This document shows positions 1 to 64,000 of a stretch of 64,000 nucleotides of DNA, piece by piece. The notes beneath the pieces are model-generated. The model did not search any database. It was not told the DNA's origin and saw only the letters and a program-made list of their open reading frames with translations. Numbering within the stretch: the stretch's first letter is position 1; every line of letters starts with the position of its first letter. The position numbers were made by a program, and so were the translations under genes. This stretch comes from a virus (Duplodnaviria > Caudoviricetes), in the IMG/VR virus record IMGVR_UViG_3300028914_000066, positions 28,970 through 92,969 of that record; one strand, 5' to 3'.

Positions 1-101
1 TTAAAAAAATTAGTACAGATGTAGTACAATCCGTATTTAATATGGGATATTGGATTAATAATACATTCTGGGATAACTTTGATGGTTGGAAAAATGGGTG
101 A
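1..101 (+). CDS. 3' end of an upstream gene, truncated by the window edge (…GYWINNTFWDNFDGWKNG*); probably tail-associated
   Basis: Frame 3 is open from base 3 to TGA at 99-101 and overlaps the next ATG at 94. Not in the ORF track. Confidence 0.6.
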   Translation, partial: KKISTDVVQSVFNMGYWINNTFWDNFDGWKNG

Positions 102-357
102 AAAAACAATTATTATAAATGAAAATGGCTGTCCTAATAGCCTACAAGTGAGTGTATTACAAGATGTACCTGAAGGTAATTTTTCTCCAGGTAGACCTGT
201 AGTGATTAAAAATATAACTGATGATGCAATTCAACTTTCAGTTCGTCTTGTTAATCAAGATAATTTTGTAACAACACAAATTTATCCTGGTTGGAATCCA
301 GAACTTATTATTGAAATTGAAGATGTTGAAGCTGATACTTTACAATATGGTTATTAA
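94..357 (+). CDS. Small hypothetical protein, tail-fibre region
   Basis: Track ORF 79..357. The ATG at 94 (MGEKT…) overlaps the upstream stop and is the more likely start. Confidence 0.7.
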   Translation: MGEKTIIINENGCPNSLQVSVLQDVPEGNFSPGRPVVIKNITDDAIQLSVRLVNQDNFVTTQIYPGWNPELIIEIEDVEADTLQYGY

Positions 358-375
358 AATTAAATATTAACTAAT

Positions 376-3300
376 ATGGCTAAAAAATATTCAAATAATC
401 CTATTCCTGATAAATATACTGATTGGGGTAAAGATCCTACATATCATAATTATCCTTTTAGTGGTAGATCAGTTCAAAATTATATAAAGGAACAATTTGA
501 CAATAAAGTTGGTTATCTCCATCCAGATGCTAGTAATGAAAATTATTTATTATTTGCAGATGAAGATAACTATAACCTTTATATGTCAGATCCTGTACAA
601 TATGCAGATTTGCTTATAGGTACTGTTCCTTTAGCATCAAATTATGTAGTTGCTATAGATTTAGAAAATACTGAAACTATCAATTATATTAATTATGGTG
701 ATACAGGTAACTATATTCAGGCTTACTTTAAAGTTTTAAATAAAGGTGGTGCTGAAATTAGTGATGAGTTTAAAGTTACAATTACAATTCGTAATGGTTC
801 AGCTGTAACTACACTTCATAGAAATGCAACTTATGGTACATTATTTAGCTTAAATATTGATGAATATTTAACTGAAGGAACTAATGTTGTTACTTTATCA
901 GTAGCAGCAGTTACTTATGGTGTAGGTAGTTCTATATCATTAATGTATCATGCTATTGTTCTTAGAGTATCTGATGATTTAGATTTATCAGAAGTTTATG
1001 GTTCTGAGAATGAAGTTATTGAAGCTGCTGTACATATTGAAGGTACAGGTACTAAAAGAATTGAATGGTTTGTTGATGGAGTTCAACTTCCTTTTGATTC
1101 TCAAACTGATGAAACATCTCAATCTTCTACAACTTTAACAAGATATATTTCTGTATCACAATTAGCTGAAGGTAGACATAATCTTCAATATAGGGCAGTT
1201 GTTAATATTAATAGTGTTAATTTCTATAGTGATACTCAATATAGAGATTTCATTGTTTATAGAGGACAAACTTTAGATACTATTATTGTCAATTCTTTCT
1301 CTTATAGGGGAGTTTCTCTTATTGATCCTACTGATGATCCTATTGATTTGGGTTCAGTAGAGCAATATATGACAAAAGAAATAAAGTATGCTATTTATAA
1401 TCCTAATAATGTAGCAGTAAATTCTCTTGAAATAACTATTGCTGGTAAAACTACTACAGTAAATGCTGATAATTATAATGAATATACTTATGAATTAAAA
1501 GCATTTAGTGCAGGTTCAACAAGTTTATCATTTAGTTTAAATGGTACAACATTGGAATATAATGTAGATGTTGAACAATCAAGTTTAGATTTAGATACAA
1601 TAGGTAATACTGAATTTGAATTTGAAGGTAATTGTAGAGTTAATACATCTATTGATAAACGATTAGAGAATTGGTCTTTCCATGCTTTGAGTGGTAGTAC
1701 TTATGCTGCTTCTATGAGTGGATTTGATTATACTGAAAGAAATGGTTGGACAGGTGAAGGATTAATGATAGGTGCTGGAGCTTCTCTTGCATTTAATTGT
1801 GCGCCTTTAAATTATAATATTGTTCAAAATGGTGGTACATTTGAATTTGAATTTGAAACAAGACGAGTTCTTGATGATGATGAAATAATTTGCACTTTGA
1901 TGCAAAATGGTGTTGGTATTAGAATTACTGCATCTGAAGCTAAGATTGTATCACAACAAGGTGTTGAATTATCTTGTAAATATAAAGCTGAAGAAAGAAA
2001 TAGAATTACATTTGTAATTAATCCTTTAAATGCTGCTGTTAATAAAGGTCTTGTATTTATCTTTATTAATGGTATTCTTTCTGGTGTAAAGAATTATCAA
2101 GTTGGTGATAGTTTTACATCAAATATATATGCTGTATTTGCAGGTAGTGCTGATGCTAATATTGTTCTTTATCAATTAAGATTTTATAGAAGAGCTTTAC
2201 GTCTTGATGAAGTTCTTAATAACTATATTCTTTACAGACCTACTGTTGATGAATTATTAGAAGCTTATGATAAGAATGATATTTATACAGGTGGTTCATT
2301 ATCACTTGATAAACTTTCTGCTCAAACTCCTATTATAATTATAACAGGTAATGTTCAAGAACTTCAAGACTTTACAAAAGCAGATAAAGGAACATATAGA
2401 AAGATGGCTAAGATTGAAGTTATAAATACTGATGATCCTACTAGAAATCTTACTCTTGTTGATGCTAGTATGCGTTGTCAGGGTACATCTTCTATGAACT
2501 ATCCTAAAAAGAATTTCCGTTTCTATACTCAGGCTGATAGTAAAGATGAAACTGTAGCATCTTATACAACTAAGATGTACGATTATGAAGGTACTGAATA
2601 TACAGGTGAAGATAGACTTTATGCTTTCAAACAAGGTGCTCAGCCAGTTAAAACTTGGTGTTTGAAAGCTGATTATGCTGAATCTTCTTCAACACATAAT
2701 ACAGGTACTGCAAGACTTTGGAATAATCTTCTTAAAAATGCAGTTATTCAGAATATAGATCAAAGATATTGTCAAAAAGGAAGTATTCCTTATAATGGTA
2801 CTACTCCTTGTAGAACACAAGCTCAGCAAGCTGCTATTGATAATAACTATGAATATGATGTTCGTACTGCTATTGATGGATTTCCTATTGTACTTTTCTA
2901 TCATCTTAATGAAAATGATCCTCTTATATTCTTAGGAAAATATAATTGGAATAACGATAAATCAACTGAATCAGTATTTGGTTTTAAAGATGTTCCTGGC
3001 TTTAATAATGAACATATGGAATGTTGGGAAGTTGTTAATGGTGACTATCCTGAAAACTTATTTACTGATTTAAGTAATTGGGATACTGATATTCAATATG
3101 AAGGTAAAACCATGAAAGGATGGCAACGTGCTTTTGAAGCTCGTTATCCTGATGATAGTGGTAAACCTTCAGAACAAACTCGTGCAGATCAAGCTCTTAA
3201 AACTTTTGCAACTTGGATTAATGGATTGAAAACTGCTGCTAAAGTTCAAGGAGGTCAGGTAGTTGTAGACGATGTTTCAGTTATGGCTACATTTAGTGAA

Positions 3301-6300
3301 CAAAAATGGCTTCATATGGATGTTTATAAGATGGCTGCTTATTATGTTTATCTTATGCGTCAAGGAGCTGTAGACCAGACTGTTAAAAATGCAATGTTTA
3401 CAACTGAAGATGGTCAGCATTGGTATTATATTCTTTACGATAATGATACTATTAATGGTTTGGATAACAATGGTGCATTAGCATTTGGATATAATATTGA
3501 TAGACAAACTATTGATCCTAGAACAGGTAATAGTTATTGTTATGCTGGTCATGATTCTGTTCTTTGGAATAATCTTGAAGCTGATGCTGATTTTATGGCA
3601 ATTGTTAAAATTGTAGACCAAGCTCTTTATAATGTAGGTCTTACATATGCAGCTGCTATAAATATGTATAATAATGAACAATCTAAGAAGTGGTCTGAAA
3701 GAATACATAATCTTGATTCTCAGTATAAGTATCTTGATCCTTGGCTTAATGATAATAACTCAGTAGGTCTTCCTAAACTTCAAGGTGCTCGTGATACTCA
3801 TCGTCAATGGTGGTTATCTAACAGATTTGCATTATATGATGCAATTAATGTTACAGGTGCTTATAAAGCTAATGTATTCCTTGTACGTGTATCTTCTGTT
3901 ACATTACCTGCTCCTGTAAATGCTTATATAACTCCTGCTAGAACAGGTCAAGTTTATGGTTATGGTAAAGGTGGTGTACCTATAGTTGCTGGTGTAATTG
4001 GAACTGTTGATGTTCCTATTGCTATGCAAATTAGCGATGAACTTTATGTTGGTGCATCATTAGATTTCTATAATGCTGTATTTGCTAAGAAGATTGATAT
4101 TTCTGCTATATCTCAATATCTTACTGAAATTCATCTTGAGGCTATTAATTCAGAAGCTTTTGATTCTTCACTTGAAGAATTGATTTTAGGTACTGAAATT
4201 TCTGAAGTAAATGTTAATGCTTTAACACAATTAACTAATTTAGGTAAAGCTAAATATTTAAAGAAACTTGGTATTTGCAACTTTAATGGTCTTGTAAGTA
4301 TTGATTTATCACAAAATAATTATCTTGAAGAATTAGATGCTCGTGGGTGTGCTAATTTAACTAATATAGTATTTCCTGATGCAGCACCTATTAGTGCATT
4401 ATATTTGCCTGCTAATTTACAACGACTCGCCCTTAAAGAGATAACAACATTACAAACTTTAAGTTTAGTAAATAATGGTGAAACTATTACAAATATTGAT
4501 ATTCGTAATTGTAATATTGCTGGATTTACAGATGCACCTACTAAACTTTTTGCTTGGATGAATGCTAGAGGTGATGTTCAAGGTCAATTAGATGTTTATG
4601 TAGATAATATTAATTGGAATAATATAGATCCTGATGATATTATTGAGTTTGGTCAATATGTTAAATCTAAAGGTTATCTTACATTAAAAGGTAGATGTGT
4701 TCTTTCTAGTTTAACTCTTGAACAAGTTGATAGTTTAAGAGAAGTATTTGGTAATAATTGTTTTGATGCTGATGCTTCACTTAGATTTATTGCTACAGGT
4801 ATATTCTTTACAGGTCCTGATGATATACTTTCTGATGGTCAATATCAATATGCTGTTGTAAATGCTACTGGTGCACAAGGTACTATTACATATTCTATTA
4901 CTCAATCTGCTAGTATTACAGGATTAACTATTAGTAATCAAGGTTTACTTACTGTTCCTGAAGTAACAGGTAGTGATAAAAATATTACAATTCGTGCTAC
5001 TTTTGAGGATGCAACAACAGGTGATATTACTAATGAAACAATGAATATTGTTGTAAGAAAACGTGTATATCCTGCAAATGCTACTATTAATGGTCCTGCT
5101 AGAGTTGAAAGTAGAGAAACATATAATTGGTCTACAACTACAACAGGTATTAATACAAATGATAAAATGTATGCAGAATGGACTTTAACAGGTGATATTA
5201 CTAATTCTGTTAGAATAGCATCTCAAAATTTACAATCTTGCATACTTGAATTATTTGGTAGTCCTATAAATGAAACTGGTACTTTAACATTAACATTAAA
5301 GAAAGTTGCTGATGATAGTACAATTCTAACTACAACTATGAATGTATCAGCTTTTAATAATTCTATTGCATTTACAAAAGAAACAGATCCTTATCTTGTA
5401 GAAGTAATGCATAGTAATTATAATGCTAATGGGGATCTTCTTTGTGCAAGTGCAGATTATATGACTAAAGCAGAATGTAATGCAGTTGTAAATGAAGATT
5501 TATATCAACATTTAACTCCTACACAAGCTAATAGTATATTTTATAACAATACTAATTTTAGAAATTATTGTACAAATTTAGATGCTTTAAAATATTTTAC
5601 TGGACTTACAGAAATACCAGATTATTGTTTTTATGCATGTAATATAATTGAAATAACAATACCAGAAAATATAGTAGTAATAGGCAATAATGCGTTAAAA
5701 TATTATAATACTGTAAATAATGAATCTTCTTATAAATTAAATAAATTAGAATTTATAGATAATATAAAACCTATTACAATAAATGGTTTAAATTTAAGAA
5801 TAAATTCAGATTTAATATTTACAAAACCTATAATTATTACACAATCAGCTGGTTTATGTTTTTGGAATAATAATAGAGATATTTTACGTACTGTAACATT
5901 CAATAAATTAAATATAAATAATGGTTCAGTATGTACTGGTGGTATTGGTAGTAGTGGAAGCTATTGGCTTACTAGTAATATAACATTAAAAGTTTTAGAA
6001 TCAGATTATATAAAACAAGAAAATTATGGTTGTTTTTATGCAAAAGATATAGAAATATATTTTGAATTATCAAATGATAATAATTATAAATATTTTGTTA
6101 ACGACATTTCAAATTTATTTTTTAAAGATACAACAATAATTCCAGATAGGGTTATAGCCAACGTAACTAATTTAGATGTAAATATTTATTGTGATAAGGA
6201 AATAAATTATATAGGAAACTATTATCTTTATGGCAAATTATATTTGCTTAATAATACAAGTGTTCCTCAAACTTGTAATTTAATTAATTCACGTCTTGGA

Positions 6301-7167
6301 GGAAAATGCATTGTGGTTCGTCATGATATGTTATCAGCTTTCCAAAATGCATTTCCTGCTATTGCAGATCATTTTACTGATGAATTTACACCAGAAGGCG
6401 ATCCTGTAGATTTTACAGTTACAGGCGATGATGTTCCTGGACAAGCTATAGGAACTATTCTTCATGTAGCTAAAACTTATAATGGTCATTACGCTGATGG
6501 AACTCAAGGACAAGAAGTAATAGTTGAAGATATGGAACAAGAGGATAACTTCTTTGCTCAAAATGAAGGTAATACACCTATTACAAGAACTTTTAATGTT
6601 ACAATTGATACAATTACAAAAAGTTGTACTATAAATCAAGAAGTAATAGATAATACTTTGAGTGAATTTGAGTATCCAACAGGAAATAATATTAAAGTTA
6701 TTTATGGTACAACATATAAAGATGATATTATAAATCTTTATATAGATAATAAAAAGAAAATTATAAACAGAACTAATTATAATATACAAAATTCTGGTTA
6801 TAATGTATTAATGAAATTAAATTCAAATATAACAAATAGTACAAGTTTATACGGAACTGCAATTAAAAAAGTTAAACTTAAAAATATTAATAATATATAT
6901 AGTTCAATATTTGAGCGATGTTCTAATTTAACTAATGTAGAATTTCCTTCTACTTTAAGTACATTTAAAGGAGATTTATGTAAAAATTGTCCATTAACAG
7001 AATTAATATTTTTAAGTATAACAGCTCCATCTTATTATCAATCTGTAAGTCTTAATACAACAGGTTGGGGTGAAAATGGCATTCTTAAATATCCTCAAGG
7101 TTCTAATTATTCTAATATTACAAGTAGAATTCCTTCAGGTTGGACTACAGAAGAATTAACAATTTAA
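376..7167 (+). CDS. Giant multidomain tail fibre / receptor-binding-type protein (Ig-like, LamG-like, CotH kinase-like and leucine-rich-repeat regions)
   Basis: 2263 aa. LamG-like GGTFEFEF…FIFINGILSG…LYQLRFYRRAL; CotH-like KKNFRF, KADYAESS, DQTVKN, YDNDT; LRRs LEELDARGCANL and BspA-like LKYFTGLTEIPDYCF, FERCSNLTNVEFPSTL. Confidence 0.75.
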   Translation: MAKKYSNNPIPDKYTDWGKDPTYHNYPFSGRSVQNYIKEQFDNKVGYLHPDASNENYLLFADEDNYNLYMSDPVQYADLLIGTVPLASNYVVAIDLENTETINYINYGDTGNYIQAYFKVLNKGGAEISDEFKVTITIRNGSAVTTLHRNATYGTLFSLNIDEYLTEGTNVVTLSVAAVTYGVGSSISLMYHAIVLRVSDDLDLSEVYGSENEVIEAAVHIEGTGTKRIEWFVDGVQLPFDSQTDETSQSSTTLTRYISVSQLAEGRHNLQYRAVVNINSVNFYSDTQYRDFIVYRGQTLDTIIVNSFSYRGVSLIDPTDDPIDLGSVEQYMTKEIKYAIYNPNNVAVNSLEITIAGKTTTVNADNYNEYTYELKAFSAGSTSLSFSLNGTTLEYNVDVEQSSLDLDTIGNTEFEFEGNCRVNTSIDKRLENWSFHALSGSTYAASMSGFDYTERNGWTGEGLMIGAGASLAFNCAPLNYNIVQNGGTFEFEFETRRVLDDDEIICTLMQNGVGIRITASEAKIVSQQGVELSCKYKAEERNRITFVINPLNAAVNKGLVFIFINGILSGVKNYQVGDSFTSNIYAVFAGSADANIVLYQLRFYRRALRLDEVLNNYILYRPTVDELLEAYDKNDIYTGGSLSLDKLSAQTPIIIITGNVQELQDFTKADKGTYRKMAKIEVINTDDPTRNLTLVDASMRCQGTSSMNYPKKNFRFYTQADSKDETVASYTTKMYDYEGTEYTGEDRLYAFKQGAQPVKTWCLKADYAESSSTHNTGTARLWNNLLKNAVIQNIDQRYCQKGSIPYNGTTPCRTQAQQAAIDNNYEYDVRTAIDGFPIVLFYHLNENDPLIFLGKYNWNNDKSTESVFGFKDVPGFNNEHMECWEVVNGDYPENLFTDLSNWDTDIQYEGKTMKGWQRAFEARYPDDSGKPSEQTRADQALKTFATWINGLKTAAKVQGGQVVVDDVSVMATFSEQKWLHMDVYKMAAYYVYLMRQGAVDQTVKNAMFTTEDGQHWYYILYDNDTINGLDNNGALAFGYNIDRQTIDPRTGNSYCYAGHDSVLWNNLEADADFMAIVKIVDQALYNVGLTYAAAINMYNNEQSKKWSERIHNLDSQYKYLDPWLNDNNSVGLPKLQGARDTHRQWWLSNRFALYDAINVTGAYKANVFLVRVSSVTLPAPVNAYITPARTGQVYGYGKGGVPIVAGVIGTVDVPIAMQISDELYVGASLDFYNAVFAKKIDISAISQYLTEIHLEAINSEAFDSSLEELILGTEISEVNVNALTQLTNLGKAKYLKKLGICNFNGLVSIDLSQNNYLEELDARGCANLTNIVFPDAAPISALYLPANLQRLALKEITTLQTLSLVNNGETITNIDIRNCNIAGFTDAPTKLFAWMNARGDVQGQLDVYVDNINWNNIDPDDIIEFGQYVKSKGYLTLKGRCVLSSLTLEQVDSLREVFGNNCFDADASLRFIATGIFFTGPDDILSDGQYQYAVVNATGAQGTITYSITQSASITGLTISNQGLLTVPEVTGSDKNITIRATFEDATTGDITNETMNIVVRKRVYPANATINGPARVESRETYNWSTTTTGINTNDKMYAEWTLTGDITNSVRIASQNLQSCILELFGSPINETGTLTLTLKKVADDSTILTTTMNVSAFNNSIAFTKETDPYLVEVMHSNYNANGDLLCASADYMTKAECNAVVNEDLYQHLTPTQANSIFYNNTNFRNYCTNLDALKYFTGLTEIPDYCFYACNIIEITIPENIVVIGNNALKYYNTVNNESSYKLNKLEFIDNIKPITINGLNLRINSDLIFTKPIIITQSAGLCFWNNNRDILRTVTFNKLNINNGSVCTGGIGSSGSYWLTSNITLKVLESDYIKQENYGCFYAKDIEIYFELSNDNNYKYFVNDISNLFFKDTTIIPDRVIANVTNLDVNIYCDKEINYIGNYYLYGKLYLLNNTSVPQTCNLINSRLGGKCIVVRHDMLSAFQNAFPAIADHFTDEFTPEGDPVDFTVTGDDVPGQAIGTILHVAKTYNGHYADGTQGQEVIVEDMEQEDNFFAQNEGNTPITRTFNVTIDTITKSCTINQEVIDNTLSEFEYPTGNNIKVIYGTTYKDDIINLYIDNKKKIINRTNYNIQNSGYNVLMKLNSNITNSTSLYGTAIKKVKLKNINNIYSSIFERCSNLTNVEFPSTLSTFKGDLCKNCPLTELIFLSITAPSYYQSVSLNTTGWGENGILKYPQGSNYSNITSRIPSGWTTEELTI
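1297..1314 (+). repeat. Dispersed motif copy 1 (G-orientation, degenerate)
   Basis: ttctcttataggggagtt, inside CDS 376..7167. Confidence 0.55.
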
Positions 7168-7180
7168 ATTAAAATAAACT

Positions 7181-7573
7181 ATGTATAAGATTGATAACAT
7201 TGTATATTCAGATGCTGGTAAGCTTTTAATATTTGATAAATTTAAAGGTTATTCTCATATAGGTAATATTGAAGATTTTAGTGAAATTAAAATTAATTTA
7301 AACTTAGCTACTATTGAAAATAATATAATTACTTTTGATGGTTTAGCTCCAATTTACATTAATGAAACTAATAGTAAATATAATTATGGAAATTGGAAGA
7401 AACATATTATTAATCTAAGATATTCTAACGATGATCAAATAGCTATCATTTTAAATAAAGATAGTGGTGATGAAAAGGATTTATTAAGATATAATAAAAT
7501 GCAAGAATGGAGAGTATGGGCTGGACAACTTGCTAATAAAATCTTAGAAATGCTTAATATTAACAATAATTAA
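7181..7573 (+). CDS. Hypothetical protein, probable tail-fibre-associated/chaperone protein
   Basis: 130 aa directly after the fibre gene. C-terminal RYSNDDQIAIILN…MQEWR resembles small genes that follow fibre genes in Bacteroidota phages. Confidence 0.6.
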   Translation: MYKIDNIVYSDAGKLLIFDKFKGYSHIGNIEDFSEIKINLNLATIENNIITFDGLAPIYINETNSKYNYGNWKKHIINLRYSNDDQIAIILNKDSGDEKDLLRYNKMQEWRVWAGQLANKILEMLNINNN

Positions 7574-7584
7574 CTTAAATAAAT

Positions 7585-7622
7585 TGATAGTCTGAAGATA
7601 GTAATATATCTTTGGACTATCA
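7585..7622 (+). terminator. Probable intrinsic terminator
   Basis: Inverted repeat tgatagtctgaagata / tatctttggactatca followed by tttatt, just after the stop at 7573. Confidence 0.7.
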
Positions 7623-7643
7623 TTTATTAATATTAATAGTTAT

Positions 7644-7781
7644 ATGATAATTACTGATAATAAACATAATAAAGTTTATATTACTACTCCTTTTGGATGT
7701 ATAACTATAAAAGATATACATACAAATGTTATAAATAAAACAGATAACGAAATAATAAATACAACATTTAGTTATGATTGA
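7644..7781 (+). CDS. Small hypothetical protein (45 aa, MIITDNKHNKVYITTPFGC…)
   Basis: Hand-translated ATG 7644 to TGA 7781. Fills the gap and overlaps the next start. Below the track cutoff. Confidence 0.45.
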   Translation: MIITDNKHNKVYITTPFGCITIKDIHTNVINKTDNEIINTTFSYD

Positions 7782-8028
7782 ATATAAGTTTGAAACTAAA
7801 TTTAAAGTTGGAGATAAAATATTGGCTTTCTTTGATGGAAATTTATCTTATGGAATTGTAGATAGGATTGAAAGTAATACTATGATGTATTCTGATGTAA
7901 AAACAACAAACAATAGATATTTTTGTTCACCACTTCCAGATAGAACTAAACCAGGTCAAAGAATATTTAAAGAAAATGAAGTATTTAAAGATAAAGAAGA
8001 ATTAATAAATAGTATAAACAAATTATGA
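7774..8028 (+). CDS. Hypothetical protein (SH3/KOW-like beta barrel)
   Basis: 84 aa with TKFKVGD…ENEVFKDKEELI, a pattern typical of small Bacteroidota phage proteins. Confidence 0.7.
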   Translation: MIEYKFETKFKVGDKILAFFDGNLSYGIVDRIESNTMMYSDVKTTNNRYFCSPLPDRTKPGQRIFKENEVFKDKEELINSINKL

Positions 8029-8228
8029 CTGCTAATGAAGAGAAAGAACTACTTAGATTAACTAAAGAAAATAACTTTATGTTAAAACAAATGTATGGTT
8101 ATATTTCTCATCATATAGCAAATATTAATCAAGAGAATACGGATGACTTTATTAGAAATATTCTTGCTAATGTTATTTCTAACTCCCCTTTAAAAGGAAA
8201 TGATAACAATGGATTTAACAATAGATGA
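8025..8228 (+). CDS. Hypothetical protein
   Basis: 67 aa, ATGA-coupled to the previous gene. Confidence 0.65.
   Translation: MTANEEKELLRLTKENNFMLKQMYGYISHHIANINQENTDDFIRNILANVISNSPLKGNDNNGFNNR
8181..8200 (-). repeat. Dispersed motif copy 2 (C-orientation)
   Basis: aactcccctttaaaaggaaa; encodes NSPLKG. Confidence 0.75.
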
Positions 8229-8283
8229 TAATACTAAAAATAAAATAATTAATCGTTATATTAATAAATTAAAACTTAAACGT

Positions 8284-8787
8284 ATGGAACTTAAACACAC
8301 TGTTTCTTTAATGCTTAGTTCTGATTATAAAGAACGTTTTATAGCAGAGTATCTTCAAGTTAAAATTAGATATGAAAAACTTATTGCTATGTGTAATAAG
8401 TGGGATGAAGGTAAACTTGAGTTTACACCTACTTGTCCTAGAAGTCTTTATGCTGACCAACTTGGATATATGCAAGCTTATATGTCAGTTCTTGAAGAAC
8501 GTGCTAAACTTGAAGGTATTGATTTATCTGAAGAAACTTTAGCTCATAGAACAGAGTATGTTCCTAGAGTTAAGGAATTTAGACAACTTGGTGATGAATT
8601 AATTCAATCTGTTAAAGAACTTCAACCTTCTAAAGAAGTTGAATTAAGTATAATTAAATTTCAAGAAGGTGTTATGTGGTTAGGTATGGAACTTAAACGT
8701 ATTAATGAACCTAATCCTTATCCTAATAGCAAAGATGCTAGCACAGGAAACGTTATTGATAAAACAGCTGATGGTTTAAAACTTTAA
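8284..8787 (+). CDS. crAss001_48-like domain fused to an Acb2/Tad1-like hairpin domain (candidate anti-defence sponge)
   Basis: Track ORF 8200..8787, likely start ATG 8284. N-half SSDYKERFIAEY…TPTCP…MQAYMSVLEERA; C-half SKEVELSIIKFQEGVMWLG resembles the Tad1/Acb2 'RExSLAITKLEEAxMWL' helix. Confidence 0.6.
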   Translation: MELKHTVSLMLSSDYKERFIAEYLQVKIRYEKLIAMCNKWDEGKLEFTPTCPRSLYADQLGYMQAYMSVLEERAKLEGIDLSEETLAHRTEYVPRVKEFRQLGDELIQSVKELQPSKEVELSIIKFQEGVMWLGMELKRINEPNPYPNSKDASTGNVIDKTADGLKL

Positions 8788-8790
8788 TAT

Positions 8791-9114
8791 ATGGAAAATA
8801 TTATTAATGAGATTATTCAATCAATTCTTAGTAGTTTTGATTTTGCTTTTTGTCTTATAGTTAATTTAGCAACTTACTTTGTTATTCAAGGTCTTACTGC
8901 TTGTAAACTTAATCTTGGTACTTGGGCTAAAAGAGGCATTTTAGTAGCAATCATTCTTCTTACGGGGGTGCTTTATAAGGTTACTAATGCTGATGATATA
9001 AGAGTTCTTATTAATAGTGCAATACTTGCACCTGTTAGTTGGAGTTGGATATTTAAACCTATACTTAAATATTTAGGTCTTGATTATAAAAAGAAAGAAG
9101 ATGGCAAAGAGTAA
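8791..9114 (+). CDS. Putative holin
   Basis: 107 aa with about three hydrophobic segments and a highly charged C-terminus (YKKKEDGKE). Confidence 0.65.
   Translation: MENIINEIIQSILSSFDFAFCLIVNLATYFVIQGLTACKLNLGTWAKRGILVAIILLTGVLYKVTNADDIRVLINSAILAPVSWSWIFKPILKYLGLDYKKKEDGKE
8954..8973 (+). repeat. Dispersed motif copy 3 (G-orientation)
   Basis: ttcttcttacgggggtgctt, inside the holin gene. Confidence 0.85.
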
Positions 9115-9235
9115 TTCAAGTAAAAGTTCCAATAGTAAATCCAATAGTTCTAGACGACCTCAACCTAAATCTCCTCCTGGTGGTTATAGTGGTAAAAGAA
9201 CTAGGTATGATGAAGGAGGAGAAATTGATTGGTAA
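9101..9235 (+). CDS. Small basic Ser-rich peptide (44 aa, MAKSNSSKSS…KRTRYDEGGEIDW)
   Basis: Hand-translated ATG 9101 to TAA 9235. Overlaps both neighbours and has A/T-ending codons. Missing from the track. Confidence 0.6.
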   Translation: MAKSNSSKSSNSKSNSSRRPQPKSPPGGYSGKRTRYDEGGEIDW

Positions 9236-9599
9236 AGCTCTTTATAAAATAAGTTTGTATCTGCTAGAGAAGATACCAATGGTAACTGCGGTATTGTATC
9301 TAGCAGATACTATTTTATCCTATTTTACAGATAAAAGTAATGCAATTATTTCTCCTATATGTGGAATGTCATTACTTCCTATTATTTTCTTTTATGTTAC
9401 TTCTATAACATTTGGATTTTGTAAATGGCATAGAATGTTTATACATTATATTGTAGTCAATGAAGCATTAAGTTGGTATGATTATTATGTTGGTATTCCA
9501 TTAAATGCAGTTAATTTATTAATGTTAAACTTAATAATAGCAGGAATATTTTTGTTTTTAATAATATATTTCAAGTTTAGAGTATGCGTGAAGGATTAA
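9207..9599 (+). CDS. Hypothetical membrane protein (about four TM helices)
   Basis: Track ORF 9180..9599, likely start ATG 9207/9210. Hydrophobic segments and an FGFCKWHR motif. Confidence 0.7.
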   Translation: MMKEEKLIGKALYKISLYLLEKIPMVTAVLYLADTILSYFTDKSNAIISPICGMSLLPIIFFYVTSITFGFCKWHRMFIHYIVVNEALSWYDYYVGIPLNAVNLLMLNLIIAGIFLFLIIYFKFRVCVKD

Positions 9600-9877
9600 G
9601 AATGTTGTTAGTTAGAGAATTAAGAGAACTAGCTACAAATATAGAACTTGATAGATGTGAGGCAACAGATGAACAAGGTTTAGATGTATTAGATCTTCTT
9701 CGTCATAAACCTATGTATAAAGAACAATCATATGAATATCTTGGATTAGGTAGAAGTAGATTTGATGATTTAGTTCGTGATGGTATTCTACCAAAAGGTA
9801 GAAAAGATAAAGGTGGAAAACTTTATTGGTATAAAGATGAACTAGATAAAGCAATAAGAGATTATAAAGTAAAGTAA
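9584..9877 (+). CDS. Excisionase/AlpA-like helix-turn-helix DNA-binding protein
   Basis: KEQSYEYLGLGRSRFDDLVRDGILPKG…LYWYKDELD is an Xis/AlpA winged-HTH pattern. Confidence 0.75.
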   Translation: MREGLRMLLVRELRELATNIELDRCEATDEQGLDVLDLLRHKPMYKEQSYEYLGLGRSRFDDLVRDGILPKGRKDKGGKLYWYKDELDKAIRDYKVK

Positions 9878-9907
9878 AATTCAGTGCCGTAAATCGGTAG
9901 TGCTTGC

Positions 9908-9949
9908 AGTCGCTAAATAGTTGATATTTAGCGGCTTTCTTTGTTTTGT
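9908..9949 (+). terminator. Intrinsic terminator
   Basis: Stem agtcgctaaata / tatttagcggct followed by ttctttgttttgt. Confidence 0.75.
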
Positions 9950-9958
9950 CGGCATTAT

Positions 9959-9989
9959 TTTGTTTGACCTGATGTGCGTATTACCTTAG
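9959..9989 (+). promoter_or_regulatory. Possible Bacteroidota-type promoter (-33 TTTG, imperfect -7 TACCTTAG)
   Basis: TTTG at 9959-62, 19-bp spacer, TACCTTAG at 9982-89 (consensus TAnnTTTG, one mismatch). Confidence 0.4.
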
Positions 9990-10061
9990 TGCCATAAATC
10001 AATTACGCGCGAAATTGAAATATTAAATTTAATCAACTTTAAAAACTTAAATGAAGAAATT

Positions 10062-10985
10062 ATGGCACAAGATGGTGTATTTATTTATCCAGACGCAGCA
10101 AGACCTGCTACTTCTACTATTGACCCTAATCTTATGTTGGCTCTTAGTAACAATGGTGGTTTTGGTGGTAACAACGCTTGGTATTGGATAATATTCTTAT
10201 GGATGATGTGGCAGAACAATGGTGGTCGTGGTAATTTTAATGACTATGTTGCATCAATGAATGGTAATGAAGGTCGTCAGTATCTTGCAGAAATAATGAA
10301 TGGTAGATTTGATAATATTAATACTTTAGCTCAGATTGTTAATACAGGTGTAGAAACTGTTAAGAATGGTATATTCACTCTTCAGACTTCTATTCAGCAA
10401 GTTGGTGCTCAAGTTGGTATGTCAGGTCTTGAAGTTCAGAATGCTATTGCTCTTGGTAATGCTGGTCTTGCTAAACAATTATGTGAGTGCTGTTGCGAAA
10501 ATAGACTTGCTATTGCTAATCAGACTGCTGCTCTTCAGAGTAGTCTTGCTGCTCACGATGCTAGTGTTCGTTTGCAACTTGCTCAGAATGAAGCTGCTGA
10601 TCAATTAGCTGTATGTCAGCAAACTAATGCTTTATCAACTCAGGCTGATAGAAATGCTAATAGTATTCTTAATGCTATTGCTGGTCAAAATACTCTTATA
10701 ACTAAGGAGTTCTGTGATTTGAAAGAACGTGAACTTCAGAATAAGATTAATACACAAGGTGATATTATTACTCAGTTACGCAATCAGATTAGTAACGATA
10801 AACAAAGTGAAATGTTTAATGCTGCTATAAATGCTCTTAATGATAAGATAACTTTACTTGCAGCTAAACAGCCTAACACTGTTCCTGTTCAATATCCTAA
10901 TCTTGTAGCTGCTAATGCTACACCTTATGTAGGTGGTTATGGATATGGTTATGGAAATGGTTTTGGCGGTGGTATTGTATTATAA
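10062..10985 (+). CDS. Conserved phage protein with a Gly/Trp-rich N-terminal TM segment, CxCCC motif and long coiled coil
   Basis: 307 aa. GGFGGNNAWYWIIFLWMMW; QLCECCCENRLAIANQ; Gly/Tyr-rich tail. Confidence 0.8.
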   Translation: MAQDGVFIYPDAARPATSTIDPNLMLALSNNGGFGGNNAWYWIIFLWMMWQNNGGRGNFNDYVASMNGNEGRQYLAEIMNGRFDNINTLAQIVNTGVETVKNGIFTLQTSIQQVGAQVGMSGLEVQNAIALGNAGLAKQLCECCCENRLAIANQTAALQSSLAAHDASVRLQLAQNEAADQLAVCQQTNALSTQADRNANSILNAIAGQNTLITKEFCDLKERELQNKINTQGDIITQLRNQISNDKQSEMFNAAINALNDKITLLAAKQPNTVPVQYPNLVAANATPYVGGYGYGYGNGFGGGIVL

Positions 10986-11008
10986 TTAACGGATAAGGAG
11001 GTAAAAGT

Positions 11009-11347
11009 ATGAATTGTTGTAATCAAGTTATAGCAACTAATGCAGGTGGTATTCCGTATATTGTATCTACAAATACTGTTATTGGAACAGAAAATATTAA
11101 TATTGCTTTAGGTTTTCGTAGAGTTCAACCAATAGGATATATGTCAATTATTATATCTGATGTTATTCCTGCTGATGCAACTACTACTCTTCCTGTAACT
11201 CTTACTATGAATGATACTACTAGAGCTTTAACATTGCCTAATGGTACTCCGGTAACTGCTGCAGAATTATTAAATGTAAGTAATATACTTATATTTAATG
11301 ATAGAAGTAAAGGCTTATTAACATTAATGTCCCGTACAACTGCTTAA
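11009..11347 (+). CDS. Hypothetical beta-rich protein
   Basis: 112 aa, preceded by AAGGAGGT. Confidence 0.75.
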   Translation: MNCCNQVIATNAGGIPYIVSTNTVIGTENINIALGFRRVQPIGYMSIIISDVIPADATTTLPVTLTMNDTTRALTLPNGTPVTAAELLNVSNILIFNDRSKGLLTLMSRTTA

Positions 11348-11373
11348 TATAATAATTTAAAAAGTTAATAACT

Positions 11374-11874
11374 ATGTTTTCAAATTTAACGCAAGGAAGT
11401 ATTCTTTATGGATATGATGCTAAAGAAACTTTTAAATATTTTACAGCTCCTATTGTTAGTGTAAGTCTACCTAGACTTAAAAATAAACCTAATGGTTTCT
11501 ATCCACTTACAGAAATGGTTGTGGATATAGTTGCAACAGTTAATGGTGAAAGACGTGAGTTCCAACAAGTGCCCAGCAACACAAGTATTGCTGATTTTGG
11601 AGAAAACTCTTTTGTTATTGCTGATAGTAAAGAAGCTCTTAATGCTTTTATAGATTCTCAACTCATGAATGTTGATAACAGACTTAATAATATTGAGAAA
11701 GATAAACATTTAAAAGTTGAATATGAATCTTTACAAAAACAAATTAATCCTAATTTACGGCAATCAGTAAATGATGATGAAGTTAAAGAATTAAGAGATA
11801 AAGTTAATTCAATGGAAGGTTCACTAAAAGAAATACTTTCCTTGCTTAAACCTGGAAATGATAAAAAAGAATAA
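11374..11874 (+). CDS. Hypothetical protein with C-terminal coiled coil
   Basis: 166 aa, operon context. Confidence 0.75.
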   Translation: MFSNLTQGSILYGYDAKETFKYFTAPIVSVSLPRLKNKPNGFYPLTEMVVDIVATVNGERREFQQVPSNTSIADFGENSFVIADSKEALNAFIDSQLMNVDNRLNNIEKDKHLKVEYESLQKQINPNLRQSVNDDEVKELRDKVNSMEGSLKEILSLLKPGNDKKE

Positions 11875-11880
11875 TAAATT

Positions 11881-12096
11881 ATGATGGTAGTTAAATTTCG
11901 TTCTTCTGAAAGTAAAGATACTTTAAAGAAGTTAAAGAAAATGCATAAATTTACTAAAGAACTTATTGAGTGCTTTGAAGATAAAATGCATGACGAAGAT
12001 GATGATGATTATGATGAGGATTATCGTGAAGATGAAGATTGGCGTGATGAAGATCCTCGTATGAGTAAGCGTTATCGTAGAGGTGGTATGCGTTAA
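11881..12096 (+). CDS. Small acidic/basic hypothetical protein
   Basis: 71 aa, D/E-rich tract followed by KRYRRGGMR. Confidence 0.7.
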   Translation: MMVVKFRSSESKDTLKKLKKMHKFTKELIECFEDKMHDEDDDDYDEDYREDEDWRDEDPRMSKRYRRGGMR

Positions 12097-12106
12097 ATTA
12101 CTAATC

Positions 12107-12144
12107 AAGAGCAACGATTTCTAATACTTGATTTCGTTGCTCTT
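12107..12144 (+). terminator. Intergenic hairpin (attenuator or mRNA-stability element)
   Basis: aagagcaacga / tcgttgctctt, 11-bp perfect stem with a weak U-tract. Confidence 0.5.
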
Positions 12145-12159
12145 ATAATTTAAAAAGCT

Positions 12160-12582
12160 ATGAAACGAAGAGAAAATTTTACAGCTTATGAAGTATTACC
12201 TGATGATTTATATATTTATATGAGTCATTATGGACCTCATTTTACTAAAGAACTTTGTGATTATGCAGTAAGTTTAATGTATGCTGATGATGAAAATGGA
12301 AATAAGAAAAATATAACTCCTTATACTAAGGAACAAGTTGAAAATCTTCTTAAATCTTATAATATAAAAGTTAAGTATGCAAAACTTTATGATTGTGTAT
12401 ATGTAGCTAATATGTGTAAATTTGATTATTTAGGAAGTGCTATTCCTAATGAACAATATTTAGCTAAATATATTAAAGATACATTAGATGATTCTGATGG
12501 TGCAGAAGGTCTTATGTTTAATAGATGGATTGCAGATATGAAATGGTTAGGAGAACCTATTGATTGGTCTGAATTTATATGA
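12160..12582 (+). CDS. Conserved Bacteroidota phage helical protein
   Basis: 140 aa with YGPHF…YVANMCKFDY…IDWSEFI. Confidence 0.75.
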   Translation: MKRRENFTAYEVLPDDLYIYMSHYGPHFTKELCDYAVSLMYADDENGNKKNITPYTKEQVENLLKSYNIKVKYAKLYDCVYVANMCKFDYLGSAIPNEQYLAKYIKDTLDDSDGAEGLMFNRWIADMKWLGEPIDWSEFI

Positions 12583-12965
12583 TTAAACAAGTATTTAATG
12601 TAGAACATTATTGGAAGGTTATAATTTACTATAATGTAGATTATAGCCTTTTCAATATTATAGCTAATACTTTGAAAGAAATACAATGTCCTAATTATAT
12701 CATAAATGATATATATTATCAAATGAAAACACAAAGAGCAAAAGCTGTAACAATAAGTAATTGTAAATATAAAACTAGTATTTTGCTTTTTAATAAACAT
12801 TCTGATTATTATGATTATATTAATTCAGCAGTACATGAGGCTGAACATATAAAACAAGCTCTTTTAAAATGTTATAAAGTTAATGATGAAGGAGAAGCAC
12901 CAGCATATACTATAGGGTTCTTAGCATCAAAGATGATAAAGAAAATGATCAATGTAATTTTATAG
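12579..12965 (+). CDS. Putative zincin-like metallopeptidase
   Basis: HExxH (VHEAEH) with a downstream E in EAPAY. Confidence 0.65.
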   Translation: MIKQVFNVEHYWKVIIYYNVDYSLFNIIANTLKEIQCPNYIINDIYYQMKTQRAKAVTISNCKYKTSILLFNKHSDYYDYINSAVHEAEHIKQALLKCYKVNDEGEAPAYTIGFLASKMIKKMINVIL

Positions 12966-13089
12966 CTGTCTATATCTAAATGTTTTATAATAATTTAATT
13001 TTGGCTCTAAACGCATTAATTTTCAGGTAGTTAGATACTTAATTTAAGTTTAAATATGCCGTCAAAGCATATCCCAGCAGGGTTATGGG

Positions 13090-13121
13090 CTTGTTTTTCT
13101 TATTTATATATTATATATTTG
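13090..13121 (+). promoter_or_regulatory. Bacteroidota sigma-type promoter
   Basis: cTTG at 13090-93, 20-bp spacer, TATATTTG at 13114-21. Confidence 0.55.
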
Positions 13122-13188
13122 CAATACATATTATATATAATAATATTATATAATATATAATTAATAATAATATACATAATATAAATAT

Positions 13189-13210
13189 AAGCACCCCTGT
13201 AAGAAAAGAA
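13189..13210 (-). repeat. Dispersed motif copy 4 (C-orientation)
   Basis: aagcacccctgtaagaaaagaa, intergenic. Confidence 0.8.
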
Positions 13211-13346
13211 TATACTATTCTGGGATATGGTTAAACAGATTTTCTTTCATACGCACTTATTCATATTGTGTAATTTATCTTAATAATTAGGTTAGTGATT
13301 TTGGTTAATAAACATAAAGTAGTTAGAGATAATAACTTTAATGTTG

Positions 13347-13368
13347 TTCTTCTTTTACGGGGGTGCTT
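13347..13368 (+). repeat. Dispersed motif copy 5 (G-orientation)
   Basis: ttcttcttttacgggggtgctt, upstream of the 13395 start. Confidence 0.9.
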
Positions 13369-13394
13369 TAATTAAGATAATTATTCATATTTTT

Positions 13395-14078
13395 ATGGCT
13401 AGTATAAATCAACTTGTATCTGAATTTGCTCACAGTGTTGGTATGCCCAACAATAAAGCACTTCGTGAAAATCTTAAACTATTGATTGTACAAACTCGTA
13501 ATGAGGTTGTTAGACGTAGTTATGAGAATCATGGTTATGTTGATAAAATATTAACTCAAAGATTTGAAGTTTCATTAACAAATGTTAATGATGGAGATAT
13601 TCAAATTCCTGAAGGAATTGAAATAGATATTGCTAAAATAAAGAGAACTACACAAAAAGTTCCTAGACCTATAAGATTAACAAATAATCTTCCGTTTGAT
13701 AGAGTAAGCTCTGTTGGTTTTGCAACTAGCAGAGTTTTTCCTTATATCAAGGAAACAAGTGCTAGATTTAGAAATGCAGTTCCAGGTCTTAGTGGAATGA
13801 TTTGTTATGATTATATTAATGAATATATTTATTTATTTCCTACTAATTGTAATAGTATAAAGTTAGATAAAATTGTAATTGAGTCTGCTTTTGAACATCC
13901 AAATGAAATTGCTATAATGCAAGGTGATGACGAAATGACTATTGCTATGGATAATAATGAATGGTTATTATCTGAAGATATGATTGGACAAATAAAAGAA
14001 TTAATATATAAGAGAGATTTACTTTCAACAATTAGGCAGACTAATGAAATTCCTAATGAAGTAAAATTTAATAATTAA
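13395..14078 (+). CDS. crAss-like tail ring / structural protein
   Basis: Track ORF 13341..14078, likely start MASINQLVSE at 13395. Size and position before the tubular and muzzle genes. Confidence 0.6.
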   Translation: MASINQLVSEFAHSVGMPNNKALRENLKLLIVQTRNEVVRRSYENHGYVDKILTQRFEVSLTNVNDGDIQIPEGIEIDIAKIKRTTQKVPRPIRLTNNLPFDRVSSVGFATSRVFPYIKETSARFRNAVPGLSGMICYDYINEYIYLFPTNCNSIKLDKIVIESAFEHPNEIAIMQGDDEMTIAMDNNEWLLSEDMIGQIKELIYKRDLLSTIRQTNEIPNEVKFNN

Positions 14079-14084
14079 TAAGTT

Positions 14085-15035
14085 ATGGCTATTAAAGAAA
14101 TACCTACAAAGCTGTCAGAATATAAAACTGCTTGTATGCGAGCATATTCTGCAAAAAAGGAGAAATTTGTAGATAGTCTAAAAGACAAAGAAGAAGAATC
14201 TATAAAGCTTCACAATAAATGTGTTGAGTATGTAGATCAAATTAAAAAAGAATATAATGTAGATTTAAATTCTTATGAAGAATTTGTTGATAATAAATAT
14301 ACAACAGGTAAATTTGTAAGAACTGCAAAAGGAATGTATCTTAAAGGTGGTGGTGAATTTGAAGTTATTGCTGAACTTTATGAAATATATAAATATTCGC
14401 TTTTGCAAGAAGAAATACATGATATTCAAAGACAAATAGAACTTTGTGATAAAGTTCTTAATTTGACTCTTAAACAATATACTGAATTTATGGAAACTTA
14501 TTTCCTTAAAGTTCACGAAAAACTTGTATTAGATGGATATGGTTATGTATTTGGTCATAATATAGGTTGTGTATGTGTTAATAGAGTAAAACAATATTCT
14601 AGAAAGAAACTTATAGATTATAAGAAAACAAAAGAAAGAAAAGAGCAGCTTTTAGCTGAAGGTAAAAAACTTTATAATAAAGAAGAAGAAGCTCAATATC
14701 ATAGAATGGGTATGGAGTATGATGGAGTTGATTATAGAGTTTATAAAGAAAATGAATATAATTACGAAGTTTGCTTATTTGATTGTCATTTTGAAAATGC
14801 TGGTAATTTTGAATTTGTAGCTAATGATTGGAGAAATAGAGATCTTAGAGGAAAAACAAATGATGATTTAATAAGAGAATGTAATTATAAAGTAGAAGAG
14901 ATTGCAAAACTTAAAGTTGATGTTAAAACAAAAGCAACTCTTTGTACTCAGGTTGATGATATTTTTTATACTAAATTTATAAGAAATGAAGATCAAAAAT
15001 CATATAGGTTTGGAAAGGCTGATAGGAAAAATTGA
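14085..15035 (+). CDS. Conserved crAss-like hypothetical protein (basic; possibly distantly IHF/HU-like)
   Basis: 316 aa. EKLVLDGYGYVFGHNIGCVCV…IDYKKTKERK segment, located between ring genes. Confidence 0.5.
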   Translation: MAIKEIPTKLSEYKTACMRAYSAKKEKFVDSLKDKEEESIKLHNKCVEYVDQIKKEYNVDLNSYEEFVDNKYTTGKFVRTAKGMYLKGGGEFEVIAELYEIYKYSLLQEEIHDIQRQIELCDKVLNLTLKQYTEFMETYFLKVHEKLVLDGYGYVFGHNIGCVCVNRVKQYSRKKLIDYKKTKERKEQLLAEGKKLYNKEEEAQYHRMGMEYDGVDYRVYKENEYNYEVCLFDCHFENAGNFEFVANDWRNRDLRGKTNDDLIRECNYKVEEIAKLKVDVKTKATLCTQVDDIFYTKFIRNEDQKSYRFGKADRKN

Positions 15036-15648
15036 TAATGATTTTAATATTAGTGAAAGTGATTGGATACCTAGAGTAGCAGCATGGACTATTGATGCTC
15101 TATCTCAAATGAAAGTTCTACCTATGGAAAAGAAGGTTAGAACTTTAGCTGTTTCTGAGAGAGTTGCAAAATTTCCTTGTGCATTAAATGCAAAAGAATT
15201 AAAGGTATTTTATAATCACACTGAAGTTCCTGTTTATGATAGAAATAAAGTATATGGTTGTACTGAAGGTCAAGATTTAAAAGGATATTATTTTGTATTA
15301 GATAAAAATGATAATATAATTTTAGGCTTTGATGCTGATGAAATTGAAGTAGAAAGTTATGAAGTAGCTACTTATTATGACGAATATTATCAGTGTGATT
15401 GTCCTTATATTTATGAAGATGGTAATCTTCTTGAAGCTCTTGCTTGGTATTGTATGTTTAAATATCTTAGTAGAGGTTCTAAACATCCTGTATATAGTTT
15501 AACATCTCCTAATCCAGCACTTAATCCTTATTTTCAGTGGAAAGGAATTAAATCTAAAGCAGCTGCTTCTGTTAAAAACAGTATTGCTAAAGATAATGGT
15601 GGTTGGAATAACTTTTTCTATAATGCTACATTTTTACCTAGAAGTTAA
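14986..15648 (+). CDS. crAss-like tail tubular/ring protein
   Basis: 220 aa immediately upstream of the muzzle gene, as in crAss-like tail modules. Confidence 0.55.
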   Translation: MKIKNHIGLERLIGKIDNDFNISESDWIPRVAAWTIDALSQMKVLPMEKKVRTLAVSERVAKFPCALNAKELKVFYNHTEVPVYDRNKVYGCTEGQDLKGYYFVLDKNDNIILGFDADEIEVESYEVATYYDEYYQCDCPYIYEDGNLLEALAWYCMFKYLSRGSKHPVYSLTSPNPALNPYFQWKGIKSKAAASVKNSIAKDNGGWNNFFYNATFLPRS

Positions 15649-15651
15649 GTT

Positions 15652-18600
15652 ATGGATATTATAAAAAGACTACAATTAAATAAAAATCCTAAGGATATTA
15701 AAAGTGGAAGTATAATAGGAGCTAAGAATATAATGCTAGATCCTATTAGTTCTTCTATTACTAATGAATATGGATTTACTTCAGCGTTTGATGCTAAAGA
15801 AATAATTGGAGAAGGATATAAAATTGTTGGAGTTATTCCTTGTAATGAAGAAATTATTATATTTTTATATAATAATAATAGCCTTGAATCTAAAATTTAT
15901 AGATTAAATGAAGTTAATAATGCATTAAGTAAAAAAGTAGAATCTAATTGGAAATGGGAAGGTGGTGAAGTATTTGGAACATTTGCATACAATTATAAAA
16001 ATGAACTTATAATAGCTATTTCAGAGAAAAATGCAAATAAAGATGTTCCATTAAAAATAATGAATCTTGATACTTGTAAATCTACTGATAAAATTACATA
16101 TAATTTAGAAGAAGAAATACCTAAATTTGATATAAATTATATTGTAGAACAAAAAGGTTCATTAGTTTGTGGAGTATATACATTTTTTATAAGATTTATA
16201 ATAAGTAAAGATACTTATACTAAATGGTTTCAATTAACAGATGATATTATTATATTAGATTCTGTAATAAAAGAAAGACCTAAACATAAATATGATGAAG
16301 GTTATTTGGAAATATCTGGTACTAAAAATATACTTATAAATACAAATTTAATTTCAAATAGGTCTATATTATTAAATTTAAATATAGAAAAAGATAAATT
16401 TGAAAAATATCAGATAGGATATGTTATTAAACATGATTCTGATGTAAAAGGAAGAATATTAAATAACTATGATATTAATATCAAAAATATAAATGTTTCT
16501 AATAATGATTTTTTAGAAGAAATAAATATAGATAATTTTTTAGAAGATCCTAATCAATTTTATAATGTAAAAAATTTATTAAATTATAATAATAGATTAT
16601 ATTTATCTAATTATTCTTTTAATAAAAATGATTATAGGAAGAATCAAGAAATAGCAAGTAAAGTAACAGCTTTTTTAAAAACTATAGATGTTCCTGTAAA
16701 TTTAGATGATAAATACGAATATCAAGTATATTCATATTATGGAAATGATAATACAGCAGATCTTGAATATGTATGTAATTTAGATAATGGTCTTATATCA
16801 AATTTAAATACAGAAGAAAGTCAAAAATTTTTACAAAAAATAGGATTATATAATAAAGCATATGATTTTATACATAATGCTATAGATTATTTAAATGTAC
16901 AAAGTTGGAAAAATTCTATAACTCCCATAGCACCAGAAGATAATTATAATTTATCTAGTAATCCTATACAAGGAGTTTCAGGAGATGCTGAATTTTGGAT
17001 AATACCTGAAGATAATGATGTTAGTAATTTAAAGAAATCTATAAGATTAGCTCATTGTATAAATATAGTTTATGATCAAAATCAACATTCTAATACTAAT
17101 TATAATGTAATATTTGATGATCATATAAAAGTAATAACAAATGGAAATAATGATATTATATTAAAACAAGGAAATATTACTGTAAATTTAAAAAAAGCAT
17201 ATTTTGGTGTTTTACTTTGGACTATAAATGGAAATAGTGAATTTTCTGATATTGTTAGTGATTATGGAGTAAGCACTCCACAATGGCGATTTACTGAAGA
17301 TAATCATACTAAATTTTTTCTTAAATTTGAACAACGAGAAATATTATTTGACTATTCTAATATAGGACTTCATTACAATAATAATAGAACTTTAATACCA
17401 GGACAAGTATATAATTTTTATATTCATTTTGTTAGAAAAGATATGTCTGTAACTGAAGGTTATAGAATATCTCCTAAAAATGAACCTATAATAGATGAAA
17501 ATACTAAAATAGCTTATTTATATGGAGATGAACCTTTAAATTTCTTTTATAGAATACTAATAAATGGAACATATTATTTTTATTGTCCTGGTATTTGGAC
17601 TCAATATAATAATAAATTAATAGTTCCTGAATTTAGATTAAATATAAAAGAATTAAATAATACTGAATTTATAGGATTTTTTATAAGTTATGAAAATGTA
17701 AATATAGTGTCTATTCCTGTAGTAGGTGTAGATGAAAGAAAAGAACAAAGTGAAAGTAAAATTATTTATAAATATTTTACAGTTACTGATTATTTATATA
17801 ATATAAGAGAATTAACAGGAAATAATATTTTAGAAACAATATGTATAGATCCTACTGGAACTCATGTACCTAGTATATATCCTATTTTAAACAAATGTAC
17901 ATATGTAGAACCTTATAAAGAAAAACATATAAAACTTGTTTCTGATATTAATGATTTTCAAAAAGGAAATTCTGATAAAATATCAAGAAAATATACATTA
18001 TGTATAGATAATAAAAATATATATCAAAATAATTATAAAACTTTATATCAACTAACTAATATTGTTTTTATACAAGAAAATAAATCTATATTAAAAACTG
18101 ATTATAATACAGCTTATTGTTTTTTACCTGGATTTTTTAATTATGAAAAAGTATTTGTTTATAATGGAGAATATATATTATCTCCTGTAACAAATCATAA
18201 TTATGATAAAGAAGGTAATAAGATAGGTAAATATGTAATAACACAATTTCTTTATAATAATTATTCTAATACTCCTATAAATGCTATGTCATTAAAACAA
18301 GATTATGATAAAGGTAGTCTTGTTTTAGTTGATGAACATGGAGATGTTAAAGAAACAGTATTTAATAGTGTTCTTGAACCTAATAAATTATCTGATTTTC
18401 TTGAATTAAAATCAGCTTATACTTCTAAACCTATAAAATCTTATACTAATTATAATGAAGATAGTCAAAATACTTTTGATAAAACAATATATAGAAGTGA
18501 TGTAATTTCTGATGAAAGTTTAAATAATGGATTTAGACATTTTAGTATAGAAAATTACAAAAATATTCTTGAAAATAAAGGTAATATTGTAAATATTGTA

Positions 18601-19767
18601 GGTTATGGACTTTATTTATTAGTTCATACAGAATATTCTTTATTTGTTTTTGATAGAAGTAATCAACTTTCTGAAAATGCACAATTACAAATACCTGATG
18701 TATTTGATATTGATTATAGAGAATTAACTCCTAGCGGAGAAGGTTTTGGTGGACTTAAAAATAAAGAAGAATCTATTCTTACAAAACATGGATATATTTG
18801 GTTTGATAGAATAAGTAAATCTATATTTGTTTTTAATGGAGAAATAAAACCTATATCTGGTGATATTCATAAACTTATAAAACAGTTTATGGATAATAAT
18901 AATTATTCTTATATAAGATTTGCTGAAGATTATATAAGTAATAGATTATTAATAACTTTAAGAAGTGATTACAATGTATCTACTTATATAACATTAAGTT
19001 ATAGTTTTGATACTAATACTTTTATAAGTTTACACGACTATACATTTGATAATAATTATAAAACTTATAATAATAGTTATTTATTCTCAAAAGAACATAA
19101 TACTGAATTATTTATTTGGAATAATAAAACATTAGATACTGATAGTTTTAAAACAAATAAATATCCTTTGTTTGATACAATCAAATATGATGATAAAATA
19201 TGTTCTTATGTAGATATAATATTTAATGATTTATATGAAGTTCCTAAAACATTAAATTCTATATCTTATATACTAAGTAGAAATAATTATTATGGTTATA
19301 GTACAAATATAATTGATCAATATTTTAATACAGATTTTGATAATCAAAAACATCAAAATGAATTAAGATTATATAGTGGATTTAAACTTTTTATATGTAC
19401 TGATTTAACTTTTAGTGGTGAATTAGATATATCTAAACCTTTATATAATGAACCTAAAACTGGAGGTGTTAAAGATTTAAAAATTGATAAACCTCGTTGG
19501 AATAATGGTGTATGGAATTTTAATTGGTTTAGAGAAAATATAAATAAAGATGTAACAAATGATGAACTTCAACAACAAGATGTTAATAATCAAATGAAAG
19601 AAGTTTATCAAGAACATGGTAATTTATATCCTTCAGGACTTGAAAAATCAGATATGAGAAGTTTAATAAATGGTAAATATTTTATTCTTAGATTTGTATT
19701 TGAAAGAAATGAAGCAGATCTTAATCTTAAATTTGAAACATTGGATGTAAATATTAGTAAATTATGA
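15652..19767 (+). CDS. Tail stabilization / muzzle protein (P22 gp10-like, beta-propeller)
   Basis: 1371 aa. GVYTFFIRF, NNRLYLSNY, TLIPGQVYNFYIHFV, TLSYS…FISLHDY and C-terminal GKYFILRF motifs. Confidence 0.7.
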   Translation: MDIIKRLQLNKNPKDIKSGSIIGAKNIMLDPISSSITNEYGFTSAFDAKEIIGEGYKIVGVIPCNEEIIIFLYNNNSLESKIYRLNEVNNALSKKVESNWKWEGGEVFGTFAYNYKNELIIAISEKNANKDVPLKIMNLDTCKSTDKITYNLEEEIPKFDINYIVEQKGSLVCGVYTFFIRFIISKDTYTKWFQLTDDIIILDSVIKERPKHKYDEGYLEISGTKNILINTNLISNRSILLNLNIEKDKFEKYQIGYVIKHDSDVKGRILNNYDINIKNINVSNNDFLEEINIDNFLEDPNQFYNVKNLLNYNNRLYLSNYSFNKNDYRKNQEIASKVTAFLKTIDVPVNLDDKYEYQVYSYYGNDNTADLEYVCNLDNGLISNLNTEESQKFLQKIGLYNKAYDFIHNAIDYLNVQSWKNSITPIAPEDNYNLSSNPIQGVSGDAEFWIIPEDNDVSNLKKSIRLAHCINIVYDQNQHSNTNYNVIFDDHIKVITNGNNDIILKQGNITVNLKKAYFGVLLWTINGNSEFSDIVSDYGVSTPQWRFTEDNHTKFFLKFEQREILFDYSNIGLHYNNNRTLIPGQVYNFYIHFVRKDMSVTEGYRISPKNEPIIDENTKIAYLYGDEPLNFFYRILINGTYYFYCPGIWTQYNNKLIVPEFRLNIKELNNTEFIGFFISYENVNIVSIPVVGVDERKEQSESKIIYKYFTVTDYLYNIRELTGNNILETICIDPTGTHVPSIYPILNKCTYVEPYKEKHIKLVSDINDFQKGNSDKISRKYTLCIDNKNIYQNNYKTLYQLTNIVFIQENKSILKTDYNTAYCFLPGFFNYEKVFVYNGEYILSPVTNHNYDKEGNKIGKYVITQFLYNNYSNTPINAMSLKQDYDKGSLVLVDEHGDVKETVFNSVLEPNKLSDFLELKSAYTSKPIKSYTNYNEDSQNTFDKTIYRSDVISDESLNNGFRHFSIENYKNILENKGNIVNIVGYGLYLLVHTEYSLFVFDRSNQLSENAQLQIPDVFDIDYRELTPSGEGFGGLKNKEESILTKHGYIWFDRISKSIFVFNGEIKPISGDIHKLIKQFMDNNNYSYIRFAEDYISNRLLITLRSDYNVSTYITLSYSFDTNTFISLHDYTFDNNYKTYNNSYLFSKEHNTELFIWNNKTLDTDSFKTNKYPLFDTIKYDDKICSYVDIIFNDLYEVPKTLNSISYILSRNNYYGYSTNIIDQYFNTDFDNQKHQNELRLYSGFKLFICTDLTFSGELDISKPLYNEPKTGGVKDLKIDKPRWNNGVWNFNWFRENINKDVTNDELQQQDVNNQMKEVYQEHGNLYPSGLEKSDMRSLINGKYFILRFVFERNEADLNLKFETLDVNISKL

Positions 19768-21194
19768 GTAGATATAGTTTAAAACGTGGAGGTCAAAGAC
19801 CTCAAGCTTGGATTGGAGCAGTTATTGGTTTAGCTAGTACAGCTGCTAGTTTATATAGTAATTGGAAAAATAGACAAGCTCAAGTTCAAATGAACAATGA
19901 TAATATTGCAGCACAAAATGCTGAATTACAAAGACAAAATCAATTACTTATGGCTAATAATCAAGCAAATACTTTAAATAATTATTATGCTAATGAGGAA
20001 TTGAGAAGAAGAAATTTAGGACAAGATTTAATTTATGCTTGTGGTGGTAAAAAAAGTCTTAGAGCTGCTACAGGTGCTAAAGTTGAAATAACTGATGGAC
20101 TTACAGGAATAGTTCCACTTGGTAACAATGCATTCCTTTTAGAGGGGAGTTCTCATAATCAAGTAAACGAAAGTGGACAAACAGGTATAGGAATGAAAAT
20201 AGGTAATAAAACTGTAGAACTTGAAGGTGGAGAACCTGTTCGTTTTACTGATGATAGTATGCAAGTATTTAGTAAAAGACTTAAATTAAAAGAATTAGGA
20301 GGACTTAGTCCTGCTAAAGCAATAGAATTAGGTTATAATCCTGATATAGTATTTCCTATACAACAAAAAGCTAATGGTAATAACAGCACCCCTGTAAAAG
20401 GAAATAGACATAAAGCAGGTTATGGAGATTGGATTAATTTTGGTAGTGATATAGCAACTGCTTTAGGTACAGCATTAATTAATAATAATGCATATAAGAA
20501 ATTAAATGTAAATCTTCAAAAACCTAATTATTATGAAGAAACACCTGTTATTTTAGATACTAAATATCATAATGCAGGACAACTTGCTAATTTAGAAAGA
20601 ATGAGATTAGCAGGTAATACAACTATAGGTAGAAATAGTGCTAATTCTCAACTTGCTCAAGCTAGAATGAGATTGAATAATCTTGATTATGGTTTGAAAC
20701 AAAACGAATTAATTGATTATGCTGCTAATTATAATGCTAATATGAGAAATCAGCAAGCTCAATTAGAACAAGGTGTAAGACAAAGAAATATAGCAGCTAA
20801 AAATTTATGGTCAGCACAAGTAGCAGATACTATTAATCGTGAAAGAGAATTAGGAAATAATCGTACTCTTATGAGAGGACAAAATTGGAGTAATATGTTA
20901 GCAGGATTTAATAGAGCTGGAACTAATTTATATACTGCAATTAATCAAAGAAAATCAGATACTGATGCTTTAAGAGCTTATATGGCTGCAAGTAATCCTG
21001 GAAGCGATGAAACTTTCTTACTTAATGGAGGAACTTTTGGACCTGAAGTTGATGCAGAATATTATAATAGATTTAGAAATGTTGCAAAGACAGAAGAACA
21101 AATAGCTTTAATGAATAAAATTAGAGGTAGAATGACACCTTGGCAAAGACGTCATTATCTTGGAGAAGATAAAGAAACAAGTAAGATTGGATAA
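19764..21194 (+). CDS. Virion cargo / ejection protein
   Basis: 476 aa. N-terminal hydrophobic AWIGAVIGLASTAASL, Q/N/A-rich coils and a GSSH…GIG…VELEGGE domain. Confidence 0.6.
   Translation: MSRYSLKRGGQRPQAWIGAVIGLASTAASLYSNWKNRQAQVQMNNDNIAAQNAELQRQNQLLMANNQANTLNNYYANEELRRRNLGQDLIYACGGKKSLRAATGAKVEITDGLTGIVPLGNNAFLLEGSSHNQVNESGQTGIGMKIGNKTVELEGGEPVRFTDDSMQVFSKRLKLKELGGLSPAKAIELGYNPDIVFPIQQKANGNNSTPVKGNRHKAGYGDWINFGSDIATALGTALINNNAYKKLNVNLQKPNYYEETPVILDTKYHNAGQLANLERMRLAGNTTIGRNSANSQLAQARMRLNNLDYGLKQNELIDYAANYNANMRNQQAQLEQGVRQRNIAAKNLWSAQVADTINRERELGNNRTLMRGQNWSNMLAGFNRAGTNLYTAINQRKSDTDALRAYMAASNPGSDETFLLNGGTFGPEVDAEYYNRFRNVAKTEEQIALMNKIRGRMTPWQRRHYLGEDKETSKIG
20385..20405 (-). repeat. Dispersed motif copy 6 (C-orientation)
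   Basis: agcacccctgtaaaaggaaat, the exact 21-bp reverse complement of 45322-45342; encodes STPVKGN. Confidence 0.9.
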
Positions 21195-21204
21195 TTAAGA
21201 ATTT

Positions 21205-21248
21205 TTATAGGAATATATTTGTGTATATTCCTATAATCGTTATATTTG
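21205..21248 (+). promoter_or_regulatory. Bacteroidota consensus promoter overlapped by a 13-bp inverted repeat
   Basis: TTTG at 21218-21, 19-bp spacer, TATATTTG at 21241-48. Arms ttataggaatata / tatattcctataa. Confidence 0.7.
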
Positions 21249-21272
21249 CACTTAAATAAATAGACAATAAAT

Positions 21273-22463
21273 ATGCCTACACTTGATGAAATAAATGGAG
21301 TTGCAGTTAGAACTCCTGTTAGAATGAATCTTGATGCTTATGCTCAAGCTCTAAATAAAATAGATCAAAGGGATTTAGCTGCTAGAGAAGAAATGTCTAG
21401 ATTAAATGCTGGTCTTGCTAATATAAAAGCTCAATTAAATGTAGCCGACTATGATTGGTTTGATACAAAAGTTGAAGAAATTAATAATATAATTAATAAA
21501 GAAGCAAGTTTTGGTAATTATGCTAATGCTTTAAATAAAGCAATTGAACTAAGTGGAACATATCTTCAAGATTCAGGTTTATTAGCTAGAATAAAAGCTA
21601 ATCAAGATTATGAAATTAAAAAGAAAGAAGTTCAAGCTTTAGCAGATACAGGTAAATTATCACCTATTACAGCAGATAGATGGTTAGCTGAAAATGAATA
21701 TAGATTTGATGAAGAAACAAATAGTCTTGCGACTTATAAAAGTCCTATTCATGGTGTTAATTTAGATAATGCTTTTAATTATGTTAATGCTATGACTTTA
21801 GCAAGAACTAATCAAAGACCTTTATATGAATATTTAGATGTAAACGGTAATACTACTAAAGAATTTGAATCTGCTATAACTAAATATCATGTTGAAAAAA
21901 CTACTTTAAGAACTACAGATCAATTATATAGTAATTTTGATACATATCTTCGTAATCATCAAGAAATATATGATTATCTTGAACAAGAAAGAGCTGATAA
22001 TGAATGGCAAATTTCAAAGTTAGAAGAACAATATGAAAATGTTACTAGTGAGGCAGAAAGAAATCTTTTAGAAAAACAAATAAATGCTCGTAAAAGATTA
22101 ACAAGAGATCCTAATAATTTAGATAATGAATTAGATGTTGTTCAATATCTTAAAAGTAGATCTGATAGTTTTATTCAAAATTTAGCTATAAATGATGTTA
22201 TAGCTAGTGAAAAAGTTCAACATTATACTAAGTCAGAAGATCAAGTTAAAAGTGAAGGTCAGAAAATAGTAGATGAAACTAAACCTAAATATGGAGTTAC
22301 AGTTCCAGGTACTACAGCTCAACCTAAATATGTAGGATTTAAAGGAGGAAAAGAATCATTTAAATCTGGAATTAAATCTTTTGTTGATAAAATGAAAGGA
22401 AATCAACAAGGATATACACAACAATATCAAAATTATAATAATGTTCCTTTCTTATCTAATTAA
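21273..22463 (+). CDS. Putative virion cargo protein (helical)
   Basis: 396 aa coiled-coil-rich ORF in the cargo block. Confidence 0.55.
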   Translation: MPTLDEINGVAVRTPVRMNLDAYAQALNKIDQRDLAAREEMSRLNAGLANIKAQLNVADYDWFDTKVEEINNIINKEASFGNYANALNKAIELSGTYLQDSGLLARIKANQDYEIKKKEVQALADTGKLSPITADRWLAENEYRFDEETNSLATYKSPIHGVNLDNAFNYVNAMTLARTNQRPLYEYLDVNGNTTKEFESAITKYHVEKTTLRTTDQLYSNFDTYLRNHQEIYDYLEQERADNEWQISKLEEQYENVTSEAERNLLEKQINARKRLTRDPNNLDNELDVVQYLKSRSDSFIQNLAINDVIASEKVQHYTKSEDQVKSEGQKIVDETKPKYGVTVPGTTAQPKYVGFKGGKESFKSGIKSFVDKMKGNQQGYTQQYQNYNNVPFLSN

Positions 22464-22481
22464 CAATAAATAAAATTAATT

Positions 22482-24176
22482 ATGTTAGATAAAAGCCAAT
22501 TTAATCAACAAGAATACGATAATTATATAAATAATTATAGGTATGAAGAAGCTGCTAATTATCTTGAGCAGTTTGAAATGGATAATGATATAGACCAAGC
22601 TCAATATAAATATTTTATTAATTCTTTGAGAAATGAAGGAAGTAGATATAATCGTCTTATTGATATAAGTAAAGATGGTCAAGCTATTAGATTTTCTCAA
22701 GATATAGCTAATGGAGTTTTATCTGATTCTAATAATAAATATATAAGAAGATATAATAGGAATTTAGATAAAATAGGTGTAGATCCAAATAATAATAAGA
22801 AAGCTAATTATTATAAAGTTTATTTTGAAGATAGTAAAACTTTTGATGATTTTCTTACACAAAGTGGTTATAATAAAGACGATTTACAATCTAAAGGTAT
22901 AAGTTATATTCCTGAAGATGGTAAAATTGTAATAAAATTTGATAGAGCTGAAAATAAAGATTTATATAATACTCTTTACGCTTTAGCTAAAATTCAAGCA
23001 GGTCCTAATTTTAGAATAAAAGGTTATTTAAAAACAAATAATGGTGATGATATAGATCTTAGTGTTAATCAAAATTATACTCCTAGTTCTTACAATAGAG
23101 GTGCTAATTCTTTAGAAAGATTAAATATTCAACAACAAGTAAATACTCCTGATTATTATAGAAATACTTATTATTCTCAATTACAAACTTTAGCTAATAT
23201 TGTTGATAGAACAAATGACATTGCTAGTAATGCTGAATTACAATTAAAAAATGACATTATTTCTAGTGAAATTGTAGCTAAAGATTTTAAAACTGCAGCT
23301 CATGCTAAACTTGATAGACTTAGAACAGAAGGCTTGAGTAAAACAGATTATGATGGTTATGTAAAACAATTAGATGATATTTATAAAAGTAGAATTATAC
23401 TTGAAGGTTTTTCTGATAATGATATTTATATGGTTGGAGATAAAGGAGATATTTATACAAAAATAGAAAAACCTAAAGACAAACTTGAATTAAAACAATA
23501 TCTTAATGCTATATTAGGTAATGAAACTGAATCTCAAAGATTAACTTATCGTGCTGCTATGTCAGGTAATATGGTAGGAACTATAATTACTGTTACACCT
23601 GATATTACAAATGATGGTAAAATAGTAAAAAATAAATTTAATACTAAGGCAGGTGTAAGTGTATTTATTCCAGATTTATTTCATGATGAATGCGAACAAT
23701 CTTTAAGAAGAGATACACAAATTAGAGCATTATTAGATTATAATAGTCTATCTTCTATAGGAAATGAACATTATCTTTATAATGGAAATATAATCAAGGA
23801 AGTTAATAATGATGGAGGTAAAATTTATTATAAAGAATTAAATGAATGGCTTCCTGCAAATAGAGAAGAAATATTACATTATCTTAATGAAGATAATTTA
23901 ATGAAAGATGGTATAGATAGATATGCTTATCTTACAAATAAAACAAATAATATAGCTTATAGAGATATACAATTTTTAGAAGGAGAAAATCCAAATACTG
24001 GAAAAGATGCTATTATAGAAGATGATATAAAACGATATTCTTATAATGCAGTAAAAGATTTAGGTTATGATGAAAATACTCCTGAATTTGATGCTAAATG
24101 GTATGATTTTTATATAAAATTGTTACATTCAGTTGATACTAAATTAAAGCCTACAATAATAGAAAATAAAAATTAA
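22482..24176 (+). CDS. Putative virion cargo protein
   Basis: 564 aa ORF between cargo genes. Confidence 0.55.
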   Translation: MLDKSQFNQQEYDNYINNYRYEEAANYLEQFEMDNDIDQAQYKYFINSLRNEGSRYNRLIDISKDGQAIRFSQDIANGVLSDSNNKYIRRYNRNLDKIGVDPNNNKKANYYKVYFEDSKTFDDFLTQSGYNKDDLQSKGISYIPEDGKIVIKFDRAENKDLYNTLYALAKIQAGPNFRIKGYLKTNNGDDIDLSVNQNYTPSSYNRGANSLERLNIQQQVNTPDYYRNTYYSQLQTLANIVDRTNDIASNAELQLKNDIISSEIVAKDFKTAAHAKLDRLRTEGLSKTDYDGYVKQLDDIYKSRIILEGFSDNDIYMVGDKGDIYTKIEKPKDKLELKQYLNAILGNETESQRLTYRAAMSGNMVGTIITVTPDITNDGKIVKNKFNTKAGVSVFIPDLFHDECEQSLRRDTQIRALLDYNSLSSIGNEHYLYNGNIIKEVNNDGGKIYYKELNEWLPANREEILHYLNEDNLMKDGIDRYAYLTNKTNNIAYRDIQFLEGENPNTGKDAIIEDDIKRYSYNAVKDLGYDENTPEFDAKWYDFYIKLLHSVDTKLKPTIIENKN

Positions 24177-24178
24177 TT

Positions 24179-27100
24179 ATGGATACTCAATCATATTTTG
24201 AACATGGAGGAGATTTAGTTAGAAATCCTAATTATTCTTCTAATAATGGGCAACCTAAATTTATAAACAAAACAGATGTAAGCAAGAGTAATAACCCTCT
24301 TGCTTCTGCTTTTTATAAATCAGGAGAAGAAGGTTATGGTTATACAGTAACAGATCCTGAATTAATTAATAAATCTAAAAAATATGGAGTTCCTTTAACA
24401 AGACAAAATGTTGAAAGTGGAACTCTTGATAAACAGTTTTATGATGCTCAAAGTGGATTAAATATGTTATTTAATTCATTAGAACAAACAATTGTAGGAG
24501 AAATAGGTCTTGGTACACTTAAAGGCTTTAGCGAAATAGCAGATATGATAGGTAATGCTATTACAGATAATGATTTCTTTAGAGAAAGCGGTCTTACAAA
24601 AGCTATAGCTGATTTACAAGAAAAAAATAAACAAGCTTTTAATATAAATACTCTTCCTAATATGCATTTAGGAAATGGAGCATTAACTAATGCTGGATGG
24701 TGGGCTAGTAATTTTCCTAGTGTTGCAAGTAGTTTTACTTTACTTATTCCTGCAAAAGCTATGACTGCAGCTCCTAGTGTTATTAGTAAAACAGTTAAAA
24801 GTTTAAATAAATCTGAAGATGTTGTTAATAGAGCAAAAAGAATTACTGCTTTTACTAAAAAAGGTAAAAAAGCTTTAAATGCACTAAATAAAGAAAATTA
24901 TTTAGGTCTTGGAGCTATTGGTAGAGAAGCTATAGCAGCTAAAAAAGAAATAGCTGCTAATGCTGCTTTTATGAGAACTATGGAAAATTACCAAGAAGCT
25001 AAACAAGTTAGTGAAGATGTATTTAATAGCGCAAGAGCAGAATTTGCTGATAAAGAAAAATATGCAGAATATTTAAGAAATAATCCTGAATTTGTTTCAG
25101 ATTTACAACAACAAGGTATTGATATTTCAGATAGTGATGAAGTTGCTCGTTATATTGCTAAAAAAGCAGCTAACAAAACATTTGCTATAGACTATGCAAA
25201 TATAGTATTTGATGTAATTCAAGTTGCAGCTTTACATAATCCTGCTAAAATAGGTAAAAATAATCCTTGGATTAGTAGAAAAGTTGCACAAGCAGATAGA
25301 CGTTCTCGTGTATCTCCTCTTAAACCACAAAATATAGTTGAGGCTGAAGAAAAAGCTTTAAAACTTCCAAAAAGAACAATTAATTATTTTAAAGATGTTG
25401 CAGGTGCAATTCCTACATTAGCAGCTGAAGCTAGTGAAGGTGTTGAAGAAGCCATAAACTATATTGCTCAGCAATGGGGTATGACTTATGGTAATATTCT
25501 TCTTGGAAAAGAAGAGAAAGATGTTAGTCTTGCAGATAAACTTTCAGAATATATGAAAAATCCTGAAATGTGGGATGCTGCAATTTGGGGTTGGTTTGGT
25601 GGTATAGGTTTTGAAATGTTTGGTTCAAAATATAATCAACTAACTAATGCTATATCTGAAAGAAGAAAAGATAAGGAAAATGGTGCTGAACTTAAATCTT
25701 TTGGTGAATATCTTAAAAATTCAGAAGATCCTTATAGAATAAAAGATATCAATAATCGTGTTGCATCAATGAACCTTCTTATAGAAAGAAATAGTATTCT
25801 TCATTCTGGAAAAAATGGAAAAAATCCATTTAAACCTGATGGTAAAGGAGGTTATGCTGATATAACAAGTGATGTAGAAAAAAGAGCTGTTCAAGAACAA
25901 ATCAATAGTGAATATATTGGAACTTTAACTCTTAGTGCTTTACAAGCAGGTAATTATCAATCTTTAAAATCTTATTTACAAGATGAAAATGTTCGTAGAG
26001 TATTAAAAGAACAAGGTATTATTTTAGGTGATGATACTGATACTTATCTTGACGATATGGTTACAAGAATGGAAACTATTGCAAATAAGTATGAAACACA
26101 TCTAGATAGACTTGATAAATTAACAGAAGATATTAATGAAAAAGTTCCTGTTGAATATTTACAAATGGTAGCTAGAGAAAATACTTTAGCTGAAATGGAA
26201 ATTGAATCTCTTAAATTAGACAGTAGTGTATTTGAAAATGAAATATCTAAACTTGAATCCACAATGTCTTTTAGTGATGGTAATGCAGCAACAGCTGTTG
26301 ATATTTATCATAATCTTAGAAATAAATCTAAAATTAATATTTTAGCATATAGACTTGCAGAAATACAAGCTAAATTAAAATTAATAAATGAAGATGATGA
26401 ATATAAAGATAGTATTTCTGGAGGTATAGAAATAGGAAAACTTAATGAACAAAAGAAAAAGATATTAAAAGAAATAAGAAAAACAGCTGGAGAACAAGCA
26501 GCTGCTGCTTCATTATGGTCTATACTTCAAGCAGAAAATGCTATAATAGATGATAATAATCAAGTTCAAGTAAATATGATGACTAAAGATTTTGCTGAAC
26601 TTGCATCTGCTATAGATAGACGTGATGAAAAAATTATAAAACAAGCTTTTATTAATAATGGCTTAAAAGATTTTGCTAGTAAATTAGACATAAATGCTTT
26701 TGTAAATGATGCTAAACAAGGAGAATATAATCTTTTTATTGATAATCTAGAAAAACTTGAAAAATATAGAGAAAATAATCCAGCTTTTGCTAAACAATAT
26801 CAAATTGCTGAATATATAAAATTATTACAGCTTGATAAACAATCTGATATTGTAACTAATAAAACTCAACTTCTTAAAAGATTAAATGCTATTAATGATT
26901 CTTTAGCAGATATTTATACTAGTGCTCAAAAACAAGCTAGACGCAATATACTTAATATTGCAAAGAAGTTAGAAAATGGTGAACAAAAAATATATAATTA
27001 TATATTTAATGGTGCAAAAATTGAAGGTCTTAGTGAACAAGATAAAATCTTATTAGATGAATCTATTGATATAATGGCTTTCAAAAAAGATAATGAAACA

Positions 27101-30100
27101 TTTAATAAAAGATTTGCTGAAGATCTTGGTCGTCAAGGTTATGAAAGAAAGATGAACGTAGAGAAGAAAAAGGTAAGTTCTTCTGCATCTGAAAATCCCT
27201 CAGAATCAAACGAAAGTTTAACTGAAGAGGATAGTCCACAAACCGACCATGAATCCAACACAGACAGGCAAAATGGCATTGAGGGCGAAAATACTGATAA
27301 AGATACCACACCGAAATTGCCAAAAGCAAAGATTACTATTAATGCTGATGATAATAATAAAATAATTGTTGAGTCTGTTGCAGATGATAGTACTGGTACT
27401 AATGTAGTTGAACTTGAACCTTTAGAAGAAAACAATTATAAAATAATAATTGCAAATGATGCTAATAATGTAAACGAATTATTGCAAAGTAGTACATTAT
27501 TTGTTGGATTTGATAGAACTAAAGAAAATAATGATAAATATGAAAGAGAAATAACTAGATCTCCTTATATTAATATAGGAAAAGATGAAAATACTGGAGA
27601 TGATATTTATAAAGTAGTAAATACAGGCAAAATTGTTTATAAAGAAAAACAACCTGAAGCTAAAGCATCAATTCCTTTTACGGGGGATTTAGATGGAGCT
27701 GATATACCTAAAGATGCTTTAGCAGATGTTAATGTTCCTCTTACTAGCACACCTTTAGGAAAAGAAATGTTTGATGCTAGACAAGATATTATGAGAGCTA
27801 AAAGTAAATTTTGGCTTGAATCTAAAACTCCTATTCAACAAATATGTGATGAATTAAATCAACAATTAGAAGAAATTTATGGTGATGGTGATAGAGAAAC
27901 ATTGGATGCTGTTAAACAAGATACTCCTAAAGTTGTAATATCAGGATTATTTGGCGAAAATGAAATTAAAGATGAAGAAATTCAAAATCTTAAAGAAGGT
28001 GTTGAAAATGTAGTAAAACATTCTATTATTGATGAAACTATTAAACTTGAAGAAGATGTTCTTAATTCAATTCATAAAATAATTCCTTATTATTTAAATA
28101 AACACAAATCTTCATCATTTAATATTGAAGGTAAAACTAAATATTATATTAATCTTAATCAACTTCTTGATGATATTAACGAATTATATGGAAATTCTGA
28201 CATTAGTGCTATAGTTCACGATTTTTTAGTATCATATCTTAATACTAATGAAGGTAAACAAAGATATGCTATTACTTATTTAGATCCTAATTCTCCAGAT
28301 TTTCTTGAAAAAATAAATGCTAAAGATGAAACTAGATCTGCTAATAATTTAAATACTATTCAAGAAGCCGATATTAACAAATTTGGCAAACAAGGTAGAA
28401 ATGAATTAAATAAATTAATTCCTGGAAGTAAGATTGATGTAGAAATTTCTCAATATGAGAATTATGATAAAATTGATGATTATTTATCATTGAAATATAA
28501 TGGTATAGAAATTGGAGGATTAGCTTTAGCTAATTATATTGATGGTAAATATAGTAAGTATACTCAAGGTTGGAATTATATATTATCTGAAGATAACGGT
28601 TATATAAATTGTAATTTATTAAATGTATTTATTGATTTACTTAATGATAAACACGTTTATAATACTTTATTAGAAATAAGAAGTGAAAATACAAGTGAAG
28701 AAGATAAAATTAGACTTAAAAGAAATTTAAATAAATATATAGCTAATTTTAAATATAATGGTGAAAGATTAGGTAAAAAATACGTATTTGAAGGAACTAA
28801 AGAAAATAAATCTAATAGAGGACAACAACCTGTAGAACATTTAATTCTTCTTACAACATATGATGAAGCTTTAGCTAAAGCAAGTTATGAAGAAGCTAAA
28901 CATTTATTACAAGACACTATTTATAAGTTTATACAAAAAATGTATTATACTTATGATGCAGCGAAAAGTGTTAAAGATAAATTAAATAGAGGAGAAAAAG
29001 TATCAATAACTGTAGATGAAATACCTGGTGGTAAATTATTACAACCTGTAGAATTTGTTACAAAAGATACTTATTCTCAATTAAATCAATCTAATATCGC
29101 TGTTGCAAATACTGATAAAGTATTTTTAGGTATAAAAGAATCTAATGAAAATGGTAATAGTGGTTTAACTGTATTAAATGATGGACAAGAAATATTTATA
29201 AATCACTTATATACAGGTAGTATTGTATTATCATTTAAAGACAAAAATGATAAATTTTGGCATACTAGAGCAGTATCTGTTAAATTTAATGATGAACACT
29301 TAGATAAAAATAGTAAAGCTTACGAATGTATTCAATTTATACAAGATGAATTTGGTAGAAGAATTGATGATTGGAATAAGAATAATGATAATTTTGTTTC
29401 TTTCGTTGATTATTGTAGAAAACTTTTTTCAAAGAATTATAAAGGTAAAGATAGTACTAATGAGTCTTTACTTAGAAATGTTCAATTCAGATATACTAAT
29501 AGTACTATTAGATTAGGTGATGAAAATAATATTTTAATTGAAATTTCTAGGAATAGAATTAAAGTAAGCGGTAAAAATGCTATTGAAACTATTTATAATA
29601 AAAAAGATATAACAGGTAATGACTTTAAAAAAATAATTAAACCTTTATTAGATAAATCTATATTTAATATAAGTTATACAATACTTAAAGAATTTAGTAA
29701 TAAAAATAAATCATCATTGACTAGTGGTTTTATTGATAGAAAAGTAGTTACTGATAACGATCCTACTGCTATTCAACTTAAAATAAATTCTGTTGATAAA
29801 AATATAGAACCTTTTGTTTATACAGCTAAAGACTATAAATCTTTATTAATAGAAGGAGGTTTTCTTAGAACAAATACTAAAAAGTATTCTTATAAAGATA
29901 AAAAAGGAAAAACAATTACTAAAGAAGATAATTTTGATTATAGTGAAAGTAGTAAATTTAAAATTATAGTTCCCAATTTCAATAAAGAAAATAATAGCTC
30001 CCCTGTAAAAGAAGAGATAACTAAAAATGATAGAGATATATCTAAAATAGAACAAATTATTCGTGAAGGTAAATATAATCCTATTAGAAAAGCATTTGAA

Positions 30101-31042
30101 ATGACTAATCTTACTAGAATTACTCATGAAGGTAAAAAAGTTAGTGTGTTAAAAATGTTAAAAGATTTTGATTTATTAGCAGATAATATTAACTTAGACG
30201 AAACTTTAAATTCTATTGATGATAATGGAAATTATGTTGGTCCTATAGCTGAAGTTAATGATAATCAAATAAGTATTGGACAACGATGGCTTGATATGTT
30301 TAATGAAGAAGGTGGATATAGTAAACAAGGTTATAGAATTATAGCACTTAAAAAACTTATTCATGAAAATCTTCATTTAAAACTTAATAAAGACGGTAAT
30401 CAACAATATGTTAAACGTATCACAGATATCTTTAATGAATTTAAAGATTATGTAAATAATAATGATCCTGACAATAAACATATTAAGCAATTTTTCTTTG
30501 AAACTAGATTTGTTAAAAATGAAGAAGGTAAATATGTAGAAGAAAAAACTCCAATAGATATAGCTTTAGAAGAATTTTTAGTTGAAAGTATTACAAATAG
30601 TGATTTAGCAGAATATCTTAATAACATTCGTACTGAAAGTACTGAAGGATTTAGTAGAAATGATATTAAGAAAGAAGATAGAAATTTATTCCAAAAGATA
30701 ATAGATTTTATTATAGATTTGTTTAATTTTGGAAGAAAAGCCGAAGATAAACTTAATATTCAAGATAATACTTTGTATGCTAAAGAGTTTGTTTATCTTG
30801 CTAAAGAGTTTACTGAGGCTCAAGGAGATATACAAGTTTCAGAACAAGAAACTCAGCAACAAAAAGTTGAACAAAAACCTGTAAATAAATTTGATAGATG
30901 GCGTAATGTTAGAGATATTAAACAATCTTCTGTTGATGAAGTTTCTTCAATTAATCAATTTGTAAACACTGCTAAACCTTATAATAAACAAGATTTATTA
31001 AAACGTATAAATAGTGGTGAACTTTCAATAATATGTAGTTAA
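24179..31042 (+). CDS. Giant ejected protein with Gly/Ala-rich membrane-active N-region and C-terminal zincin-like domain
   Basis: 2287 aa. EASEGVEEAINY…WGWFGGIGF; LIHENLH (30362-76) and EEFLVE; directly upstream of the RNAP gene. Confidence 0.7.
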   Translation: MDTQSYFEHGGDLVRNPNYSSNNGQPKFINKTDVSKSNNPLASAFYKSGEEGYGYTVTDPELINKSKKYGVPLTRQNVESGTLDKQFYDAQSGLNMLFNSLEQTIVGEIGLGTLKGFSEIADMIGNAITDNDFFRESGLTKAIADLQEKNKQAFNINTLPNMHLGNGALTNAGWWASNFPSVASSFTLLIPAKAMTAAPSVISKTVKSLNKSEDVVNRAKRITAFTKKGKKALNALNKENYLGLGAIGREAIAAKKEIAANAAFMRTMENYQEAKQVSEDVFNSARAEFADKEKYAEYLRNNPEFVSDLQQQGIDISDSDEVARYIAKKAANKTFAIDYANIVFDVIQVAALHNPAKIGKNNPWISRKVAQADRRSRVSPLKPQNIVEAEEKALKLPKRTINYFKDVAGAIPTLAAEASEGVEEAINYIAQQWGMTYGNILLGKEEKDVSLADKLSEYMKNPEMWDAAIWGWFGGIGFEMFGSKYNQLTNAISERRKDKENGAELKSFGEYLKNSEDPYRIKDINNRVASMNLLIERNSILHSGKNGKNPFKPDGKGGYADITSDVEKRAVQEQINSEYIGTLTLSALQAGNYQSLKSYLQDENVRRVLKEQGIILGDDTDTYLDDMVTRMETIANKYETHLDRLDKLTEDINEKVPVEYLQMVARENTLAEMEIESLKLDSSVFENEISKLESTMSFSDGNAATAVDIYHNLRNKSKINILAYRLAEIQAKLKLINEDDEYKDSISGGIEIGKLNEQKKKILKEIRKTAGEQAAAASLWSILQAENAIIDDNNQVQVNMMTKDFAELASAIDRRDEKIIKQAFINNGLKDFASKLDINAFVNDAKQGEYNLFIDNLEKLEKYRENNPAFAKQYQIAEYIKLLQLDKQSDIVTNKTQLLKRLNAINDSLADIYTSAQKQARRNILNIAKKLENGEQKIYNYIFNGAKIEGLSEQDKILLDESIDIMAFKKDNETFNKRFAEDLGRQGYERKMNVEKKKVSSSASENPSESNESLTEEDSPQTDHESNTDRQNGIEGENTDKDTTPKLPKAKITINADDNNKIIVESVADDSTGTNVVELEPLEENNYKIIIANDANNVNELLQSSTLFVGFDRTKENNDKYEREITRSPYINIGKDENTGDDIYKVVNTGKIVYKEKQPEAKASIPFTGDLDGADIPKDALADVNVPLTSTPLGKEMFDARQDIMRAKSKFWLESKTPIQQICDELNQQLEEIYGDGDRETLDAVKQDTPKVVISGLFGENEIKDEEIQNLKEGVENVVKHSIIDETIKLEEDVLNSIHKIIPYYLNKHKSSSFNIEGKTKYYINLNQLLDDINELYGNSDISAIVHDFLVSYLNTNEGKQRYAITYLDPNSPDFLEKINAKDETRSANNLNTIQEADINKFGKQGRNELNKLIPGSKIDVEISQYENYDKIDDYLSLKYNGIEIGGLALANYIDGKYSKYTQGWNYILSEDNGYINCNLLNVFIDLLNDKHVYNTLLEIRSENTSEEDKIRLKRNLNKYIANFKYNGERLGKKYVFEGTKENKSNRGQQPVEHLILLTTYDEALAKASYEEAKHLLQDTIYKFIQKMYYTYDAAKSVKDKLNRGEKVSITVDEIPGGKLLQPVEFVTKDTYSQLNQSNIAVANTDKVFLGIKESNENGNSGLTVLNDGQEIFINHLYTGSIVLSFKDKNDKFWHTRAVSVKFNDEHLDKNSKAYECIQFIQDEFGRRIDDWNKNNDNFVSFVDYCRKLFSKNYKGKDSTNESLLRNVQFRYTNSTIRLGDENNILIEISRNRIKVSGKNAIETIYNKKDITGNDFKKIIKPLLDKSIFNISYTILKEFSNKNKSSLTSGFIDRKVVTDNDPTAIQLKINSVDKNIEPFVYTAKDYKSLLIEGGFLRTNTKKYSYKDKKGKTITKEDNFDYSESSKFKIIVPNFNKENNSSPVKEEITKNDRDISKIEQIIREGKYNPIRKAFEMTNLTRITHEGKKVSVLKMLKDFDLLADNINLDETLNSIDDNGNYVGPIAEVNDNQISIGQRWLDMFNEEGGYSKQGYRIIALKKLIHENLHLKLNKDGNQQYVKRITDIFNEFKDYVNNNDPDNKHIKQFFFETRFVKNEEGKYVEEKTPIDIALEEFLVESITNSDLAEYLNNIRTESTEGFSRNDIKKEDRNLFQKIIDFIIDLFNFGRKAEDKLNIQDNTLYAKEFVYLAKEFTEAQGDIQVSEQETQQQKVEQKPVNKFDRWRNVRDIKQSSVDEVSSINQFVNTAKPYNKQDLLKRINSGELSIICS
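27671..27690 (+). repeat. Dispersed motif copy 7 (G-orientation)
   Basis: attccttttacgggggattt. Confidence 0.8.
29996..30016 (-). repeat. Dispersed motif copy 8 (C-orientation)
   Basis: agctcccctgtaaaagaagag; encodes SSPVKEE. Confidence 0.85.
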
Positions 31043-31060
31043 TTTTAAAATATTATAGAT

Positions 31061-34003
31061 ATGGCTTGTGAAATAACATTTCCTCTTGCAGAAGAGTTAT
31101 TAAGTAAAAATAAGTTTTATAATACATTAGCTAGTAAATTTGATACTCAAGCAGATTTATTAGCTTGTTTAGGAAGAATATTTAAACTTGATGTAAAAGA
31201 AATTTCTAAAAATAAAACTACAGTAACTAAAATCATTTCTGGAGGACAAACAGGTGTAGATACTATTGGTTTACAAGTTGCTAAATCTTTAGGTATTGAA
31301 ACTGGAGGAACTGCACCTAAAGGTTATCTTAGAGAACAAGGTGTAGATAATGAAGATATTAAATCTTATGGTCTTGTTGAAATAACTCCTGAAGAACAAG
31401 CTGATTATACAAAAAGAAAAGGTAAACAAGATCCATATACAGGTAGAACTGAACTTAATGTTAGAAATTCAGATGGAACTGTATATTTTTCTTCAGAAGA
31501 AGATAGTGCTGGTAGAACAGCTACAAAAAGAGCTGCTGAGGAATGGAATAAACCTTTTATTGAAAATCCAACTAGTGAGCAATTAAAAGAATTTATAAAA
31601 AATAATAATATAAAAATTCTTAATGTAGCAGGTAATAGAGGTACAAAGCTTAAAAATAGTAATCAAATTAGTACAATTTTACAAAATGCTTTAATTGAAG
31701 AAATTGAACAAGTTAGTGATATTTCTATAAATTTTTCTCCTCAATTTAGAGAATGGTATAAAGAACATTATAATAAATCATTACCCACTCTTAATAAGAT
31801 AACTAGTTCGTCAATAGATGAACTAGTTTCTTCTGCTTTAGAATATAACTCTAAAGGTGCAGAAGATGGAAATGCTACTGCAAAAGTAAACGACTCTTAT
31901 ATTCTTTCTACAGAATATACAAATGGCAATTCTACTAGACTTCAAGGTATTAAAATAGCACAAGGTTTTGTATTTGATTCTTATTTTGATTTAAAATATC
32001 GTTTAAATCCTGAACAAATAAGACAACTTTATGGAACTAGAAAATTAAGTTCACTTACTAAAGAAAATTATCAAACTGAAGTTATTGTAAAATATATGGA
32101 TGCTTTGGTTGATACTATTAATAAAACTAGTAGTGATAATGAATTAAATTTAAATGCAATACATGAAAAATATATTACTGAAGATATATTAAATGAAAAC
32201 TATAACAAATTCAAAGAATTTGGTATTGATGAAGATAACGCCATAGGATTAGCTAATGTACAAGCAGAATTAAACGCTATAGAACCTTTTGTTAATAAAC
32301 AAAAGGCTTCTCCTTATGTGCTTAATATTATAGCTGCTCTTCATGATATGCTTAATTTTAATGTTGAAAACATAAATGGAAAGCATACAAGAGTTCGCGA
32401 TGATTACTTTAAAAAAGTTTGGTGTAATAGTCTTTTATCACAACTTAATATAAAAGATGAATTAGACTATGTTGATCAAATTGAATTACAAGAGGAAGAT
32501 GAAAGAGATAATGATATTCAAATAGATACTAGTTTTAGAGATTATGAAAATCGTTTAGGTTCTGATTATAATTCTTATAAATTACATATTGGTAAAGATA
32601 TCAATATGTATTTAAATCATTTAGATGATATTGATTATTCAGAACATAATGATTTTGGACTTCCTTCTAAAATGGATTCTTCTAAAGTTGCATCTTTGTT
32701 ATATAGCAGTGTAGATAGAAGAAGTCTTGATGCTATGATAGAATCTATTAGAGTTTTATCTGAAAAAATTCCTGGATTTAAAGGTTTACAAATTTTATAT
32801 AATGATTTGAAAGCTAATAAAGATTTAGCAGCTAAATTTTATGTATCATTTGCAAAATATAAAATGCCATCATTTGCTATAACAGTTGATGGTACGAATA
32901 TTAATGTAAAGACAAATGAACATCAACTTAGTAAAGAAAGTGTATTAAGATTTTCTTATTATAGTGATGCTAGAAATACTGCTATTTATAATAATCTTTC
33001 ACTTCTTGGACAAAAGAAATCTGATGCTAAAAATGCTATAGATGAATTTGAGAAAAATAGAGATAAATCACATAAAGAAGATGCTGTTATTAAATTAACT
33101 TCTTTAATTAAGGAATATATACCTAGTATTGATTATGCTAACATTTATAATTTTGTTAGTAAATCAGGTATGGATGAATTACAAGCTATTAGAACAATAA
33201 ATAGTTTATTAGATGAATTAATTCTTAATATAGAAAATAGAAAAAATTATATAGATAGTCAAGCTTCTGATTATATTATGAATAATGAAGTTCTAACAAA
33301 AAATATAACAGGAGTTTTAAATCAATTTGTCAATTATTTATTACCTTATAGTAATCCTTTTGTTCAACTTACTGTTTCTAATGTATTAGGCAAAAATCAT
33401 TCTGCTTTGGAAAATAATACTTTCCTTACAAGATTTATGGATATGCTTAATAGTGATTTAAATGATTATAAAAATGGTAAAGTTGGTCCACTTCTCGAAC
33501 ATTGTAGATATTTAATTAATAATACTAAACAATTTAATTATAGTAGTATTTTATTAGAACAAACTGATGAAAATGGTATTATTAATCCTGGTTTAGTTAA
33601 ATATGACGGAGAAGAATTAGTTTATACTCCTTATGCTAAAGATCTTATTAAAATTATAGATTTTGATGGTATAAAAGATGTATTTGGAGAAGGTGCTACT
33701 TATGTAAAAACTTCAGAAGTAGATTATTTATTATCTACATTTAATGCTTTCTTTGAAGGTAGAGATGATAAAGTTGATTTTACTTTAGCACCATATCTTT
33801 TAAAAACTCCTTCTGATTCTAGTCATAATAAAGGAATGTATGCACCTGTTCATAGAATTACTAGTACAGATGAATTACATCCTGAATATAGTCTTTATGA
33901 ATATAATAAAGATATTGTTAAACAACAAACTAGAGATTTATTTAAGAAAATAAAGTTTGGTAAATACGAAAAAGAAGTGTTAGTAAAGGTGCTGTTGAAA
34001 TAA
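31061..34003 (+). CDS. N-terminal part of the virion RNA polymerase polyprotein, with an inserted SLOG (MoCo-carrier-like/YpsA) domain
   Basis: 980 aa. KIISGGQTGVD…GGTAPKG…RTELNVRNSDGT…LNVAGNR. The frame of the next ORF is open from 33964, consistent with a -1 frameshift. Confidence 0.7.
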   Translation: MACEITFPLAEELLSKNKFYNTLASKFDTQADLLACLGRIFKLDVKEISKNKTTVTKIISGGQTGVDTIGLQVAKSLGIETGGTAPKGYLREQGVDNEDIKSYGLVEITPEEQADYTKRKGKQDPYTGRTELNVRNSDGTVYFSSEEDSAGRTATKRAAEEWNKPFIENPTSEQLKEFIKNNNIKILNVAGNRGTKLKNSNQISTILQNALIEEIEQVSDISINFSPQFREWYKEHYNKSLPTLNKITSSSIDELVSSALEYNSKGAEDGNATAKVNDSYILSTEYTNGNSTRLQGIKIAQGFVFDSYFDLKYRLNPEQIRQLYGTRKLSSLTKENYQTEVIVKYMDALVDTINKTSSDNELNLNAIHEKYITEDILNENYNKFKEFGIDEDNAIGLANVQAELNAIEPFVNKQKASPYVLNIIAALHDMLNFNVENINGKHTRVRDDYFKKVWCNSLLSQLNIKDELDYVDQIELQEEDERDNDIQIDTSFRDYENRLGSDYNSYKLHIGKDINMYLNHLDDIDYSEHNDFGLPSKMDSSKVASLLYSSVDRRSLDAMIESIRVLSEKIPGFKGLQILYNDLKANKDLAAKFYVSFAKYKMPSFAITVDGTNINVKTNEHQLSKESVLRFSYYSDARNTAIYNNLSLLGQKKSDAKNAIDEFEKNRDKSHKEDAVIKLTSLIKEYIPSIDYANIYNFVSKSGMDELQAIRTINSLLDELILNIENRKNYIDSQASDYIMNNEVLTKNITGVLNQFVNYLLPYSNPFVQLTVSNVLGKNHSALENNTFLTRFMDMLNSDLNDYKNGKVGPLLEHCRYLINNTKQFNYSSILLEQTDENGIINPGLVKYDGEELVYTPYAKDLIKIIDFDGIKDVFGEGATYVKTSEVDYLLSTFNAFFEGRDDKVDFTLAPYLLKTPSDSSHNKGMYAPVHRITSTDELHPEYSLYEYNKDIVKQQTRDLFKKIKFGKYEKEVLVKVLLK

Positions 34004-34017
34004 CTTATGATAAATTT

Positions 34018-37000
34018 ATGGATACTTTAAAACAAGATAGTTTTAAAGTATTTGCTATTAATGAAAAAGCTATAAAAAGACCTTCACAAACTGAACATTA
34101 TATTACATTTGAAGTTGATGATGAAGGCACAAAATATACTGTTGTAGTTGAAGGTAAGTATGATACTGAAAATAAAATATTTACTAGAAATACAGAAAAT
34201 TATTTAACTATAATTAAAGAAGATGAAGAAAATCTTTTAGATTTAGCTAATAGAGTTAAAGAATTAATTGCAAATGATATTATAAATAGACGTCATATTA
34301 CTATTGGAGGAAATACTTGGTATAATGGACAGTTTTTAACTAAAACTGTAAATAAAGATCATGCTATTTATAAACAAATGCGTAATGCTTTCTTACAAGA
34401 AGCACAAAATGCAGGTACTGCTATTAAATTTATGTTTGATACAGCAAATGGTAGTATAACTCCAAGTAATTTAATAACAAATAAAAAATCTAAATTCTAT
34501 AATAATTATCATTATAAGAAAGAAGCTATAGTAGATGGTAAACTTACAGGTCAAGTTTTCACTTCAGATAGATTTACCTTAACTGATGATAAAGGAAACT
34601 TAGTTAATTATATGACTAAGAAATTTGAAGTTGATGGTAAAGTATATCAAGTAATAAATGATGATGTTATAGATATAAGTAAACCTAATGCTACATTTAA
34701 TCCTTATAGCATCAATTTCCTTTACGGGGGTGCTGATTCATACTTACATCTTGATTCTGAGGGTAATGCTAAGCTAACTGCTAAACAAGAAGAAGCTTTA
34801 GATTATGCATTAACACAATATATACTAGATTATGTTGAAGATAGTAAGAAAAGACTTTTACCTTATACTGATTTAATTCATAGTGCTTCTATGACTTCAG
34901 ATGATAATATTGCAGAATATGCTCTTAATTATCATATGATGTACATTAATTCTTGTGATTTATTTGATGGTGATAGTAAATTCTATAAGGATACACAAGA
35001 TATATTTAAACGTTTAAAAGAAACTCAAGCTGGTGGTCTTTCTTACGCTATATATGATATAACTAAACCTAAATTAAAAGATAGTGCAGAAAAACAATTA
35101 ATAGAAGGAGCTTATCTTAATAGTAATGAGATTCAAAATAAATTAAAAAAGTACGGAGTATCTTATTTTTTAAATGATTGTAAACAATATAGTAGTTTTG
35201 TTGGAGTAACTATCACAAATAAAAAAGTTACTAATGCAAGAGATAATAAAATTATTGGTAATAAATTAGCTGAAGCTTTAAGAATGTCTAAGGATTTAAC
35301 CGAAGATCAAATTAAAGAAAAAGTAGCTAAAATGATGAGTGGTTATACTGATATTACAACAGATGATGCTCAATCTTATATTACATTAGAAGAATGGATT
35401 AGACGTTTAGCAGCTAGAGGTCAATTAGATGAAAATATGCCTCTTATACAAAAATTATTAGATAAAAATTCACCTTTAACTGATAAAGATTTAGATACTT
35501 TTGTACAAGTTCAAAAGAATTTCTATTATGATTTACATTTAGATGAAGATGCTGGTATTATAGTGCCTAGACAAATTAAGAACGCTGAATATGTTTTAGT
35601 TCCTAGATTTATTGAAGGTACTCAACTTCAAACACTTTATGATAATATGATAGAAGCTGGTACAGATCAGCTTAATACTGAAGAAACATCTAAAGCAGGT
35701 AAATCTAAAATAGTTGATGTTTGGACTAAAGATAAAACAGGTATTAGAAAAAATCTTGTAGAAGCTTTTGGTGAAAATAAACAACAATACGATTATAATT
35801 ACTTATATACTCAGCAAGAAACTCCTCAACATATGGATGAGTCTAATAAGGCTGGTGTACAAATAGTTAAGAAACTTATTGATAATATACAAGATATTAC
35901 TCCTGAGTATAAAGAAACTGATGAATGGAAAAACTTATCTGATGAAGTAAAACAAAATAAAATTAAACTTTATAATGATAAGCAAAAGTTTTTAGATAAT
36001 TTCTCTGAAAATATTAAAGCTAGTTTTACAGACCTTATGAAAGATTTAATTAAGGATGTAAAATCTAATATGAAAAATGGAAATCTTGTTATTGACGGAG
36101 AAGTTGTTAAAGGCGTTGATTATATGAATTTATTAGAGCGACTTGAGTCAGAATTATTACGTCTTAATGCAGATAGTAATAGTCTTGATTATGTTACTCT
36201 TATCGATGATGCTTTTGAAATTGTTAGCAAAGATGAAAATACTTTAGGTATTATAACAAAAATGCCTACTATATTTCCATCTATTAAAACTAAACTTGAA
36301 CATGCAGCTCAAGCTATATTTAATAATAATATTACAAAACAGCTTCTTCCTGGTTTTCATGCTGCACAGGTAACATCTGCTGGTTTTGCATCTCTAAATT
36401 TTGAAAATCCTAAATATATTAAAAGTAAAAAACTTAATTATCATATTTCAGAAGATGGCTTTGTAAATTATATAGAAGTATTAATTCCTGCTAGTGCATT
36501 CGGTTTGAGTCTTGATGATAGCAAATATAAAGATGGAGAAGAAATGCGTCAAGCATTACAAGATGCAGGTCTTGATCAATTTATTGGTTATCGTATTCCT
36601 ACTGAAGGTAAACAATCTGTTTGTATAATGAAAGTTGTAGGAATTCTTGATAATTCTCAAGGTTCTACAATAGTTGTTCCTGATGGTTGGGTTGCTCAGA
36701 CAGGTTCTGATTTTGATATTGATAGTATTTATACTATTCTTTATGAATCAGTAGTTGATAGAGAAGGAGATATTCATAAATATCATAGTGAAGAAAACAA
36801 TAAATCTCAAAGAAATAATAATATTGTTGATGCTTTACTTAGCATACTTAATAATCCTTTAACATTAGAAGAAGGTCTTTCACAATCAAAAACTACTGAT
36901 ATTACTGATGAATTAAAAGATCTTGTTAAAGGTTCTTATATTGATAATGAAAGAAAAAATAGAAGTAGTTTTAATGTATTAGATCAAATAGAATTTCAAA

Positions 37001-40000
37001 CTGAAGGTTTACAAGGTAAAGACTTGAAAGCTTTTAGTGTTAATCGCGATGGTTTTAATTCTATTTGTAATGTAGCTAAACCTACTTTAAATAGACCTAT
37101 AAAAGTAGTTTATACATTAAATGAAGATCAATATAAACTTGCTGTAAAAACATTCGGTAAAGATAACGTTGAAGATTTAGATGGAGAAGGACATTATGAA
37201 GTAACTCATACTACATGGGGATGGACTAATACATTTAGAAATATTAAAGGAGATTTATTACTTCCTTATTCTTCTGAAACTACAGCTCATATGCTTGATG
37301 CTGTAAAAATTGGTCATATTCCAAATGTAAACACTGAAACATTTAAAGTTTATAAGACATTTGTTGATATAGGTTCAGATTATAGTACTGCATTAGTATT
37401 TATTATGCAACCTGCTATTGGCAGATTTATAGATAAGTATAATCGTAAAAAGTCTATTTATTCTGAGGATTTAACTGATCCTATGAAGCAAACTTATATT
37501 GATATTGCAAAACAATTAGGTGTTGAAACTAAACAGAAAAATAAAAAAGAAATTAAACAAGGTATAGCTGCAGTCCTTGCTAATGAAATAGAAACTATAT
37601 ATAATATTTTAGATTACGATATACTAAAAGAAAGGTTTTATAATAACTCCCCCGTAAGCGAAGAGAGTGCTAAACACTTAGCTATTGATTATTTAATTCT
37701 TGATAAGTATGAAGAACTTTCTGATATAGCTTCTGAAGCTGAAAATTATTCTATGGTTCTTAGACCAGATAAATTTGGTGCTAAAGAAAGTATTTGGAAA
37801 ACAAAGAAAGTATTTAAAGATATATATAACATTCTTGATAAAGAGAAACATTTGTTTACTGTTAATGATAAAAATCTTTTAGAAGCTATCTATCCTGGAA
37901 TTGATAACGGTTTTAATAGTTATCTTCAAGATACAAAAGATAATGAAAGTGTATATAAACCTTTACAATATTTCTTAAAATATGGTACAGCTACTTCTAT
38001 AGCTATAAATAAACTTTTATTTCCTACTGAGTCTGTAGAATTTGAGAATTTTGTAGAATCATTATCAGATTATCTTACTGTTAGAAGTCTTCCTGAAGAT
38101 GTTTATAAGAGTTTTACAAATTATATTCTTCAAGGAATTTATAATAATATTAAGAGTATTAGTTTTCCTGTTGATTATATTAAAAATAAAGGTTTTAAGC
38201 CTAGAGATGTAAAATCAACAGAAGATAGACTTAAAGTTCAAGAAGCTGAAAAACAAAGAATATTTGGTTATCAACATATATTTAATACTAGAAATAATCC
38301 TTCTAATTTTAAAGTAGTTGATATTGCTAGACCAACACAAGAAGAAATTAATAAATTTTCTGCTTTTTCACCTGCTGAAAAAGTAAAATGGGTTAAAGAT
38401 AATTTTGCAGATGGTTTAATATGTAAATATTTAGAACCTAGAACTTATATTAATTCTGTTTATGGTGAAAAATATCAAGCTTGTCAAACAATTACCTTTA
38501 ATGAAGATAATATCGGAAGTGAAGTAGTTTATGATGAATTTGATAAAACTTTCAATAATACTAATCCTTTCTTAGCTATGACTGCTTTAGATTTAATAAA
38601 GTATGCATTTGTTGTAGAAGGATATCAAACTAGAAAACATTCTATCAATAGAGTTATTAAAAATAGTGTTCTTATTAATGATAATAATAATTATGGTTTG
38701 AACATTATTGAAGATTTAAAGAATGAATTTAATAAATTTGTAATAAATTTAAAAGATAATGAAACTAGAAATTTAATTAGAGAAGATTTTATTAGAAGTC
38801 ATACAGAATTAGAAAGTGTACCTAAACTTAGACTTAATAAAGATAATTATAAAGACTTTATTAAAAATAATAATGTTCAGAATACAGGTGTAATTAAATT
38901 ATCTTTAGAACAAGCTGAAGTTATAAATGAAGATACACAAAATAATAAAGAAGATGAACAATATCAAAACTTCTTAAATAAACTTAAACCTTATATTATA
39001 ATTCAAGGATATGAAGGAGGTAAGTTAAAGAGTATTTTATATAAAACTGTAAATGAATATAATAATGTTATTTATCTTTATCCTTTATCTAAACTTCAAA
39101 ATAACGAAACAGGTGATATCAGTTGGTATGATGAAAATAATAAATTAGATGATAATGTATATCAACCTCAAAGTTATTATTTAGAAGTTATAGAAAAAGA
39201 TTATAATGGAGATAGTAATTTACCTAAAACACAAAGAAATTTAACTACTTTTGATAATAATGCTGTAATTCTTGATAGTAAAGAAGAAGAATTAGGAGAT
39301 ATTAAAAAATTAAAGAATAGTATAGCTAATAACGAAAATAACTATTTTGTTTATAAAGCTAACGATATTGATTATCTTGATAAGAAACTTCCTTATGTAA
39401 AAGAAAAATATATACCTTTAAAAGTAAATAATAAAGACTATAGAGTTGAAAGATTTATTATGTCTAAAGGTTTATTTGACTTTACTACTAAAGAAGGTTT
39501 AAGAAAAGTATATAATTCTGCTAAACGTAAATATGATTATAGTCAAAAGAATGATAGCAATCCTATAAGCAAAGAAGATGCTTTAAGAAAAACTTTAAAT
39601 CAATATGTTGCATATAGTCGTTTAGCTAAAGAATTACAAGATGTAATATTTGATAAGATTAATCTGTGGATTAATACTCATGCTAGCAATAATTTTAATA
39701 ATTTTGTTGCACCTAATAAATTATTTGGAAATTTATTTATTGTTCAAAAAGTTGAAGTTAAACAAGCAGATGTTGAAGAATCCTTAACTTATGCAACTAA
39801 ACAAAATATTAAGTATGCTAGAACAAGTAGAAATCCTTTAGCAGAAAAATTTAGTAAAGGAATTAAACAAGCAGGTGTAAATATTCATGAAAATGATTTA
39901 AACTCTTCAGATGATGAAAAAGTTAAGAACACTATAGGTAATCATCTTGAGGATATAGCATCTCTTAATAGAATATTTGTTAAGAATGAAGTTAATGATA

Positions 40001-43000
40001 TTGAAGATAGACTTAATAATTTTACAGTTATTAATGGAGATTGGAAGAAAATTAATGATCCTGAAGTAATGAAAGCTCTTAAAGATGATCCTGAGCTTCA
40101 TACTAAATATTTAACTTTACTTCTTGATGCACATAGATTAATTCGTGCTTATACAAATGATACTTATGATTTCCGTAAAATTACAGGAAATAATAATACT
40201 TTTGTAAAAGAAAATATAGCACAAATTAATGAAGACATTGCTAAACTTAATTCTTCAGACCTTCTTAATGAAGCTGAAAAATCTTATGTTGAAGAATATC
40301 TTACTAAATTAAGTCATAATCCTGCTATTAGAGAAGGAGTTACTAGTTTATTAGATAGTTATCATGCAACTACTTGGTTTACTTCTCAAATAGCTGATTT
40401 TCAGGATACTCATAATCCTGCTTTACAAGTTATTCAAACAACTGTAATGCAGAATATTAGAGGTGCTGATTTACAAGCTGATCATGAAATTGAAATTTTC
40501 CATAAAACTTGGCAAGATATAATTAATAGAGCTAAAGCCGCTGGTAGACCTATAAATATGAAACATATTATAGATGAAACTGGTAGAAGAATTAGAGATT
40601 ATAATTCTGAATTTGAAGCTGATTTAAAAATGTTTGATAAAACTACTCAAGCTTTACAGTTAGAGTATGAAAAATGGGATGAAATTTATAGTAAAAATCC
40701 TACTCCTGAAAATAAATTAGCTAGATATAAAGCTCATAAGAATTATCTTGATAAAGAATTAGAGTTTGATAAATGGAAACTTAAGAATATTAATCAAGCA
40801 ATGAAAGATGAATATATTCAAAAAGAAATTCAACTTAATGAATATATGCTTGAAAATTATTCTGACATATTTGTTGAATATGAGATTCTTAGAGCAGAAA
40901 GAAATAAATTATATAATATAGTTAATGTAAATGTTCCTGATGAAAATAGTGTCAGATTAGAACAAGTAGAAAGAGCTATTAATGATTTAACTAACTATTG
41001 GGATAGAGCTGCAAGACAAGAAAAAGAAGAAATTCCTTTTGAAACTCAACCTAGAAAAGGTAATGATATTAACACTCATGAGTATAATATTGAATTAGTT
41101 TCAAGTGCTAATGCTCTTAGAGGTTATATATCAAATCTTAAAGAATGGAAAGAAACTGTTTATACTAGAGAAGAAAAAGAGAATTTTAGAGAAAATCTTG
41201 ATAAAAATCTTCAAATTATAGCTGAAGCTGAAAGCCCACAACAAGCTACTGATGGTCATTGGTATATTCCTTCTCAAAAAGTATTAATGGATAGTAATGA
41301 AAATTATCGTAATGCTAAACTTTGGTTATATAGAAATGCTACATTCTATTTTGGTAGTCTTTACGATAATAAAGAATATACTAAAAAAGACTTTATAGCT
41401 AAACTTAATGAGGTTTATGATAAAGGTCTTAAAATGGACTTTAGAGAGCAACTTGAAGCTGATCCTAATATATCTGAAGAAAATAAACAAAAACTTATAG
41501 ATGAATATAATTTAAGAATTAGAGCTGCTATATCATATTTTAGAAATTATGATATTAAAGGTTTTGACGTAACTCCTCCTAAATTCTATAAAGAACTTGC
41601 TAAGAAAAGAAACGCTTATGACGAATATGGAGTTATTGATGGTCGTAAGTTTACTGAAGCTGACATTGATAATATTAAAGATAGTGAATTAAGAAGATTA
41701 CAAAGAGAAAAGAGTAGTACACTTTCAGAAAAAAGTATTATACATTTTAATCCTAAAGCGGAAGATAATACTGTTTATAATAAAGATTTTTATGCAGGTA
41801 TGACATTACCTGGCGCAGTAAATCAAGATTATGAAAGAGTTGTAAAAGCTATAAATAATTTCTTAATTCATGGTATTAATGAAGAAGGAATATTTGATGC
41901 TTCTATATTAAGTCTTGAAGATCTTAAAGGTGTTCTTTCAATTCTTCAAACATATTTCGGATATGATCCTGTAGAACAAGAGTTTGATTATAGAAAAGCT
42001 GTTAAAAAATATCTTGATGATGATATAATTGAACATTTAAATCTTACAGAAGATGAACTTGATGAAAGAAGAGAACAAATTAAGAAATTTATTGAGGATA
42101 ATGTAGATTTTGAAAGAAATCAAGATGAATTTGAAGCAGCTAAAGCTAGAATATCAGATAGAAGTGAAGAATATAAAAGACTTTGGAATAAAGTATTTGC
42201 TGAATACGATGAAGATAATCATGATTATAATTTAGCAAGTCATTTATTCTTTGGTTATGCTAAACCTAAAGAAAGTGTAAAAGATCAATTTGTTGATAAA
42301 GAAAAGACTTCTGCTTTAAGAATATTAGATAAAGCTTTTGATATTCAGTATACTAAATATTATTATGATGCTAGAAGAGAAGCTTCAAATAAAGGTACAA
42401 AATATTTTAGAGAATGGTTTGAAAAGAATCATATTTATAACACTTACAAACATAGATTTGAACCGTTAGCAATATGGACTACAACTAAAACTATTACTGA
42501 TGTTCTTCCTGGTGAATGGCGACCTACTTATAATCAAGAAAATAGTACTATTTCAGAAAAAGTTGTTAATCCTAACTATAAGAAAGATTTAAGTAGAGAA
42601 TCTAATTTTAAAACTAAAGAGCAAAATAAGAAAATAAGAAATAATTATAAAGAGCCTTATGTTAATAATCCTCCTATAGTATTTAATGATATTGATGTAT
42701 TTACTAAGAAAAAAGATTTCTTTGATAAATCAAATCTTATTCCTTCTGTAAATTATTTTACAACTGAAGAAAAATATTATAATAAGGGTTTTGAACTAAC
42801 TCCTGAAGAACAAGAACTTAAGGATTATATTGATAAGACTCTTACCTATTATTCTAGAAATAAAAAATCTAATCGTTATATTAATGATGGTTGGATGCCT
42901 GCTAGAGCTAAAGCTAGTAGTAAATCTTTAACTGATCCTTCATTTTGGCTTAATGAATTAATTAAAAGTCTTGGATTTATTACAGGTTATCAAGGTAATG

Positions 43001-45192
43001 AAGATTGGCAAAAATATGTTGAATACGATACTGATTATATTCCTGATATGCCTATGTTACATAGACTTAAATCAGTAGATAGTACTAAACAATCTGAAAT
43101 TCCTGCTATACCTGAAAGAAAAGACGGAGAATCAATTGATGATTATAATAAAAGAGTAGAAGATTATAGAAAACTTAGAGAAGAACAAGAAGCTAATGAT
43201 TTAAAAGTTCATCAAGAGTTATTAGATAATAATTGGGAAGATGTAATTGCAGAATTTATTAAGAAAGCTACTCATTATAATGCAGTACAAGAAAATAAAC
43301 TTATGCTTTATTTTGGTCAAGAACTTCTTGAAAATTATGGTACTTATGAAGAAGAAAGAAAACAACAAGGTGTTGGTAAATATTTAGGAAGAAGAAATGG
43401 TACTTATCATAAAGTTCAAGATACTAAACTTCAAGAACAATATGCAAACTGGATTAGAAGAATAGTATTTGATCAATTTAAGAAACCTCAAGGTTGGAGA
43501 ACTAGAGCATTACAAATGATGCAAAGTTTAACTTCAACTCAATATATGACTCTTAATATTAGAGCTGGTGTTTCTAACGTAACTGTCGGTGAAAGTAATA
43601 TTGTTGCAGAAGCTTTTGCAAAAGAATACTTTGATACAAAAACTTATCTTAGAGGTAAAACAATTTATATCACAGGTATTGGAGATTATCTTTCTCATAT
43701 GTATGATGATTATGCAAGTAGTAAAGTTGGTGCAATAATTAAAACAATGAATATCATTGACTTTACAGAACTTACAGGTCAAGTTAGAGAACTTAGTGCT
43801 GAAGAATTCAGTAGACGTCTTAGAGATGCAGGTTTTAGTCCATTAAGTATGGGTGAACATTATATGCAAAATAGTGGCATGATTAGCATGATGTTATCTC
43901 ATAGAATAGTTATTGATGCTGATGGTGATTATCGTATAATGAATGAAAATGAATTTAATGAAGAAGTCGCTAATATAGTATTTAATGAAATGGCTACTGA
44001 AGAAGAAAAAGCTCAATATAAAGCCGATCTTGAAGAAATTAAGAATGATCCTAATAAAGCTAAAGATTATGCTCAATTTAGAAGAAATCTTGTTACTGAG
44101 TCTGTAAAGAAATTTAGTAAAGAACGTAAAAAAGAATTTGGTGAAAAAACTCAAAATTTAAGAAAATCTAGAAAAGAACAATTTGAAAATAATCCAACTG
44201 TATGGGACAATCTTGATAGAGGTGAAAATGGTAGAATGGTATTTGCTGAAGGTTCTATACTTAAAACTCTTAATGATAAGTATTTTGAAGATAAGGCTAA
44301 AGGTAATACTAAACTTAATATATCTCCTGCTTATGAATTAATGGGAAGATTTCAAGGTAGAGTTATAGATGTTAATAAGAAAATTCATGGTTGGTATGAT
44401 AAATATAGTGCTGCTAAAATTGAATCTGGTTTATTTGGTGGACTTCTTATGCAATATCATAAACATTTATATCCTGGAATACTTAAAAGATATAGACCTG
44501 AAGCTTATTATAATGAATCAAGAGGAACTGTAGAAAAAGGTTATTATGTAAGTCTTATAGATTTCTTAAAACTTAATATTGAAAATGTTAAACAAGATCC
44601 TAAATATACTAATGAACAAAAATCATTACTTGAAGGATTACAAAATCTATTTGGATTTATAGTAGACTTTATTGGATATTGGAATATTACTAAAAATATG
44701 CTTCCTGAATATGAACAAGCAAATCTTAGACGAAATTGGGGTGATTTAGCTGGTATGGTAGTTGCAGTTTGTCTTGCTTTATTAGCTTGTTATGGATTTG
44801 ACGATGATGACGATGATGCTTTTATGCCTAACTTTGTACTTTATCAAGCTGATAGACTTGCATCAGAAACATTTATGTGGAATCCGATAGGTGCTATGCC
44901 TGAATTTAAGAAACTATATGCTAATCCTATTGCATTTAGTAGTAACTTAAGTGATGGAATGGAAACTTTAGAAGTTATTTGTGGAATGTTATTTGGTGGA
45001 GAAGATTATAATCCTAGATTTACTACTGGAAGATATGCTGGAAGAAATAAACTTGGAGTATATGCTGAAAGAAGAATACCTTATTGGAGAAATATACGTT
45101 CTATAATGGATATTTCAATAAATAATAGATATTATAAATTAGGTGGTAATATTCTTAGTCTTATTCCTTTAGACAATGATAAAATAAAATAA
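34018..45192 (+). CDS. Virion-packaged DNA-dependent RNA polymerase (crAss-like, double-psi-beta-barrel), main part
   Basis: 3724 aa. Catalytic loop GSDFDID at 36709-36723, GYRIPTEGKQS, DAQSY and QIKNAE motifs. Confidence 0.9.
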   Translation: MDTLKQDSFKVFAINEKAIKRPSQTEHYITFEVDDEGTKYTVVVEGKYDTENKIFTRNTENYLTIIKEDEENLLDLANRVKELIANDIINRRHITIGGNTWYNGQFLTKTVNKDHAIYKQMRNAFLQEAQNAGTAIKFMFDTANGSITPSNLITNKKSKFYNNYHYKKEAIVDGKLTGQVFTSDRFTLTDDKGNLVNYMTKKFEVDGKVYQVINDDVIDISKPNATFNPYSINFLYGGADSYLHLDSEGNAKLTAKQEEALDYALTQYILDYVEDSKKRLLPYTDLIHSASMTSDDNIAEYALNYHMMYINSCDLFDGDSKFYKDTQDIFKRLKETQAGGLSYAIYDITKPKLKDSAEKQLIEGAYLNSNEIQNKLKKYGVSYFLNDCKQYSSFVGVTITNKKVTNARDNKIIGNKLAEALRMSKDLTEDQIKEKVAKMMSGYTDITTDDAQSYITLEEWIRRLAARGQLDENMPLIQKLLDKNSPLTDKDLDTFVQVQKNFYYDLHLDEDAGIIVPRQIKNAEYVLVPRFIEGTQLQTLYDNMIEAGTDQLNTEETSKAGKSKIVDVWTKDKTGIRKNLVEAFGENKQQYDYNYLYTQQETPQHMDESNKAGVQIVKKLIDNIQDITPEYKETDEWKNLSDEVKQNKIKLYNDKQKFLDNFSENIKASFTDLMKDLIKDVKSNMKNGNLVIDGEVVKGVDYMNLLERLESELLRLNADSNSLDYVTLIDDAFEIVSKDENTLGIITKMPTIFPSIKTKLEHAAQAIFNNNITKQLLPGFHAAQVTSAGFASLNFENPKYIKSKKLNYHISEDGFVNYIEVLIPASAFGLSLDDSKYKDGEEMRQALQDAGLDQFIGYRIPTEGKQSVCIMKVVGILDNSQGSTIVVPDGWVAQTGSDFDIDSIYTILYESVVDREGDIHKYHSEENNKSQRNNNIVDALLSILNNPLTLEEGLSQSKTTDITDELKDLVKGSYIDNERKNRSSFNVLDQIEFQTEGLQGKDLKAFSVNRDGFNSICNVAKPTLNRPIKVVYTLNEDQYKLAVKTFGKDNVEDLDGEGHYEVTHTTWGWTNTFRNIKGDLLLPYSSETTAHMLDAVKIGHIPNVNTETFKVYKTFVDIGSDYSTALVFIMQPAIGRFIDKYNRKKSIYSEDLTDPMKQTYIDIAKQLGVETKQKNKKEIKQGIAAVLANEIETIYNILDYDILKERFYNNSPVSEESAKHLAIDYLILDKYEELSDIASEAENYSMVLRPDKFGAKESIWKTKKVFKDIYNILDKEKHLFTVNDKNLLEAIYPGIDNGFNSYLQDTKDNESVYKPLQYFLKYGTATSIAINKLLFPTESVEFENFVESLSDYLTVRSLPEDVYKSFTNYILQGIYNNIKSISFPVDYIKNKGFKPRDVKSTEDRLKVQEAEKQRIFGYQHIFNTRNNPSNFKVVDIARPTQEEINKFSAFSPAEKVKWVKDNFADGLICKYLEPRTYINSVYGEKYQACQTITFNEDNIGSEVVYDEFDKTFNNTNPFLAMTALDLIKYAFVVEGYQTRKHSINRVIKNSVLINDNNNYGLNIIEDLKNEFNKFVINLKDNETRNLIREDFIRSHTELESVPKLRLNKDNYKDFIKNNNVQNTGVIKLSLEQAEVINEDTQNNKEDEQYQNFLNKLKPYIIIQGYEGGKLKSILYKTVNEYNNVIYLYPLSKLQNNETGDISWYDENNKLDDNVYQPQSYYLEVIEKDYNGDSNLPKTQRNLTTFDNNAVILDSKEEELGDIKKLKNSIANNENNYFVYKANDIDYLDKKLPYVKEKYIPLKVNNKDYRVERFIMSKGLFDFTTKEGLRKVYNSAKRKYDYSQKNDSNPISKEDALRKTLNQYVAYSRLAKELQDVIFDKINLWINTHASNNFNNFVAPNKLFGNLFIVQKVEVKQADVEESLTYATKQNIKYARTSRNPLAEKFSKGIKQAGVNIHENDLNSSDDEKVKNTIGNHLEDIASLNRIFVKNEVNDIEDRLNNFTVINGDWKKINDPEVMKALKDDPELHTKYLTLLLDAHRLIRAYTNDTYDFRKITGNNNTFVKENIAQINEDIAKLNSSDLLNEAEKSYVEEYLTKLSHNPAIREGVTSLLDSYHATTWFTSQIADFQDTHNPALQVIQTTVMQNIRGADLQADHEIEIFHKTWQDIINRAKAAGRPINMKHIIDETGRRIRDYNSEFEADLKMFDKTTQALQLEYEKWDEIYSKNPTPENKLARYKAHKNYLDKELEFDKWKLKNINQAMKDEYIQKEIQLNEYMLENYSDIFVEYEILRAERNKLYNIVNVNVPDENSVRLEQVERAINDLTNYWDRAARQEKEEIPFETQPRKGNDINTHEYNIELVSSANALRGYISNLKEWKETVYTREEKENFRENLDKNLQIIAEAESPQQATDGHWYIPSQKVLMDSNENYRNAKLWLYRNATFYFGSLYDNKEYTKKDFIAKLNEVYDKGLKMDFREQLEADPNISEENKQKLIDEYNLRIRAAISYFRNYDIKGFDVTPPKFYKELAKKRNAYDEYGVIDGRKFTEADIDNIKDSELRRLQREKSSTLSEKSIIHFNPKAEDNTVYNKDFYAGMTLPGAVNQDYERVVKAINNFLIHGINEEGIFDASILSLEDLKGVLSILQTYFGYDPVEQEFDYRKAVKKYLDDDIIEHLNLTEDELDERREQIKKFIEDNVDFERNQDEFEAAKARISDRSEEYKRLWNKVFAEYDEDNHDYNLASHLFFGYAKPKESVKDQFVDKEKTSALRILDKAFDIQYTKYYYDARREASNKGTKYFREWFEKNHIYNTYKHRFEPLAIWTTTKTITDVLPGEWRPTYNQENSTISEKVVNPNYKKDLSRESNFKTKEQNKKIRNNYKEPYVNNPPIVFNDIDVFTKKKDFFDKSNLIPSVNYFTTEEKYYNKGFELTPEEQELKDYIDKTLTYYSRNKKSNRYINDGWMPARAKASSKSLTDPSFWLNELIKSLGFITGYQGNEDWQKYVEYDTDYIPDMPMLHRLKSVDSTKQSEIPAIPERKDGESIDDYNKRVEDYRKLREEQEANDLKVHQELLDNNWEDVIAEFIKKATHYNAVQENKLMLYFGQELLENYGTYEEERKQQGVGKYLGRRNGTYHKVQDTKLQEQYANWIRRIVFDQFKKPQGWRTRALQMMQSLTSTQYMTLNIRAGVSNVTVGESNIVAEAFAKEYFDTKTYLRGKTIYITGIGDYLSHMYDDYASSKVGAIIKTMNIIDFTELTGQVRELSAEEFSRRLRDAGFSPLSMGEHYMQNSGMISMMLSHRIVIDADGDYRIMNENEFNEEVANIVFNEMATEEEKAQYKADLEEIKNDPNKAKDYAQFRRNLVTESVKKFSKERKKEFGEKTQNLRKSRKEQFENNPTVWDNLDRGENGRMVFAEGSILKTLNDKYFEDKAKGNTKLNISPAYELMGRFQGRVIDVNKKIHGWYDKYSAAKIESGLFGGLLMQYHKHLYPGILKRYRPEAYYNESRGTVEKGYYVSLIDFLKLNIENVKQDPKYTNEQKSLLEGLQNLFGFIVDFIGYWNITKNMLPEYEQANLRRNWGDLAGMVVAVCLALLACYGFDDDDDDAFMPNFVLYQADRLASETFMWNPIGAMPEFKKLYANPIAFSSNLSDGMETLEVICGMLFGGEDYNPRFTTGRYAGRNKLGVYAERRIPYWRNIRSIMDISINNRYYKLGGNILSLIPLDNDKIK
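34715..34734 (+). repeat. Dispersed motif copy 9 (G-orientation)
   Basis: atttcctttacgggggtgct; encodes FLYGGA. Confidence 0.85.
37645..37665 (-). repeat. Dispersed motif copy 10 (C-orientation)
   Basis: aactcccccgtaagcgaagag; encodes NSPVSEE. Confidence 0.75.
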
Positions 45193-45201
45193 CAATAAAA
45201 C

Positions 45202-45222
45202 AACTCCCACGTAAGAAGAGAA
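45202..45222 (-). repeat. Dispersed motif copy 11 (C-orientation, one core mismatch)
   Basis: aactcccacgtaagaagagaa, overlapping the terminator. Confidence 0.6.
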
Positions 45223-45249
45223 GTAGCTATTACAGTTACTTCTCTTTTT
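45216..45249 (+). terminator. Intrinsic terminator of the + strand block
   Basis: Stem aagagaagtagct / agttacttctctt followed by a T-run, just after the RNAP stop. Confidence 0.7.
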
Positions 45250-45321
45250 CATTGTGTAACCATGTGTTACAACAAAGTTTTTAAAAAATATATTCTAACT
45301 AGTGCTATTTTCTACATTTCA

Positions 45322-45343
45322 ATTTCCTTTTACAGGGGTGCTT
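45322..45343 (+). repeat. Dispersed motif copy 12 (G-orientation)
   Basis: atttccttttacaggggtgctt, intergenic. Confidence 0.9.
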
Positions 45344-45487
45344 TAGTTCACTAAGTACATTGTTCACCTAAGCATAGAAAATTGATTGTAGGGCAGGAAA
45401 CTAGCCAAATTTGCCAAATATCAGCTGTTATATACTCCAGACTGACGAGTAAATTGACTATCTATTATCTTTATTATCATCTTTATA

Positions 45488-45526
45488 TATAAAATAAATA
45501 CTGCCACTTTCACAAGCAGCAGTATT
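45488..45526 (-). terminator. Intrinsic terminator of the - strand block
   Basis: Minus strand reads aatactgctgctt-GTGA-aagtggcagtatt (GNRA loop; G-U pairs only on this strand) followed by tattttata. Confidence 0.75.
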
Positions 45527-45596
45527 CGGATTATCATATGTCAAAATTAAAAGGACACTTACAAGTATTACTACTTGTTTATCAAAATGGAAAATG

Positions 45597-45890
45597 TTAT
45601 TTAAAATGTATATCTATCCATCTAAGAACTACAACAGTAGGCATACTACCAGTATATTTATATTTTAAATTTTCACCATCAAACAAAAGAATAGTAGGAA
45701 AATCTCTAATTTGAAATTTTCTACAATATTCTTCTGTTTCTTTTGTATCTTTAAGCATATCTACTCTTTTATATTCAATATCTTTGTGGGACATATGAAT
45801 AGCTTCAAGAGTATTACTATGCATTATATTACAACCTTGACAACCTGCTGTAGTAAGTAATACTATAGTATATTTATGTTGTTCAGCCAT
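45597..45890 (-). CDS. Thioredoxin
   Basis: CQGC redox motif and cis-Pro loop IRDFPTILLF. Confidence 0.85.
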   Translation of the reverse strand: MAEQHKYTIVLLTTAGCQGCNIMHSNTLEAIHMSHKDIEYKRVDMLKDTKETEEYCRKFQIRDFPTILLFDGENLKYKYTGSMPTVVVLRWIDIHFK

Positions 45891-45895
45891 AATTA

Positions 45896-46189
45896 TTATT
45901 CTTTTGTTTTATTATCTTCCTTTTTAGCATTAGGATCAAATTCTGCTTTTTCATAATAATCAGAAACTAATGAACCTTTTACTATATTGTTTAAACAATA
46001 TATGTCATTATCTTCTAACATTTGTTCAACAGCATTTTGTACTAAAGGAAGTAAATTTACTGTTAAATGCTCATCTTCACTAGCATGTATAAAATTTTCA
46101 TCTGCACAAACATATAATTCTCTTGCTAGATTTCCAGCTGCAACTATATGTTTATGTAATTCAACTATTTTATTTTGAATTTCAGTCAT
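45896..46189 (-). CDS. Hypothetical protein
   Basis: 97 aa, tightly packed in the operon. Confidence 0.65.
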   Translation of the reverse strand: MTEIQNKIVELHKHIVAAGNLARELYVCADENFIHASEDEHLTVNLLPLVQNAVEQMLEDNDIYCLNNIVKGSLVSDYYEKAEFDPNAKKEDNKTKE

Positions 46190-46195
46190 AATATA

Positions 46196-46732
46196 TTAAT
46201 TTCCTGTTGAACCATGACCACCTGTACCTCTTTCTGTTTCTGAAAGTTCTTCAGCCTCTTCAAATTCAATAAGAGGATAAGGCATAATTATAATTTGAGC
46301 AATTCTATCACCAATTTTATAAGGTTCTTTACCTAATTCAGGATGATCATTTCTATCCTTATAAGTAATCATTACTTCTCCGCGATATCCACTATCAATA
46401 ACTCCTACATGATTAGTCATATAGCAATTAGTTTTGCGATTTGAACTACGAGGAAATATAAGACCTACATAACCATAAGGAATCTCCATAGCAAGTCCTG
46501 TTCCATAAACATAATTGTTGTTTTCTTGATCAAAACTACAACTAGTTGCAACTAAATCCATACCTGCATCTCCAGGTTTTGCATATTTAGGAACAATAGC
46601 TTCTGGAATAAGTTTTTTAATTCTTACTTTAAGAGGCTTTCTTATAAACTCTACTTCAAATAAACTTTGATTTTTACCTTCAGAGTCTTTATTTACTCTT
46701 TCTTCAAGGATTTTAATAGTTTCTTTTCTCAT
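46196..46732 (-). CDS. dut: dUTPase (trimeric)
   Basis: Motifs AGMDL, PRSS, GVIDSGYRGE, RIAQ, RGTGGHGSTG. Likely start ATG 46732 (the track gives a TTG at 46780). Confidence 0.95.
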   Translation of the reverse strand: MRKETIKILEERVNKDSEGKNQSLFEVEFIRKPLKVRIKKLIPEAIVPKYAKPGDAGMDLVATSCSFDQENNNYVYGTGLAMEIPYGYVGLIFPRSSNRKTNCYMTNHVGVIDSGYRGEVMITYKDRNDHPELGKEPYKIGDRIAQIIIMPYPLIEFEEAEELSETERGTGGHGSTGN

Positions 46733-46755
46733 ATCTTTAATATTAAACTTTGCTA

Positions 46756-46763
46756 CAAATATA
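46756..46763 (-). promoter_or_regulatory. Bacteroidota -7 element TATATTTG upstream of dut
   Basis: caaatata on + strand; no well-spaced -33 element. Confidence 0.4.
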
Positions 46764-46804
46764 TTATAAAGTTCTGTCAAAAACTACAATTTTAACACTT
46801 TTAA

Positions 46805-47275
46805 CTATCTTATACATTTATCGTATAATGCAACACCAACATAAGTTATTTCAGGTGCATATTCAGTTTTTATAGTAAGAACTTCTGTATTTTTAAAATA
46901 AAGAACATATTGTAGTTCCTTTTTATTTAATACTTTAAAATATACAAGTGTACCATGTATCTTTTTATCTTCCTTAATCATACAAATATCAGCAAGTTTG
47001 CTATAATCCCAATCTTTAATATCTTCAAAGAAAAGACGTTTCTTTCTTGCATCTTTAATAGTTAAATTAGGTTGATTTCTTTCTACATATTGTTCACAGT
47101 CAGATTTATACATACTAGAATATTTGACAAGTTTTCTATCTTCATCAAATACACACCATAAATCAGAACCTACTTTATAAGGTTTTACAATTAAATTCAT
47201 AATATCTACATTGTTAGCATCATTTCCTTTTACGGGGGAGGTTGAATTAACTCCCCTGTAAAAGAAGAATGACAT
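46805..47275 (-). CDS. Hypothetical protein
   Basis: Track ORF 46805..47293. ATG at 47275 abuts the upstream stop. Confidence 0.6.
   Translation of the reverse strand: MSFFFYRGVNSTSPVKGNDANNVDIMNLIVKPYKVGSDLWCVFDEDRKLVKYSSMYKSDCEQYVERNQPNLTIKDARKKRLFFEDIKDWDYSKLADICMIKEDKKIHGTLVYFKVLNKKELQYVLYFKNTEVLTIKTEYAPEITYVGVALYDKCIR
47222..47270. repeat. Dispersed motif copies 13 and 14 as a close inverted pair
   Basis: atttccttttacgggggag-gttgaattaa-ctcccctgtaaaagaagaat. Confidence 0.9.
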
Positions 47276-47276
47276 A

Positions 47277-48344
47277 TTAAACAGCTTCAGCATAATTAAG
47301 CATTAAATCAAATGCTTTTGTAACTGCATTGTTACCACTACCCCAAAGTAAACTTTCAGTTCTCTTTTGACCTTCCATTTCTAATACATTAGAATAGTAT
47401 CCAGTAACAGCATTATATACACCCCAGCCTGTACCTTTAATTTCCTTTTGTGCTATACCATTGTAATAGTAATCAAACATTGTTGCAAGTTGATTAGCTT
47501 TTCTCATTGATATTTCACATCTGTCAAGAGTCATATAATCTCTATTAAAAAGTAATTCAAGACCTTTAGTAGGATTATAGTTTATTACTTTTGCATATTC
47601 TTCTTCAGTAAGTTGAAGTCTAGCAAAATAATCCATAGCTTGTAAATCATCCATTTTAAAGAACTCTAAAGACCTATAAAGATCCTGAACATTATTAGCC
47701 ATTTCACAAGCAATTCTTAATACTTCAGCACCTTTATCAAGACGTTCTTTAACAGTCTTTGTATGACGAATACGAATATGAGCAAAAGCTGATTGTCTAC
47801 CAGCAGCTAACATATTAGTACACATAACACGAAGAGGAGTAAACATAATATCTACAGCACCACTTCCATCATGAGCATTACTAAATACAAGATAATTATC
47901 AATTTTATCTCCATTTACAGTAGTTTCAATAGGAAGTTTTGCAGTAACATATACTTTTTGTCCAAAACCTAAACTACCAGCTGCTAAATAAATAGCTTTA
48001 TCTTCTCCAATTGCATCATCAAAGAAATTAAAAGCATCTAAATTTTGTACAACTTCATATTTAGATTTAACAAGACCAAGAGGTACATTTATATCAGTTC
48101 TATAAGTTGCAAAGGCATTATCTAATCCTCTATAAATATAACCATTTCTTGAAAATTCATTATGATTTTCGTCAATAATATTATTTCCATAAATACCAAA
48201 TGGCATTTTGGCAACTAATTCACACTTCTTAACTTGCCAATCAAGACCAGCTTTTTCCATTACCTCATGAGATGTAGTACAGCCTTTTACATCTTTAGTA
48301 AAACCATTAGACCATGGCACACCTCTAACTATATATTTACTCAT
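47277..48344 (-). CDS. DUF932/DUF945-family protein
   Basis: AGLDWQV, LGLVKSKYEVVQN, NAHDGSG, RVMCTN and GTGWGVYNAVT motifs. Confidence 0.85.
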   Translation of the reverse strand: MSKYIVRGVPWSNGFTKDVKGCTTSHEVMEKAGLDWQVKKCELVAKMPFGIYGNNIIDENHNEFSRNGYIYRGLDNAFATYRTDINVPLGLVKSKYEVVQNLDAFNFFDDAIGEDKAIYLAAGSLGFGQKVYVTAKLPIETTVNGDKIDNYLVFSNAHDGSGAVDIMFTPLRVMCTNMLAAGRQSAFAHIRIRHTKTVKERLDKGAEVLRIACEMANNVQDLYRSLEFFKMDDLQAMDYFARLQLTEEEYAKVINYNPTKGLELLFNRDYMTLDRCEISMRKANQLATMFDYYYNGIAQKEIKGTGWGVYNAVTGYYSNVLEMEGQKRTESLLWGSGNNAVTKAFDLMLNYAEAV

Positions 48345-49108
48345 TTTATTAATAAACTTTTATTGTTAACAATTTTACCTACATGTAAATCATCATTTTT
48401 ATAAAGTTCTTTGAACTTAGTTTTAGTAGTTCCATCTTCAACTTTATAATCATCTGCATATTTAAGAAAATGACGAATAAATTCAAATCCTTCACCTTGC
48501 ATTAAATCACCAACATTAACTGTAAATGAAATTTTTGCATCTAATGCACAAATATCATCAATAGTTAATTCTTCATCTTGTAAAGGTTGTCTAAAATCAA
48601 TTTCATTTGATCTAGAAGTTTTTATAATATCAGTTACTATTTCTTTACAATCAACTGAATTATATCCTTCTAGTATTTTATTTTCAAATTTATATCTTAA
48701 TGCTGCAATAGCATCATTACAAATTTGACCATTAAGAAGATTAAGTTCAACAGCTTCTGTATTTTTAATACTTATTCTGCCTGTACCATAATCCAAGAAT
48801 TTAGTTCCAGTTTTACTTGTATCACCGAATTGTTCTACAGCTGCAATTATAATTTTAGATAATCTATCAATAATGTTTTCTTTAACTTTCTGTCTTTCTC
48901 TAAGTCTTTTACTTTCTTGCTTACATAATTCTATATCATTCTTTGCAGTTTTTATAACATTTATGTAAGCTTCAACTTTAGACCTAAATTCTTCTTGAGT
49001 TATACCAAGTTTTTCTTCTAACTCTTCAGTTAATTCTCCATCATTTTCTTCTATTTCTTGAAAAATAGAATAAAGATCTTGTTGAATATCAAATATATTA
49101 GTACTCAT
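48341..49108 (-). CDS. Siphovirus Gp157-like coiled-coil protein
   Basis: N-terminal NIFDI…DGELTEELEEKL…KVEAY…ESKRL pattern. Confidence 0.7.
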   Translation of the reverse strand: MSTNIFDIQQDLYSIFQEIEENDGELTEELEEKLGITQEEFRSKVEAYINVIKTAKNDIELCKQESKRLRERQKVKENIIDRLSKIIIAAVEQFGDTSKTGTKFLDYGTGRISIKNTEAVELNLLNGQICNDAIAALRYKFENKILEGYNSVDCKEIVTDIIKTSRSNEIDFRQPLQDEELTIDDICALDAKISFTVNVGDLMQGEGFEFIRHFLKYADDYKVEDGTTKTKFKELYKNDDLHVGKIVNNKSLLIK

Positions 49109-49347
49109 GATTCTAATATTTCTTTAATTTTAGTTACACAATCTTTATAGTCATCTTTTTGACACATATAAGATTTATCTTTTGCTTCAGCTTCATCATC
49201 TTTTGCTATAATGCTATTAATTTCAATCATAGCAGCATCAAATTTAGCTTGCATAGTTTCATCAGTTTCAAAGCCTATTTGAAGATATTTCCAACCTAAA
49301 ACAGTTGCACAAATAAGTAATACACAAATAATAATTGTAATATACAT
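49105..49347 (-). CDS. Small membrane-anchored protein
   Basis: N-terminal hydrophobic helix. Confidence 0.65.
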   Translation of the reverse strand: MYITIIICVLLICATVLGWKYLQIGFETDETMQAKFDAAMIEINSIIAKDDEAEAKDKSYMCQKDDYKDCVTKIKEILES

Positions 49348-49368
49348 AGTTTTAAAATTTTAATAATT

Positions 49369-49551
49369 TTACATTAAAATAAATCTTGTTTGATTATTAT
49401 TATAATGTTCAATAGAACAATTTATAACAATATTTAAATCTTGATCAATAATAATATGTTTATCATCATGACCAACCATAATACCATGTTCTATTTTTTC
49501 AGAATCAGGTCTTTTAAATTCAACAGTTTCAGCAGTAAATATTGTATCCAT
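49369..49551 (-). CDS. Hypothetical protein
   Basis: 60 aa, operon packing. Confidence 0.55.
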   Translation of the reverse strand: MDTIFTAETVEFKRPDSEKIEHGIMVGHDDKHIIIDQDLNIVINCSIEHYNNNQTRFILM

Positions 49552-49554
49552 AAT

Positions 49555-49773
49555 TTACTCTTGATAAAATCGTTTAACTATAACTTTTGGTTCTGTTATA
49601 CTTTCATCAGCTTTTAATAAAGGTTCTTCATAACCATGTTCTAAATCAGTATAATCCAAAATAAATTCATCATTAGATGATAATATACCAAAAGCTTCTA
49701 TTAATGAATTAGCTGCAACTACAGCACAACCTCCGCCATATTGACCTTTATAAGTAAAACAAAATACTTTCAT
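49555..49773 (-). CDS. Hypothetical protein
   Basis: 72 aa with YGGGCAVVAANS. Confidence 0.65.
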   Translation of the reverse strand: MKVFCFTYKGQYGGGCAVVAANSLIEAFGILSSNDEFILDYTDLEHGYEEPLLKADESITEPKVIVKRFYQE

Positions 49774-49937
49774 AATTTTATTTGTTCTCTTGTTGGTTCA
49801 TAATCACTAAACATATAAGATACTTGACTTTCTTTTAAATTAAGTTTATCAAGTATTTGTTCTATAGTTAGTGTAGTTGGAACATTACCTTCTAATATTC
49901 TATTAGAACAATAATCTAATATAATAAGATAACACAT
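49770..49937 (-). CDS. Small hypothetical protein (55 aa, MCYLIILDYCSNR…)
   Basis: Hand-translated. Exactly fills the gap with an ATGA overlap. Not in the track. Confidence 0.6.
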   Translation of the reverse strand: MCYLIILDYCSNRILEGNVPTTLTIEQILDKLNLKESQVSYMFSDYEPTREQIKL

Positions 49938-49938
49938 A

Positions 49939-50868
49939 TTATTTAACTTCTAAAAGTTTATTTAATATTTCAGCTACTTGATCACCAAGTAATTTAGCAT
50001 TAGGATGAGGTTTACCTGAAACACCTTTACTTCTTAAAGCAATAAAATGACGCCAATCACTTTCAAATGCAGTATGAACTAATTGAGTTTTAGTAGCAAG
50101 AGGAAGAACTTCACGAGCTTGTTGAGGAAGCCAACCTTTTTGAATAAGACCATTATATGCAAATTCACAAGCTTTAAGTGCAAACATATAATAATCTAAA
50201 TCAAACCAAATACTTTCAACAAAAGGTCCTTGACCATATACATCTTGACATAAATCAACTAAAGTTGAAGGATATTCATTTATATGATCTTTAATTTCTA
50301 AAAGCCATTGAGGAATTCCATAGGTAATTTCATTACCAAATTTATCTTTAGAATAATTACAATATCTAGTACTTTCTTCAGCTATAGAATTTACTCTATG
50401 ACGATTAAATTCACGAGATACACCAATGTTTGTTGTAAAACAGAATGTATATCTACGTTCATGCCAAGTAGGTTCACATAAATATTGTAAATCATGTTCT
50501 CTATAGTTTTCTATAATAACACGAAGATTTGTAGTAATAAAATGATGCATAACATTATTTACTTCTTTACAAATCATTTTACTATATTTATTCATTCTAT
50601 AGAAACTGCAAACTTCGTATTCATCAGCAGCATCATGTACTACATGTAAATATATAGTACTATGTTCAAGCATAGCTAAATGATTAGCAACACTATTAGC
50701 TGGTTCATGAGAAAGAATAACACGTTTAACAAAAGCTTCATCATTCTCATTATCATTTTTTGGTGTACTTTGATAACAAACTCTAACACAACGTGCTATA
50801 TGCTTCCATATAGCATCCATATCAGTACCTTGTTGCCAAAGTTCAACTTTAGGTTCTATAAATTTCAT
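49939..50868 (-). CDS. thyX: FAD-dependent thymidylate synthase
   Basis: HLAMLEH, REFNRHRVNSIAEESTRY (RHRx7S), AREVLP, FIALR and HP motifs. Confidence 0.92.
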   Translation of the reverse strand: MKFIEPKVELWQQGTDMDAIWKHIARCVRVCYQSTPKNDNENDEAFVKRVILSHEPANSVANHLAMLEHSTIYLHVVHDAADEYEVCSFYRMNKYSKMICKEVNNVMHHFITTNLRVIIENYREHDLQYLCEPTWHERRYTFCFTTNIGVSREFNRHRVNSIAEESTRYCNYSKDKFGNEITYGIPQWLLEIKDHINEYPSTLVDLCQDVYGQGPFVESIWFDLDYYMFALKACEFAYNGLIQKGWLPQQAREVLPLATKTQLVHTAFESDWRHFIALRSKGVSGKPHPNAKLLGDQVAEILNKLLEVK

Positions 50869-50869
50869 A

Positions 50870-51241
50870 TTATAATTTAATTTTATGTTTAAATGATAAA
50901 TACATAAGACTATAACAAGCTAAATCTAAAGCAGTATCTTCCATACTTTCACCAATTCTAGCATTTTGAGGTTTACCTGTAAGAGTAGCAATACGTTTAG
51001 CTTTATCATATAATCTTCCTGTTCCATAAGCATCTCCAATTAAAGACATTCCATCTTCAAATGAATTACCATAATCGTGGTTCTTTGCAGCATATAAAGC
51101 AATAGCGTGTAAAGCTTCTTGTGCAAATCTAATTACGTTGTCATCTAATAAATCATTAGGTACAATTTTACGAACAATAGCAGACACTTCTTCTTTATTT
51201 TCATAAATAGGTTGTGCATTATTCATTCCATCTTCATTCAT
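50870..51241 (-). CDS. DUF1599 / nucleotide modification-associated domain 1 protein
   Basis: KNHDYGNSF…RLYDK…ESMEDTALDLACYS. Likely start ATG 51241. Confidence 0.8.
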   Translation of the reverse strand: MNEDGMNNAQPIYENKEEVSAIVRKIVPNDLLDDNVIRFAQEALHAIALYAAKNHDYGNSFEDGMSLIGDAYGTGRLYDKAKRIATLTGKPQNARIGESMEDTALDLACYSLMYLSFKHKIKL

Positions 51242-51265
51242 AATATTTAAGTTTAAAATTACATA

Positions 51266-51273
51266 CAAATATA
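51266..51273 (-). promoter_or_regulatory. Bacteroidota -7 element TATATTTG
   Basis: caaatata, about 25 bp upstream of ATG 51241 and downstream of a terminator; no clear -33. Confidence 0.45.
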
Positions 51274-51396
51274 AGAAATTTATTTATATGTAGTTTGTTA
51301 ATATTATCTAAAAACTAATTTTTTATTTTCGCATATAAGCGCATAAAATTTTGGCTAGTACAAACTATCACAATGATAGTGAAAATCGCACACAGC

Positions 51397-51450
51397 TAAA
51401 ATAAAGGCGGTCTAGAGCCAAATTTCAGTCAATTTATACTCCAGACCGCC
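51397..51450 (-). terminator. Intrinsic terminator (large loop)
   Basis: Minus strand ggcggtctggag…ctctagaccgcc followed by tttatttta. Confidence 0.6.
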
Positions 51451-51467
51451 GACAAAAGGGCAGAAAT

Positions 51468-51827
51468 TTAATAATCTATAAGATAAACTATACTTTCTTC
51501 ATCACTATCAGTACAAGTAAGAGTTATATTACAATCTTTTTCTTCTTTACTTAATCCAGACTCATAATATATTATTGATATAGGTATTTTAATTCTACCA
51601 TAATCATCTACGTGTGTATTTTTTAATTGATTATTAACATTATTGTTAGATAATATTATATAATAATTAGTTGAATTTGTTTCAGGATTATATTTCTTAT
51701 AAAGATTATAATATTTATATTTTGGTACTTCATTACTAATTAGGCATTTACCTTTAACATAAAGCCATGTTTTACTTTTATCTACCTTTTCATCTACTTT
51801 ATCAAATTCATTTAAATTAATTGTCAT
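51468..51827 (-). CDS. Hypothetical protein
   Basis: 119 aa with VDDYGRIKIP (AbrB/MraZ-like flavour, weak). Confidence 0.6.
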   Translation of the reverse strand: MTINLNEFDKVDEKVDKSKTWLYVKGKCLISNEVPKYKYYNLYKKYNPETNSTNYYIILSNNNVNNQLKNTHVDDYGRIKIPISIIYYESGLSKEEKDCNITLTCTDSDEESIVYLIDY

Positions 51828-52039
51828 TCTTTTTTAATTTTAAAACCTATATCAAGTGCTATATTAAAAATAACAAAACTAACTTCAAAATAATAAGCAT
51901 TAAAGAAATAAATTGCAGGTAATAAATAAAAATTATCAGTTCCTATCCAAATATTACAATTTATATCCAAACTATTATTATTTATATTATCTATTATTTT
52001 TCTTATTTTTGATTTACTATTATCCTTTTTCTTTTTCAT
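51824..52039 (-). CDS. Hypothetical protein
   Basis: 71 aa, overlapping both neighbours. Confidence 0.5.
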   Translation of the reverse strand: MKKKKDNSKSKIRKIIDNINNNSLDINCNIWIGTDNFYLLPAIYFFNAYYFEVSFVIFNIALDIGFKIKKE

Positions 52040-53261
52040 ACTTATTTTCTAATCTAATTATCTTTGCATGAAATGGAACTTGTTTAACGCCACTACGTTC
52101 ACGAAATTCTACAAAAGCATTATAGTTTTTAGTCAATTCTTCTTTTAAAGGGGTGCTTACGCATCTTTTTTGATCGTCTTGACTTGCATTATAAGTACAT
52201 TCAAAATATTCATCATTGATGTCATTTCTAAGAACAAATATTGGTAATCCTCGTTTATCTTCTTTAATATCAATTATTGAAAATAATCCATCATCTATTT
52301 TCTTAAATTTAAACATTGATTGATTACGTTTACCAAACTGATATTCAGCATCTGGATTACGAAGAATAAGTCCTTCAAAGCCTAAACTAATAAATTTATC
52401 TCTAAAGAATATTGCCTCTTGAATATTAGGTACTTCTACAGTATGAAGTAAAACAAATTGTCGTTTATTATTAAAATGTTCTTCTTTATTAGTAAACCAA
52501 TGATTAATTTTATCTGAAATATCAATATTATCAAACCTAAAATCATTTCTTCTAACAGCACTTATATTTTCACAAGCAATATCATAACACCAATATTGTA
52601 ACAAATAATGTTGAGGAAGTTGTGCATTTTTTACAAATGAATTTATATCATTTACAGAATAACCTGGAAGATAAAGTTCACCATCTAAATAAGCACCTTC
52701 TTCTATCATCATATCTAGAAGATCACTATTTATTTTAGGAAGTAGAATTTCATCCATCCAACGCATATTAGTAGTCCAATTTTGTCCTTCACGAGAATGA
52801 TATGTTAGAATAATTGGTGTGAATAAATCATTACCATTTCTTTCAGCACCAATAAGACAACGTAAACCATTAATTTTCCATTGTCCTAACATAGTACCAT
52901 ATTTCTCAAATGGTTTATTATCTTCTAATGTTTTTGCAAGCATAGGAAGAACAAAACCTTCAGAAGTAGTAGAATATTTAGGAAGATAAGTATTAAGATA
53001 ATGCATAAGAGAAGTACTATCCATTTGTTCAGGATATGTACTTTTAAAATTATCTCTAAGTTCACTTAATTCTTTATATCCTTCTTTACGTTTAGCTTTT
53101 ATTCTACTATTAGCTTCATCATGAAAAAATCTATGAGTTTTAATTTCTTCTATATGAAGATTTCCACCAACTAAACCAGTTTTAATTAATAGTTTCTGAT
53201 TTTCATTAGTAATTTCCCAAACAATAGGTTTACCTTGAGCATTTCTTTTATATAGTTTCAT
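52020..53261 (-). CDS. ATP-dependent DNA ligase
   Basis: Motif I WKINGLR, III LDGELY, IV EGLILR, V FKFK. Confidence 0.9.
   Translation of the reverse strand: MKLYKRNAQGKPIVWEITNENQKLLIKTGLVGGNLHIEEIKTHRFFHDEANSRIKAKRKEGYKELSELRDNFKSTYPEQMDSTSLMHYLNTYLPKYSTTSEGFVLPMLAKTLEDNKPFEKYGTMLGQWKINGLRCLIGAERNGNDLFTPIILTYHSREGQNWTTNMRWMDEILLPKINSDLLDMMIEEGAYLDGELYLPGYSVNDINSFVKNAQLPQHYLLQYWCYDIACENISAVRRNDFRFDNIDISDKINHWFTNKEEHFNNKRQFVLLHTVEVPNIQEAIFFRDKFISLGFEGLILRNPDAEYQFGKRNQSMFKFKKIDDGLFSIIDIKEDKRGLPIFVLRNDINDEYFECTYNASQDDQKRCVSTPLKEELTKNYNAFVEFRERSGVKQVPFHAKIIRLENKYEKEKG
52137..52158 (+). repeat. Dispersed motif copy 15 (G-orientation)
   Basis: ttcttcttttaaaggggtgctt; encodes STPLKEE on the minus strand. 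Confidence 0.8.
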
Positions 53262-53440
53262 TTCACTATTGCTATATTAGTTATACTTTTATTTTTAATT
53301 TCTCCTTTTATAATTCCAAATATTTCACTTGGAATATTTTCATCAGGAACTTCTATTATACGAGCTTCATATGAACTATTAACTCCCATATAATATTCTT
53401 CAGCACAAGGAATATTACAAATATGAATACTTAATTTCAT
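53258..53440 (-). CDS. Hypothetical protein
   Basis: 60 aa, ATGA-coupled. Confidence 0.55.
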   Translation of the reverse strand: MKLSIHICNIPCAEEYYMGVNSSYEARIIEVPDENIPSEIFGIIKGEIKNKSITNIAIVK

Positions 53441-53697
53441 AATTTTATATCTAATAATTCAAATACTTTATTTAATTTATCTATTGTATTGCAAACACTT
53501 AAATGTAATACAGTTCTTCTACTTACAAGATCTTCTATATGTAATACAGTATCTGTATTTTCATCAAGTATATTAAATAAAATTATTTCAAAATCATCAA
53601 TATACTTATAATAACCATTATCTTTAACGCATAAGGTAAATCCTTTTTCTTCTAAAAATTCTTTAGTTATTAACATATTATTTTTTATTATATACAA
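53437..53697 (-). CDS. Hypothetical protein
   Basis: 86 aa with LITKEFLEEKGF; the start may be the internal Met. Confidence 0.6.
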   Translation of the reverse strand: MYIIKNNMLITKEFLEEKGFTLCVKDNGYYKYIDDFEIILFNILDENTDTVLHIEDLVSRRTVLHLSVCNTIDKLNKVFELLDIKL

Positions 53698-54211
53698 AAT
53701 TAGTAAAAATAACTACTTTATTAGGCTTTCCTATCATACCATGATTATATTGTATTACTTTTGCTATATTTGTTGTATTAATCCAATCAATACCATCCAT
53801 TTGTAATGTTGGACTATTTAAATAATTAGGTCGTTTACCTTTTTCAATATAACAACAATGATTTATATAATCATAATTATTAGGAATTTTAATACCTTTG
53901 TGAATATTAAAATTATGGAGTTTAAGAGTTTCTAATGAAAGAAAATCTTTACTATTATCTTTCAAATTTATATGACCATAAGCTAAAACATTATCTCTTT
54001 TTATTGAATAATTTTGAAGAGTAACATTTTGTACTCGTGGATCATTTTGCATAAGACTATCTATAACTGCTTCATCTTCATCAGTTATAGGTATCATTAT
54101 AAGTTGTTCTACTCCTAATCCATTATATATTCTAGAAGTTAAAATCACTTTCTTCTCTTTCAAAGTCTGTAAACTGACTTTGCTCATATTGCTTATATCT
54201 AAGTCTGACAT
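53678..54211 (-). CDS. Hypothetical protein
   Basis: 177 aa, overlapping the primase 3' end; start uncertain. Confidence 0.6.
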   Translation of the reverse strand: MSDLDISNMSKVSLQTLKEKKVILTSRIYNGLGVEQLIMIPITDEDEAVIDSLMQNDPRVQNVTLQNYSIKRDNVLAYGHINLKDNSKDFLSLETLKLHNFNIHKGIKIPNNYDYINHCCYIEKGKRPNYLNSPTLQMDGIDWINTTNIAKVIQYNHGMIGKPNKVVIFTNFVYNKK

Positions 54212-55349
54212 ATGTTAAAGTTTCATTAATAAATTGTTCAATTTGTTTACTATTATACACTTTGTGTAAATCAGCAAAATCTTTAGCATGATAATTTGGT
54301 AAACCAAATTCACCTCTAGTTATAAATAGATAAGGAATATTATATGTTGTTGCCAAATAATTAGCACCTCTTCTTCCTGTTCTATCAAAATCTAACAATG
54401 ATATAATCATACCATCATCTTTAAGTTTATTATGAAGATATGAATATTCATTATCTTTAAGTAGATAGCTTTCACTTGGTAAGTTTACTACACCAATATT
54501 GAGTTTATCAGCTCCCCCGTAAAAGGAGAGATGACGTAAATAGCTACCTATACTTAATCTATCTTTACTACTTTTTGTAAGTAATATATAATCATAATTA
54601 TCAAGTTCAAGATTTAATAATCCTTCTATTACATTACAATTAGTAATAAATTTAAGTTCTGTTTGTCTATTTCTTAATGGAAAATAAAGTTTAATTAGTC
54701 TAATACCTTGTTTTTCTCCAAGTAAATAAGCATAACAAGGATCTTTTTTATTATAATAATATTTAGGATCACTATCTACACTTCTATTTACATAATATTG
54801 TTCTACAGGTATTACAAAATTTCTACTAAGAAATTGTAAACTTATATTCCAATTAGCCCAAACATCTTTATCATCCTTATTCCAAGAACGAGTAACAAGA
54901 TCAATTATTGGTCTTTTACCTCTGCTTTTAATAAGTGCATTTTTAATAGTTTCATCGATATTAGGATCTATTTCTTCTCCGTCTATAACTTTACTAAAAG
55001 TTATAGCAATATGTTTAAGAATGAAATAAAAATCATTCTTATTATTTGTTTCTATTCTTCTTTCATAGATAGAACTTAAAACATAAGCTACAACTCCGTA
55101 AATATCTTCAAAGAAACCAAATCCACCAAAATCACGAACTTTTAACCTACCTTTTTTATTATATTGAATACCCATACTAGGTGTATCTCCATCATCTCTA
55201 AATACTGAAGGAATAAGTTTATTGTATTTAATACAATATTCTACAGTTTCTTGTTTAAGTCCTAAATATTTAGCAACAATAGCTTCTTGAGATATTTTAG
55301 ATTCAATAAATTCTTTAGTAAGTTTAGTTGTAGCTATATTTCTTTTCAT
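54132..55349 (-). CDS. DNA primase (DnaG/TOPRIM-like, crAss type)
   Basis: SVFRDD…PS…RDFG N-domain; LTKSSKD, DFDRTG (DxD) and AKDFAD TOPRIM motifs. Confidence 0.8.
   Translation of the reverse strand: MKRNIATTKLTKEFIESKISQEAIVAKYLGLKQETVEYCIKYNKLIPSVFRDDGDTPSMGIQYNKKGRLKVRDFGGFGFFEDIYGVVAYVLSSIYERRIETNNKNDFYFILKHIAITFSKVIDGEEIDPNIDETIKNALIKSRGKRPIIDLVTRSWNKDDKDVWANWNISLQFLSRNFVIPVEQYYVNRSVDSDPKYYYNKKDPCYAYLLGEKQGIRLIKLYFPLRNRQTELKFITNCNVIEGLLNLELDNYDYILLTKSSKDRLSIGSYLRHLSFYGGADKLNIGVVNLPSESYLLKDNEYSYLHNKLKDDGMIISLLDFDRTGRRGANYLATTYNIPYLFITRGEFGLPNYHAKDFADLHKVYNSKQIEQFINETLTYVRLRYKQYEQSQFTDFEREESDFNF
54510..54530 (-). repeat. Dispersed motif copy 16 (C-orientation)
   Basis: agctcccccgtaaaaggagag; encodes SFYGGA on the minus strand. 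Confidence 0.88.
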
Positions 55350-55356
55350 ATCTGAA

Positions 55357-55402
55357 AAATAAAATAAAAAATAATGGCTATGTTATAAAACATAACCATT
55401 AT
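55357..55402 (-). terminator. Intrinsic terminator
   Basis: Stem ataatggctatgtt / aacataaccattat, followed on the minus strand by a long T-rich tract. Confidence 0.65.
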
Positions 55403-55422
55403 CTTTTAGAATTAATATACTA

Positions 55423-56307
55423 TTAGAATGGCATTTCATCCTGAGCAGCATTATATGCACCTTGATCTGAAGGCATACCTCCACCCATCATAGGATCACC
55501 AGCCATAACTCCACCCATACCAGGCATATTAGGAGCTTTCTTAACATCCTTAGGAGTTATACTTTCTTTGCTTAAATCCATACGAAGAATTGAAGGAGGA
55601 TTATTACCATTTTGGAGTTCTACAAATCCATTACCAATAAACGGATCAAATGCAAGTTCTCCATTAGCAACATTCTTCCATTCACCCTTAATCTTCTTAG
55701 CACGAATAAGCTTAATCCAACATCTGATAGCTTTACCATCCTTATCCTTAAATATAGGTTTCGGAGTTTCACCATCTTTAGCTGAAACAATACCATTAAA
55801 TATATTTGCTACATTTGTGAAAAGAGTACCATAAGCATCAGCTACATCCTGAGGATCAACTGCTATATAGTTATTATTTTCATCAAAATCACAGAAGTTA
55901 AGAGCAAGCATATCTTCTTCTTCAGCAGTCATAAGACGACCTCTAAGATAGAATACATCAATAAGATGCTTAATACCATTAAGTACTTGATTAACCTTCC
56001 ATTCTTCTTGACCTCCAGGAATAGTATTAACATTAGACTCTACAGGGAATAGAGTATAATAAACATGACGCTTTTCAGCAGGCTTTGCATGAGTTGATGT
56101 AAATTCAAAAGTAAGATGAGGAACTCTAATTCCTGCAAATACTTTTGCATCATTGTTAGTAGACCAATCTACTGATACTTGTGCAAGCTCAGCAACAAAC
56201 AAACCGTTAGGTGCAGCATCTTTCTCATGAAAACGAAGCTGATTAACTGCTTGTGTTTGGTTACTTACGCCTCTGCGAACTTTTTTAACTTCTTTTTCTT
56301 CACTCAT
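55423..56307 (-). CDS. Putative single-stranded DNA-binding protein
   Basis: Gly/Met/Pro-rich linker and acidic C-terminal DEMPF tip, adjacent to the primase. Confidence 0.65.
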   Translation of the reverse strand: MSEEKEVKKVRRGVSNQTQAVNQLRFHEKDAAPNGLFVAELAQVSVDWSTNNDAKVFAGIRVPHLTFEFTSTHAKPAEKRHVYYTLFPVESNVNTIPGGQEEWKVNQVLNGIKHLIDVFYLRGRLMTAEEEDMLALNFCDFDENNNYIAVDPQDVADAYGTLFTNVANIFNGIVSAKDGETPKPIFKDKDGKAIRCWIKLIRAKKIKGEWKNVANGELAFDPFIGNGFVELQNGNNPPSILRMDLSKESITPKDVKKAPNMPGMGGVMAGDPMMGGGMPSDQGAYNAAQDEMPF

Positions 56308-56343
56308 AGTTTAATTAAACTTTAAAAATTAATAAAGATAAAT

Positions 56344-56378
56344 ATAGGGAGAAAGACTAGCTATATCTTTCTCCCTAT
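56344..56378 (-). terminator. Intergenic hairpin / terminator
   Basis: atagggagaaaga / tctttctccctat, 13-bp perfect stem. Confidence 0.65.
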
Positions 56379-56397
56379 CTCCTAATGGACAATCAAA

Positions 56398-57210
56398 TTA
56401 CTCCTCTTCCTTACCATTACGGCGGATAGGCTCCTTATCCTCAACATAATTGATAGGATAAGCAAGAATCTCAAGGTCATTAGCACCATCATTGAAGATA
56501 GCCTTCTCAGGATTCTCAATATCAACGTCAAATACACGTACAAACTTATCCTTATCTTCACCAAGGTCAGCCTTAAGCAGATTCCAAATATTAGAATCAG
56601 TGAAATTAACCTGAACACCTACACCAGTAGCACTTGAAGTAGAAGCAGTCTTAGAACCACTCATAGCATCAGTCTTAGGTGACTCAATATCCTCAGCAGT
56701 AAGCAGAGCAACAAGAGCATCAATATCATCAATGTCAGCATCAGCACCCTTAGATTCTACAAAAGCCTGCTTATCTTCGTCTGACATATCCTCAAAATAC
56801 TCAGCACCATGTTCAGCAATCCACTTCTCCTTATCTTCCTTTGTAATACGAATAGCAGCTTGCATAGGTTCACCACTACGCTTACGAAGAATAACACCAG
56901 CAGCAATATACCACTGAGTCAGTTCCTTAACTAACTCAAGAACAGCTGAACGATCATCAAGATCAATACCCTGCTCATTAGCATAAGCAACTATTTCGGG
57001 ATTCTTATCCTGAATAGCCTTCTCAATAGCATCAATGTTATTAAGGAACATAATGTTTCCACCAACCTTAACTCCAAGAGCCTTAGTTACAAGACCTGTA
57101 ACTTTAAACTGACCATTAGATGAGTTAGCATAAAGACGAGGAAAAGCATTAGCATTACCCTTCTGACCACTCTGAACAGCACTGATTCCAAATTTAATTC
57201 CTGGTTTCAT
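56398..57210 (-). CDS. Conserved hypothetical protein, probably highly expressed
   Basis: 270 aa with strongly shifted codon use (AAG, GAG, CAG). Confidence 0.75.
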   Translation of the reverse strand: MKPGIKFGISAVQSGQKGNANAFPRLYANSSNGQFKVTGLVTKALGVKVGGNIMFLNNIDAIEKAIQDKNPEIVAYANEQGIDLDDRSAVLELVKELTQWYIAAGVILRKRSGEPMQAAIRITKEDKEKWIAEHGAEYFEDMSDEDKQAFVESKGADADIDDIDALVALLTAEDIESPKTDAMSGSKTASTSSATGVGVQVNFTDSNIWNLLKADLGEDKDKFVRVFDVDIENPEKAIFNDGANDLEILAYPINYVEDKEPIRRNGKEEE

Positions 57211-57273
57211 AATAAAATGTTTTTAAAAAGTTAATAAAAAATGATTAAGTTTTTATAGTTAAACACTATAAGT

Positions 57274-58218
57274 TTATTGTTCACTAGGTTGAGTTATAAC
57301 TTCTTCTGCATCTACAAAGTCCGCATCAGTTAAGGTATAATCTTCAACCATTGATAATTCTGTTTCTTCAAGAACTCCCATAAGAGTATCGGCAGCTATA
57401 TCTCTAGCTCCCAATGTGAAAGCTCTATGACCTATCATTACTCTTGCATATTTCTTATAAGTATCTTTAGTAAAAAATTCTGCAATTTGAGCTTCAGTAT
57501 AACTGAAATGACTTTTAACTACCATTTCTTTTAAACCACCTGGTGTTTGAACAAAACGTCTAAAAGTATATTCAGTTACATAATCAATAGGTTGAGCTGG
57601 TATCCTAATGATAGGAAATTTACCTTCAGCTTTAAGTTTAAGAGCTTGTGTTTTATTTATTGCAATAACACATTTATCTGAAATTTGAAATTCATTATAA
57701 ATAGTATTATTCAAATCCTTAAACCATTTAACAGGATAAACTCCTACATTATAATCGTTTGTAGCTTTAAGAGCATCATCAGCGGTTTTACATTTAACAC
57801 AATAGTCTGGAAGTTGTGTTTCTAAATAAATCGTATTACCGTCAGTATATTGATACTGAGGAATATAATCTTTAGTGCAATCCCATATTACTCCTGCCCT
57901 CAGTAATAACGATTTAATAATATGAATATCTACTCCAGTCTTACCATTAATAACATGGATATGTTCAATACAAGTACTAAAAGGTAGATTAAGATCTTGC
58001 GCCCTTAGTAAAATAGCAAGTCCTTCATTAACACTTTTTATTCCACCTTTATCACTAGCCATAATCTTTTTAAGAAGTACCTCTGCTTGTGCAACTCCTT
58101 TTTCATTAAAAAGATTAACTCTAGAAAGACTAGAAGTAGATTCATTAGCTTTAACAATTTGTTTATTGTCTTTTCCAGCCTTGTTGTCATCTACAACCTT
58201 GTTATTTTGATTGTCCAT
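57274..58218 (-). CDS. Putative RecT-like single-strand annealing protein
   Basis: AILLRAQDLNL…IHVINGK…YKKYARVMIGHRA…LGARD…LMGV pattern and acidic tail. Confidence 0.6.
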   Translation of the reverse strand: MDNQNNKVVDDNKAGKDNKQIVKANESTSSLSRVNLFNEKGVAQAEVLLKKIMASDKGGIKSVNEGLAILLRAQDLNLPFSTCIEHIHVINGKTGVDIHIIKSLLLRAGVIWDCTKDYIPQYQYTDGNTIYLETQLPDYCVKCKTADDALKATNDYNVGVYPVKWFKDLNNTIYNEFQISDKCVIAINKTQALKLKAEGKFPIIRIPAQPIDYVTEYTFRRFVQTPGGLKEMVVKSHFSYTEAQIAEFFTKDTYKKYARVMIGHRAFTLGARDIAADTLMGVLEETELSMVEDYTLTDADFVDAEEVITQPSEQ

Positions 58219-58244
58219 TATTTAAAAGAGCATTTAAGTCAATA

Positions 58245-58275
58245 CAAATATAGGCATTTATTTTCAATCATCAAT
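58245..58275 (-). promoter_or_regulatory. Bacteroidota-type promoter
   Basis: Minus strand aTTG (58275-72), 19-bp spacer, TATATTTG (58252-45). Confidence 0.55.
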
Positions 58276-59676
58276 CATAAAATCAAAATTATTTTTATCA
58301 TCATTGGCTATTTCACATTTATTAACTATTGTGTGCGTTTCCGACAACGATTTGTTAAATAGTTTTGACTCTTCTATTGTATTTTTACAAAAGATAGAAT
58401 ATAATTTTATTTTATCTTTATATACAACATTAGATAGACGATACATATAAGTTTCTATATCTTCACATAGTGGAGATGTTATAATAATAACATCAACATC
58501 AACAGTAAGCTTTTTATCAGGAGAATTTGATAAACTTAAAACATTAATTCTACCTAAATTAAATAGTTGTTCATTTAATGTTTTTTGAGATTGAACTCCC
58601 ATCATTTTTCTTTCTCCTTTAGCTTTTCCAGATTTAATATAAACAGCATTTCCATTAATATCAACAGCAGGAATATCATCAACTTTATCATGATAATTAG
58701 CGCAAATGATAGTTTCAGACATACTATTTACATATTCAGTAACCTTATTAGCAAATTCGCCTCTTTTACTAATTACTAATATTTTTTCACCTTTATGTTT
58801 ATTTATTATTTCAACAACTTTCTCAAGTTTAGGTTCATAATCACTAATAAGAATATTTCTATTTCTTATCATTTCATATGTTCTACCTGCTCTTTCTCTT
58901 AAACTGTTTGGATTATATAATTCATCAATATCTCTATTATATTGAATAGACATATCTAATGAATCATTCCAACCATTTTCAGTTGCTATTTGTAAACATA
59001 TAGAAGAAGCTGAAATATTAAGAACAGCATTACCCATTCTAGCTTGTTGCATATTATTAAAACTACCAAATATATTAAGAGAAGTTTGAATATACTCTGT
59101 ATATTTTTGATAATCTTTATAATCTTGGGTTTCTGTAGGTATTTCTATTTTAATCCATTCTTCTTCTACGGGGGTGCTTAAGCGAATTGCCTCTACTTCT
59201 TTTTGTTTAAAAGCTGAAAGAAGTGGACAAACTTTATAAAGATCTTGTAATTGACTATAATCACTTAAAAGTTTATTGAAAATTACTAATTGAAAGTGGG
59301 CTTTTCTTAATAGTCCAAATATGTAATTAGTTATTTCCTCAGGATTATATATAATTACTAAATCTAATAATTGATTATAATCTTTTGCAAGATTATAACT
59401 AAATACTTTTAAAGTTTTATCATTAAGTAATTGTTTAAATTCCTTATCATTATCTTCATCTTGATTTGTTATAAAGTCAATTATATCCATTCTATCTTTG
59501 AATGTATTAGTAACAATAAGAATTCTACATTGAGGATTCTTACTATACATTCTAGTTAAAATGTTATAAATCATTATTTTATCATTAAGAGGAGGAGGAA
59601 TTAAACAAGTACCAACACCATGATTATTTTTCCATTCTTCTACAGCATCGTCAAATATTTGATTTATATCTGCCAT
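58264..59676 (-). CDS. Degenerate SF2 helicase-like protein
   Basis: Two-RecA-domain-like layout (KLEKVVEII…KILVIS…VDVIIITSP) but no Walker A or DExH motif. Confidence 0.55.
   Translation of the reverse strand: MADINQIFDDAVEEWKNNHGVGTCLIPPPLNDKIMIYNILTRMYSKNPQCRILIVTNTFKDRMDIIDFITNQDEDNDKEFKQLLNDKTLKVFSYNLAKDYNQLLDLVIIYNPEEITNYIFGLLRKAHFQLVIFNKLLSDYSQLQDLYKVCPLLSAFKQKEVEAIRLSTPVEEEWIKIEIPTETQDYKDYQKYTEYIQTSLNIFGSFNNMQQARMGNAVLNISASSICLQIATENGWNDSLDMSIQYNRDIDELYNPNSLRERAGRTYEMIRNRNILISDYEPKLEKVVEIINKHKGEKILVISKRGEFANKVTEYVNSMSETIICANYHDKVDDIPAVDINGNAVYIKSGKAKGERKMMGVQSQKTLNEQLFNLGRINVLSLSNSPDKKLTVDVDVIIITSPLCEDIETYMYRLSNVVYKDKIKLYSIFCKNTIEESKLFNKSLSETHTIVNKCEIANDDKNNFDFMIDD
59158..59179 (+). 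repeat. Dispersed motif copy 17 (G-orientation)
   Basis: ttcttcttctacgggggtgctt; encodes STPVEEE on the minus strand. Confidence 0.85.
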
Positions 59677-59679
59677 AAT

Positions 59680-62001
59680 TTAATTTTCAAAATCATCATC
59701 GTTAAATAAATTCAAATAATCTTGAGAATACTTTTTTATAAGAGATTTACCTGTTTTAGTTCTTTTTTCTTTATTTGCTTTAAGTTTAGGTGGTATACCT
59801 AATTTAATAGGATTAATGATTTTATAACATTCATCATAATAATATTTAAAATCAATATCTCTTTCTTCTATAGGTTTATCATCTAATGTATTTAATATTT
59901 TTACAGGTAATCCTCCAGCCAATACACTACATTGATTTGTAAGTTTTTGTTTCTTTTGTATAATATCTCCATTATTAGCAACATAAAATCTAACGTGTCT
60001 TTGTATAGTTTCTGTATAAAGTCTACCTTTATCATTTCTATTAATAACAACATCAAATTGTTTACCAATATTTTGAGTTTTACAAAAGTCTAATATGCTC
60101 TTATGTTTTGTTAAAGTATCCATTATAGGAACATTGTTTACAAAATATTCATAAACAGCTTCAGCAACAACAGGCATATCATAACCTTTCTTCAAATCTT
60201 TAATATATTGTTTAGGATCTAAATCACCTTTAGCATCTACTTTACCATTTTCCCAAACAGCAAAATAATTATTAACATCTCTAGCAAAATATGCTTTATA
60301 ATTTTCACTATCAGCTCCCATTCTATTAGTTTCATTCCAACGTTTGGTTATATCATTGAAAACTTCTTCTTTATCTCTAGGAAGCTGAATAATTATACCA
60401 TCAGTATTTGCAGAAATAACATGTATTCCATTAAGTTCTAGTTCTTCTACTAAAGTCATAGTCATTAACTGACCATTAATAGTAACTTGAAGTTGAGCAA
60501 ATCTATCATAAAGAAAGAATAACTCACTACCAAATTTACCATATATAGCATTAATAACAATCTTTAAAACTTCAGCAGCAACTTTATTTGGTACACCTTT
60601 CATTACATATCCTTCAGAATCTGGTGTATGTTTACATTTTACACGAGTATTCTTGAAATATGTAACCATATCAACAAATATTTTTCTATTTAAATGTTTA
60701 GGTGCAATTTCATAAGAACTTATAATACTAGGATAATAACTATTATAGTCAAAATGTTTATAAAGATATTTATCGTCAGAAATAAGAATTACAGGTTTAT
60801 CTTGAGTATGAATACCTCCACAAGCTAATGTATATGTAGTACCATAAAAAGTTATTTCTTTACAGAAATCTTCTTTATTTGTATGATATACATAAACATC
60901 CATCATTTCTCTAAGCATTTGTTGTAGCTCTGGAGTTTTAAATTTAATATGTGGAAATATTATTTTATTAAAAGAAAGTCTAGTTCTTTCAGTTCTACCT
61001 TTTGTAAATTGTTCAGGTCTAAGCCCACTCATATCACTATAAAACTTTGTTACAAGTTTATCAGCAATATTAGCTCTAGCACTAGAAAGAACAGGTATTT
61101 TAAACGCAGATGTAATTGAATATCTCAATTTAATTTCATCAGGTTTTTGTCTTACCATTTCACAAACTATAAATACATCATTAAGATTATAATGAAGCAT
61201 ACTATCTACATATTTTGGAAGAACATATCTATCAAAATCTGTAGTTATAAGTTTATTAAGTTGTTCTAATGGCATACCTCTATATCGTTCTATATGACGC
61301 CAATATAATTCATATTCTTCTTCATCAATAGGAGGAAGAGTAAAATCAAGTAATTGATACCATTTAAGATTAATAGAAGTTTGTTTTAGACTTTTACCAT
61401 ATTTTTGTCTTTCGCCTGTATCTTTATCTATATTTACTCCAGCAGAATGTAAAGCATATACTGTTTGTACATCAACAGTTGCATAAGGAAGTTTATACTT
61501 ATTAATAAGTTCAATTTCCTTATCTTGATAAAACATAGTTTTATCTTGTTGTAATGCTATTATTTTCTTACTGAGTTCATATAGAAATTTAATCAATTGT
61601 TTTGTAGTATCAAAATGATTAAATTTCATCAGAAAAGCTTTAATCATAAGGTTATCATAACCTACAATATTAAAGCCATACATATCTGTTCTTACAGCTT
61701 CTTGAGTAATATTTCCATCTTTATCAGTTACTGTATCAAAATAAGCACTGCTAGAATTAAGAAATGAAACTAGTGGTAATAAATCTTTATCATCAGTATC
61801 ACTAATTCTAAATACTTTCTTTTCAATAGTATCTAATCTTCTTTCTATTTCTTTTACTGATAATTTTTCAGTAATAGGTATAGGTTCACCTTTTTCATCT
61901 ACACAATCTGCAAATGTTGCAAGATAATCTCTTAAATTTACAAAAGTAATAGAGAAAAGATTAGGAAATATTTCTACATCAGTAGACCAACTTTTAATCA
62001 T
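59680..62001 (-). CDS. DNA polymerase, family B
   Basis: Exo motifs DVE, FNIVGYD, YNLND; pol motifs DYNSYYPS, KIVINAIYGK, SANTDG. Confidence 0.93.
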   Translation of the reverse strand: MIKSWSTDVEIFPNLFSITFVNLRDYLATFADCVDEKGEPIPITEKLSVKEIERRLDTIEKKVFRISDTDDKDLLPLVSFLNSSSAYFDTVTDKDGNITQEAVRTDMYGFNIVGYDNLMIKAFLMKFNHFDTTKQLIKFLYELSKKIIALQQDKTMFYQDKEIELINKYKLPYATVDVQTVYALHSAGVNIDKDTGERQKYGKSLKQTSINLKWYQLLDFTLPPIDEEEYELYWRHIERYRGMPLEQLNKLITTDFDRYVLPKYVDSMLHYNLNDVFIVCEMVRQKPDEIKLRYSITSAFKIPVLSSARANIADKLVTKFYSDMSGLRPEQFTKGRTERTRLSFNKIIFPHIKFKTPELQQMLREMMDVYVYHTNKEDFCKEITFYGTTYTLACGGIHTQDKPVILISDDKYLYKHFDYNSYYPSIISSYEIAPKHLNRKIFVDMVTYFKNTRVKCKHTPDSEGYVMKGVPNKVAAEVLKIVINAIYGKFGSELFFLYDRFAQLQVTINGQLMTMTLVEELELNGIHVISANTDGIIIQLPRDKEEVFNDITKRWNETNRMGADSENYKAYFARDVNNYFAVWENGKVDAKGDLDPKQYIKDLKKGYDMPVVAEAVYEYFVNNVPIMDTLTKHKSILDFCKTQNIGKQFDVVINRNDKGRLYTETIQRHVRFYVANNGDIIQKKQKLTNQCSVLAGGLPVKILNTLDDKPIEERDIDFKYYYDECYKIINPIKLGIPPKLKANKEKRTKTGKSLIKKYSQDYLNLFNDDDFEN

Positions 62002-62016
62002 AGTTGTAAGAATTAA

Positions 62017-62042
62017 AAGTTGGAGTATTTCTACTCCAACTT
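62017..62042 (-). terminator. Intergenic hairpin with GAAA tetraloop
   Basis: Minus strand aagttggagta-GAAA-tactccaactt, followed by ttaattctt. Confidence 0.6.
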
Positions 62043-62049
62043 GTTAATA

Positions 62050-62373
62050 TTAAGCAGATTTTCTTGCTTTACGAAGTTTTTGTACGCCACAAGCATATTT
62101 TGTAGTCATATGACTATGACGACCTTTTTCTACTCTATATGTACCATTAGCAAGTTGTTTAATTAAATCTGTAACACTTTGCTTATTTAATTTGAACATA
62201 TTACTAAGACGCATTTTCTTAACAAGTGCGTTATCATAATCTTTTTGCTTATTATTATATTCTACATTATTATAATCTGCATGAATATTATCAGCTAAAG
62301 TTAAATTTCTTACTGTAGCTCCTTTTTCATTTTTAGCTCTATATGCTAATTTTCTTTTATTTCTGCTGTTCAT
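62050..62373 (-). CDS. Small basic hypothetical protein
   Basis: 107 aa, K/R-rich. Confidence 0.65.
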   Translation of the reverse strand: MNSRNKRKLAYRAKNEKGATVRNLTLADNIHADYNNVEYNNKQKDYDNALVKKMRLSNMFKLNKQSVTDLIKQLANGTYRVEKGRHSHMTTKYACGVQKLRKARKSA

Positions 62374-62698
62374 TATAGTAATTATTTAAAAGTTCTTGAA
62401 TATGTGTTGTTTCTCTTTTAAATCTTAATATTTGTACATATCTTTCATCATCTATTTTATTTTTTAATGTAGTAGAACTTTTATATAATATATAAAACAT
62501 AGCTCTTTTAGCTCTACCTTCAGCTATTCTCCGACCTAATGTTGTATCAAAATTATCATCAGGGTTACACTTTGCAACACCTTTAACAACACGTTTCACG
62601 TTGTTACAATAAGGATCATTAAATTCAATCCAACAAATAGTAGTTCTAGGTTCATTAAGTCTGCCACCAAATTTAATACTTATTATTTTAGCTTTCAT
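62357..62698 (-). CDS. Conserved phage protein
   Basis: GVAKCNPDDNFD…GRRIAEGRA motif common in phages. Confidence 0.7.
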   Translation of the reverse strand: MKAKIISIKFGGRLNEPRTTICWIEFNDPYCNNVKRVVKGVAKCNPDDNFDTTLGRRIAEGRAKRAMFYILYKSSTTLKNKIDDERYVQILRFKRETTHIQELLNNYYNEQQK

Positions 62699-64000
62699 TT
62701 TCCAAATTTTAAATATAGTTTATTTCTAGCTCTTGAGCAAGCTACATATAGTCTACGATTAACATCTTCACAATCTGTGTAAATGTTACCATTTTTATCA
62801 TAAACTATATCATTCACATCTACTAAAACAGTATCAAAAGTACTACCTTGAGATTTATGTGAAGTTAAAGCAAAACCATAATCTATATCTCTACTAAATT
62901 CTATAACTCTATTTTGATTTATAATATTAGTAAGTAATAAACAAGTTTCTTTAAATTCATAATAATTCTTCCAAGATTGACTTCTATATGTTTTCTTAGC
63001 AGATTTTGCTTGTTCAATAAGACTTTTACTTATTTGTACATATTTTTCTAAAGTAAATCTATCACTATGATCAACTATAAATAAAGGTTTAGTAACTGCA
63101 CCTCCATGTATAGCAGTAAATTTAACCATAAATCCTTTCAATTCATATTGAGGATGTACGTAATTTACTATATCATTAATAATATATTCTTCAGAATTTT
63201 TTATGATACATTCATTAAAATTATTAACAAGAGTTATATAAGATATAATAAGGTCATTCTTACCAAGAATAGATTTATTAGCATCTTCTATAATAGAACT
63301 TCTAATAAGTTTATTCCAATAAGTTACACACTTATTTGTATATCCTATTACTTTTGTATAATCCACATTTCTTGTTAATTCTTCATCATTAAAATTATTA
63401 TATACAAACTGATTAAACATTTCAGTATTGCATACTTGATAACCTTTAGTATAATCAGAATTAAATTTACTAGGATTCTTTATAATATAATTTAAAAAAT
63501 TATATGTTTTATGCTCTACATCATATCGTAAAAGACCTAATAAATAAGAAATAGGATTATCTTCACCTTGTCTTACAATTTCATATAATCTAAAAACAGG
63601 TAAACCTTTAAACGCTGAAGAATATTTTTCTCCTACTGGGGAAAGTTGGCTTTCATCACCAATATAAATTAGCTTAGTTTTATTAGATTTACAAGTTTTT
63701 TCTAGAAACATACATAGACCTCTATTAATCATAGAAGCTTCATCAACTATGTATATTTTATAATTTCCAATTTTAATCTTTCCTTTAGGATCAAAAGGAG
63801 GATTATTAATATCAAACTTTTCTACATCAAAATTAAGTCTTAAACCTAAATCGGATTGAAGAGTATTAATATTAATTCCTTTTAATCCTATACTATTACC
63901 AAGTACTCGAACAGCTTTATGAGTAGGAGCTGCTAGTCCTACTACAGAAAAAGACTTTTTAGAATTAAGCAATAATGCTTTAACTAAATAAGTTTTTCCT
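62695..64000 (-). CDS. SF1 (RecD/Dda-like) DNA helicase, 5'-truncated
   Basis: The frame runs to the window edge and begins GKTYLVK (Walker A). AAPTHKA, VDEASM, IGDESQL, TSHKSQGST and YVACSRA motifs. Confidence 0.92.
   Translation of the reverse strand, partial: GKTYLVKALLLNSKKSFSVVGLAAPTHKAVRVLGNSIGLKGININTLQSDLGLRLNFDVEKFDINNPPFDPKGKIKIGNYKIYIVDEASMINRGLCMFLEKTCKSNKTKLIYIGDESQLSPVGEKYSSAFKGLPVFRLYEIVRQGEDNPISYLLGLLRYDVEHKTYNFLNYIIKNPSKFNSDYTKGYQVCNTEMFNQFVYNNFNDEELTRNVDYTKVIGYTNKCVTYWNKLIRSSIIEDANKSILGKNDLIISYITLVNNFNECIIKNSEEYIINDIVNYVHPQYELKGFMVKFTAIHGGAVTKPLFIVDHSDRFTLEKYVQISKSLIEQAKSAKKTYRSQSWKNYYEFKETCLLLTNIINQNRVIEFSRDIDYGFALTSHKSQGSTFDTVLVDVNDIVYDKNGNIYTDCEDVNRRLYVACSRARNKLYLKFGK

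Follow-up and report, generated by a model that had tools for sequence, protein, structure and literature searches.

A strand-specific DNA motif repeated in and outside genes of Intestiviridae phages

Introduction

Chi sites, read by RecBCD or AddAB, are words of 5–8 nt that are defined by the host and enriched in host DNA. The parS and matS sites are palindromic. Promoters of the T7 group are asymmetric, about 20–23 bp long, and carry about 30 bits; all of them point with the genes, and promoter and polymerase co-evolve by lineage. Nick-associated motifs (WACTRTGAC) are present in T5, phiKMV-like phages, tf, and Rembedalsseter; they are about 9 bp long, lie on one strand only, and are clustered in part of the genome (PMC11780129). 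In priming of the T7 gp4/DnaG type, an initiation trinucleotide and about 10 nt of 3' flank select the sites used, and the strong priming sites of T7, which depend on the 10-nt 3' flank, are 1–6 kb apart (PMC12839067).

The motif described here was noticed in a 64,000-nt stretch of phage DNA (the window), and its preliminary description interpreted it as a dispersed set of binding sites on which selection acts at the level of DNA. In this work, its copies were counted, compared among Intestiviridae genomes, and set against these systems. Literature searches, made with sequence strings as well as words and with subscription journals outside their coverage, found no published description of the motif.

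Results

The motif, (AGCAT-N3-4-)TTCYTTTTACRGGGGWGCT, has 18 copies in the window according to pattern search and profile scan (Table 1). The pattern search, allowing up to three mismatches, recovered 16 copies vs. 0.13 expected from dinucleotide shuffles, and the profile scan added two weaker ones, 37645(−) and 45202(−). The complete genome of 92.8 kb carries 27–28 copies, 15 on the plus and 12 on the minus strand. The 17 copies of the preliminary description are all real, with positions within 1–6 bases, but the list was incomplete, as 20133(+) had been overlooked. The reported reverse complementarity of copies 20385(−) and 45324(+), the latter given there as 45322, was confirmed: over 21 bases, the two are identical on opposite strands. 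The eight G5/C5 runs of the window are without exception inside motif copies, as had been noted, and so are 17 of the 27 runs of four or more G or C. The peptides reported to recur, S-[TS]-P-[VL]-K-[EG], FYGGA, and FTGD, are present as products of the motif, and the earlier figure of thirteen copies within genes is about right, 12 being clearly intragenic. The pair 47224/47249 is located at the extreme start of a doubtful ORF, and genome cr271_1 has a copy, 31982(+), at the intergenic place equivalent to 13349.

Table 1. Copies of the motif in the window, with coding context and occurrence in related phages.
Position	Strand	Type	Context	Pairing and relatives
1296..1314	+	weak, 3 mismatches	sense, in 2263-aa fibre-like ORF	
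8181..8199	-		small ORF (antisense) or between genes	
8954..8972	+		sense, 107-aa ORF	lineage-specific; orthologous place empty in 6 relatives
13190..13208	-		intergenic; AT-rich spacer flanked by pair	left member of divergent pair with 13349
13349..13367	+		intergenic, ~30 nt upstream of structural-protein ATG at 13395	divergent pair with 13190
20133..20151	+	absent from earlier list	sense, 476-aa ORF	
20385..20403	-	perfect match	antisense, 476-aa ORF	
27672..27690	+		sense, 2287-aa ORF	
29996..30014	-		antisense, 2287-aa ORF	
34716..34734	+		sense, 3724-aa ORF	orthologous copy in 5/6 relatives
37645..37663	-	weaker	antisense, 3724-aa ORF	kept within Obtuvirinae
45202..45220	-	degenerate	intergenic, directly past 3724-aa ORF stop	divergent pair with 45324
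45324..45342	+		intergenic, at convergence of two gene blocks	divergent pair with 45202
47224..47242	+			tight convergent pair with 47249, hairpin-capable; pair also in cr271_1 and L024
47249..47267	-			partner of 47224; pair also in cr271_1 and L024
52139..52157	+		antisense, close to DNA ligase gene 3' end	lineage-specific
54510..54528	-		sense, DnaG-like primase gene	orthologous in 6/6 relatives, two reading frames
59160..59178	+		antisense, 470-aa helicase-like gene	orthologous in 6/6 relatives

Codon usage is not the source of the motif, because reshuffling of synonymous codons yields only 0.13 new sites per genome. This shuffle is usable only for the count of new sites; existing sites survive it in 10–67%, and since the motif itself imposes peptides, it is a poor null for them.

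The core Y5-TAC-G5 was found in 21–34 copies per genome in all seven Intestiviridae genomes compared, p-crAssphage and crAss002 among them, and in none of their reversed-sequence controls. Both strands are used in every genome, and the site profiles carry 26–37 bits. All seven genomes have orthologous sites in the primase and helicase genes, and conserved sites hold the same codon-level positions although the primases are only about 45% identical. At orthologous sites, the DNA core is retained even though it is read in different frames and beside different residues (LYGG vs. PLRG), and the flanks match each genome's own consensus, or dialect. The claim that selection acts on DNA and not on protein is thus strongly supported, and the signal is common to the family Intestiviridae in lineage-specific dialects and not peculiar to this genome. 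The close relative L024 is 84% identical overall and 87% identical within sites, a divergence too shallow to reveal extra constraint. The word of crAss001 differs (CTTCTGGAG), and phi14:2 has no strong word, although it has a replication module with primase. An exact-pattern scan of IMG/VR with the dialect of this genome gave only 23 single chance matches, a 14-mer scan of genome contigs gave only scattered single matches, mostly in GC-rich genomes, and no close relative of the phage's DNA polymerase was found in IMG/VR.

Of the 14 strand sets from the seven genomes, 12 have a same-strand spacing more regular than expected by chance (CV 0.25–0.5; p ≤ 0.006 in 11 sets and p = 0.019 in one more). 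Median same-strand gaps are 4.6–8.8 kb, and maximum gaps are likewise bounded. The regularity is a property of each strand: when all sites of this genome are pooled over strands, CV is 0.75 and p is 0.09. Same-strand neighbours less than 450 bp apart are nearly missing (1 observed vs. 12.3 expected), whereas close neighbours on opposite strands are enriched (32 vs. 13 expected). Divergent pairs concentrate at 28–41 bp, and close inverted pairs hold about one third of the sites. In cr271_1, the left 59 kb is almost devoid of minus-strand sites. The regular spacing per strand, the conservation in the family, and the dialects are all absent from the preliminary description.

Of the 198 sites of the seven genomes, 78 are sense and 55 antisense within genes; the other 65 are intergenic. 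The 78:55 proportion is the 3:2 ratio fixed by availability of open frames, in support of the earlier claim that orientation is independent of transcription. Non-coding DNA, about 9% of the total, holds 33% of the sites, and two thirds are inside genes. Several intergenic copies are situated 25–55 nt upstream of start codons, in sense direction. As the asymmetric word recurs at regular intervals along each strand and runs through coding sequence, it is the DNA itself that is read.

The sites are 19–30 bp long, with no additional sequence travelling with them. The pyrimidine tract has a pyrimidine in 988 of 990 cells, with C and T freely interchangeable. Position 14 is always C or T, T15 is present in 183 and A16 in all 198 sites, and within any one lineage the 3' block is kept; the T15/A16 pattern is compatible with CTA/TTA initiation sites of primases. 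A hairpin of the five pyrimidines and the G-run with a TAC loop was considered and rejected. Its stem scores as 91–99% paired, which is uninformative because any pyrimidine pairs with G, and in this genome it is mostly G-T wobble; an association of A with T is confounded by dialect, leaving no informative covariation. The IHF consensus, the vaccinia-type CCCTT topoisomerase site, and the Bacteroidetes −7/−33 promoter were compared by eye, and none of them fits across dialects.

The product of the primase gene matches phrog_12622 DNA primase (E 3e-59, PHROG), and its Toprim E-G and D-x-D columns show no variation. It has no match in the PDB by sequence; its predicted structure is poor (pLDDT 59), with weak best fold matches to DnaG cores. 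A scan of about 20 ORFs against PHROGs or Pfam gave no single-subunit RNA polymerase. Pfam, PHROGs, and Atlas gave three leads, namely a weak HTH at 9584–9877, a sub-threshold ParA-HTH hint at 62050–62373, and an SSB-like product at 55423–56307, and no tie of any of them to the motif was found there. The proposal of dispersed binding sites for a sequence-specific protein is reasonable, although no candidate reader emerged from these databases.

The 13-mer was as frequent as its reversed control in 41 and then in 151 genomes from the family of a Prevotella MAG, which may not be the family of the true host. These genomes have about one copy per 2–3 Mb; the phage has one every 3.4 kb. A few of them carry REP-like hairpins CCC-TAC-GGGGGA, which are true palindromes, unlike the phage sites. 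The suggested Chi-like role is contradicted because the word is not enriched in host-family genomes, and a parS- or matS-like role does not agree with the non-palindromic motif.

One contig from the source sample is colinear across 45202, 45324, 47224, and 47249 with no differences. In four metagenome runs from ruminant and other gut, covered as assembled contigs only, in which rare forms are lost, there were no molecule ends and no supported inversions at the sites; the apparent joints have sides of 21–24 nt and are noise-like. A 198-base skip beside the primase site was seen in two runs of one sample and is not interpretable.

Discussion

Selection maintains the motif as a strand-specific signal at the level of DNA, and its reader is probably a protein encoded by the phage. 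The reading preferred here, with a probability of about 0.45, is that the copies serve as start sites for a strand-specific DNA enzyme acting in priming or nicking. Each copy would be a start or entry site for an enzyme that works on one strand and, whichever strand this is, has to meet a site within about 10 kb. The version with dedicated priming sites for DNA synthesis is tentative; in it, the invariant TA and the C or T before it would form the initiation trinucleotide, and the enzyme would recognise the G-run together with the 3' flank typical of each lineage and copy the five pyrimidines into an all-purine primer. Site-specific nicking is a slightly less likely version. Several findings count against start sites in general. 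The gaps of 5–8 kb are long for Okazaki fragments, minus-strand sites are almost missing from the left part of cr271_1, the primase module of phi14:2 comes without the strong word, and crAss001 has a different one. Moreover, the known primases require only about three specific bases, and we know of none that needs about 30 bits; the known nick motifs, for their part, are only about 9 bp long and confined to one strand (PMC11780129).

A protein that binds the copies as architectural sites to organise, condense, package, or eject the genome, and that does not act on a strand as an enzyme, would suit the long asymmetric word with its 26–37 bits and lineage dialects, the even spacing, the orientation unrelated to transcription, and the pairing of opposite-strand copies. 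However, a duplex binder has no obvious need for regularity that exists per strand and not in the pooled sites, an obligate pyrimidine that may be either C or T is odd for base-specific reading of duplex, and Pfam, PHROGs, and Atlas offered no candidate protein. This reading is doubtful. It is improbable that a phage RNA polymerase, e.g., the virion RNA polymerase, uses the copies as promoters or hairpin promoters and starts at the G-run as at T7-type promoters. The virion RNA polymerase of phi14:2 transcribes single-stranded DNA, which counts for this, but early transcripts of the same phage have no common upstream motif, which counts against (10.1101/2020.03.07.982082). The length, asymmetry, information content, and lineage co-evolution resemble those of T7-group promoters, and the sense copies shortly before start codons would fit too; on the other hand, orientation is unrelated to gene direction, the 55 antisense sites inside genes would as promoters mean genome-wide antisense RNA, and the Y5/G5 hairpin is mainly wobble without informative covariation.

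A signal read by the host, which would either attenuate a host nuclease as Chi does or imitate a host repeat and so titrate a host factor, is already weakened and quite improbable. Chi is the classic oriented word, repeated every ~5 kb, and the REP-like hairpins of a few host-family genomes resemble the core, but the 13-mer stays at control level in the 151 genomes, no Chi comes near the word in length, flanks differ among phage lineages at orthologous sites, and the host copies are true palindromes. Close inverted pairs, with about a third of the sites, could also recall a mobile or recombination repeat (MITE or REP ends, homing-endonuclease targets, or invertase sites flipping segments). This is largely refuted because site positions are conserved, at codon level despite the divergence of primases and in primase and helicase genes of all seven genomes; sites lie within essential genes, two thirds of all being intragenic, nothing extra travels with the 19–30 bp, and the source-sample contig is colinear over four sites, an inverted pair included. 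Such a repeat is very improbable.

Intestiviridae include the most abundant human-gut virus, and little is known of their replication and DNA handling; the signal marks a presumably essential step that constrains the whole genome. Across subfamilies it occupies the same positions in genes, and it is strong enough to dictate codons in those for the primase, the helicase, and the virion RNA polymerase. Speculatively, Intestiviridae, the prototype crAssphage included, may possess dedicated strand-specific sites for priming, or for nicks that prime strand displacement, about 5–8 kb apart on each strand and co-evolving with their enzyme. If so, they would replicate with sequence-programmed fragment boundaries, which is undescribed for any phage. 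Exact coordinates and oligonucleotides are available for finding the reader protein, the motif is a simple signature by which these phages can be recognised in metagenomes and their subtypes told apart, and their engineering or synonymous recoding should respect it.

Among the known systems, Chi is similar as an oriented over-represented word spaced by several kb, but the phage motif has 26–37 bits, differs between phage lineages, and is not enriched in host-family genomes. T7-group promoters share with it length, asymmetry, bits, lineage dialects, and a G-run at the presumed start, but the motif copies point either way regardless of genes. With the nick-associated motifs it has in common that a specific word is over-represented and has been kept throughout a phage group whose DNA is otherwise little alike, with copies in and outside genes regardless of coding and function unassigned in both (PMC11780129); it differs in being 19–30 bp long, present on both strands, and evenly spaced. 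Strong sites of the T7 gp4/DnaG type differ in that gaps are 5–8 kb and information about 30 bits here, while the DnaG-like primase of the phage is a point of likeness, and the invariant TA after C or T with the conserved 3' block may be another.

Copies of the Motif and Anatomy of a Site

A pattern search with TTYYTTTTACRGGGGWGCT, allowing up to three mismatches, gave 16 matches in the window, against a mean of 0.13 and a maximum of 2 in its dinucleotide-preserving shuffles. A profile built from these copies and run over the genome picked up two weaker ones in the window and 10 further copies in the 29 kb beyond it. The motif reported in the preliminary description is thus real, and the profile recovers both weaker copies listed there, although the list was incomplete, as 20133(+) had been missed. 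That all G5/C5 runs of the window fall in the motif is also correct (8 out of 8). Synonymous codons reshuffled within genes created just 0.13 new sites per genome, so the motif is not a product of codon usage. A looser AGCAT-N3-4 block lies upstream of the core in this genome. The genome is 92,969 bp with 27% G+C, and bases 1-151 recur at 92819-92969. This terminal repeat of about 151 bp shows that the assembly is complete, as a circular or terminally redundant genome; the window's right end is thus no physical end of it.

Per-position counts were taken over all 198 sites of seven Intestiviridae genomes. Of the 990 cells at the five positions 5' of TAC, 988 hold a pyrimidine, C or T freely. 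The central A is invariant, with T preceding it in 183 sites and C following in 170; the next four G are present in at least 192. A lineage-specific block of 4-9 bases stands 3' of the G-run. A hairpin between pyrimidines and G-run is possible on the motif strand only and would be mostly G-T wobble in the studied genome; covariation was uninformative.

Positions of motif copies and other features in the window
Feature	Position (strand)	Remark
Divergent pair	13190(-), 13349(+)	Around AT-rich spacer
Pair	20133(+), 20385
Pair	45202(-), 45324	45202(-) is a weaker copy (profile scan)
Tight pair	47224, 47249	Same pair in cr271_1 and the closer relative L024
Weaker copy	37645(-)	Profile scan
Site in giant virion-RNAP-like ORF	34716(+)
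Site in primase gene	54510(-)
Site in helicase-like gene	59160(+)
Non-coding DNA	12966-13394	430 bp, very AT-rich run between 13190(-) and 13349(+)
DnaG-like primase	54132-55349(-)	Toprim E-G and D-x-D motifs
ORF without Pfam or PHROG match	55423-56307(-)

Occurrence in Related Phages

The studied phage groups with Obtuvirinae (Intestiviridae); cr271_1 has a primase with 68% identity to the one encoded here. Each relative carries the motif in its own spelling. Reversed-pattern controls gave 0 matches in the relatives, except for one in cr110_1 with a broader pattern. Iterated profiles, with an information content of 26-37 bits, found 21-34 sites per genome in the seven genomes and 0 in reversed sequence. 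Judged from these genomes, the signal is common to the whole family and no peculiarity of the studied one.

Spellings of the motif in relatives (pattern matches)
Phage	Spelling	Copies
cr271_1	YTCTTCTACGGGGGAGCT	about 18
cr8_1	CTTTTACGGGGSGGC	about 21
ctcc615	YTTCTACGGGGGWGS	about 23
cr110_1	CCTCTACGGGGGG	35
Prototype crAssphage (BK010471)	CCTCTACGGGGGG	21
crAss002	CCTTTAYGGGGGA	31

In prototype crAssphage (BK010471.1), two sub-spellings, CTCTACGGGGGG and CTCCACGGGGAG, exist side by side, and both altered positions change jointly; there could be two readers, or a pair of contacts in which change is tolerated. The motif core was not found in crAss001 and phi14:2, both Steigviridae. The crAss001 genome (MH675552.1) lacks the word TACGGGGG and has a different nine-letter word, CTTCTGGAG, in 29 copies on both strands versus 1.2 expected, regularly spaced on the minus strand (p 2e-4) and not clearly on the plus strand, which may be an analogous signal of another family. 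The motif is apparently undescribed: searches by sequence strings and by words, in an incomplete coverage of the literature, found no publication on it, and it is not described in the phi14:2 RNA polymerase preprint or the crAssphage phage-plasmid preprint.

Selection on DNA at Orthologous Sites

The DNA core in the primase gene is kept in all seven genomes, and across 22 aligned primases Y-G-G never varies within an otherwise hypervariable loop. The site is read as L/F-Y-G/R-G (TAC GGG) in five genomes and as P-L-R-G (CTA CGG GGG) in cr110_1 and crAss002, with the register shifted by one base. The preliminary description was therefore right that selection acts on DNA and not on protein. The helicase site is kept in 7/7 genomes, that in the giant virion-RNAP-like ORF in 6/7, and one beyond the window, in a small ORF, in 5/7; four other sites are lineage-specific. 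Flanks at orthologous sites match each genome's own consensus: cr8_1 has GGCTAGA 3' of the G-run at three of them, and crAssphage has GGTCTAC or GAGT there. All sites within one genome thus drift together, which points to a putative reader co-evolving with the phage. The feature is real and strongly selected.

Arrangement on the Strands and Relation to Genes

Same-strand gaps in the studied genome have a coefficient of variation of 0.35-0.48 (plus) and 0.31 (minus) and are more even than expected by chance, with p from <1e-4 to 0.002. Of the 14 strand sets from the seven genomes (all copies on one strand of one genome), 12 are significantly regular, with p ≤ 0.006 in 11 and 0.019 on the cr110_1 minus strand. 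Median gaps are 4.6-8.8 kb, and the largest gaps are below chance in most sets. Orientation alternates above chance in six of seven genomes, because two regular series interleave. Closer than 450 bp, one same-strand neighbour was seen versus 12.3 expected, and 32 opposite-strand neighbours versus 13; the offset of divergent pairs clusters at 28-41 bp. Within the window, the non-coding DNA at 12966-13394 is the most origin-like place. In cr271_1 (NC_055887.1), plus-strand copies recur every ~7 kb genome-wide, and the left 59 kb has hardly any copies on the minus strand.

The 198 sites comprise 78 sense and 55 antisense in genes and 65 intergenic. Read antisense, one of the motif's three frames is closed by TAA or TAG, and the open frames (three sense, two antisense) predict 60:40; 59:41 was observed. 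Coding constraints alone would thus yield the orientation seen relative to genes, and its independence of transcription, as proposed earlier, stands. Antisense copies clearly inside genes of the studied genome all use one frame, giving S-T/S-P-V/L-K. One third of sites lie in non-coding DNA, which makes up roughly 9%; this fits a signal sitting where its cost is least.

Host Genomes

The 13-mer YYYYTACGGGGGR showed no excess over its reversed control in 41, then 151 genomes from the family of a Prevotella MAG, although the host of this bovine-gut phage may differ. Its density is roughly one per 2-3 Mb there and one per 3.4 kb in the phage genome. A few of the host-family genomes have 6-11 copies, most of which belong to a GC-rich true palindrome, TCCC-TAC-GGGGGA. 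Palindromic units CCCCTCCC-TAC-GGGGGAGGGG are present in some of these genomes, in one place (contig positions 23500-24000) as a ~35-bp tandem array that contains G-runs. These units resemble REP-type hairpins, and their similarity to the phage word is superficial only. The null result speaks against a word used throughout the host genome, Chi-like or otherwise, and the list of roles proposed earlier is partly excluded.

Possible Function

A gap bound on each strand, indifference to genes, asymmetry, and about 30 bits with co-evolving dialects fit the site of a strand-specific enzyme. The copies may be start or entry sites of a phage-encoded enzyme for priming or nicking (probability about 0.45), which would start or enter there and then act across several kb on one strand. 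Purely architectural binding sites are an unlikely alternative, and polymerase promoters are improbable. A host-encoded reader is slightly more so, the 13-mer being without enrichment in the 151 genomes, and a mobile or recombination origin is very improbable; the residual probability belongs to mechanisms outside those named.

Within the strand-specific enzyme reading, priming is slightly more probable than nicking but itself doubtful. The phage encodes a DnaG-like primase (database match, alignment, and a weak fold match). Its N-terminal 100 residues have a single invariant cysteine, and the usual template-reading four-ligand zinc finger seems missing or degenerate. Among the Atlas clusters nearest to the ORF at 55423-56307(-) is phage 'SSB single stranded DNA-binding protein' (score 0.96), a lead only. 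DnaG-type primases start at a trinucleotide, e.g., CTA, TTA, or CTG. A primer copied from the pyrimidine tract would consist of purines only, and at a divergent pair the two primers would run toward one another over the AT-rich spacer, an arrangement expected of a bidirectional start. Points that weigh against priming are the long same-strand gaps, the cr271_1 left arm with a single minus-strand site (31906), and the amount of sequence in the motif, which no primase is known to require. In T7, a 2026 study finds about 26 strong priming sites, 1-6 kb apart, chosen through a 10-nt 3' flank (PMC12839067). The motif has (C/T)TA followed by a conserved 3' block, which would be compatible with a priming site. 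Nicking is rather unlikely. Conserved nick-linked words have clear precedents in phage families, but those are short, confined to one strand, and clustered (PMC11780129), whereas the motif here has about 30 bits and is evenly spaced on both strands.

Follow-up and report, generated by a model that had tools for sequence, protein, structure and literature searches.

The question raised by this stretch of DNA is why a dispersed, asymmetric word should change its orientation at almost every step along a phage genome. The stretch (hereafter the window, 64,000 nucleotides) comprises bases 28970–92969 of the 92,969-base record IMGVR_UViG_3300028914_000066, a gut crAss-like phage with a circular genome of 92.8 kb. 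crAss-like phages are the most abundant human gut viruses, and to our knowledge the mechanisms by which they replicate, package, and start transcription are largely not known. An earlier note on this DNA had read the alternation as a sign that the copies act as inverted pairs, such as loop anchors or polar barriers. The analysis below traces it instead, with high probability, to the way in which each strand is populated by itself.

Results

Definition of the site set

The word, ~22 nt long and reading approximately AGCWCCCCCGTAAAAGRARATG in its C-rich orientation, was confirmed as a dispersed asymmetric element of this genome. A copy was present at every coordinate given in the earlier note, the count of 17 in the window being too low: a full PWM scan gave 18 strong copies and one weak copy (degenerate, 27742–27769; PWM 17.1 in the 28-column scan, clear copies scoring at least 17.6). 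The copy absent from the earlier list is one of two, the G-oriented copy at 13358 or that at 20142. Over the whole genome the PWM scan gave ~30 copies, 13–14 C-oriented and 16–17 G-oriented, that is ~15 per DNA strand, ~7 kb apart, genes included, and overall ~1 per 3 kb. The site set is well defined because PWM scores are bimodal; ~30, 23, 21, 28, and 32 sites were found in five Intestiviridae genomes. A refitted 34-column PWM was over-fitted to the present genome (678 and 68534 gained, 16721 and 49111 lost), and the curated site list was used for this genome instead, with an equal outcome for either list. Since a terminase-profile search gave Intestiviridae only, the survey beyond that family consists of crAss001 and phi14:2.

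No description of the word was found in crAss papers by full-text literature search, literal words included; a Crassvirales review mentions no promoters, terminators, sequence motifs, inverted repeats, or nicks. In 596 Gb of bacterial genomes, searched with the p-crAssphage spelling, only scattered single matches were found; judged with that spelling, the word is not a host repeat.

Order of orientations

Along the window the orientations read G,C,G,C,G,G,C,G,(c),C,G,C,C,G,G,C,G,C,G, the weak copy being given in brackets. The near-strict alternation described before (14 switches in 16 steps) is non-random but not strict, with 14 switches in 17 steps (binomial p=0.0064, label-permutation p=0.009). 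Its breaks had been placed only at the two flanks of the transcription convergence zone; there is a third at 13358/20142, and counting the weak copy adds a fourth. The largest gap runs from 37654 to 45211 (7,557 bp), in agreement with the limit of ~7.6 kb noted earlier. Alternation outlasted the complete scan, the added strong copy making one more break without randomising the order, and it was seen in five other crAss-like genomes: ctcc615, 19/22 switches (p=0.0003); cr271_1, 14/20 (p=0.014); cr8_1, 22/27 (p=0.0009); the prototype p-crAssphage, 21/31 (p=0.04); crAss001, 19/26 (p=0.003). In the whole of the present genome 22 switches were counted among 30 sites (p ~0.007–0.011). A single orientation dominates the 29 kb outside the window; in the first 30 kb of the genome nine copies of one orientation stand against three or four of the opposite one.

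Spacing on each strand

Copies on the same strand are evenly spread. The median of 159 same-strand gaps is 6,784 bp, 90% are at most 10.3 kb, and a single one is shorter than 1.9 kb, compared with 39.3 expected. The coefficient of variation (CV) of the gaps is 0.25–0.55 per strand, compared with ~0.9 under random placement (p<=0.01 in 9 of 10 strand sets); with both strands merged it is 0.62–0.79, far less regular than either strand. In a rotation null, by which each strand retained its own spacing while the sites of one strand were shifted by a random offset, 117.4 ± 3.8 switches were obtained over six genomes, compared with 120 observed (p=0.33). Alternation needs no pairing, because rotated strand lattices reproduce the switch count, and the proposal of inverted pairs loses its basis in the orientation order. 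Close pairs aside, the position of a site between its opposite-strand neighbours is roughly uniform, not centred midway.

The alternation is very probably a by-product of two independent, evenly spaced lattices, one per strand, and arises entirely because each strand is evenly populated; interleaving two even lattices would give near-alternation automatically. Per-strand spacing should be controlled before orientation alternation is read as pairing.

In the relatives, the two orientations are about equally frequent or differ moderately in number (7 versus 14 in cr271_1). One strand is sparse over the early-plus-structural part of several genomes, with a one-strand gap of 38 kb in cr271_1 and the imbalance noted above in the first 30 kb of the present genome, so that a strict coverage rule fits poorly. 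GC skew tracks gene strand only and gave no replication-linked polarity.

Positions within and between genes

Copies in the window are C-rich (+) or G-rich (−) as read on the + strand. In the left part, G copies lie antisense at 1291–1318 (−) inside ORF 376–7167 (2263 aa); 8948–8975 (−) within ORF 8791–9114; 13343–13370 (−), covering the first codons of ORF 13341–14078; 20128–20155 (−) within ORF 19764–21194, with an orthologous site in cr8_1; 27666–27693 (−) within the giant ORF 24179–31042 (2287 aa); and 34710–34737 (−) within the giant ORF 34018–45192 (3724 aa), at a nucleotide position shared within 2 nt with ctcc615, cr271_1, and cr8_1. C copies in the sense direction are found at 20381–20408 (+) within ORF 19764–21194, coding S-T-P-V-K-G; 29992–30019 (+) within ORF 24179–31042; and 37642–37669 (+) within ORF 34018–45192, at offset 0 in ctcc615, cr271_1, and cr8_1. 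The degenerate copy at 27742–27769 (+, C) is likewise sense, 74 bp from the 27666 copy. ORF 34018–45192 maps to the giant gene of the relatives, annotated in p-crAssphage as RNAP catalytic subunit.

Other copies occupy junctions and intergenic space: 8177–8204 (+, C) at a gene junction, containing the ATG of ORF 8200–8787; 13186–13213 (+, C), intergenic (12965/13341) and forming a close pair with the 13343 copy (159 bp); 45199–45226 (+, C), a CCCAC variant beginning 7 nt past the stop codon of ORF 34018–45192; 45319–45346 (−, G), intergenic in the convergence zone and paired closely with the 45199 copy (122 bp). At the junction of ORFs 47277–48344 (DUF932) and 46805–47293, the copies at 47218–47245 (−, G) and 47245–47272 (+, C) are the left and right arms of an inverted pair.

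Further right, three copies lie in genes of the − strand. The copy at 52134–52161 (−, G), sense within the DNA ligase ORF 52020–53261, is lineage-specific: the relatives carry none there, and the stretch is variable with a 2-aa indel. The copy at 54507–54534 (+, C), antisense within the primase ORF 54132–55349 (S-F-Y-G-G-A), keeps its position in 4/4 complete relatives and in 20/21 IMG/VR relatives. The copy at 59154–59181 (−, G), sense within ORF 58264–59676 (S-T-P-V-E-E-E; SNF2-type ATPase/helicase by the relatives' annotation), is at offset 0 in 4/4 relatives, p-crAssphage among them.

Copy orientation shows no relation to transcription: 42 sites are genic and sense, 50 are genic and antisense, and 42 are intergenic, the last in all arrangements; ~69% of sites are inside genes, and all five stop-free frames are used. 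A protein-level motif was rejected on account of copies in five stop-free frames and on both strands. Likewise rejected was a start-codon or ribosome-site cassette, proposed from the ATG often following the purine tract: most such ATGs open no gene, and in relatives the ATG simply belongs to the word. A sigma-70 and terminator scan of 44–48 kb gave nothing above shuffles at the sites.

Sites shared across genera are offset by 0–2 nt in the helicase, the primase, the pre-terminase ORF, and the giant RNAP gene, at a local protein identity of merely 22–73%; within the primase gene, conservation is 95–100% in the block yTACGGGG, which adjoins a variable stretch. Lineage-specific sites were born by substitution, in the portal gene without insertion, and flank spelling is lineage-specific and uniform over all sites of a lineage. 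crAss001 has a like organisation with a different word, CTCCAGAAG, in 27 copies, compared with ~0.4 expected as estimated from base composition. Inversion by recombination, already doubted in the earlier note, is indeed unlikely, because the sites lie within conserved genes at orthologous nucleotides and are collinear there through four other genera; invertase or shufflon crossover sites were rejected on these grounds.

Close pairs and secondary structure

Opposite-strand pairs less than 400 bp apart number 21, compared with 9.0 expected (p=0.0004); 13 are convergent and 8 divergent, and crAss001 has none. Their places include the convergence zone and gene junctions, and some fold as strong hairpins: the 47218/47245 copies form a joint hairpin on either strand (−25 to −27 kcal/mol, z ~−6). 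The purine half of the 45199 copy makes up the left arm of a hairpin (−22 kcal/mol, z −5.6), behind which there is a U-run. The excess of close pairs is only partly explained by a common preference for scarce intergenic space, and it would be compatible with pairing at some of the places.

No consensus hairpin was found on the C-rich strand; on the G-rich strand there is a hairpin that is weak and G.U-dependent, ~1.5–2 kcal/mol below shuffles in 4/5 genomes, and neither result amounts to a convincing conserved hairpin in RNA or ssDNA. Conserved hairpins backed by compensatory changes would be the mark of structured single-strand signals such as N4 virion-RNAP hairpin promoters and G4-type ssi. 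In crAss001 the flanks of the copies are often complementary.

Discussion

Preferred explanation

On balance we lean towards two strand-wise lattices, selection at the DNA level, and reading of one strand by a phage factor as the best explanation overall. The genome would then carry one asymmetric ~22-nt word in two independent lattices, each on its own strand; selection would maintain the word on the DNA itself, for the sake of neither protein nor mRNA; and the reader would most likely be a phage-encoded factor acting on one strand at a time, with a specificity that co-evolves with the word. The process we favour is a step of DNA metabolism that would handle the strands separately and require, on each of them, a site no further off than some limit.

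Foremost among the candidates for such a step would be a sequence-specific start of strand synthesis on exposed ssDNA, by the phage primase or by the ssDNA-transcribing virion RNAP. Priming is the only process we can name that demands bounded spacing separately on each strand. The putative likeness to priming signals (extended T7 primase sites, G4-type single-strand initiation signals, primosome assembly sites) would lie in strand specificity, in an ssDNA template, and in being required on whichever strand is copied discontinuously. Known primase words are short and frequent, DnaG-type and T7-type primases using 3–5-nt sites; ssi/pas signals fold as hairpins and number one or two per replicon, whereas no convincing conserved hairpin was found for the present word. 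We know of no phage in which priming is confined to words of ~22 nt. That priming specifically is the process behind the word is a tentative proposal. More doubtful is the further reading that the start of discontinuous strand synthesis, or another strand-wise DNA step, is restricted to a lineage-specific word every ~7 kb. Its ssDNA reader would be a primase or a QDE-1-like, ssDNA-transcribing virion RNA polymerase. The virion RNAP of a crAss-like phage does transcribe single-stranded DNA, its promoter motif not being known (bioRxiv 10.1101/2020.03.07.982082). The phage whose RNAP was studied, phi14:2, has no comparable word, an observation that counts against the favoured explanation.

The pattern resembles that of the uptake sequences of Pasteurellaceae (USS) and Neisseriaceae (DUS), being asymmetric, in both orientations, more even than random, and tolerated in coding sequence. 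USS and DUS also run genome-wide in similar numbers, use preferred frames, and frequently form inverted pairs that give intergenic hairpins. They are bacterial, number ~1 per kb, and serve the competence machinery as recognition sites in DNA uptake, whereas the present word is found in a lytic phage at ~1 per 3 kb and is not a bacterial genome repeat in the p-crAssphage spelling. No competence proteins were seen among the examined gene products of this genome, and we know of no DNA-uptake step in lytic phages.

Alternative explanations

A Chi-like self-signal, although unlikely, survives best among the alternatives. The correctly oriented word would tame a helicase-nuclease tracking along one strand, either of the phage or of the host and modulated by the phage; as the run length of such an enzyme is bounded, each strand would need a copy within reach. 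Strand specificity, the occurrence of both orientations, bounded spacing, and independence of genes all fit such a signal, and a putative activity of the sites anywhere in the genome, genes included, would match the orientation-dependent behaviour of Chi (RecBCD/AddAB). Among the gene products of this genome are an SF1 RecD/UvrD-like helicase and a Gp157/Gam-like protein, and RecT and a PD-(D/E)XK nuclease are annotated in relatives; against this, no RecBCD/AddAB-like protein was found among the examined gene products. Known Chi words are 5–8 nt long, host-owned, and skewed with replication direction, whereas this word is ~22 nt long, evenly spaced on both strands, variable between phage lineages, and not enriched in bacterial genomes in the p-crAssphage spelling. 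Chi in the sense of a short over-represented host word was rejected for its length, its lineage specificity, and the merely scattered bacterial matches with that spelling.

It is improbable that the copies are architectural pairs, by which a protein would bridge opposite copies into loops or polar barriers bounding genome domains. The excess of close pairs and their location speak for such an arrangement, and the C/G run and A-rich run, joined by CpG and TpA steps, may make a bendable site. Against it, alternation arises without pairing, and beyond the close pairs the inter-strand phase is roughly uniform. A duplex binder blind to orientation would predict a regular merged set, contrary to the CVs given above; moreover, convergent and divergent arrangements both occur, and crAss001 lacks close pairs.

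About as improbable is a transcription signal (promoter, pause site, or terminator) for the phage's own RNAP on both strands, antisense RNA included. A genome-specific, asymmetric word of ~20 bp in 20–30 copies is reminiscent of the promoter repertoire of T7-type phages; in four genomes (the present one and three Obtuvirinae relatives) the last giant gene has a sense copy directly behind its stop codon; certain intergenic copies stand just upstream of start codons; and the crAss virion RNAP has no known promoter. Yet orientation ignores gene direction both within and between genes, and for half of the copies the RNA started or stopped would be antisense. A terminator is argued against by sense copies midway in long essential genes. 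A promoter set of the T7-like single-subunit-RNAP type was rejected on the sense and antisense counts within genes and on the intergenic copies in all arrangements. In phi14:2, no upstream motif is common to the early transcripts, and the host RNAP serves the middle and late genes (bioRxiv 10.1101/2020.03.07.982082), which also weighs against a transcription signal. Among dispersed sites in other phage genomes, the likeness to stoperators is limited: cluster A mycobacteriophages carry ~24–30 of these asymmetric 13–14-bp sites, bound by a phage protein, in one orientation relative to transcription and in short intergenic gaps, whereas here direction is ignored and most sites are genic.

Site-specific nicks, with a phage nickase cutting one strand per copy in virion DNA in the manner of T5, phiKMV-like phages, or Pseudomonas phage tf, are a slightly poorer prospect still. 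The nick words of these phages are also genome-specific, asymmetric consensus words at a limited number of places, for which site-enzyme co-evolution has been proposed and whose function is not known (PMC3517423). Their nicks, however, are all on one strand (14/14 in tf; PMC3517423), whereas here the strands are about equally populated; by the one-strand criterion the present genome, with sites in both orientations, was rejected from the localized-nick class. Nicking would give staggered breaks at the close opposite pairs 25–300 bp apart, and no nickase was found in the present genome.

A repeat without function for the phage, neutral or selfish (a miniature mobile element or a remnant of recombination), can practically be dismissed: some copies are inverted pairs flanking short segments, but sites at orthologous nucleotides across genera, in-frame origin by substitution without insertions, even per-strand spacing, spelling that shifts in concert within a lineage, and the absence of target duplications and conserved flanks all stand against it, and MITE/REP-like elements were rejected accordingly.

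Significance

If strand synthesis does start only at such words, this would be a replication grammar known in neither virus nor cell. A word of ~22 bases kept at constant nucleotides for as long as a virus family has existed, and contrary to the interests of the proteins that carry it, marks an indispensable process. The word offers a handle on that process, as a probe for pull-down of its reader and through sites that can be recoded in cultured crAss phages; it also provides a sequence signature by which crAss lineages may be recognised and typed.

A dispersed word and its copies

The five places named in the earlier note are all copies of one asymmetric word of about 22 nt, which is spelled approximately AGCWCCCCCGTAAAAGRARATG on its C-rich strand (C copies); the G copies of the note are its reverse complement. 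The window has 27% G+C, and the copies stand out from a mere listing of G or C runs of at least 4. A PWM was built from the copies and scanned over both strands, which gave 18 strong copies in the window, plus a degenerate one (27742–27769), and about 30 copies in the whole genome. Refitted PWMs were used across genomes, and their scores were bimodal in every genome examined; here, 30 sites score at least 19.6 and the next best at most 12.3. Two borderline degenerate copies, TAGCAATCCTATAAGCAAAGAAGATGCT at window 39553–39586 (genome 68522–68555) and one at window 4421–4448 (score 11.9 with a 28-column PWM), are outside the count and may be decaying or nascent sites.

The window corresponds to bases 28970–92969 of a 92,969-base contig whose first 100 bases reappear at 92818. 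Its ends overlap by 152 bases (genome 1–152 and 92818–92969, the latter being window 63849–64000), and the assembly is therefore circular, its true length being about 92,817 bp (~92.8 kb). The DNA polymerase B of this genome shares 67% identity with that of crAss-like phages of the Obtuvirinae, Intestiviridae, and 46–47% with that of prototype crAssphage (p-crAssphage). GC skew merely mirrors the direction of the genes; its turning points lie at 8.8 and 74.1 kb of the genome.

Orientation and spacing

The note had described near-strict alternation of orientation (14 switches in 16 steps, 17 copies). The alternation is non-random, though not strict: orientation changes at 14 of the 17 steps between the 18 strong copies of the window (p = 0.0064, binomial; p = 0.009, label permutation), one of 13358 (G) and 20142 (G) having been absent from the earlier list, and the 30 sites of the whole genome show 22 switches (p ~0.007–0.011). 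Three breaks are found, at 13358/20142, 37654/45211, and 45333/47233, in place of only two flanking the convergence zone; the largest gap in the window is 7,557 bp, in line with the limit of about 7.6 kb given before. The extra copies from the complete PWM scan do not randomise the pattern, and it is repeated in four further genomes of the Intestiviridae (ctcc615, 19/22 switches; cr271_1, 14/20; cr8_1, 22/27; p-crAssphage, 21/31; p 0.0003–0.04). The observation is real but overstated, and pairing is unnecessary as its explanation.

Each strand taken separately is evenly occupied. Same-strand gaps have a CV of 0.25–0.55, against ~0.9 for random placement (p ≤ 0.01 in nine of 10 strand sets), and the merged set, with orientation ignored, is far less regular (0.62–0.79). 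Across six genomes combined, the median of the 159 same-strand gaps is 6,784 bp, and 90% of them do not exceed 10.3 kb; a single gap is below 1.9 kb, where 39.3 are expected under random placement, and no same-strand copies are less than 1.5 kb apart. When the spacing of each strand was kept and the sites of one strand were rotated by a random amount relative to those of the other, 117.4 ± 3.8 switches were expected and 120 observed (p = 0.33); alternation is therefore fully explained as the outcome of two independent evenly spaced lattices, one per strand.

Inverted pairs acting as loop anchors or polar barriers, as proposed in the note, are thus not needed for the alternation, and the idea survives only for the close pairs. 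Sites are spread roughly uniformly over the interval between opposite-strand neighbours, save for an excess beside the opposite-strand site: the first twentieth of the interval holds 40 sites (16 expected), and 21 opposite-strand pairs (13 convergent, 8 divergent) are less than 400 bp apart (9.0 expected, p = 0.0004). Part of this close-pair excess would be expected, because sites of both strands crowd the same few intergenic gaps; 31% of sites are intergenic, and the intergenic share of these genomes is put, by rough estimate, at <10%. Inversion was judged unlikely in the note, and we concur.

Genome bases 1–30300 (window 1–1318 and the preceding 29 kb) carry nine G against three to four C copies, an excess that spans leftward early genes and rightward structural genes alike and recurs in the equivalent part of ctcc615, cr271_1, cr8_1, and p-crAssphage. 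The imbalance goes with genome position, not with transcription direction.

Occurrence in other crAss-like phages

With a lineage-specific spelling, the word is present in 21–32 copies per genome in ctcc615, cr271_1 (AGCTCCCCCGTAGAAGA), cr8_1 (AGCCGCCCCGTAAAAGGTATG), and p-crAssphage (GACYCCCCGTRGAGGATGG). It was also found in 21 IMG/VR contigs retrieved via the primase gene, each of which uses its own spelling at all its sites. IMGVR_UViG_3300021399_000131, without the near-universal primase and helicase gene copies and with few, degenerate copies in 21 kb, may represent a lineage losing or re-spelling the word.

The Intestiviridae word is absent from Bacteroides phage crAss001 (MH675552.1; Steigviridae), which has 27 copies of CTCCAGAAG on both strands, against ~0.4 expected as estimated from base composition. 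Their orientation switches in 19 of 26 steps (p = 0.003), and each strand by itself is evenly spaced, with a same-strand gap CV of 0.46 on the C strand, where the regularity is clear (p = 0.001), and 0.58 on the G strand (p = 0.08). Both words contain CTCC...AGAAG; in many crAss001 copies the flanks are complementary, as in GCTCC AGAA GGAGC, which may point to a small hairpin. Cellulophaga phage phi14:2 (NC_021806.1), of the same subfamily as crAss001, has no comparably over-represented 9–11-mer (best, CTGAAGCTG, 10 copies), and this marine crAss-like phage may lack the dispersed word.

Selection on the DNA

In five genomes, 42 sites are genic and sense, 50 genic and antisense, and 42 intergenic; the intergenic ones occur in all arrangements with respect to the genes on either side. 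Genic sites occupy all five stop-free frames (sense-frame peptides, P-V-E/K and P-R; antisense-frame peptides, S/F-T-G, Y-G-G, and L-R-G), and this use of every such frame in both gene senses excludes a protein motif.

Orthology of sites was assessed by mapping the surrounding protein onto the relatives. Sites coincide within 0–2 nt in several genes despite a local protein identity of just 22–73%: in the SNF2-type helicase gene (sense), the primase gene (antisense), and a small ORF before the terminase gene in four of four relatives, and at two places in the giant gene (3,724 aa; window 34018–45192) in the three Obtuvirinae. A sense copy directly 3′ of the giant gene stop codon is shared by this genome and the three Obtuvirinae relatives. 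The block yTACGGGG of the primase gene is conserved at 95–100% among 25 genomes, against 40–60% for the stretch just upstream.

Sites particular to this genome originated in place: in the portal gene, V-N-S-E-Y-S-T-T-V is replaced by V-Y-S-S-Y-G-V-F-V at the word with no indel, and in the ligase gene the stretch that holds the copy is variable and has a 2-aa indel. Orthologous positions, five frames, and in-place origin together exclude a mobile mini-element. The signal is selected as DNA.

Structures and host sequences

No consensus hairpin was found on the C-rich strand, and only a weak, G.U-dependent one on the G-rich strand. The two adjacent opposite copies at 47218–47272 (fold 47212–47276), which lie between the DUF932 gene and its neighbour, form a 14–15-bp hairpin (−25 to −27 kcal/mol, z ~−6) resembling the Neisseria uptake-sequence pairs that double as terminators. 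Just after the giant gene stop, the copy at 45199 forms one side of a 16-bp hairpin that runs into UUUUU (45195–45260, −22 kcal/mol), likely an intrinsic terminator ending the rightward gene arm. In bacterial genomes, the p-crAssphage spelling gave scattered single matches alone, of the order expected by chance, so that this spelling is neither a host repeat nor a host Chi.

Proposed function

The word is strand-specific, gene-indifferent, and ancient in position, and each strand requires its own copies within a limited distance. The spelling of the word co-evolves within each lineage, which points to a phage-encoded reader. The two strands behave as separate channels, and the merged set is not regular, as it would be with a duplex binder blind to orientation; a step that deals with each strand by itself is therefore favoured.

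For such a process, the start of strand synthesis is the leading candidate: the phage primase, or a virion polymerase transcribing single-stranded DNA, would start at the word on exposed single-stranded DNA. Against a strict coverage rule, one strand is sparse across the early-plus-structural part in several genomes (with a 38 kb gap in cr271_1), phi14:2 is without such a word, and known primases use sites far shorter than ~22 nt. A Chi-like signal for a helicase-nuclease ranks next after strand-synthesis start.

In phi14:2, the one crAss-like phage with dissected transcription, the virion RNA polymerase uses single-stranded DNA as template, no upstream motif is common to the early transcripts, and the middle and late genes are transcribed by the host RNA polymerase (bioRxiv 10.1101/2020.03.07.982082). 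In phages with localized nicks (T5, phiKMV-like, tf), the consensus words are confined to one strand (PMC3517423), whereas the crAss-like word is on both. A full-text search that included the literal words and covered few subscription journals turned up no account of the signal in the crAss literature. Beneath the alternation thus lies a striking signal of gut crAss-like phages that has apparently gone undescribed.

Follow-up and report, generated by a model that had tools for sequence, protein, structure and literature searches.

We analysed a window of 64,000 nucleotides, taken from the right-hand end of a 92,969 bp IMG/VR virus record (98% complete) whose genome contains giant ORFs of the crAss-like phage type. 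The gene studied here lies between a 2263-aa tail-fibre-type gene and a set of small membrane proteins, and comprises one uninterrupted plus-strand frame encoding 167 amino acids (8284-8787), closed by the stop codon at 8785-8787. Two ATG codons lie in frame upstream of its start, at 8200 and 8209. The ATG at 8284 (MELKHT) is conserved, and MEL/MK.L forms the start of many homologues, including more distant ones and stand-alone Sequestins, but the sequence from the upstream ATGs to 8284 is unrelated between subclades. We therefore rejected the longer frames as likely starts, and consider the 167-aa product from 8284 to be the best reading. The features of the gene are collected in Table 1.

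Table 1. Features of the two-module gene, in window coordinates
Feature	Position	Strand	Basis
CDS, two-module protein, 167 aa, stop included	8284..8787	+	ORF list and translation; start backed by homologue N-termini
Sequestin (PF21825 / crAss001_48) helical hairpin, residues 13-77	8320..8514	+	Pfam E 8.5e-20; AF2 helices 15-41 and 53-77
Linker and start of helix 3, residues 78-93, variable among homologues	8515..8562	+	AF2 model; entropy by segment
Acb2/Tad1-type helical hairpin, residues 94-139	8563..8700	+	PF24729 E 1.4e-4; clade matches; AF2 helices
K117 codon, counterpart of the cA3-phosphate-binding Arg	8632..8634	+	Alignment to CmTad1
I124 codon, counterpart of the cA3-binding Thr	8653..8655	+	Residue counts in 148 representatives
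Clade-specific conserved C-terminal tail, residues 140-167 (NEPNPYPNSKD...IDKTADGLKL)	8701..8784	+	Conservation; pLDDT 56-68

An AlphaFold2 (AF2) monomer model with a mean pLDDT of 87.9 contains two helical hairpins, formed by residues 15-41 and 53-77, and by residues 83-111 and 117-139. The PF21825 and PF24729 regions fall in separate halves of the protein, and other proteins contain either half by itself or joined to different partners. A preliminary description made from the sequence alone had given the same gene coordinates and proposed two separable halves, as is the case, and the peptide that it quoted for the second half from about position 8566 corresponds to residues 95-139 and begins at nucleotide 8566. 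PHROGs covered the N-terminal half only (phrog_774, unknown function), NCBIfam gave no match, and a single-sequence search of PDB sequences found nothing.

An annotation search gave no anti-defence label to the neighbouring genes, and a profile search of the genome found no other copy of either the Sequestin or the Acb2/Tad1 hairpin domain. Tad2 is likewise absent from the genome. We could not find any match to the locus among GenBank phages by megablast, and a scan for promoters and terminators returned signals at background level. In the consensus scan we noted a terminator-like hairpin with a 16-bp stem and a T-rich tail (7585-7622), which lies upstream of the block of small ORFs before the gene studied here. 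Downstream of this gene, a 97-aa ORF (9584-9877) that overlaps the final part of an ORF for a multi-pass membrane protein weakly matches HTH_17 / Xis-like proteins, below the cut-off (E 1.8e-4).

The N-terminal Sequestin hairpin

Residues 13-75 matched PF21825 (crAss001_48) with 70.9 bits (cut-off 24.8) and an E-value of 8.5e-20, across profile positions 1-60 of 61, and the same family scored 72.8 bits in the genome-wide search. The family has since been named Sequestin, and described as a dimeric 3'cADPR sponge that blocks type I Thoeris (bioRxiv 10.1101/2025.07.12.664507). It was discovered as the commonest unknown fusion partner of Tad2 (60 cases) and Acb4 (91 cases), and type I Thoeris was inhibited by 10 of the 13 members assayed; the purified protein depleted 3'cADPR and then released it intact. 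Models from the same study place two ligand pockets in an antiparallel dimer, lined by R8, E12, Q47 and R61, and the substitutions E12A, Q47A and R61A in SequestinA/B led to loss of activity (10.1101/2025.07.12.664507). A 2026 preprint additionally presents a Sequestin domain solved by crystallography and a functional Acb4-Sequestin fusion.

We aligned the N-terminal half with nine homologues and with T4 Y16O, a validated Sequestin that was located in T4 with the Pfam model. Four residues (R18, E22, Q59 and R73) were invariant, and are the counterparts of the pocket residues R7, E11, Q45 and R59 of T4 Y16O. The two helices of this half are modelled with a pLDDT of 95-98. Thus the window protein shares with SequestinA/B and T4 Y16O a full-length family match, a two-helix hairpin and the R/E/Q/R pocket, and in every feature that can be examined by sequence or by fold prediction its N-terminal half is a Sequestin. 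It differs from the known form, a stand-alone protein of 60-80 aa, in being fused to an Acb2/Tad1-type module. The preliminary description had called this half crAss001_48-like, had linked such domains with Tad2-like (DUF2829) genes, and had suggested that the domain binds another signal. The family assignment holds, the link agrees with the fusions through which Sequestin was found, the later literature bears out the suggestion of another signal, and the retention of all four pocket residues is consistent with binding of 3'cADPR.

The C-terminal hairpin and its tail-bearing clade

Although the C-terminal half of the window protein itself scores below the cut-off for PF24729 (21-22.4 bits for residues 94-133 against a cut-off of 27, E 1.4e-4 to 3.9e-4), its homology to this hairpin family is secure from the matches of its relatives. 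We searched 85 residues of the C-terminal part against 1.84 billion proteins at E<=1e-3, which recovered 503 clusters at 50% identity, and used the best 148 of these 503 as representatives for statistics on the clade. The C-terminal half (residues 94-167) is 50-66% identical to members of a large viral clade, and PF24729 was matched by 39 of 44 close relatives and, at E<=1e-3, by 120 of the 148 wider ones (best E 9e-12). A profile of the clade, compared with all PDB sequences, gave Tad1 proteins as its six best matches (CmTad1, 8KBB, E 5.3e-6; CbTad1, E 7e-3). The stretch aligned with CmTad1 is helix alpha2, which reads SRERSLAITKLQEGVMWLGM in the clade consensus and SKEVELSIIKFQEGVMWLGM in the window protein. 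The Acb2/Tad1-like hairpin proposed earlier for this half can thus be placed within a clade of such proteins. As a lead only, the nearest protein-atlas clusters were all viral Acb2/Tad1-hairpin proteins of 80-91 aa (scores 0.88-0.89).

Comparisons of structure were less informative. Foldseek, which had been proposed as a check on the homology, ranked CmTad1 at positions 2, 3, 6 and 8, with an rmsd of 2.7-3.0 over 44-46 columns, but at non-significant E-values of 2-4 (2.2 for rank 2), and neither the whole model nor the C-terminal domain gave a significant match. A wide structural search with VIA-align returned generic helical hairpins only (Z < 8). Fold searches of this kind are not decisive for two-helix hairpins, and the check was uninformative. 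An hhalign comparison of the clade with T4 Acb2 alone was also weak (probability 19% over 15 columns).

The window protein is not a Tad1 proper. Its helix alpha2 is clearly homologous to that of Tad1 (CmTad1 8KBB; CbTad1 7UAV/7UAW), but the N-terminal beta-sheet domain is missing, and the Sequestin hairpin precedes the C-terminal hairpin in its place. The gcADPR pocket residues of CbTad1 (F82, N92, R109, R113) are not conserved, with V119, E136 and I140 at aligned positions of the window protein, which additionally carries a conserved C-terminal tail. With Acb2 (PaMx33 Acb2, 8H2J; T4 Vs.4; the 4,204-member set of Hadary et al. 2025) it shares the same Pfam hairpin family, and an RVKE motif around K97 that resembles the surroundings of Acb2 K26, in an alignment of helix alpha1 that is not itself significant. 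In contrast to Acb2, we found no clear counterpart of Y11, the tyrosine of the dinucleotide pocket, there being no N-terminal Tyr 15 residues upstream of K97, and the NPYP...TADGLKL tail is missing from both PaMx33 and T4 Acb2.

This tail, with the clade-wide signature NPYPxSKDPxxxxIEPTADGLKL, lies beyond the hairpin and is strongly conserved: Y146 was present in 148 of 148 representatives, and P145, P147, S149, T161, A162 and D163 were each present in more than 90%. In helix alpha1, K97, R100 and D104 are near-invariant, and together with M131, W132 and K138 make up the family-invariant residues of the hairpin. The tail is unstructured in monomer models (pLDDT 56-68). It may fold only in the oligomer, and a part in forming the pocket is plausible, since the C-terminal proline P90 of PaMx33 Acb2 contacts bound cGAMP.

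We identified stand-alone forms of the module as phage proteins of 78-89 aa, for example in a 79-aa gene of the crAss-like phage cr111_1, and found the module also in Bacteroides phage BK735P4 and Tenacibaculum phage Gundel_1. Members of the tail-bearing clade are listed among the Acb2 homologues in Table S1 of Hadary et al. (10.1101/2025.08.24.671296). One homologue assayed in that study (no. 5 of Table S2, 97 aa) inhibited only the 3'3'-cGAMP CBASS of E. albertii among seven systems, and had no effect on three Thoeris types or two Pycsar systems, in a panel without a cA3 system (10.1101/2025.08.24.671296). Its alignment with the clade covers the hairpin as well as the tail (hhalign probability 99.3%, E 2.5e-20). 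Homologue no. 5 is a divergent member, in which the tail is altered and an internal insertion is present, and we therefore only infer that its function is shared by the clade. We additionally noted tandem forms, in which a tailed hairpin (NPYP...TAD) precedes a tail-less one (..EAKMWLGMELDRIR..) (P0162, P0186, P0201, P0209, P0236, P0243, P0252, P0255, P0260, P0263, P0266 and P0267).

Putative interface and trinucleotide-pocket residues

The trimer-of-dimers interface of CmTad1 involves R88, T95, K96, Q98, E99, M102, W103 and K106. Five of these eight positions in the hexamer interface carry the same residue in the window protein (K96, Q98, E99, M102 and W103, corresponding to K125, Q127, E128, M131 and W132), and the remaining three positions have changed, from R to K, from T to I and from K to M. 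Of the changed residues, R88 and T95 of CmTad1 also hold the phosphates of cA3, and the same Arg/Thr pair is formed by R67 and T74 in Acb2 and by R90 and T97 in CbTad1. The substitution R67A abolishes cA3 binding by Acb2, and T4 Acb2, without the arginine, does not bind cA3.

The Arg/Thr pair that coordinates cyclic-trinucleotide phosphates in the cA3-binding subset of Acb2/Tad1 proteins is replaced by K117 and I124 in the window protein. Both residues are rare in the clade: among the 148 representatives, K occurs at position 117 in 3 and R in 115, and I occurs at position 124 in 3 and T in 119. The preliminary description had noted a lysine in place of the usual arginine of an 'RE' pair, and this lysine is K117, at the position of Acb2 R67, CmTad1 R88 and CbTad1 R90. 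Because the Arg/Thr pair has become Lys/Ile, the central cyclic-trinucleotide pocket of the C-terminal module is probably weakened or retuned.

We observed further variation around this dyad. The predicted trinucleotide-pocket positions 114, 115, 117, 120 and 124, within residues 114-124 (8623-8655), are among the most variable of the protein. Across 14 fused proteins at least 65% identical to the window protein, the dyad at 117/124 is RT, KT, RI, KI, KV or HD, and the other conserved polar residues of the C-terminal module stay fixed in these homologues. In stand-alone forms the R/T dyad is nearly fixed. The variability of the pocket could reflect either diversification of specificity or relaxed constraint.

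Fusion partners and proposed function

The fusion of Sequestin to this hairpin recurs in about 40 clusters at 90% identity, from independent assemblies and down to 44% identity, indicating that the two-domain architecture is not an assembly artefact. Among the 148 representatives, the C-terminal module is joined to Sequestin in five clusters, to WDGH (PF25311) in two (100 bits in P0108), and to Tad2 (PF11195), an RyR domain (PF02026) and DUF1508 in one each. Recent work identified the phage RyR domain as a sponge for gcADPR (RyR Tad), so that the partners include three known sponge families. Neither WDGH nor DUF1508 is known as a sponge, and both are candidates by the guilt-by-fusion argument through which Sequestin itself came to light. 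Fused sponges described before are Acb4-Tad2 (Pasteurella phage Pm86), Acb4-Sequestin (Pseudomonas phage Ab09 gp59, and YH6) and Tad2-Sequestin. These resemble the window protein in combining two unrelated sponge modules in one polypeptide, covering Thoeris and CBASS, and differ in that their partners are Acb4 or Tad2, which are tetramers, rather than an Acb2/Tad1 hairpin, which is expected to be a hexamer. We found no report of the pairing of Sequestin with an Acb2/Tad1 hairpin in the literature searched.

From the domain identities, the conservation of residues and the modular distribution observed here, and by analogy with the characterised sponges, we infer oligomeric states, ligands and an anti-defence activity for the protein, and consider it to be a dual sponge of a crAss-like phage directed against Thoeris and CBASS in one polypeptide, with a probability of roughly 0.7. 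The N-terminal module would form an antiparallel Sequestin dimer, whose two interface pockets would sequester 3'cADPR (1''-3' gcADPR) and thereby keep the Thoeris effector ThsA off. The C-terminal module would form, via helix alpha2, a hexamer built as a trimer of dimers, and would sequester cyclic nucleotides of CBASS, for which dinucleotides of the 3'3'-cGAMP type are our best guess. In combination, a single polypeptide would blunt both defences, provided that a dimer-forming head and a hexamer-forming body are compatible in geometry. Several observations count against this reading: the PF24729 score of the protein itself is below the cut-off, no Foldseek match was significant, both cA3-binding residues are replaced, Acb2 Y11 has no clear counterpart, and homologue no. 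5 is divergent.

It is conceivable, and in our view unlikely, that only the Sequestin half is active, and that the C-terminal module is an oligomerisation scaffold without a ligand of its own, which hexamerises and so multiplies the 3'cADPR sites present locally. In favour of this, the residues of the hexamer interface are retained but the cA3 dyad has become K/I, and the high variability of pocket positions 114-124 in the crAss clade could reflect relaxed constraint. However, polar residues outside the interface (K97, R100, D104, K138 and Y146) and the entire tail are invariant in fused forms, the module also stands alone as phage proteins of 78-89 aa, and one member of the clade had anti-CBASS activity by itself. 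By a marginally less probable reading, both halves are sponges, but the signal bound by the C-terminal module is not a CBASS di- or trinucleotide. It would be a Thoeris signal derived from ADP-ribose, like that of Acb2_43, or else one of the cyclic oligoadenylates of type III CRISPR. Type I Thoeris is inhibited by ten Acb2 homologues, and 3'cADPR is bound by Acb2_43 via extra terminal strands; the clade studied here has an extra conserved tail with an invariant tyrosine, and a pocket dyad that departs from the cA3-binding consensus. Nonetheless, the sole assayed member of the clade blocked a cGAMP CBASS but no Thoeris (three types) or Pycsar (two systems), and a second site for 3'cADPR would repeat what the Sequestin half already provides.

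The position of the gene, after the tail-fibre-type gene, before small membrane proteins and among neighbours without anti-defence annotation, would also suit a small helical structural or regulatory protein of a virion or lysis gene block that is merely sponge-like. We consider this highly improbable, given the strong Sequestin match with all functional residues kept, the shuffling of both halves with other sponge families, and the presence of no other copy of either domain in the genome.

Each module comes from a known sponge family, and the fusion of sponges is itself well established, so that a dual sponge would not surprise a specialist. What is new is the pairing itself, its presence in crAss-like phages, and a little-characterised, tail-bearing hairpin clade with natural variants of the pocket. 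If the dual-sponge reading is true, a third architecture is added to the known fused sponges, and counter-defence against both Thoeris and CBASS is placed in human-gut crAss-like phages, a setting in which anti-defence genes have received little study. The clade of the C-terminal module, with its 503 clusters at 50% identity, is essentially uncharacterised beyond one screen hit, and its recurrent fusion to three known sponge families offers a simple route to nominate further candidates (WDGH and DUF1508, for example). Nearly identical proteins that differ naturally at the dyad (K/I, H/D or R/T) provide a ready series for the determinants of trinucleotide specificity.

More speculatively, and as an idea that we hold to be doubtful, the tail-bearing hairpin clade might be a general hexamerising chassis for heads that bind ADP-ribose signals (Sequestin, RyR Tad, Tad2, and perhaps WDGH and DUF1508). 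By such fusions the layout of Tad1 would be reconstituted, with six peripheral gcADPR sites and two central trinucleotide sites, and the central dyad might be diversifying in crAss-like phages. Such diversification, if true, could track the diversity of host signals, or evade decoy-based sensing of sponges.

Searches of GenBank phages by tblastn found the two halves separately, and no record with both in one place. Of the IMG/VR loci, L055 appeared to have both domains by tblastn and is in fact a stand-alone Sequestin. L016 was also rejected as an instance of the same architecture, as its Sequestin has another C-terminal partner, an unassigned domain of about 100 aa (5001-5815 of a 38-kb phage contig). 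An Acb4 gene (PF13876, 77.5 bits) follows directly after this fusion, forming with it a small anti-signalling islet.

Follow-up and report, generated by a model that had tools for sequence, protein, structure and literature searches.

A conserved and portable six-gene cassette of crAss-like phages, tentatively read as an accessory virion fibre with an exchangeable tip

Sequence analysis of a crAss-like phage genome from the bovine gut (rumen) led to a conserved six-gene cassette, predicted to be an operon and a transcription unit of its own (10,062–12,965). Positions are given on the + strand of the window, which is the whole 64-kb stretch analysed out of the 92,969-bp genome. The cassette is made up of proteins uncharacterised to date, and its distribution indicates that it acts as a portable and dispensable unit which appears to bear the marks of late, high-level expression. 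Our preferred reading, held tentatively, is that it encodes a dispensable late virion fibre, head- or tail-associated, with an exchangeable tip.

All eight ORFs described in an earlier note on this DNA, which had considered the region a self-contained mobile module, were recovered. The order of the six genes is constant across ~140 loci (33 from IMG/VR, ~30 of 37 retrieved via DUF7841 and 71 more), with identity falling to 25–30%. Carriers include Suoliviridae, Steigviridae and one non-crAss Bacteroides phage, and the position of the cassette varies by genome, as it is found beside lysis, scaffold/capsid, terminase, tail or replication genes. The fetched loci bear out the earlier note's remark that similar clusters recur in unrelated gut phages; the six genes co-occur across several crAss families and in the non-crAss Bacteroides phage, clearly beyond close relatives, and with such differing positions the cassette behaves as portable. 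Concerning its dispensability, the cassette is missing from crAss001, was found in none of the cultured crassviruses searched, and occurs in forms with natural internal deletions in 13 contigs.

The cassette is preceded, where the earlier note had placed it, by an intrinsic-terminator hairpin (9,908–9,946; 12-bp stem with GTTGA loop at 9,908–9,936, then a T-run), present as a single copy in the 93-kb genome. In an alignment of 19 loci, 95.2% of the cells are paired (slid controls, 30–54%) and 7 of the 12 pairs show compensatory changes, a result equalled by none of 500 shuffles, while the inner stem TAAnT/AnTTA is also conserved at the sequence level. This covarying hairpin would shield the cassette from upstream transcription. 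It is followed by a Bacteroidota-type promoter-like site (9,959–9,989), with TTTG at 9,959–9,962, a 19-nt spacer and TACCTTAG at 9,982–9,989, the latter bearing one mismatch to TAnnTTTG. Relatives carry an exact TAnnTTTG 57–90 nt upstream of the gene 1 ATG; counted over 103 distinct loci, 76 (74%) have it 5' of gene 1, compared with 0–3% for the inner genes. A sigma-70 scan returned 37 sites against 34.4 expected, hence no enrichment, and no + strand site before 10,062. The promoter suspected earlier stands as a Bacteroidota-type site and falls as a sigma-70 one, and a single host-type (Bacteroidota −33/−7) promoter would drive the whole operon.

Inside the cassette, gene 2 is preceded by the strong Shine-Dalgarno site already spotted in the earlier note (AAGGAGGT, 10,995–11,002, 6 nt upstream of the ATG). 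An SD-like site is found there in 74 of 99 distinct loci (75%), versus 0–8% of loci for most other cassette genes, and this conserved strong ribosome site would raise gene 2 output. A second hairpin, also present where it had been noticed, fills the gap between gene 4 and the DUF7841 gene (12,107–12,144; 11-bp GC-rich stem, MFE −25.2 kcal/mol, z −3.6). Most of 25 related loci have a strong hairpin at the equivalent position with unrelated stem sequences. It is likely an attenuator or partial terminator reducing expression of the last two genes, and would separate four abundant building genes from DUF7841 and a zincin, which follow it. Since terminator, promoter and internal hairpin are all conserved and belong to the cassette itself, the module can be called self-contained.

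The two ORFs upstream were proposed to be a sensor and a regulator of this operon, a role which the comparative data do not bear out. The first one (9,207–9,599) encodes a 130-aa multi-pass membrane protein with hydrophobic runs at residues 44–72 and 94–129, consistent with 3–4 TM helices, and matched no family in Pfam, PHROG or PADLOC. The second (9,584–9,877), overlapping it by 16 nt, encodes a small predicted DNA-binding protein of 97 aa with a helical N-terminal part and an Xis/AlpA-type HTH_17 domain at residues 51–92. The window protein matches HTH_17 under the 27-bit cut-off (22.2 bits, E-value = 1.8e-4), but at family level the Xis-like HTH is real, since 12 of 14 members match (best E-value = 4.3e-8); the cr116_1 homologue is annotated as "excisionase, terminase small subunit". 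Of the 33 IMG/VR loci, 17 have a membrane-protein homologue immediately 5' of the HTH gene; some other loci have one in a different place. The pair is missing from the 7 kb upstream of the cassette in six IMG/VR loci, was not detected beside it in many of the loci fetched later, and lies downstream of it in some. It is a frequent but separable neighbour and a transcription unit of its own; the conserved terminator remains with the six genes even where the pair is missing. The HTH protein may bind the sequence-conserved palindrome of that hairpin.

Regarding the timing of expression, the cassette is located in the structural arm of the genome. In TAG-recoded relatives its genes contain in-frame TAG, likewise the endolysin gene, and since a review describes recoding as a marker of late genes (PMC10136315), the cassette would belong to the late class. 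The high-expression-like codons attributed to gene 1 in the earlier note find slight support in its GC3 of 0.17, compared with 0.21 for the capsid gene and ~0.04–0.13 for most genes.

Gene 1 (10,062–10,985; phrog_16490, E-value = 1.4e-23) encodes a 307-aa protein with more than 6,000 relatives and no Pfam domain among the matches listed. It consists of an N-terminal motif (VFxFPD...IDPNLL), a hydrophobic segment flanked by Gly and Asn, short helices, a long helix whose start is marked by CECCC, and a tail rich in Gly and Tyr that terminates in GGGIVL. AF2 predicts a single helix of 135 residues (134–268, pLDDT 67–88), the remainder being of low confidence; the mean over the whole model is 60. 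Both ends are of low complexity (Gly/Asn/aromatic), the rod is Q/N-rich, and C143–C145 are near-invariant in an alignment of 42 sequences. The N-terminal region is conserved between crAss-like phages and the non-crAss Bacteroides phage, and the hydrophobic segment with its Gly-rich linkers occurs in every homologue, crAss or not. Its aromatic core measures 12 residues (median 13 across 42 homologues), its flanks are 53–62% Gly+Asn and nearly uncharged (mean K+R 0.2 and 0.6), and a 19-residue Kyte-Doolittle window stays below 1.6. The CCC cluster reported earlier is present and a long helix is predicted, but the TM reading of the segment is doubtful, and with it the proposed membrane-anchored filament, which rests on a 12–13-residue stretch unlike a classical anchor.

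Gene 2 (11,009–11,347; phrog_31654, E-value = 8.5e-7) encodes a small beta-rich protein of 112 aa starting with MNCC, as had been noted. It occupies a hypervariable, exchangeable slot: at least three types occur even within close relatives, its diversity amounts to 265 clusters at 50% identity (E-value ≤ 1e-3), and no sequence relative was found in Pfam or PDB. The type of gene 2 is matched to the tail of gene 1. Specifically, the tail GG[IV][IV][LF] is paired with the MxCC..NAGGIPY type in 27/27 loci, aromatic tails accompany gene 2 types with an aromatic N-terminus, and tail and gene 2 are jointly missing in 4/4 loci. Placed on the rod-core tree, the tail class requires at least 12 changes; the window's sister (88% identity) bears the other type. 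Five of five independent pairs switched both together (sign test p = 0.06), a co-switching that could partly reflect single recombination events, as the two elements are adjacent on the DNA. This pattern of exchange points to a fibre-with-tip arrangement rather than to the roles suggested in the earlier note.

Gene 3 (11,374–11,874; phrog_28898, E-value = 1.2e-16) encodes 166 aa, predicted to fold as an SH3/Tudor-like beta-barrel (residues 1–84) followed by three helices (AF2 mean pLDDT 82). Foldseek against PDB gave nothing under an E-value of 0.09, and the BFVD matches are solely uncharacterised crAss and virome proteins. Gene 4 (11,881–12,096) encodes an acidic peptide of 71 aa with 22 acidic and 18 basic residues and an Arg-rich C-terminal tail (ending in RYRRGGMR); it has a weak match to Phage_TAC_3 below cut-off (E-value = 0.002). 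Gene 5 (12,160–12,582; phrog_38431) encodes a helical protein of 140 aa belonging to DUF7841 (PF25223, E-value = 1e-29, 103.5 bits against a cut-off of 25.2), with a conserved Asp-rich motif (IDDxDxxxG...FNRW) and no relative found in PDB. Finally, gene 6 (12,579–12,965), overlapping gene 5 by 4 nt, encodes the HExxH protein previously noted as the last gene, which proves to be a minimal zincin metallopeptidase of 128 aa with a downstream Glu. HEAEH spans residues 86–90, and H86, E87, H90 and E106 are invariant in 20 sequences. Pfam matches are below threshold (MPTase-PolyVal in 2/20 members, E-value = 0.054; DUF6782 in 3/20), while hhalign gives 98.5% to a protein of Bacteroides phage C3_41T2LP whose annotation reads PolyVal metallopeptidase. 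Around half of all cassettes have no zincin. Natural fusions of gene 4 with DUF7841 (P0123, cr4_1, PD691P3) and of DUF7841 with the zincin (P0122, 15 members) appear to link these three proteins.

Read as a virion fibre, gene 1 would form a parallel oligomeric coiled-coil rod ~20 nm long, held together by the near-invariant CCC cluster and attached through its sticky Gly/aromatic N-terminal region. The last 10–20 residues would dock the gene 2 protein as a distal cap, and tail and cap would be swapped jointly from phage to phage. Gene 3, with its barrel and helices, would join the rod, whereas the last three proteins (acidic/Arg-rich peptide, DUF7841, zincin) would cooperate as assembly or maturation factors. 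The exchangeable tip would bind variable host or gut surface structures, and the fibre would stand in for gp21 and gp29, the head fibres of cultured crassviruses, to which it is unrelated. Records with a gp29 head-fibre homologue (35) and with a gene 1 homologue (28) show zero overlap, although each set includes Steigviridae Asinivirinae and both genes are located in the lysis-scaffold neighbourhood; few independent lineages lie behind this exclusivity. The crAss001 structure study anticipates as-yet unidentified analogues of gp21 and gp29 in other crassviruses (PMC10172136). Some features sit less well with a fibre. One would expect its docking domain to differ between types of capsid or tail, yet the gene 1 N-terminus is conserved and may instead bind something common, such as a membrane. 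Moreover, a fibre has no obvious need of the Gly-flanked hydrophobic segment, the zincin or DUF7841, and searches gave the cassette proteins no fold or sequence link to a known fibre, adhesin or chaperone.

The main rival, which we consider possible but less likely, is a membrane- or envelope-associated late complex in which gene 1 would be anchored in the cytoplasmic membrane through its hydrophobic segment, tuning lysis or remodelling the envelope; in its lysis version, the rod and its partners would act as an antiholin- or spanin-like accessory at the end of infection. A Gly-flanked segment kept in all homologues would suit a target that every host shares, but the short core and near-uncharged flanks are unlike a classical bacterial TM anchor. 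A 20-nm coiled coil bearing Cys would resemble the i-spanins of the Rz type. Nevertheless, no obvious N-terminal signal peptide or lipobox was seen when the cassette translations, gene 2 and the other partners included, were read by eye, so that these partners would be out of reach of a rod in the periplasm, while a cytoplasmic rod is ill-suited to Cys clusters and Cys-rich tails. The neighbourhood speaks in both directions. Many relatives' cassettes adjoin homologues of crAss001 gp27/gp28 (holin) and an endolysin; in siphophages of Parabacteroides and B. fragilis, DUF7841 immediately precedes a gene read as holin-like and predicted to encode a membrane protein, itself followed by an annotated or M15-type endolysin, and the 3–4-TM protein at 9,207 is often beside the cassette. 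In the present genome, the endolysin-like gene and its membrane/signal-peptide neighbours are 27 kb off, before the terminase, which weakens the lysis control suggested in the earlier note. Hundreds of gene 2 types are also difficult to explain for a lysis accessory. Superinfection exclusion, likewise suggested, has no specific pointer to it.

It seems improbable that the cassette encodes packaged or ejected proteins delivered with the DNA, or a counter-defence set acting in the cell, in which the acidic peptide would mimic nucleic acids and the zincin would be a protease of the ArdC/PolyVal type. Metallopeptidases of the PolyVal class occur in injected polyvalent proteins, and the zincin is akin to one so annotated; it is missing too often to be core. 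Gene 4 is highly acidic with its Arg-rich tail, late expression is compatible with packaging, and the neighbouring gene at 8,200–8,787 matches crAss001_48 (E-value = 7.2e-20), with a weak hit to an Acb2/Tad1 hairpin below cut-off (E-value = 5.1e-4). On the other hand, PADLOC and NCBIfam searches gave nothing meaningful, and neither the rod nor gene 3 has a link to a known anti-defence fold. An arms race could lie behind the hypervariability of gene 2, but its co-switching with the rod tail would stay unexplained. Least probable of all is a non-virion intracellular scaffold, in which gene 1 would self-associate, through its Gly/Asn/aromatic-rich ends and Q/N-rich rod, into a mesh or filament that late in infection organises the sites of assembly or replication: its low-complexity ends, the strong expression signals and the electron-light areas of infected cells that hint at some scaffolding (PMC10136315) are in its favour, but a dispensable cassette, missing from all cultured crassviruses and carrying an exchangeable, hyperdiverse partner, is unexpected for an internal scaffold, and no fold speaks for one.

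Four known systems can be compared with the cassette. Spanins and accessory lysis proteins (lambda Rz/Rz1, T4 RI/RIII) share with it an N-terminal hydrophobic segment, a coiled coil with Cys that is long enough to span the periplasm, a partner matched to the C-terminus and, in relatives, frequent proximity to holin and endolysin; they differ in that the gene 1 segment is too short with uncharged flanks, the partner lacks a lipoprotein signal (as read by eye) and the cassette here is remote from lysis genes. Zincins of the MPTase-PolyVal/ArdC type (PF18818) resemble gene 6 in the HExxH motif with downstream Glu, small size and phage context, whereas gene 6 is below Pfam thresholds, free-standing at 128 aa and always located after DUF7841, at times fused to it. 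The head fibres of crAss001, a gp21 trimer and a gp29 dimer (PMC10172136), are accessory surface fibres unconserved across Crassvirales, and the cassette is likewise patchy. They are nevertheless single small genes (97 and 122 aa), whereas the cassette is an operon of six under a promoter of its own, and tblastn with gp21 and gp29 gave no match in the cassette loci. The comparison extends by analogy to phi29 gp8.5 and T4 fibritin. Finally, in the tip exchange modules of tail fibres (T4 gp37-gp38, lambda Stf-Tfa, Mu S-U), the fibre C-terminus and a small downstream gene are replaced together. Neither sequence nor fold relates the cassette to Tfa, gp38 or any fibre family; its body, predicted to be an alpha-helical coiled coil, carries a CCC cluster, it contains four more conserved genes, DUF7841 and the zincin among them, and its virion location is a proposed one. 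What it has in common with those modules is a conserved body, together with an extreme C-terminus and a very diverse downstream gene that are swapped among close phages.

All eight ORFs that an earlier note had placed at 9207-12965 were confirmed by reading the ORFs of the window: an upstream pair encoding a membrane protein (9207-9599) and an HTH protein (9584-9877), and a six-gene cassette on the plus strand (10062-12965). The closest relatives of the window genome are Crassvirales. The window corresponds to the final 64 kb (28970-92969) of one contig of 92,969 bp. Its GC content is ~27%, bovine and sheep gut are the origin of the DNA runs containing the stretch, and five metatranscriptome runs contain 5-10% of sampled words from it. 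The cassette region is flanked by the giant fibre-type gene at 376-7167 (2,263 aa) and by a block opening with a 'virion structural protein' (phrog_9863), with giant ORFs at 15.6-45 kb. Just upstream, the gene at 8200-8787 matches Pfam crAss001_48 (7.2e-20) and, weakly and under the cut-off, the Acb2/Tad1 hairpin (5.1e-4), and the last cassette gene is followed by 375 bp of non-coding DNA (12966-13340) containing an almost pure A/T tract at ~13100-13190.

Searches with tblastn matched the protein of gene 1 (10062-10985, 307 aa) in 28 phage records and the DUF7841 protein of gene 5 (12160-12582) in 28 as well. The same gene string in the same order was detected in cr272_1 and cr4_1 (Suoliviridae), in cr116_1 (Steigviridae) and in the non-crAss Bacteroides phage C3_41T2LP. 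Synteny was studied by running HMMs of the eight window proteins on six-frame ORFs of the loci. The order gene 1, gene 2, gene 3, (acidic peptide), DUF7841, (zincin) is kept in 33 IMG/VR loci found via gene 1, in ~30 of the 37 genome-collection loci found independently via DUF7841 and in 71 further IMG/VR loci, and no rearranged cassette was seen across these three locus sets. Roughly half of the cassettes include the zincin, and a minority lack gene 2. In cr116_1 the terminal zincin is present and DUF7841 absent, the protein in the second slot has no detectable relationship to gene 2, and the HTH gene is separated from gene 1 by a gene (L003:5423-5770) for another small HExxH protein (115 aa, HECLH). 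For the Parabacteroides phage PD691P3, homology is only suggestive, both for gene 1 (hhalign 54% around the CCC motif) and for gene 3 (hhalign 13.5%). The genomic position of the cassette is variable, beside homologues of crAss001 gp27/gp28/endolysin, gp31-like or capsid genes, the terminase or recombination genes. No gene-1 match was found in any cultured crAss-like phage of the 'phages' collection (DUF7841 was sought directly in crAss001 only), which is probably why the cassette stayed uncharacterised. Additionally, in the natural forms P0121 / P0127 (282 aa), 130-230 N-terminal residues from the gene-1 family are joined straight to DUF7841; these forms occur on 13 contigs, the longest of 95 kb, and represent internal cassette deletions within otherwise full-length phage contigs, forms not found as such in IMG/VR. 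Since the cassette is absent from crAss001 and internally deleted on these contigs, it is dispensable.

None of the cassette proteins has a characterised relative, and their families are catalogued only as function-less PHROGs and DUF7841. Gene 1 is a member of phrog_16490 with thousands of metagenome relatives without a Pfam domain, and it has no Pfam or PDB sequence match, known fibre, Tfa and gp38 families included. Alignment of 42 sequences revealed an N-terminal motif, a hydrophobic core, a near-invariant CCC, a QTN and a QPxT ahead of the tail. The AF2 model, of low overall confidence (pLDDT 60), shows a single unbroken helix (134-268), predicted with moderate confidence, and hardly anything more. 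The TM reported earlier for this protein held as a hydrophobic segment, but one whose aromatic core is 12 residues long and is flanked by Gly/Asn-rich sequence with almost no charge; across the family the core spans 11-19 residues (median 13) and starts after 38 residues. Longer fused forms of gene 1 were sought and none was found, and a gene 1-gene 2 fusion in loci L027 and L028 was rejected because of a TAA between the two. Locus L038 (IMG/VR 3300045995_000620) encodes at 5144-7273 a 709 aa repeat-rich helical protein with DRNGxExR-type repeats, which has exactly the same 10-mer, AKQLCECCCE, towards its C-terminus and then an acidic/Arg-rich tail; the Cys-cluster segment is therefore not confined to the 300-aa gene-1 family.

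Gene 2 (11009-11347) encodes a small beta-rich protein starting MNCCNQVIATNAGG, which is highly diverse (265 clusters at 50% identity) and, on reading of the sequences by eye, has no signal peptide in any of its types. No known relative emerged even with a 101-sequence profile, and PDB-sequence searches with shallow and deep alignments gave chance matches only. An exosporium BclA/ExsF-type identity found no sequence-level support among 101 diverse gene-2 relatives. The C-terminal 10-20 residues of gene 1 form classes that match the gene-2 type. Specifically, the tail GG[IV][IV][LF] pairs with an MxCC..NAGGIPY gene 2 in 27/27 loci, aromatic gene-1 ends (FWN, YWG, FFN) pair with gene-2 types of aromatic N-terminus, and loci lacking gene 2 also lack the Gly/aromatic tail, with gene 3 coming straight after gene 1 (4/4). 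At least 12 changes of tail class are required on a tree built solely from the rod core, and the closest relative of the window (88% identity, support 97) has the other tail type. Tail and gene 2 switched together in all five independent pairs (p = 0.06, the best attainable with five pairs). DNA adjacency accounts for part of this co-switching. Every observed exchange included the tail and both elements are lost together, which points to a physical pairing of the gene-1 tail with the gene-2 protein.

Concerning the remaining genes, AF2 gave a confident fold for gene 3 (11374-11874; pLDDT 82), an SH3/Tudor-like barrel with helices, for which Foldseek returned nothing below E 0.09 in PDB and, in BFVD, only uncharacterised virome proteins. 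Gene 5 scores 103.5 bits against the DUF7841 (PF25223) model, whose gathering threshold is 25.2 bits (E-value = 1e-29, profile positions 4-113 of 114); our literature search found no paper mentioning this domain. The HExxH described in the last protein (gene 6, 12579-12965) is HEAEH with an invariant Glu, and H86, E87, H90 and E106 are invariant among 20 sequences. This zincin does not match the MPTase-PolyVal (PF18818) model (best E-value 0.054, in 2/20 relatives); its sole link to that family is its relationship to a C3_41T2LP protein annotated by the depositor as a PolyVal metallopeptidase (hhalign 98.5%). For both DUF7841 and the zincin, profile searches against PDB sequences yielded chance matches only. 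DUF7841 occurs in natural fusions with the zincin (P0122, 15 members) and, separately, with the acidic/Arg-rich peptide of gene 4, 11881-12096 (P0123, cr4_1, PD691P3). Defence and counter-defence families (PADLOC) gave only chance-level coiled-coil and HTH matches (LmuB 2.7e-4, mad1 5.7e-3), NCBIfam no meaningful match and ESM Atlas no leads.

The pair upstream of the cassette lies immediately before it in about half of the 33 IMG/VR loci found via gene 1; in other loci it is situated downstream, or was not detected in the 7 kb upstream. Its first protein, described as having four TMs, has 3-4 hydrophobic helices. The Xis-like HTH assigned to the second is supported, as an Xis/AlpA-type HTH, at family level by 12/14 relatives, which match HTH_17 (PF12728; best E-value 4.3e-8), but the window copy itself stays under the Pfam cut-off (22.2 vs 27 bits); its profile search of PDB sequences gave chance matches only. 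The hairpin at 9908-9936, claimed as a terminator, is real; it is present as a single copy in the genome and accompanies the six genes even where the HTH pair is missing. It can be aligned over 19 loci, being 95% paired with compensatory changes in 7/12 pairs, a covariation reached by no shuffle (slid controls, 30-54%). The inner stem (TAACT/AGTTA; TAAAT/ATTTA in the window) and the loop (TGAT in aligned loci) are kept in sequence and the outer stem covaries freely, and this conservation spans phages whose proteins are only 40-80% identical. This insulating hairpin may have a second role as a regulated terminator or as a palindrome recognised by a protein. The promoter-like site beyond it is not sigma-70-like: the sigma-70 scan showed no enrichment and was uninformative in DNA this rich in AT, and the element is instead of the Bacteroidota -33/-7 type (TTTG at 9959-9962, TACCTTAG at 9982-9989). 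The exact -7 motif TAnnTTTG is found upstream of gene 1 in 76/103 distinct loci and before inner genes in 0-3%. The unusual Shine-Dalgarno was found as noted (AAGGAGGT, 6 nt 5' of the gene-2 ATG); SD-like sites precede gene 2 in 74/99 loci, the acidic-peptide gene in 23% and most other genes in 0-8%. So was the internal hairpin, with an 11-bp stem at 12107-12144, and in most loci a strong hairpin follows the acidic-peptide gene, with stems unrelated in sequence. Together, these predicted elements are those of one insulated operon with a boosted gene 2, in which, judging from structure, read-through into DUF7841 and the zincin would be reduced. The operon offers a compact, testable regulatory design of insulating hairpin, host promoter, one boosted ribosome site and internal attenuator. 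Finally, the TAG-recoded relatives (cr272_1, cr4_1 and loci L024 and L026) carry in-frame TAG in the genes of the cassette as well as in the HTH gene and the endolysin, with TAA or TGA as stops, a pattern of late-gene TAG recoding known from some crAss lineages. According to a review (PMC10136315), late genes are where recoding is concentrated.

The cassette would most likely encode a virion fibre that is dispensable and has an exchangeable tip. Arguing for this are its late expression class, its position in the structural arm and its high-expression marks, as well as the predicted long Cys-stapled coiled coil and the lack of an obvious export signal on any partner. A hyperdiverse putative cap is swapped along with its presumed docking tail within a cassette that is itself dispensable, and records with homologues of the gp29 head fibre and records with the cassette show strictly no overlap. 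Against the fibre stand the conservation of the gene-1 N-terminal region over unrelated phage types and the lack of an evident fibre use for the hydrophobic Gly-flanked segment, DUF7841 or the zincin. That segment is accounted for by the main rival, a membrane- or lysis-associated complex, and so is the frequent neighbourhood of lysis genes, endolysin and cassette being adjacent in some relatives. Yet such a complex leaves unexplained the short uncharged 'anchor' of gene 1, the missing export signals, the gene-2 diversity and the layout of this genome. Outside the window, at genome position 11370-11972, lies an endolysin-like gene (200 aa; PHROG 33083 'endolysin', 5.8e-18; no Pfam family match), followed by genes for a 93 aa membrane protein and a 126 aa signal-peptide protein and then, downstream of this group, by the terminase (12541-14826). 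The region 11370-12541 is the probable lysis cassette of this phage, and the six genes, at genome position 39031-41934, are 27 kb from the endolysin-like gene. An extended form of the fibre reading, which we hold to be possible but rather unlikely, is that of a previously unrecognised modular surface fibre, with a Cys-stapled alpha-helical rod, a non-covalently docked, freely swappable tip and its own DUF7841/zincin maturation pair, which would be a main adhesion or host-range determinant of the uncultured majority of gut and rumen crAss-like phages.

Crassvirales rank with the most abundant viruses of the gut, and to our knowledge host recognition and persistence of most of them are not understood. 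Should the exchangeable-tip fibre prove true, it would give a concrete handle on the adhesion and host-range diversity of uncultured crassviruses. According to the crAss001 structure paper (PMC10172136), crassviruses other than crAss001 are without gp21 and gp29 and may have uncharacterised analogues; the same fibre would put a name to these 'as yet uncharacterised' counterparts of the head fibres of crAss001. If the cassette is an envelope or lysis device instead, it would be a new component of the poorly known lysis machinery of Bacteroidota phages. Compared with known systems, the cassette differs from two-component spanins (Rz/Rz1) in that its partner gene 2, unlike an o-spanin, has by reading no lipoprotein signal or lipobox, and in that the window genome does not place it in the lysis cassette. 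The crAss001 head fibres gp21/gp29, matched by tblastn in crAss001 alone among the loci, have no homology to the cassette. Functionally, the nearest arrangement is that of the T4, lambda and Mu modules, which exchange fibre tip and downstream gene, likewise without homology to the cassette. With modules of a tail fibre and a downstream adhesin/chaperone it shares a conserved body, a variable C-terminus and a co-varying downstream gene.
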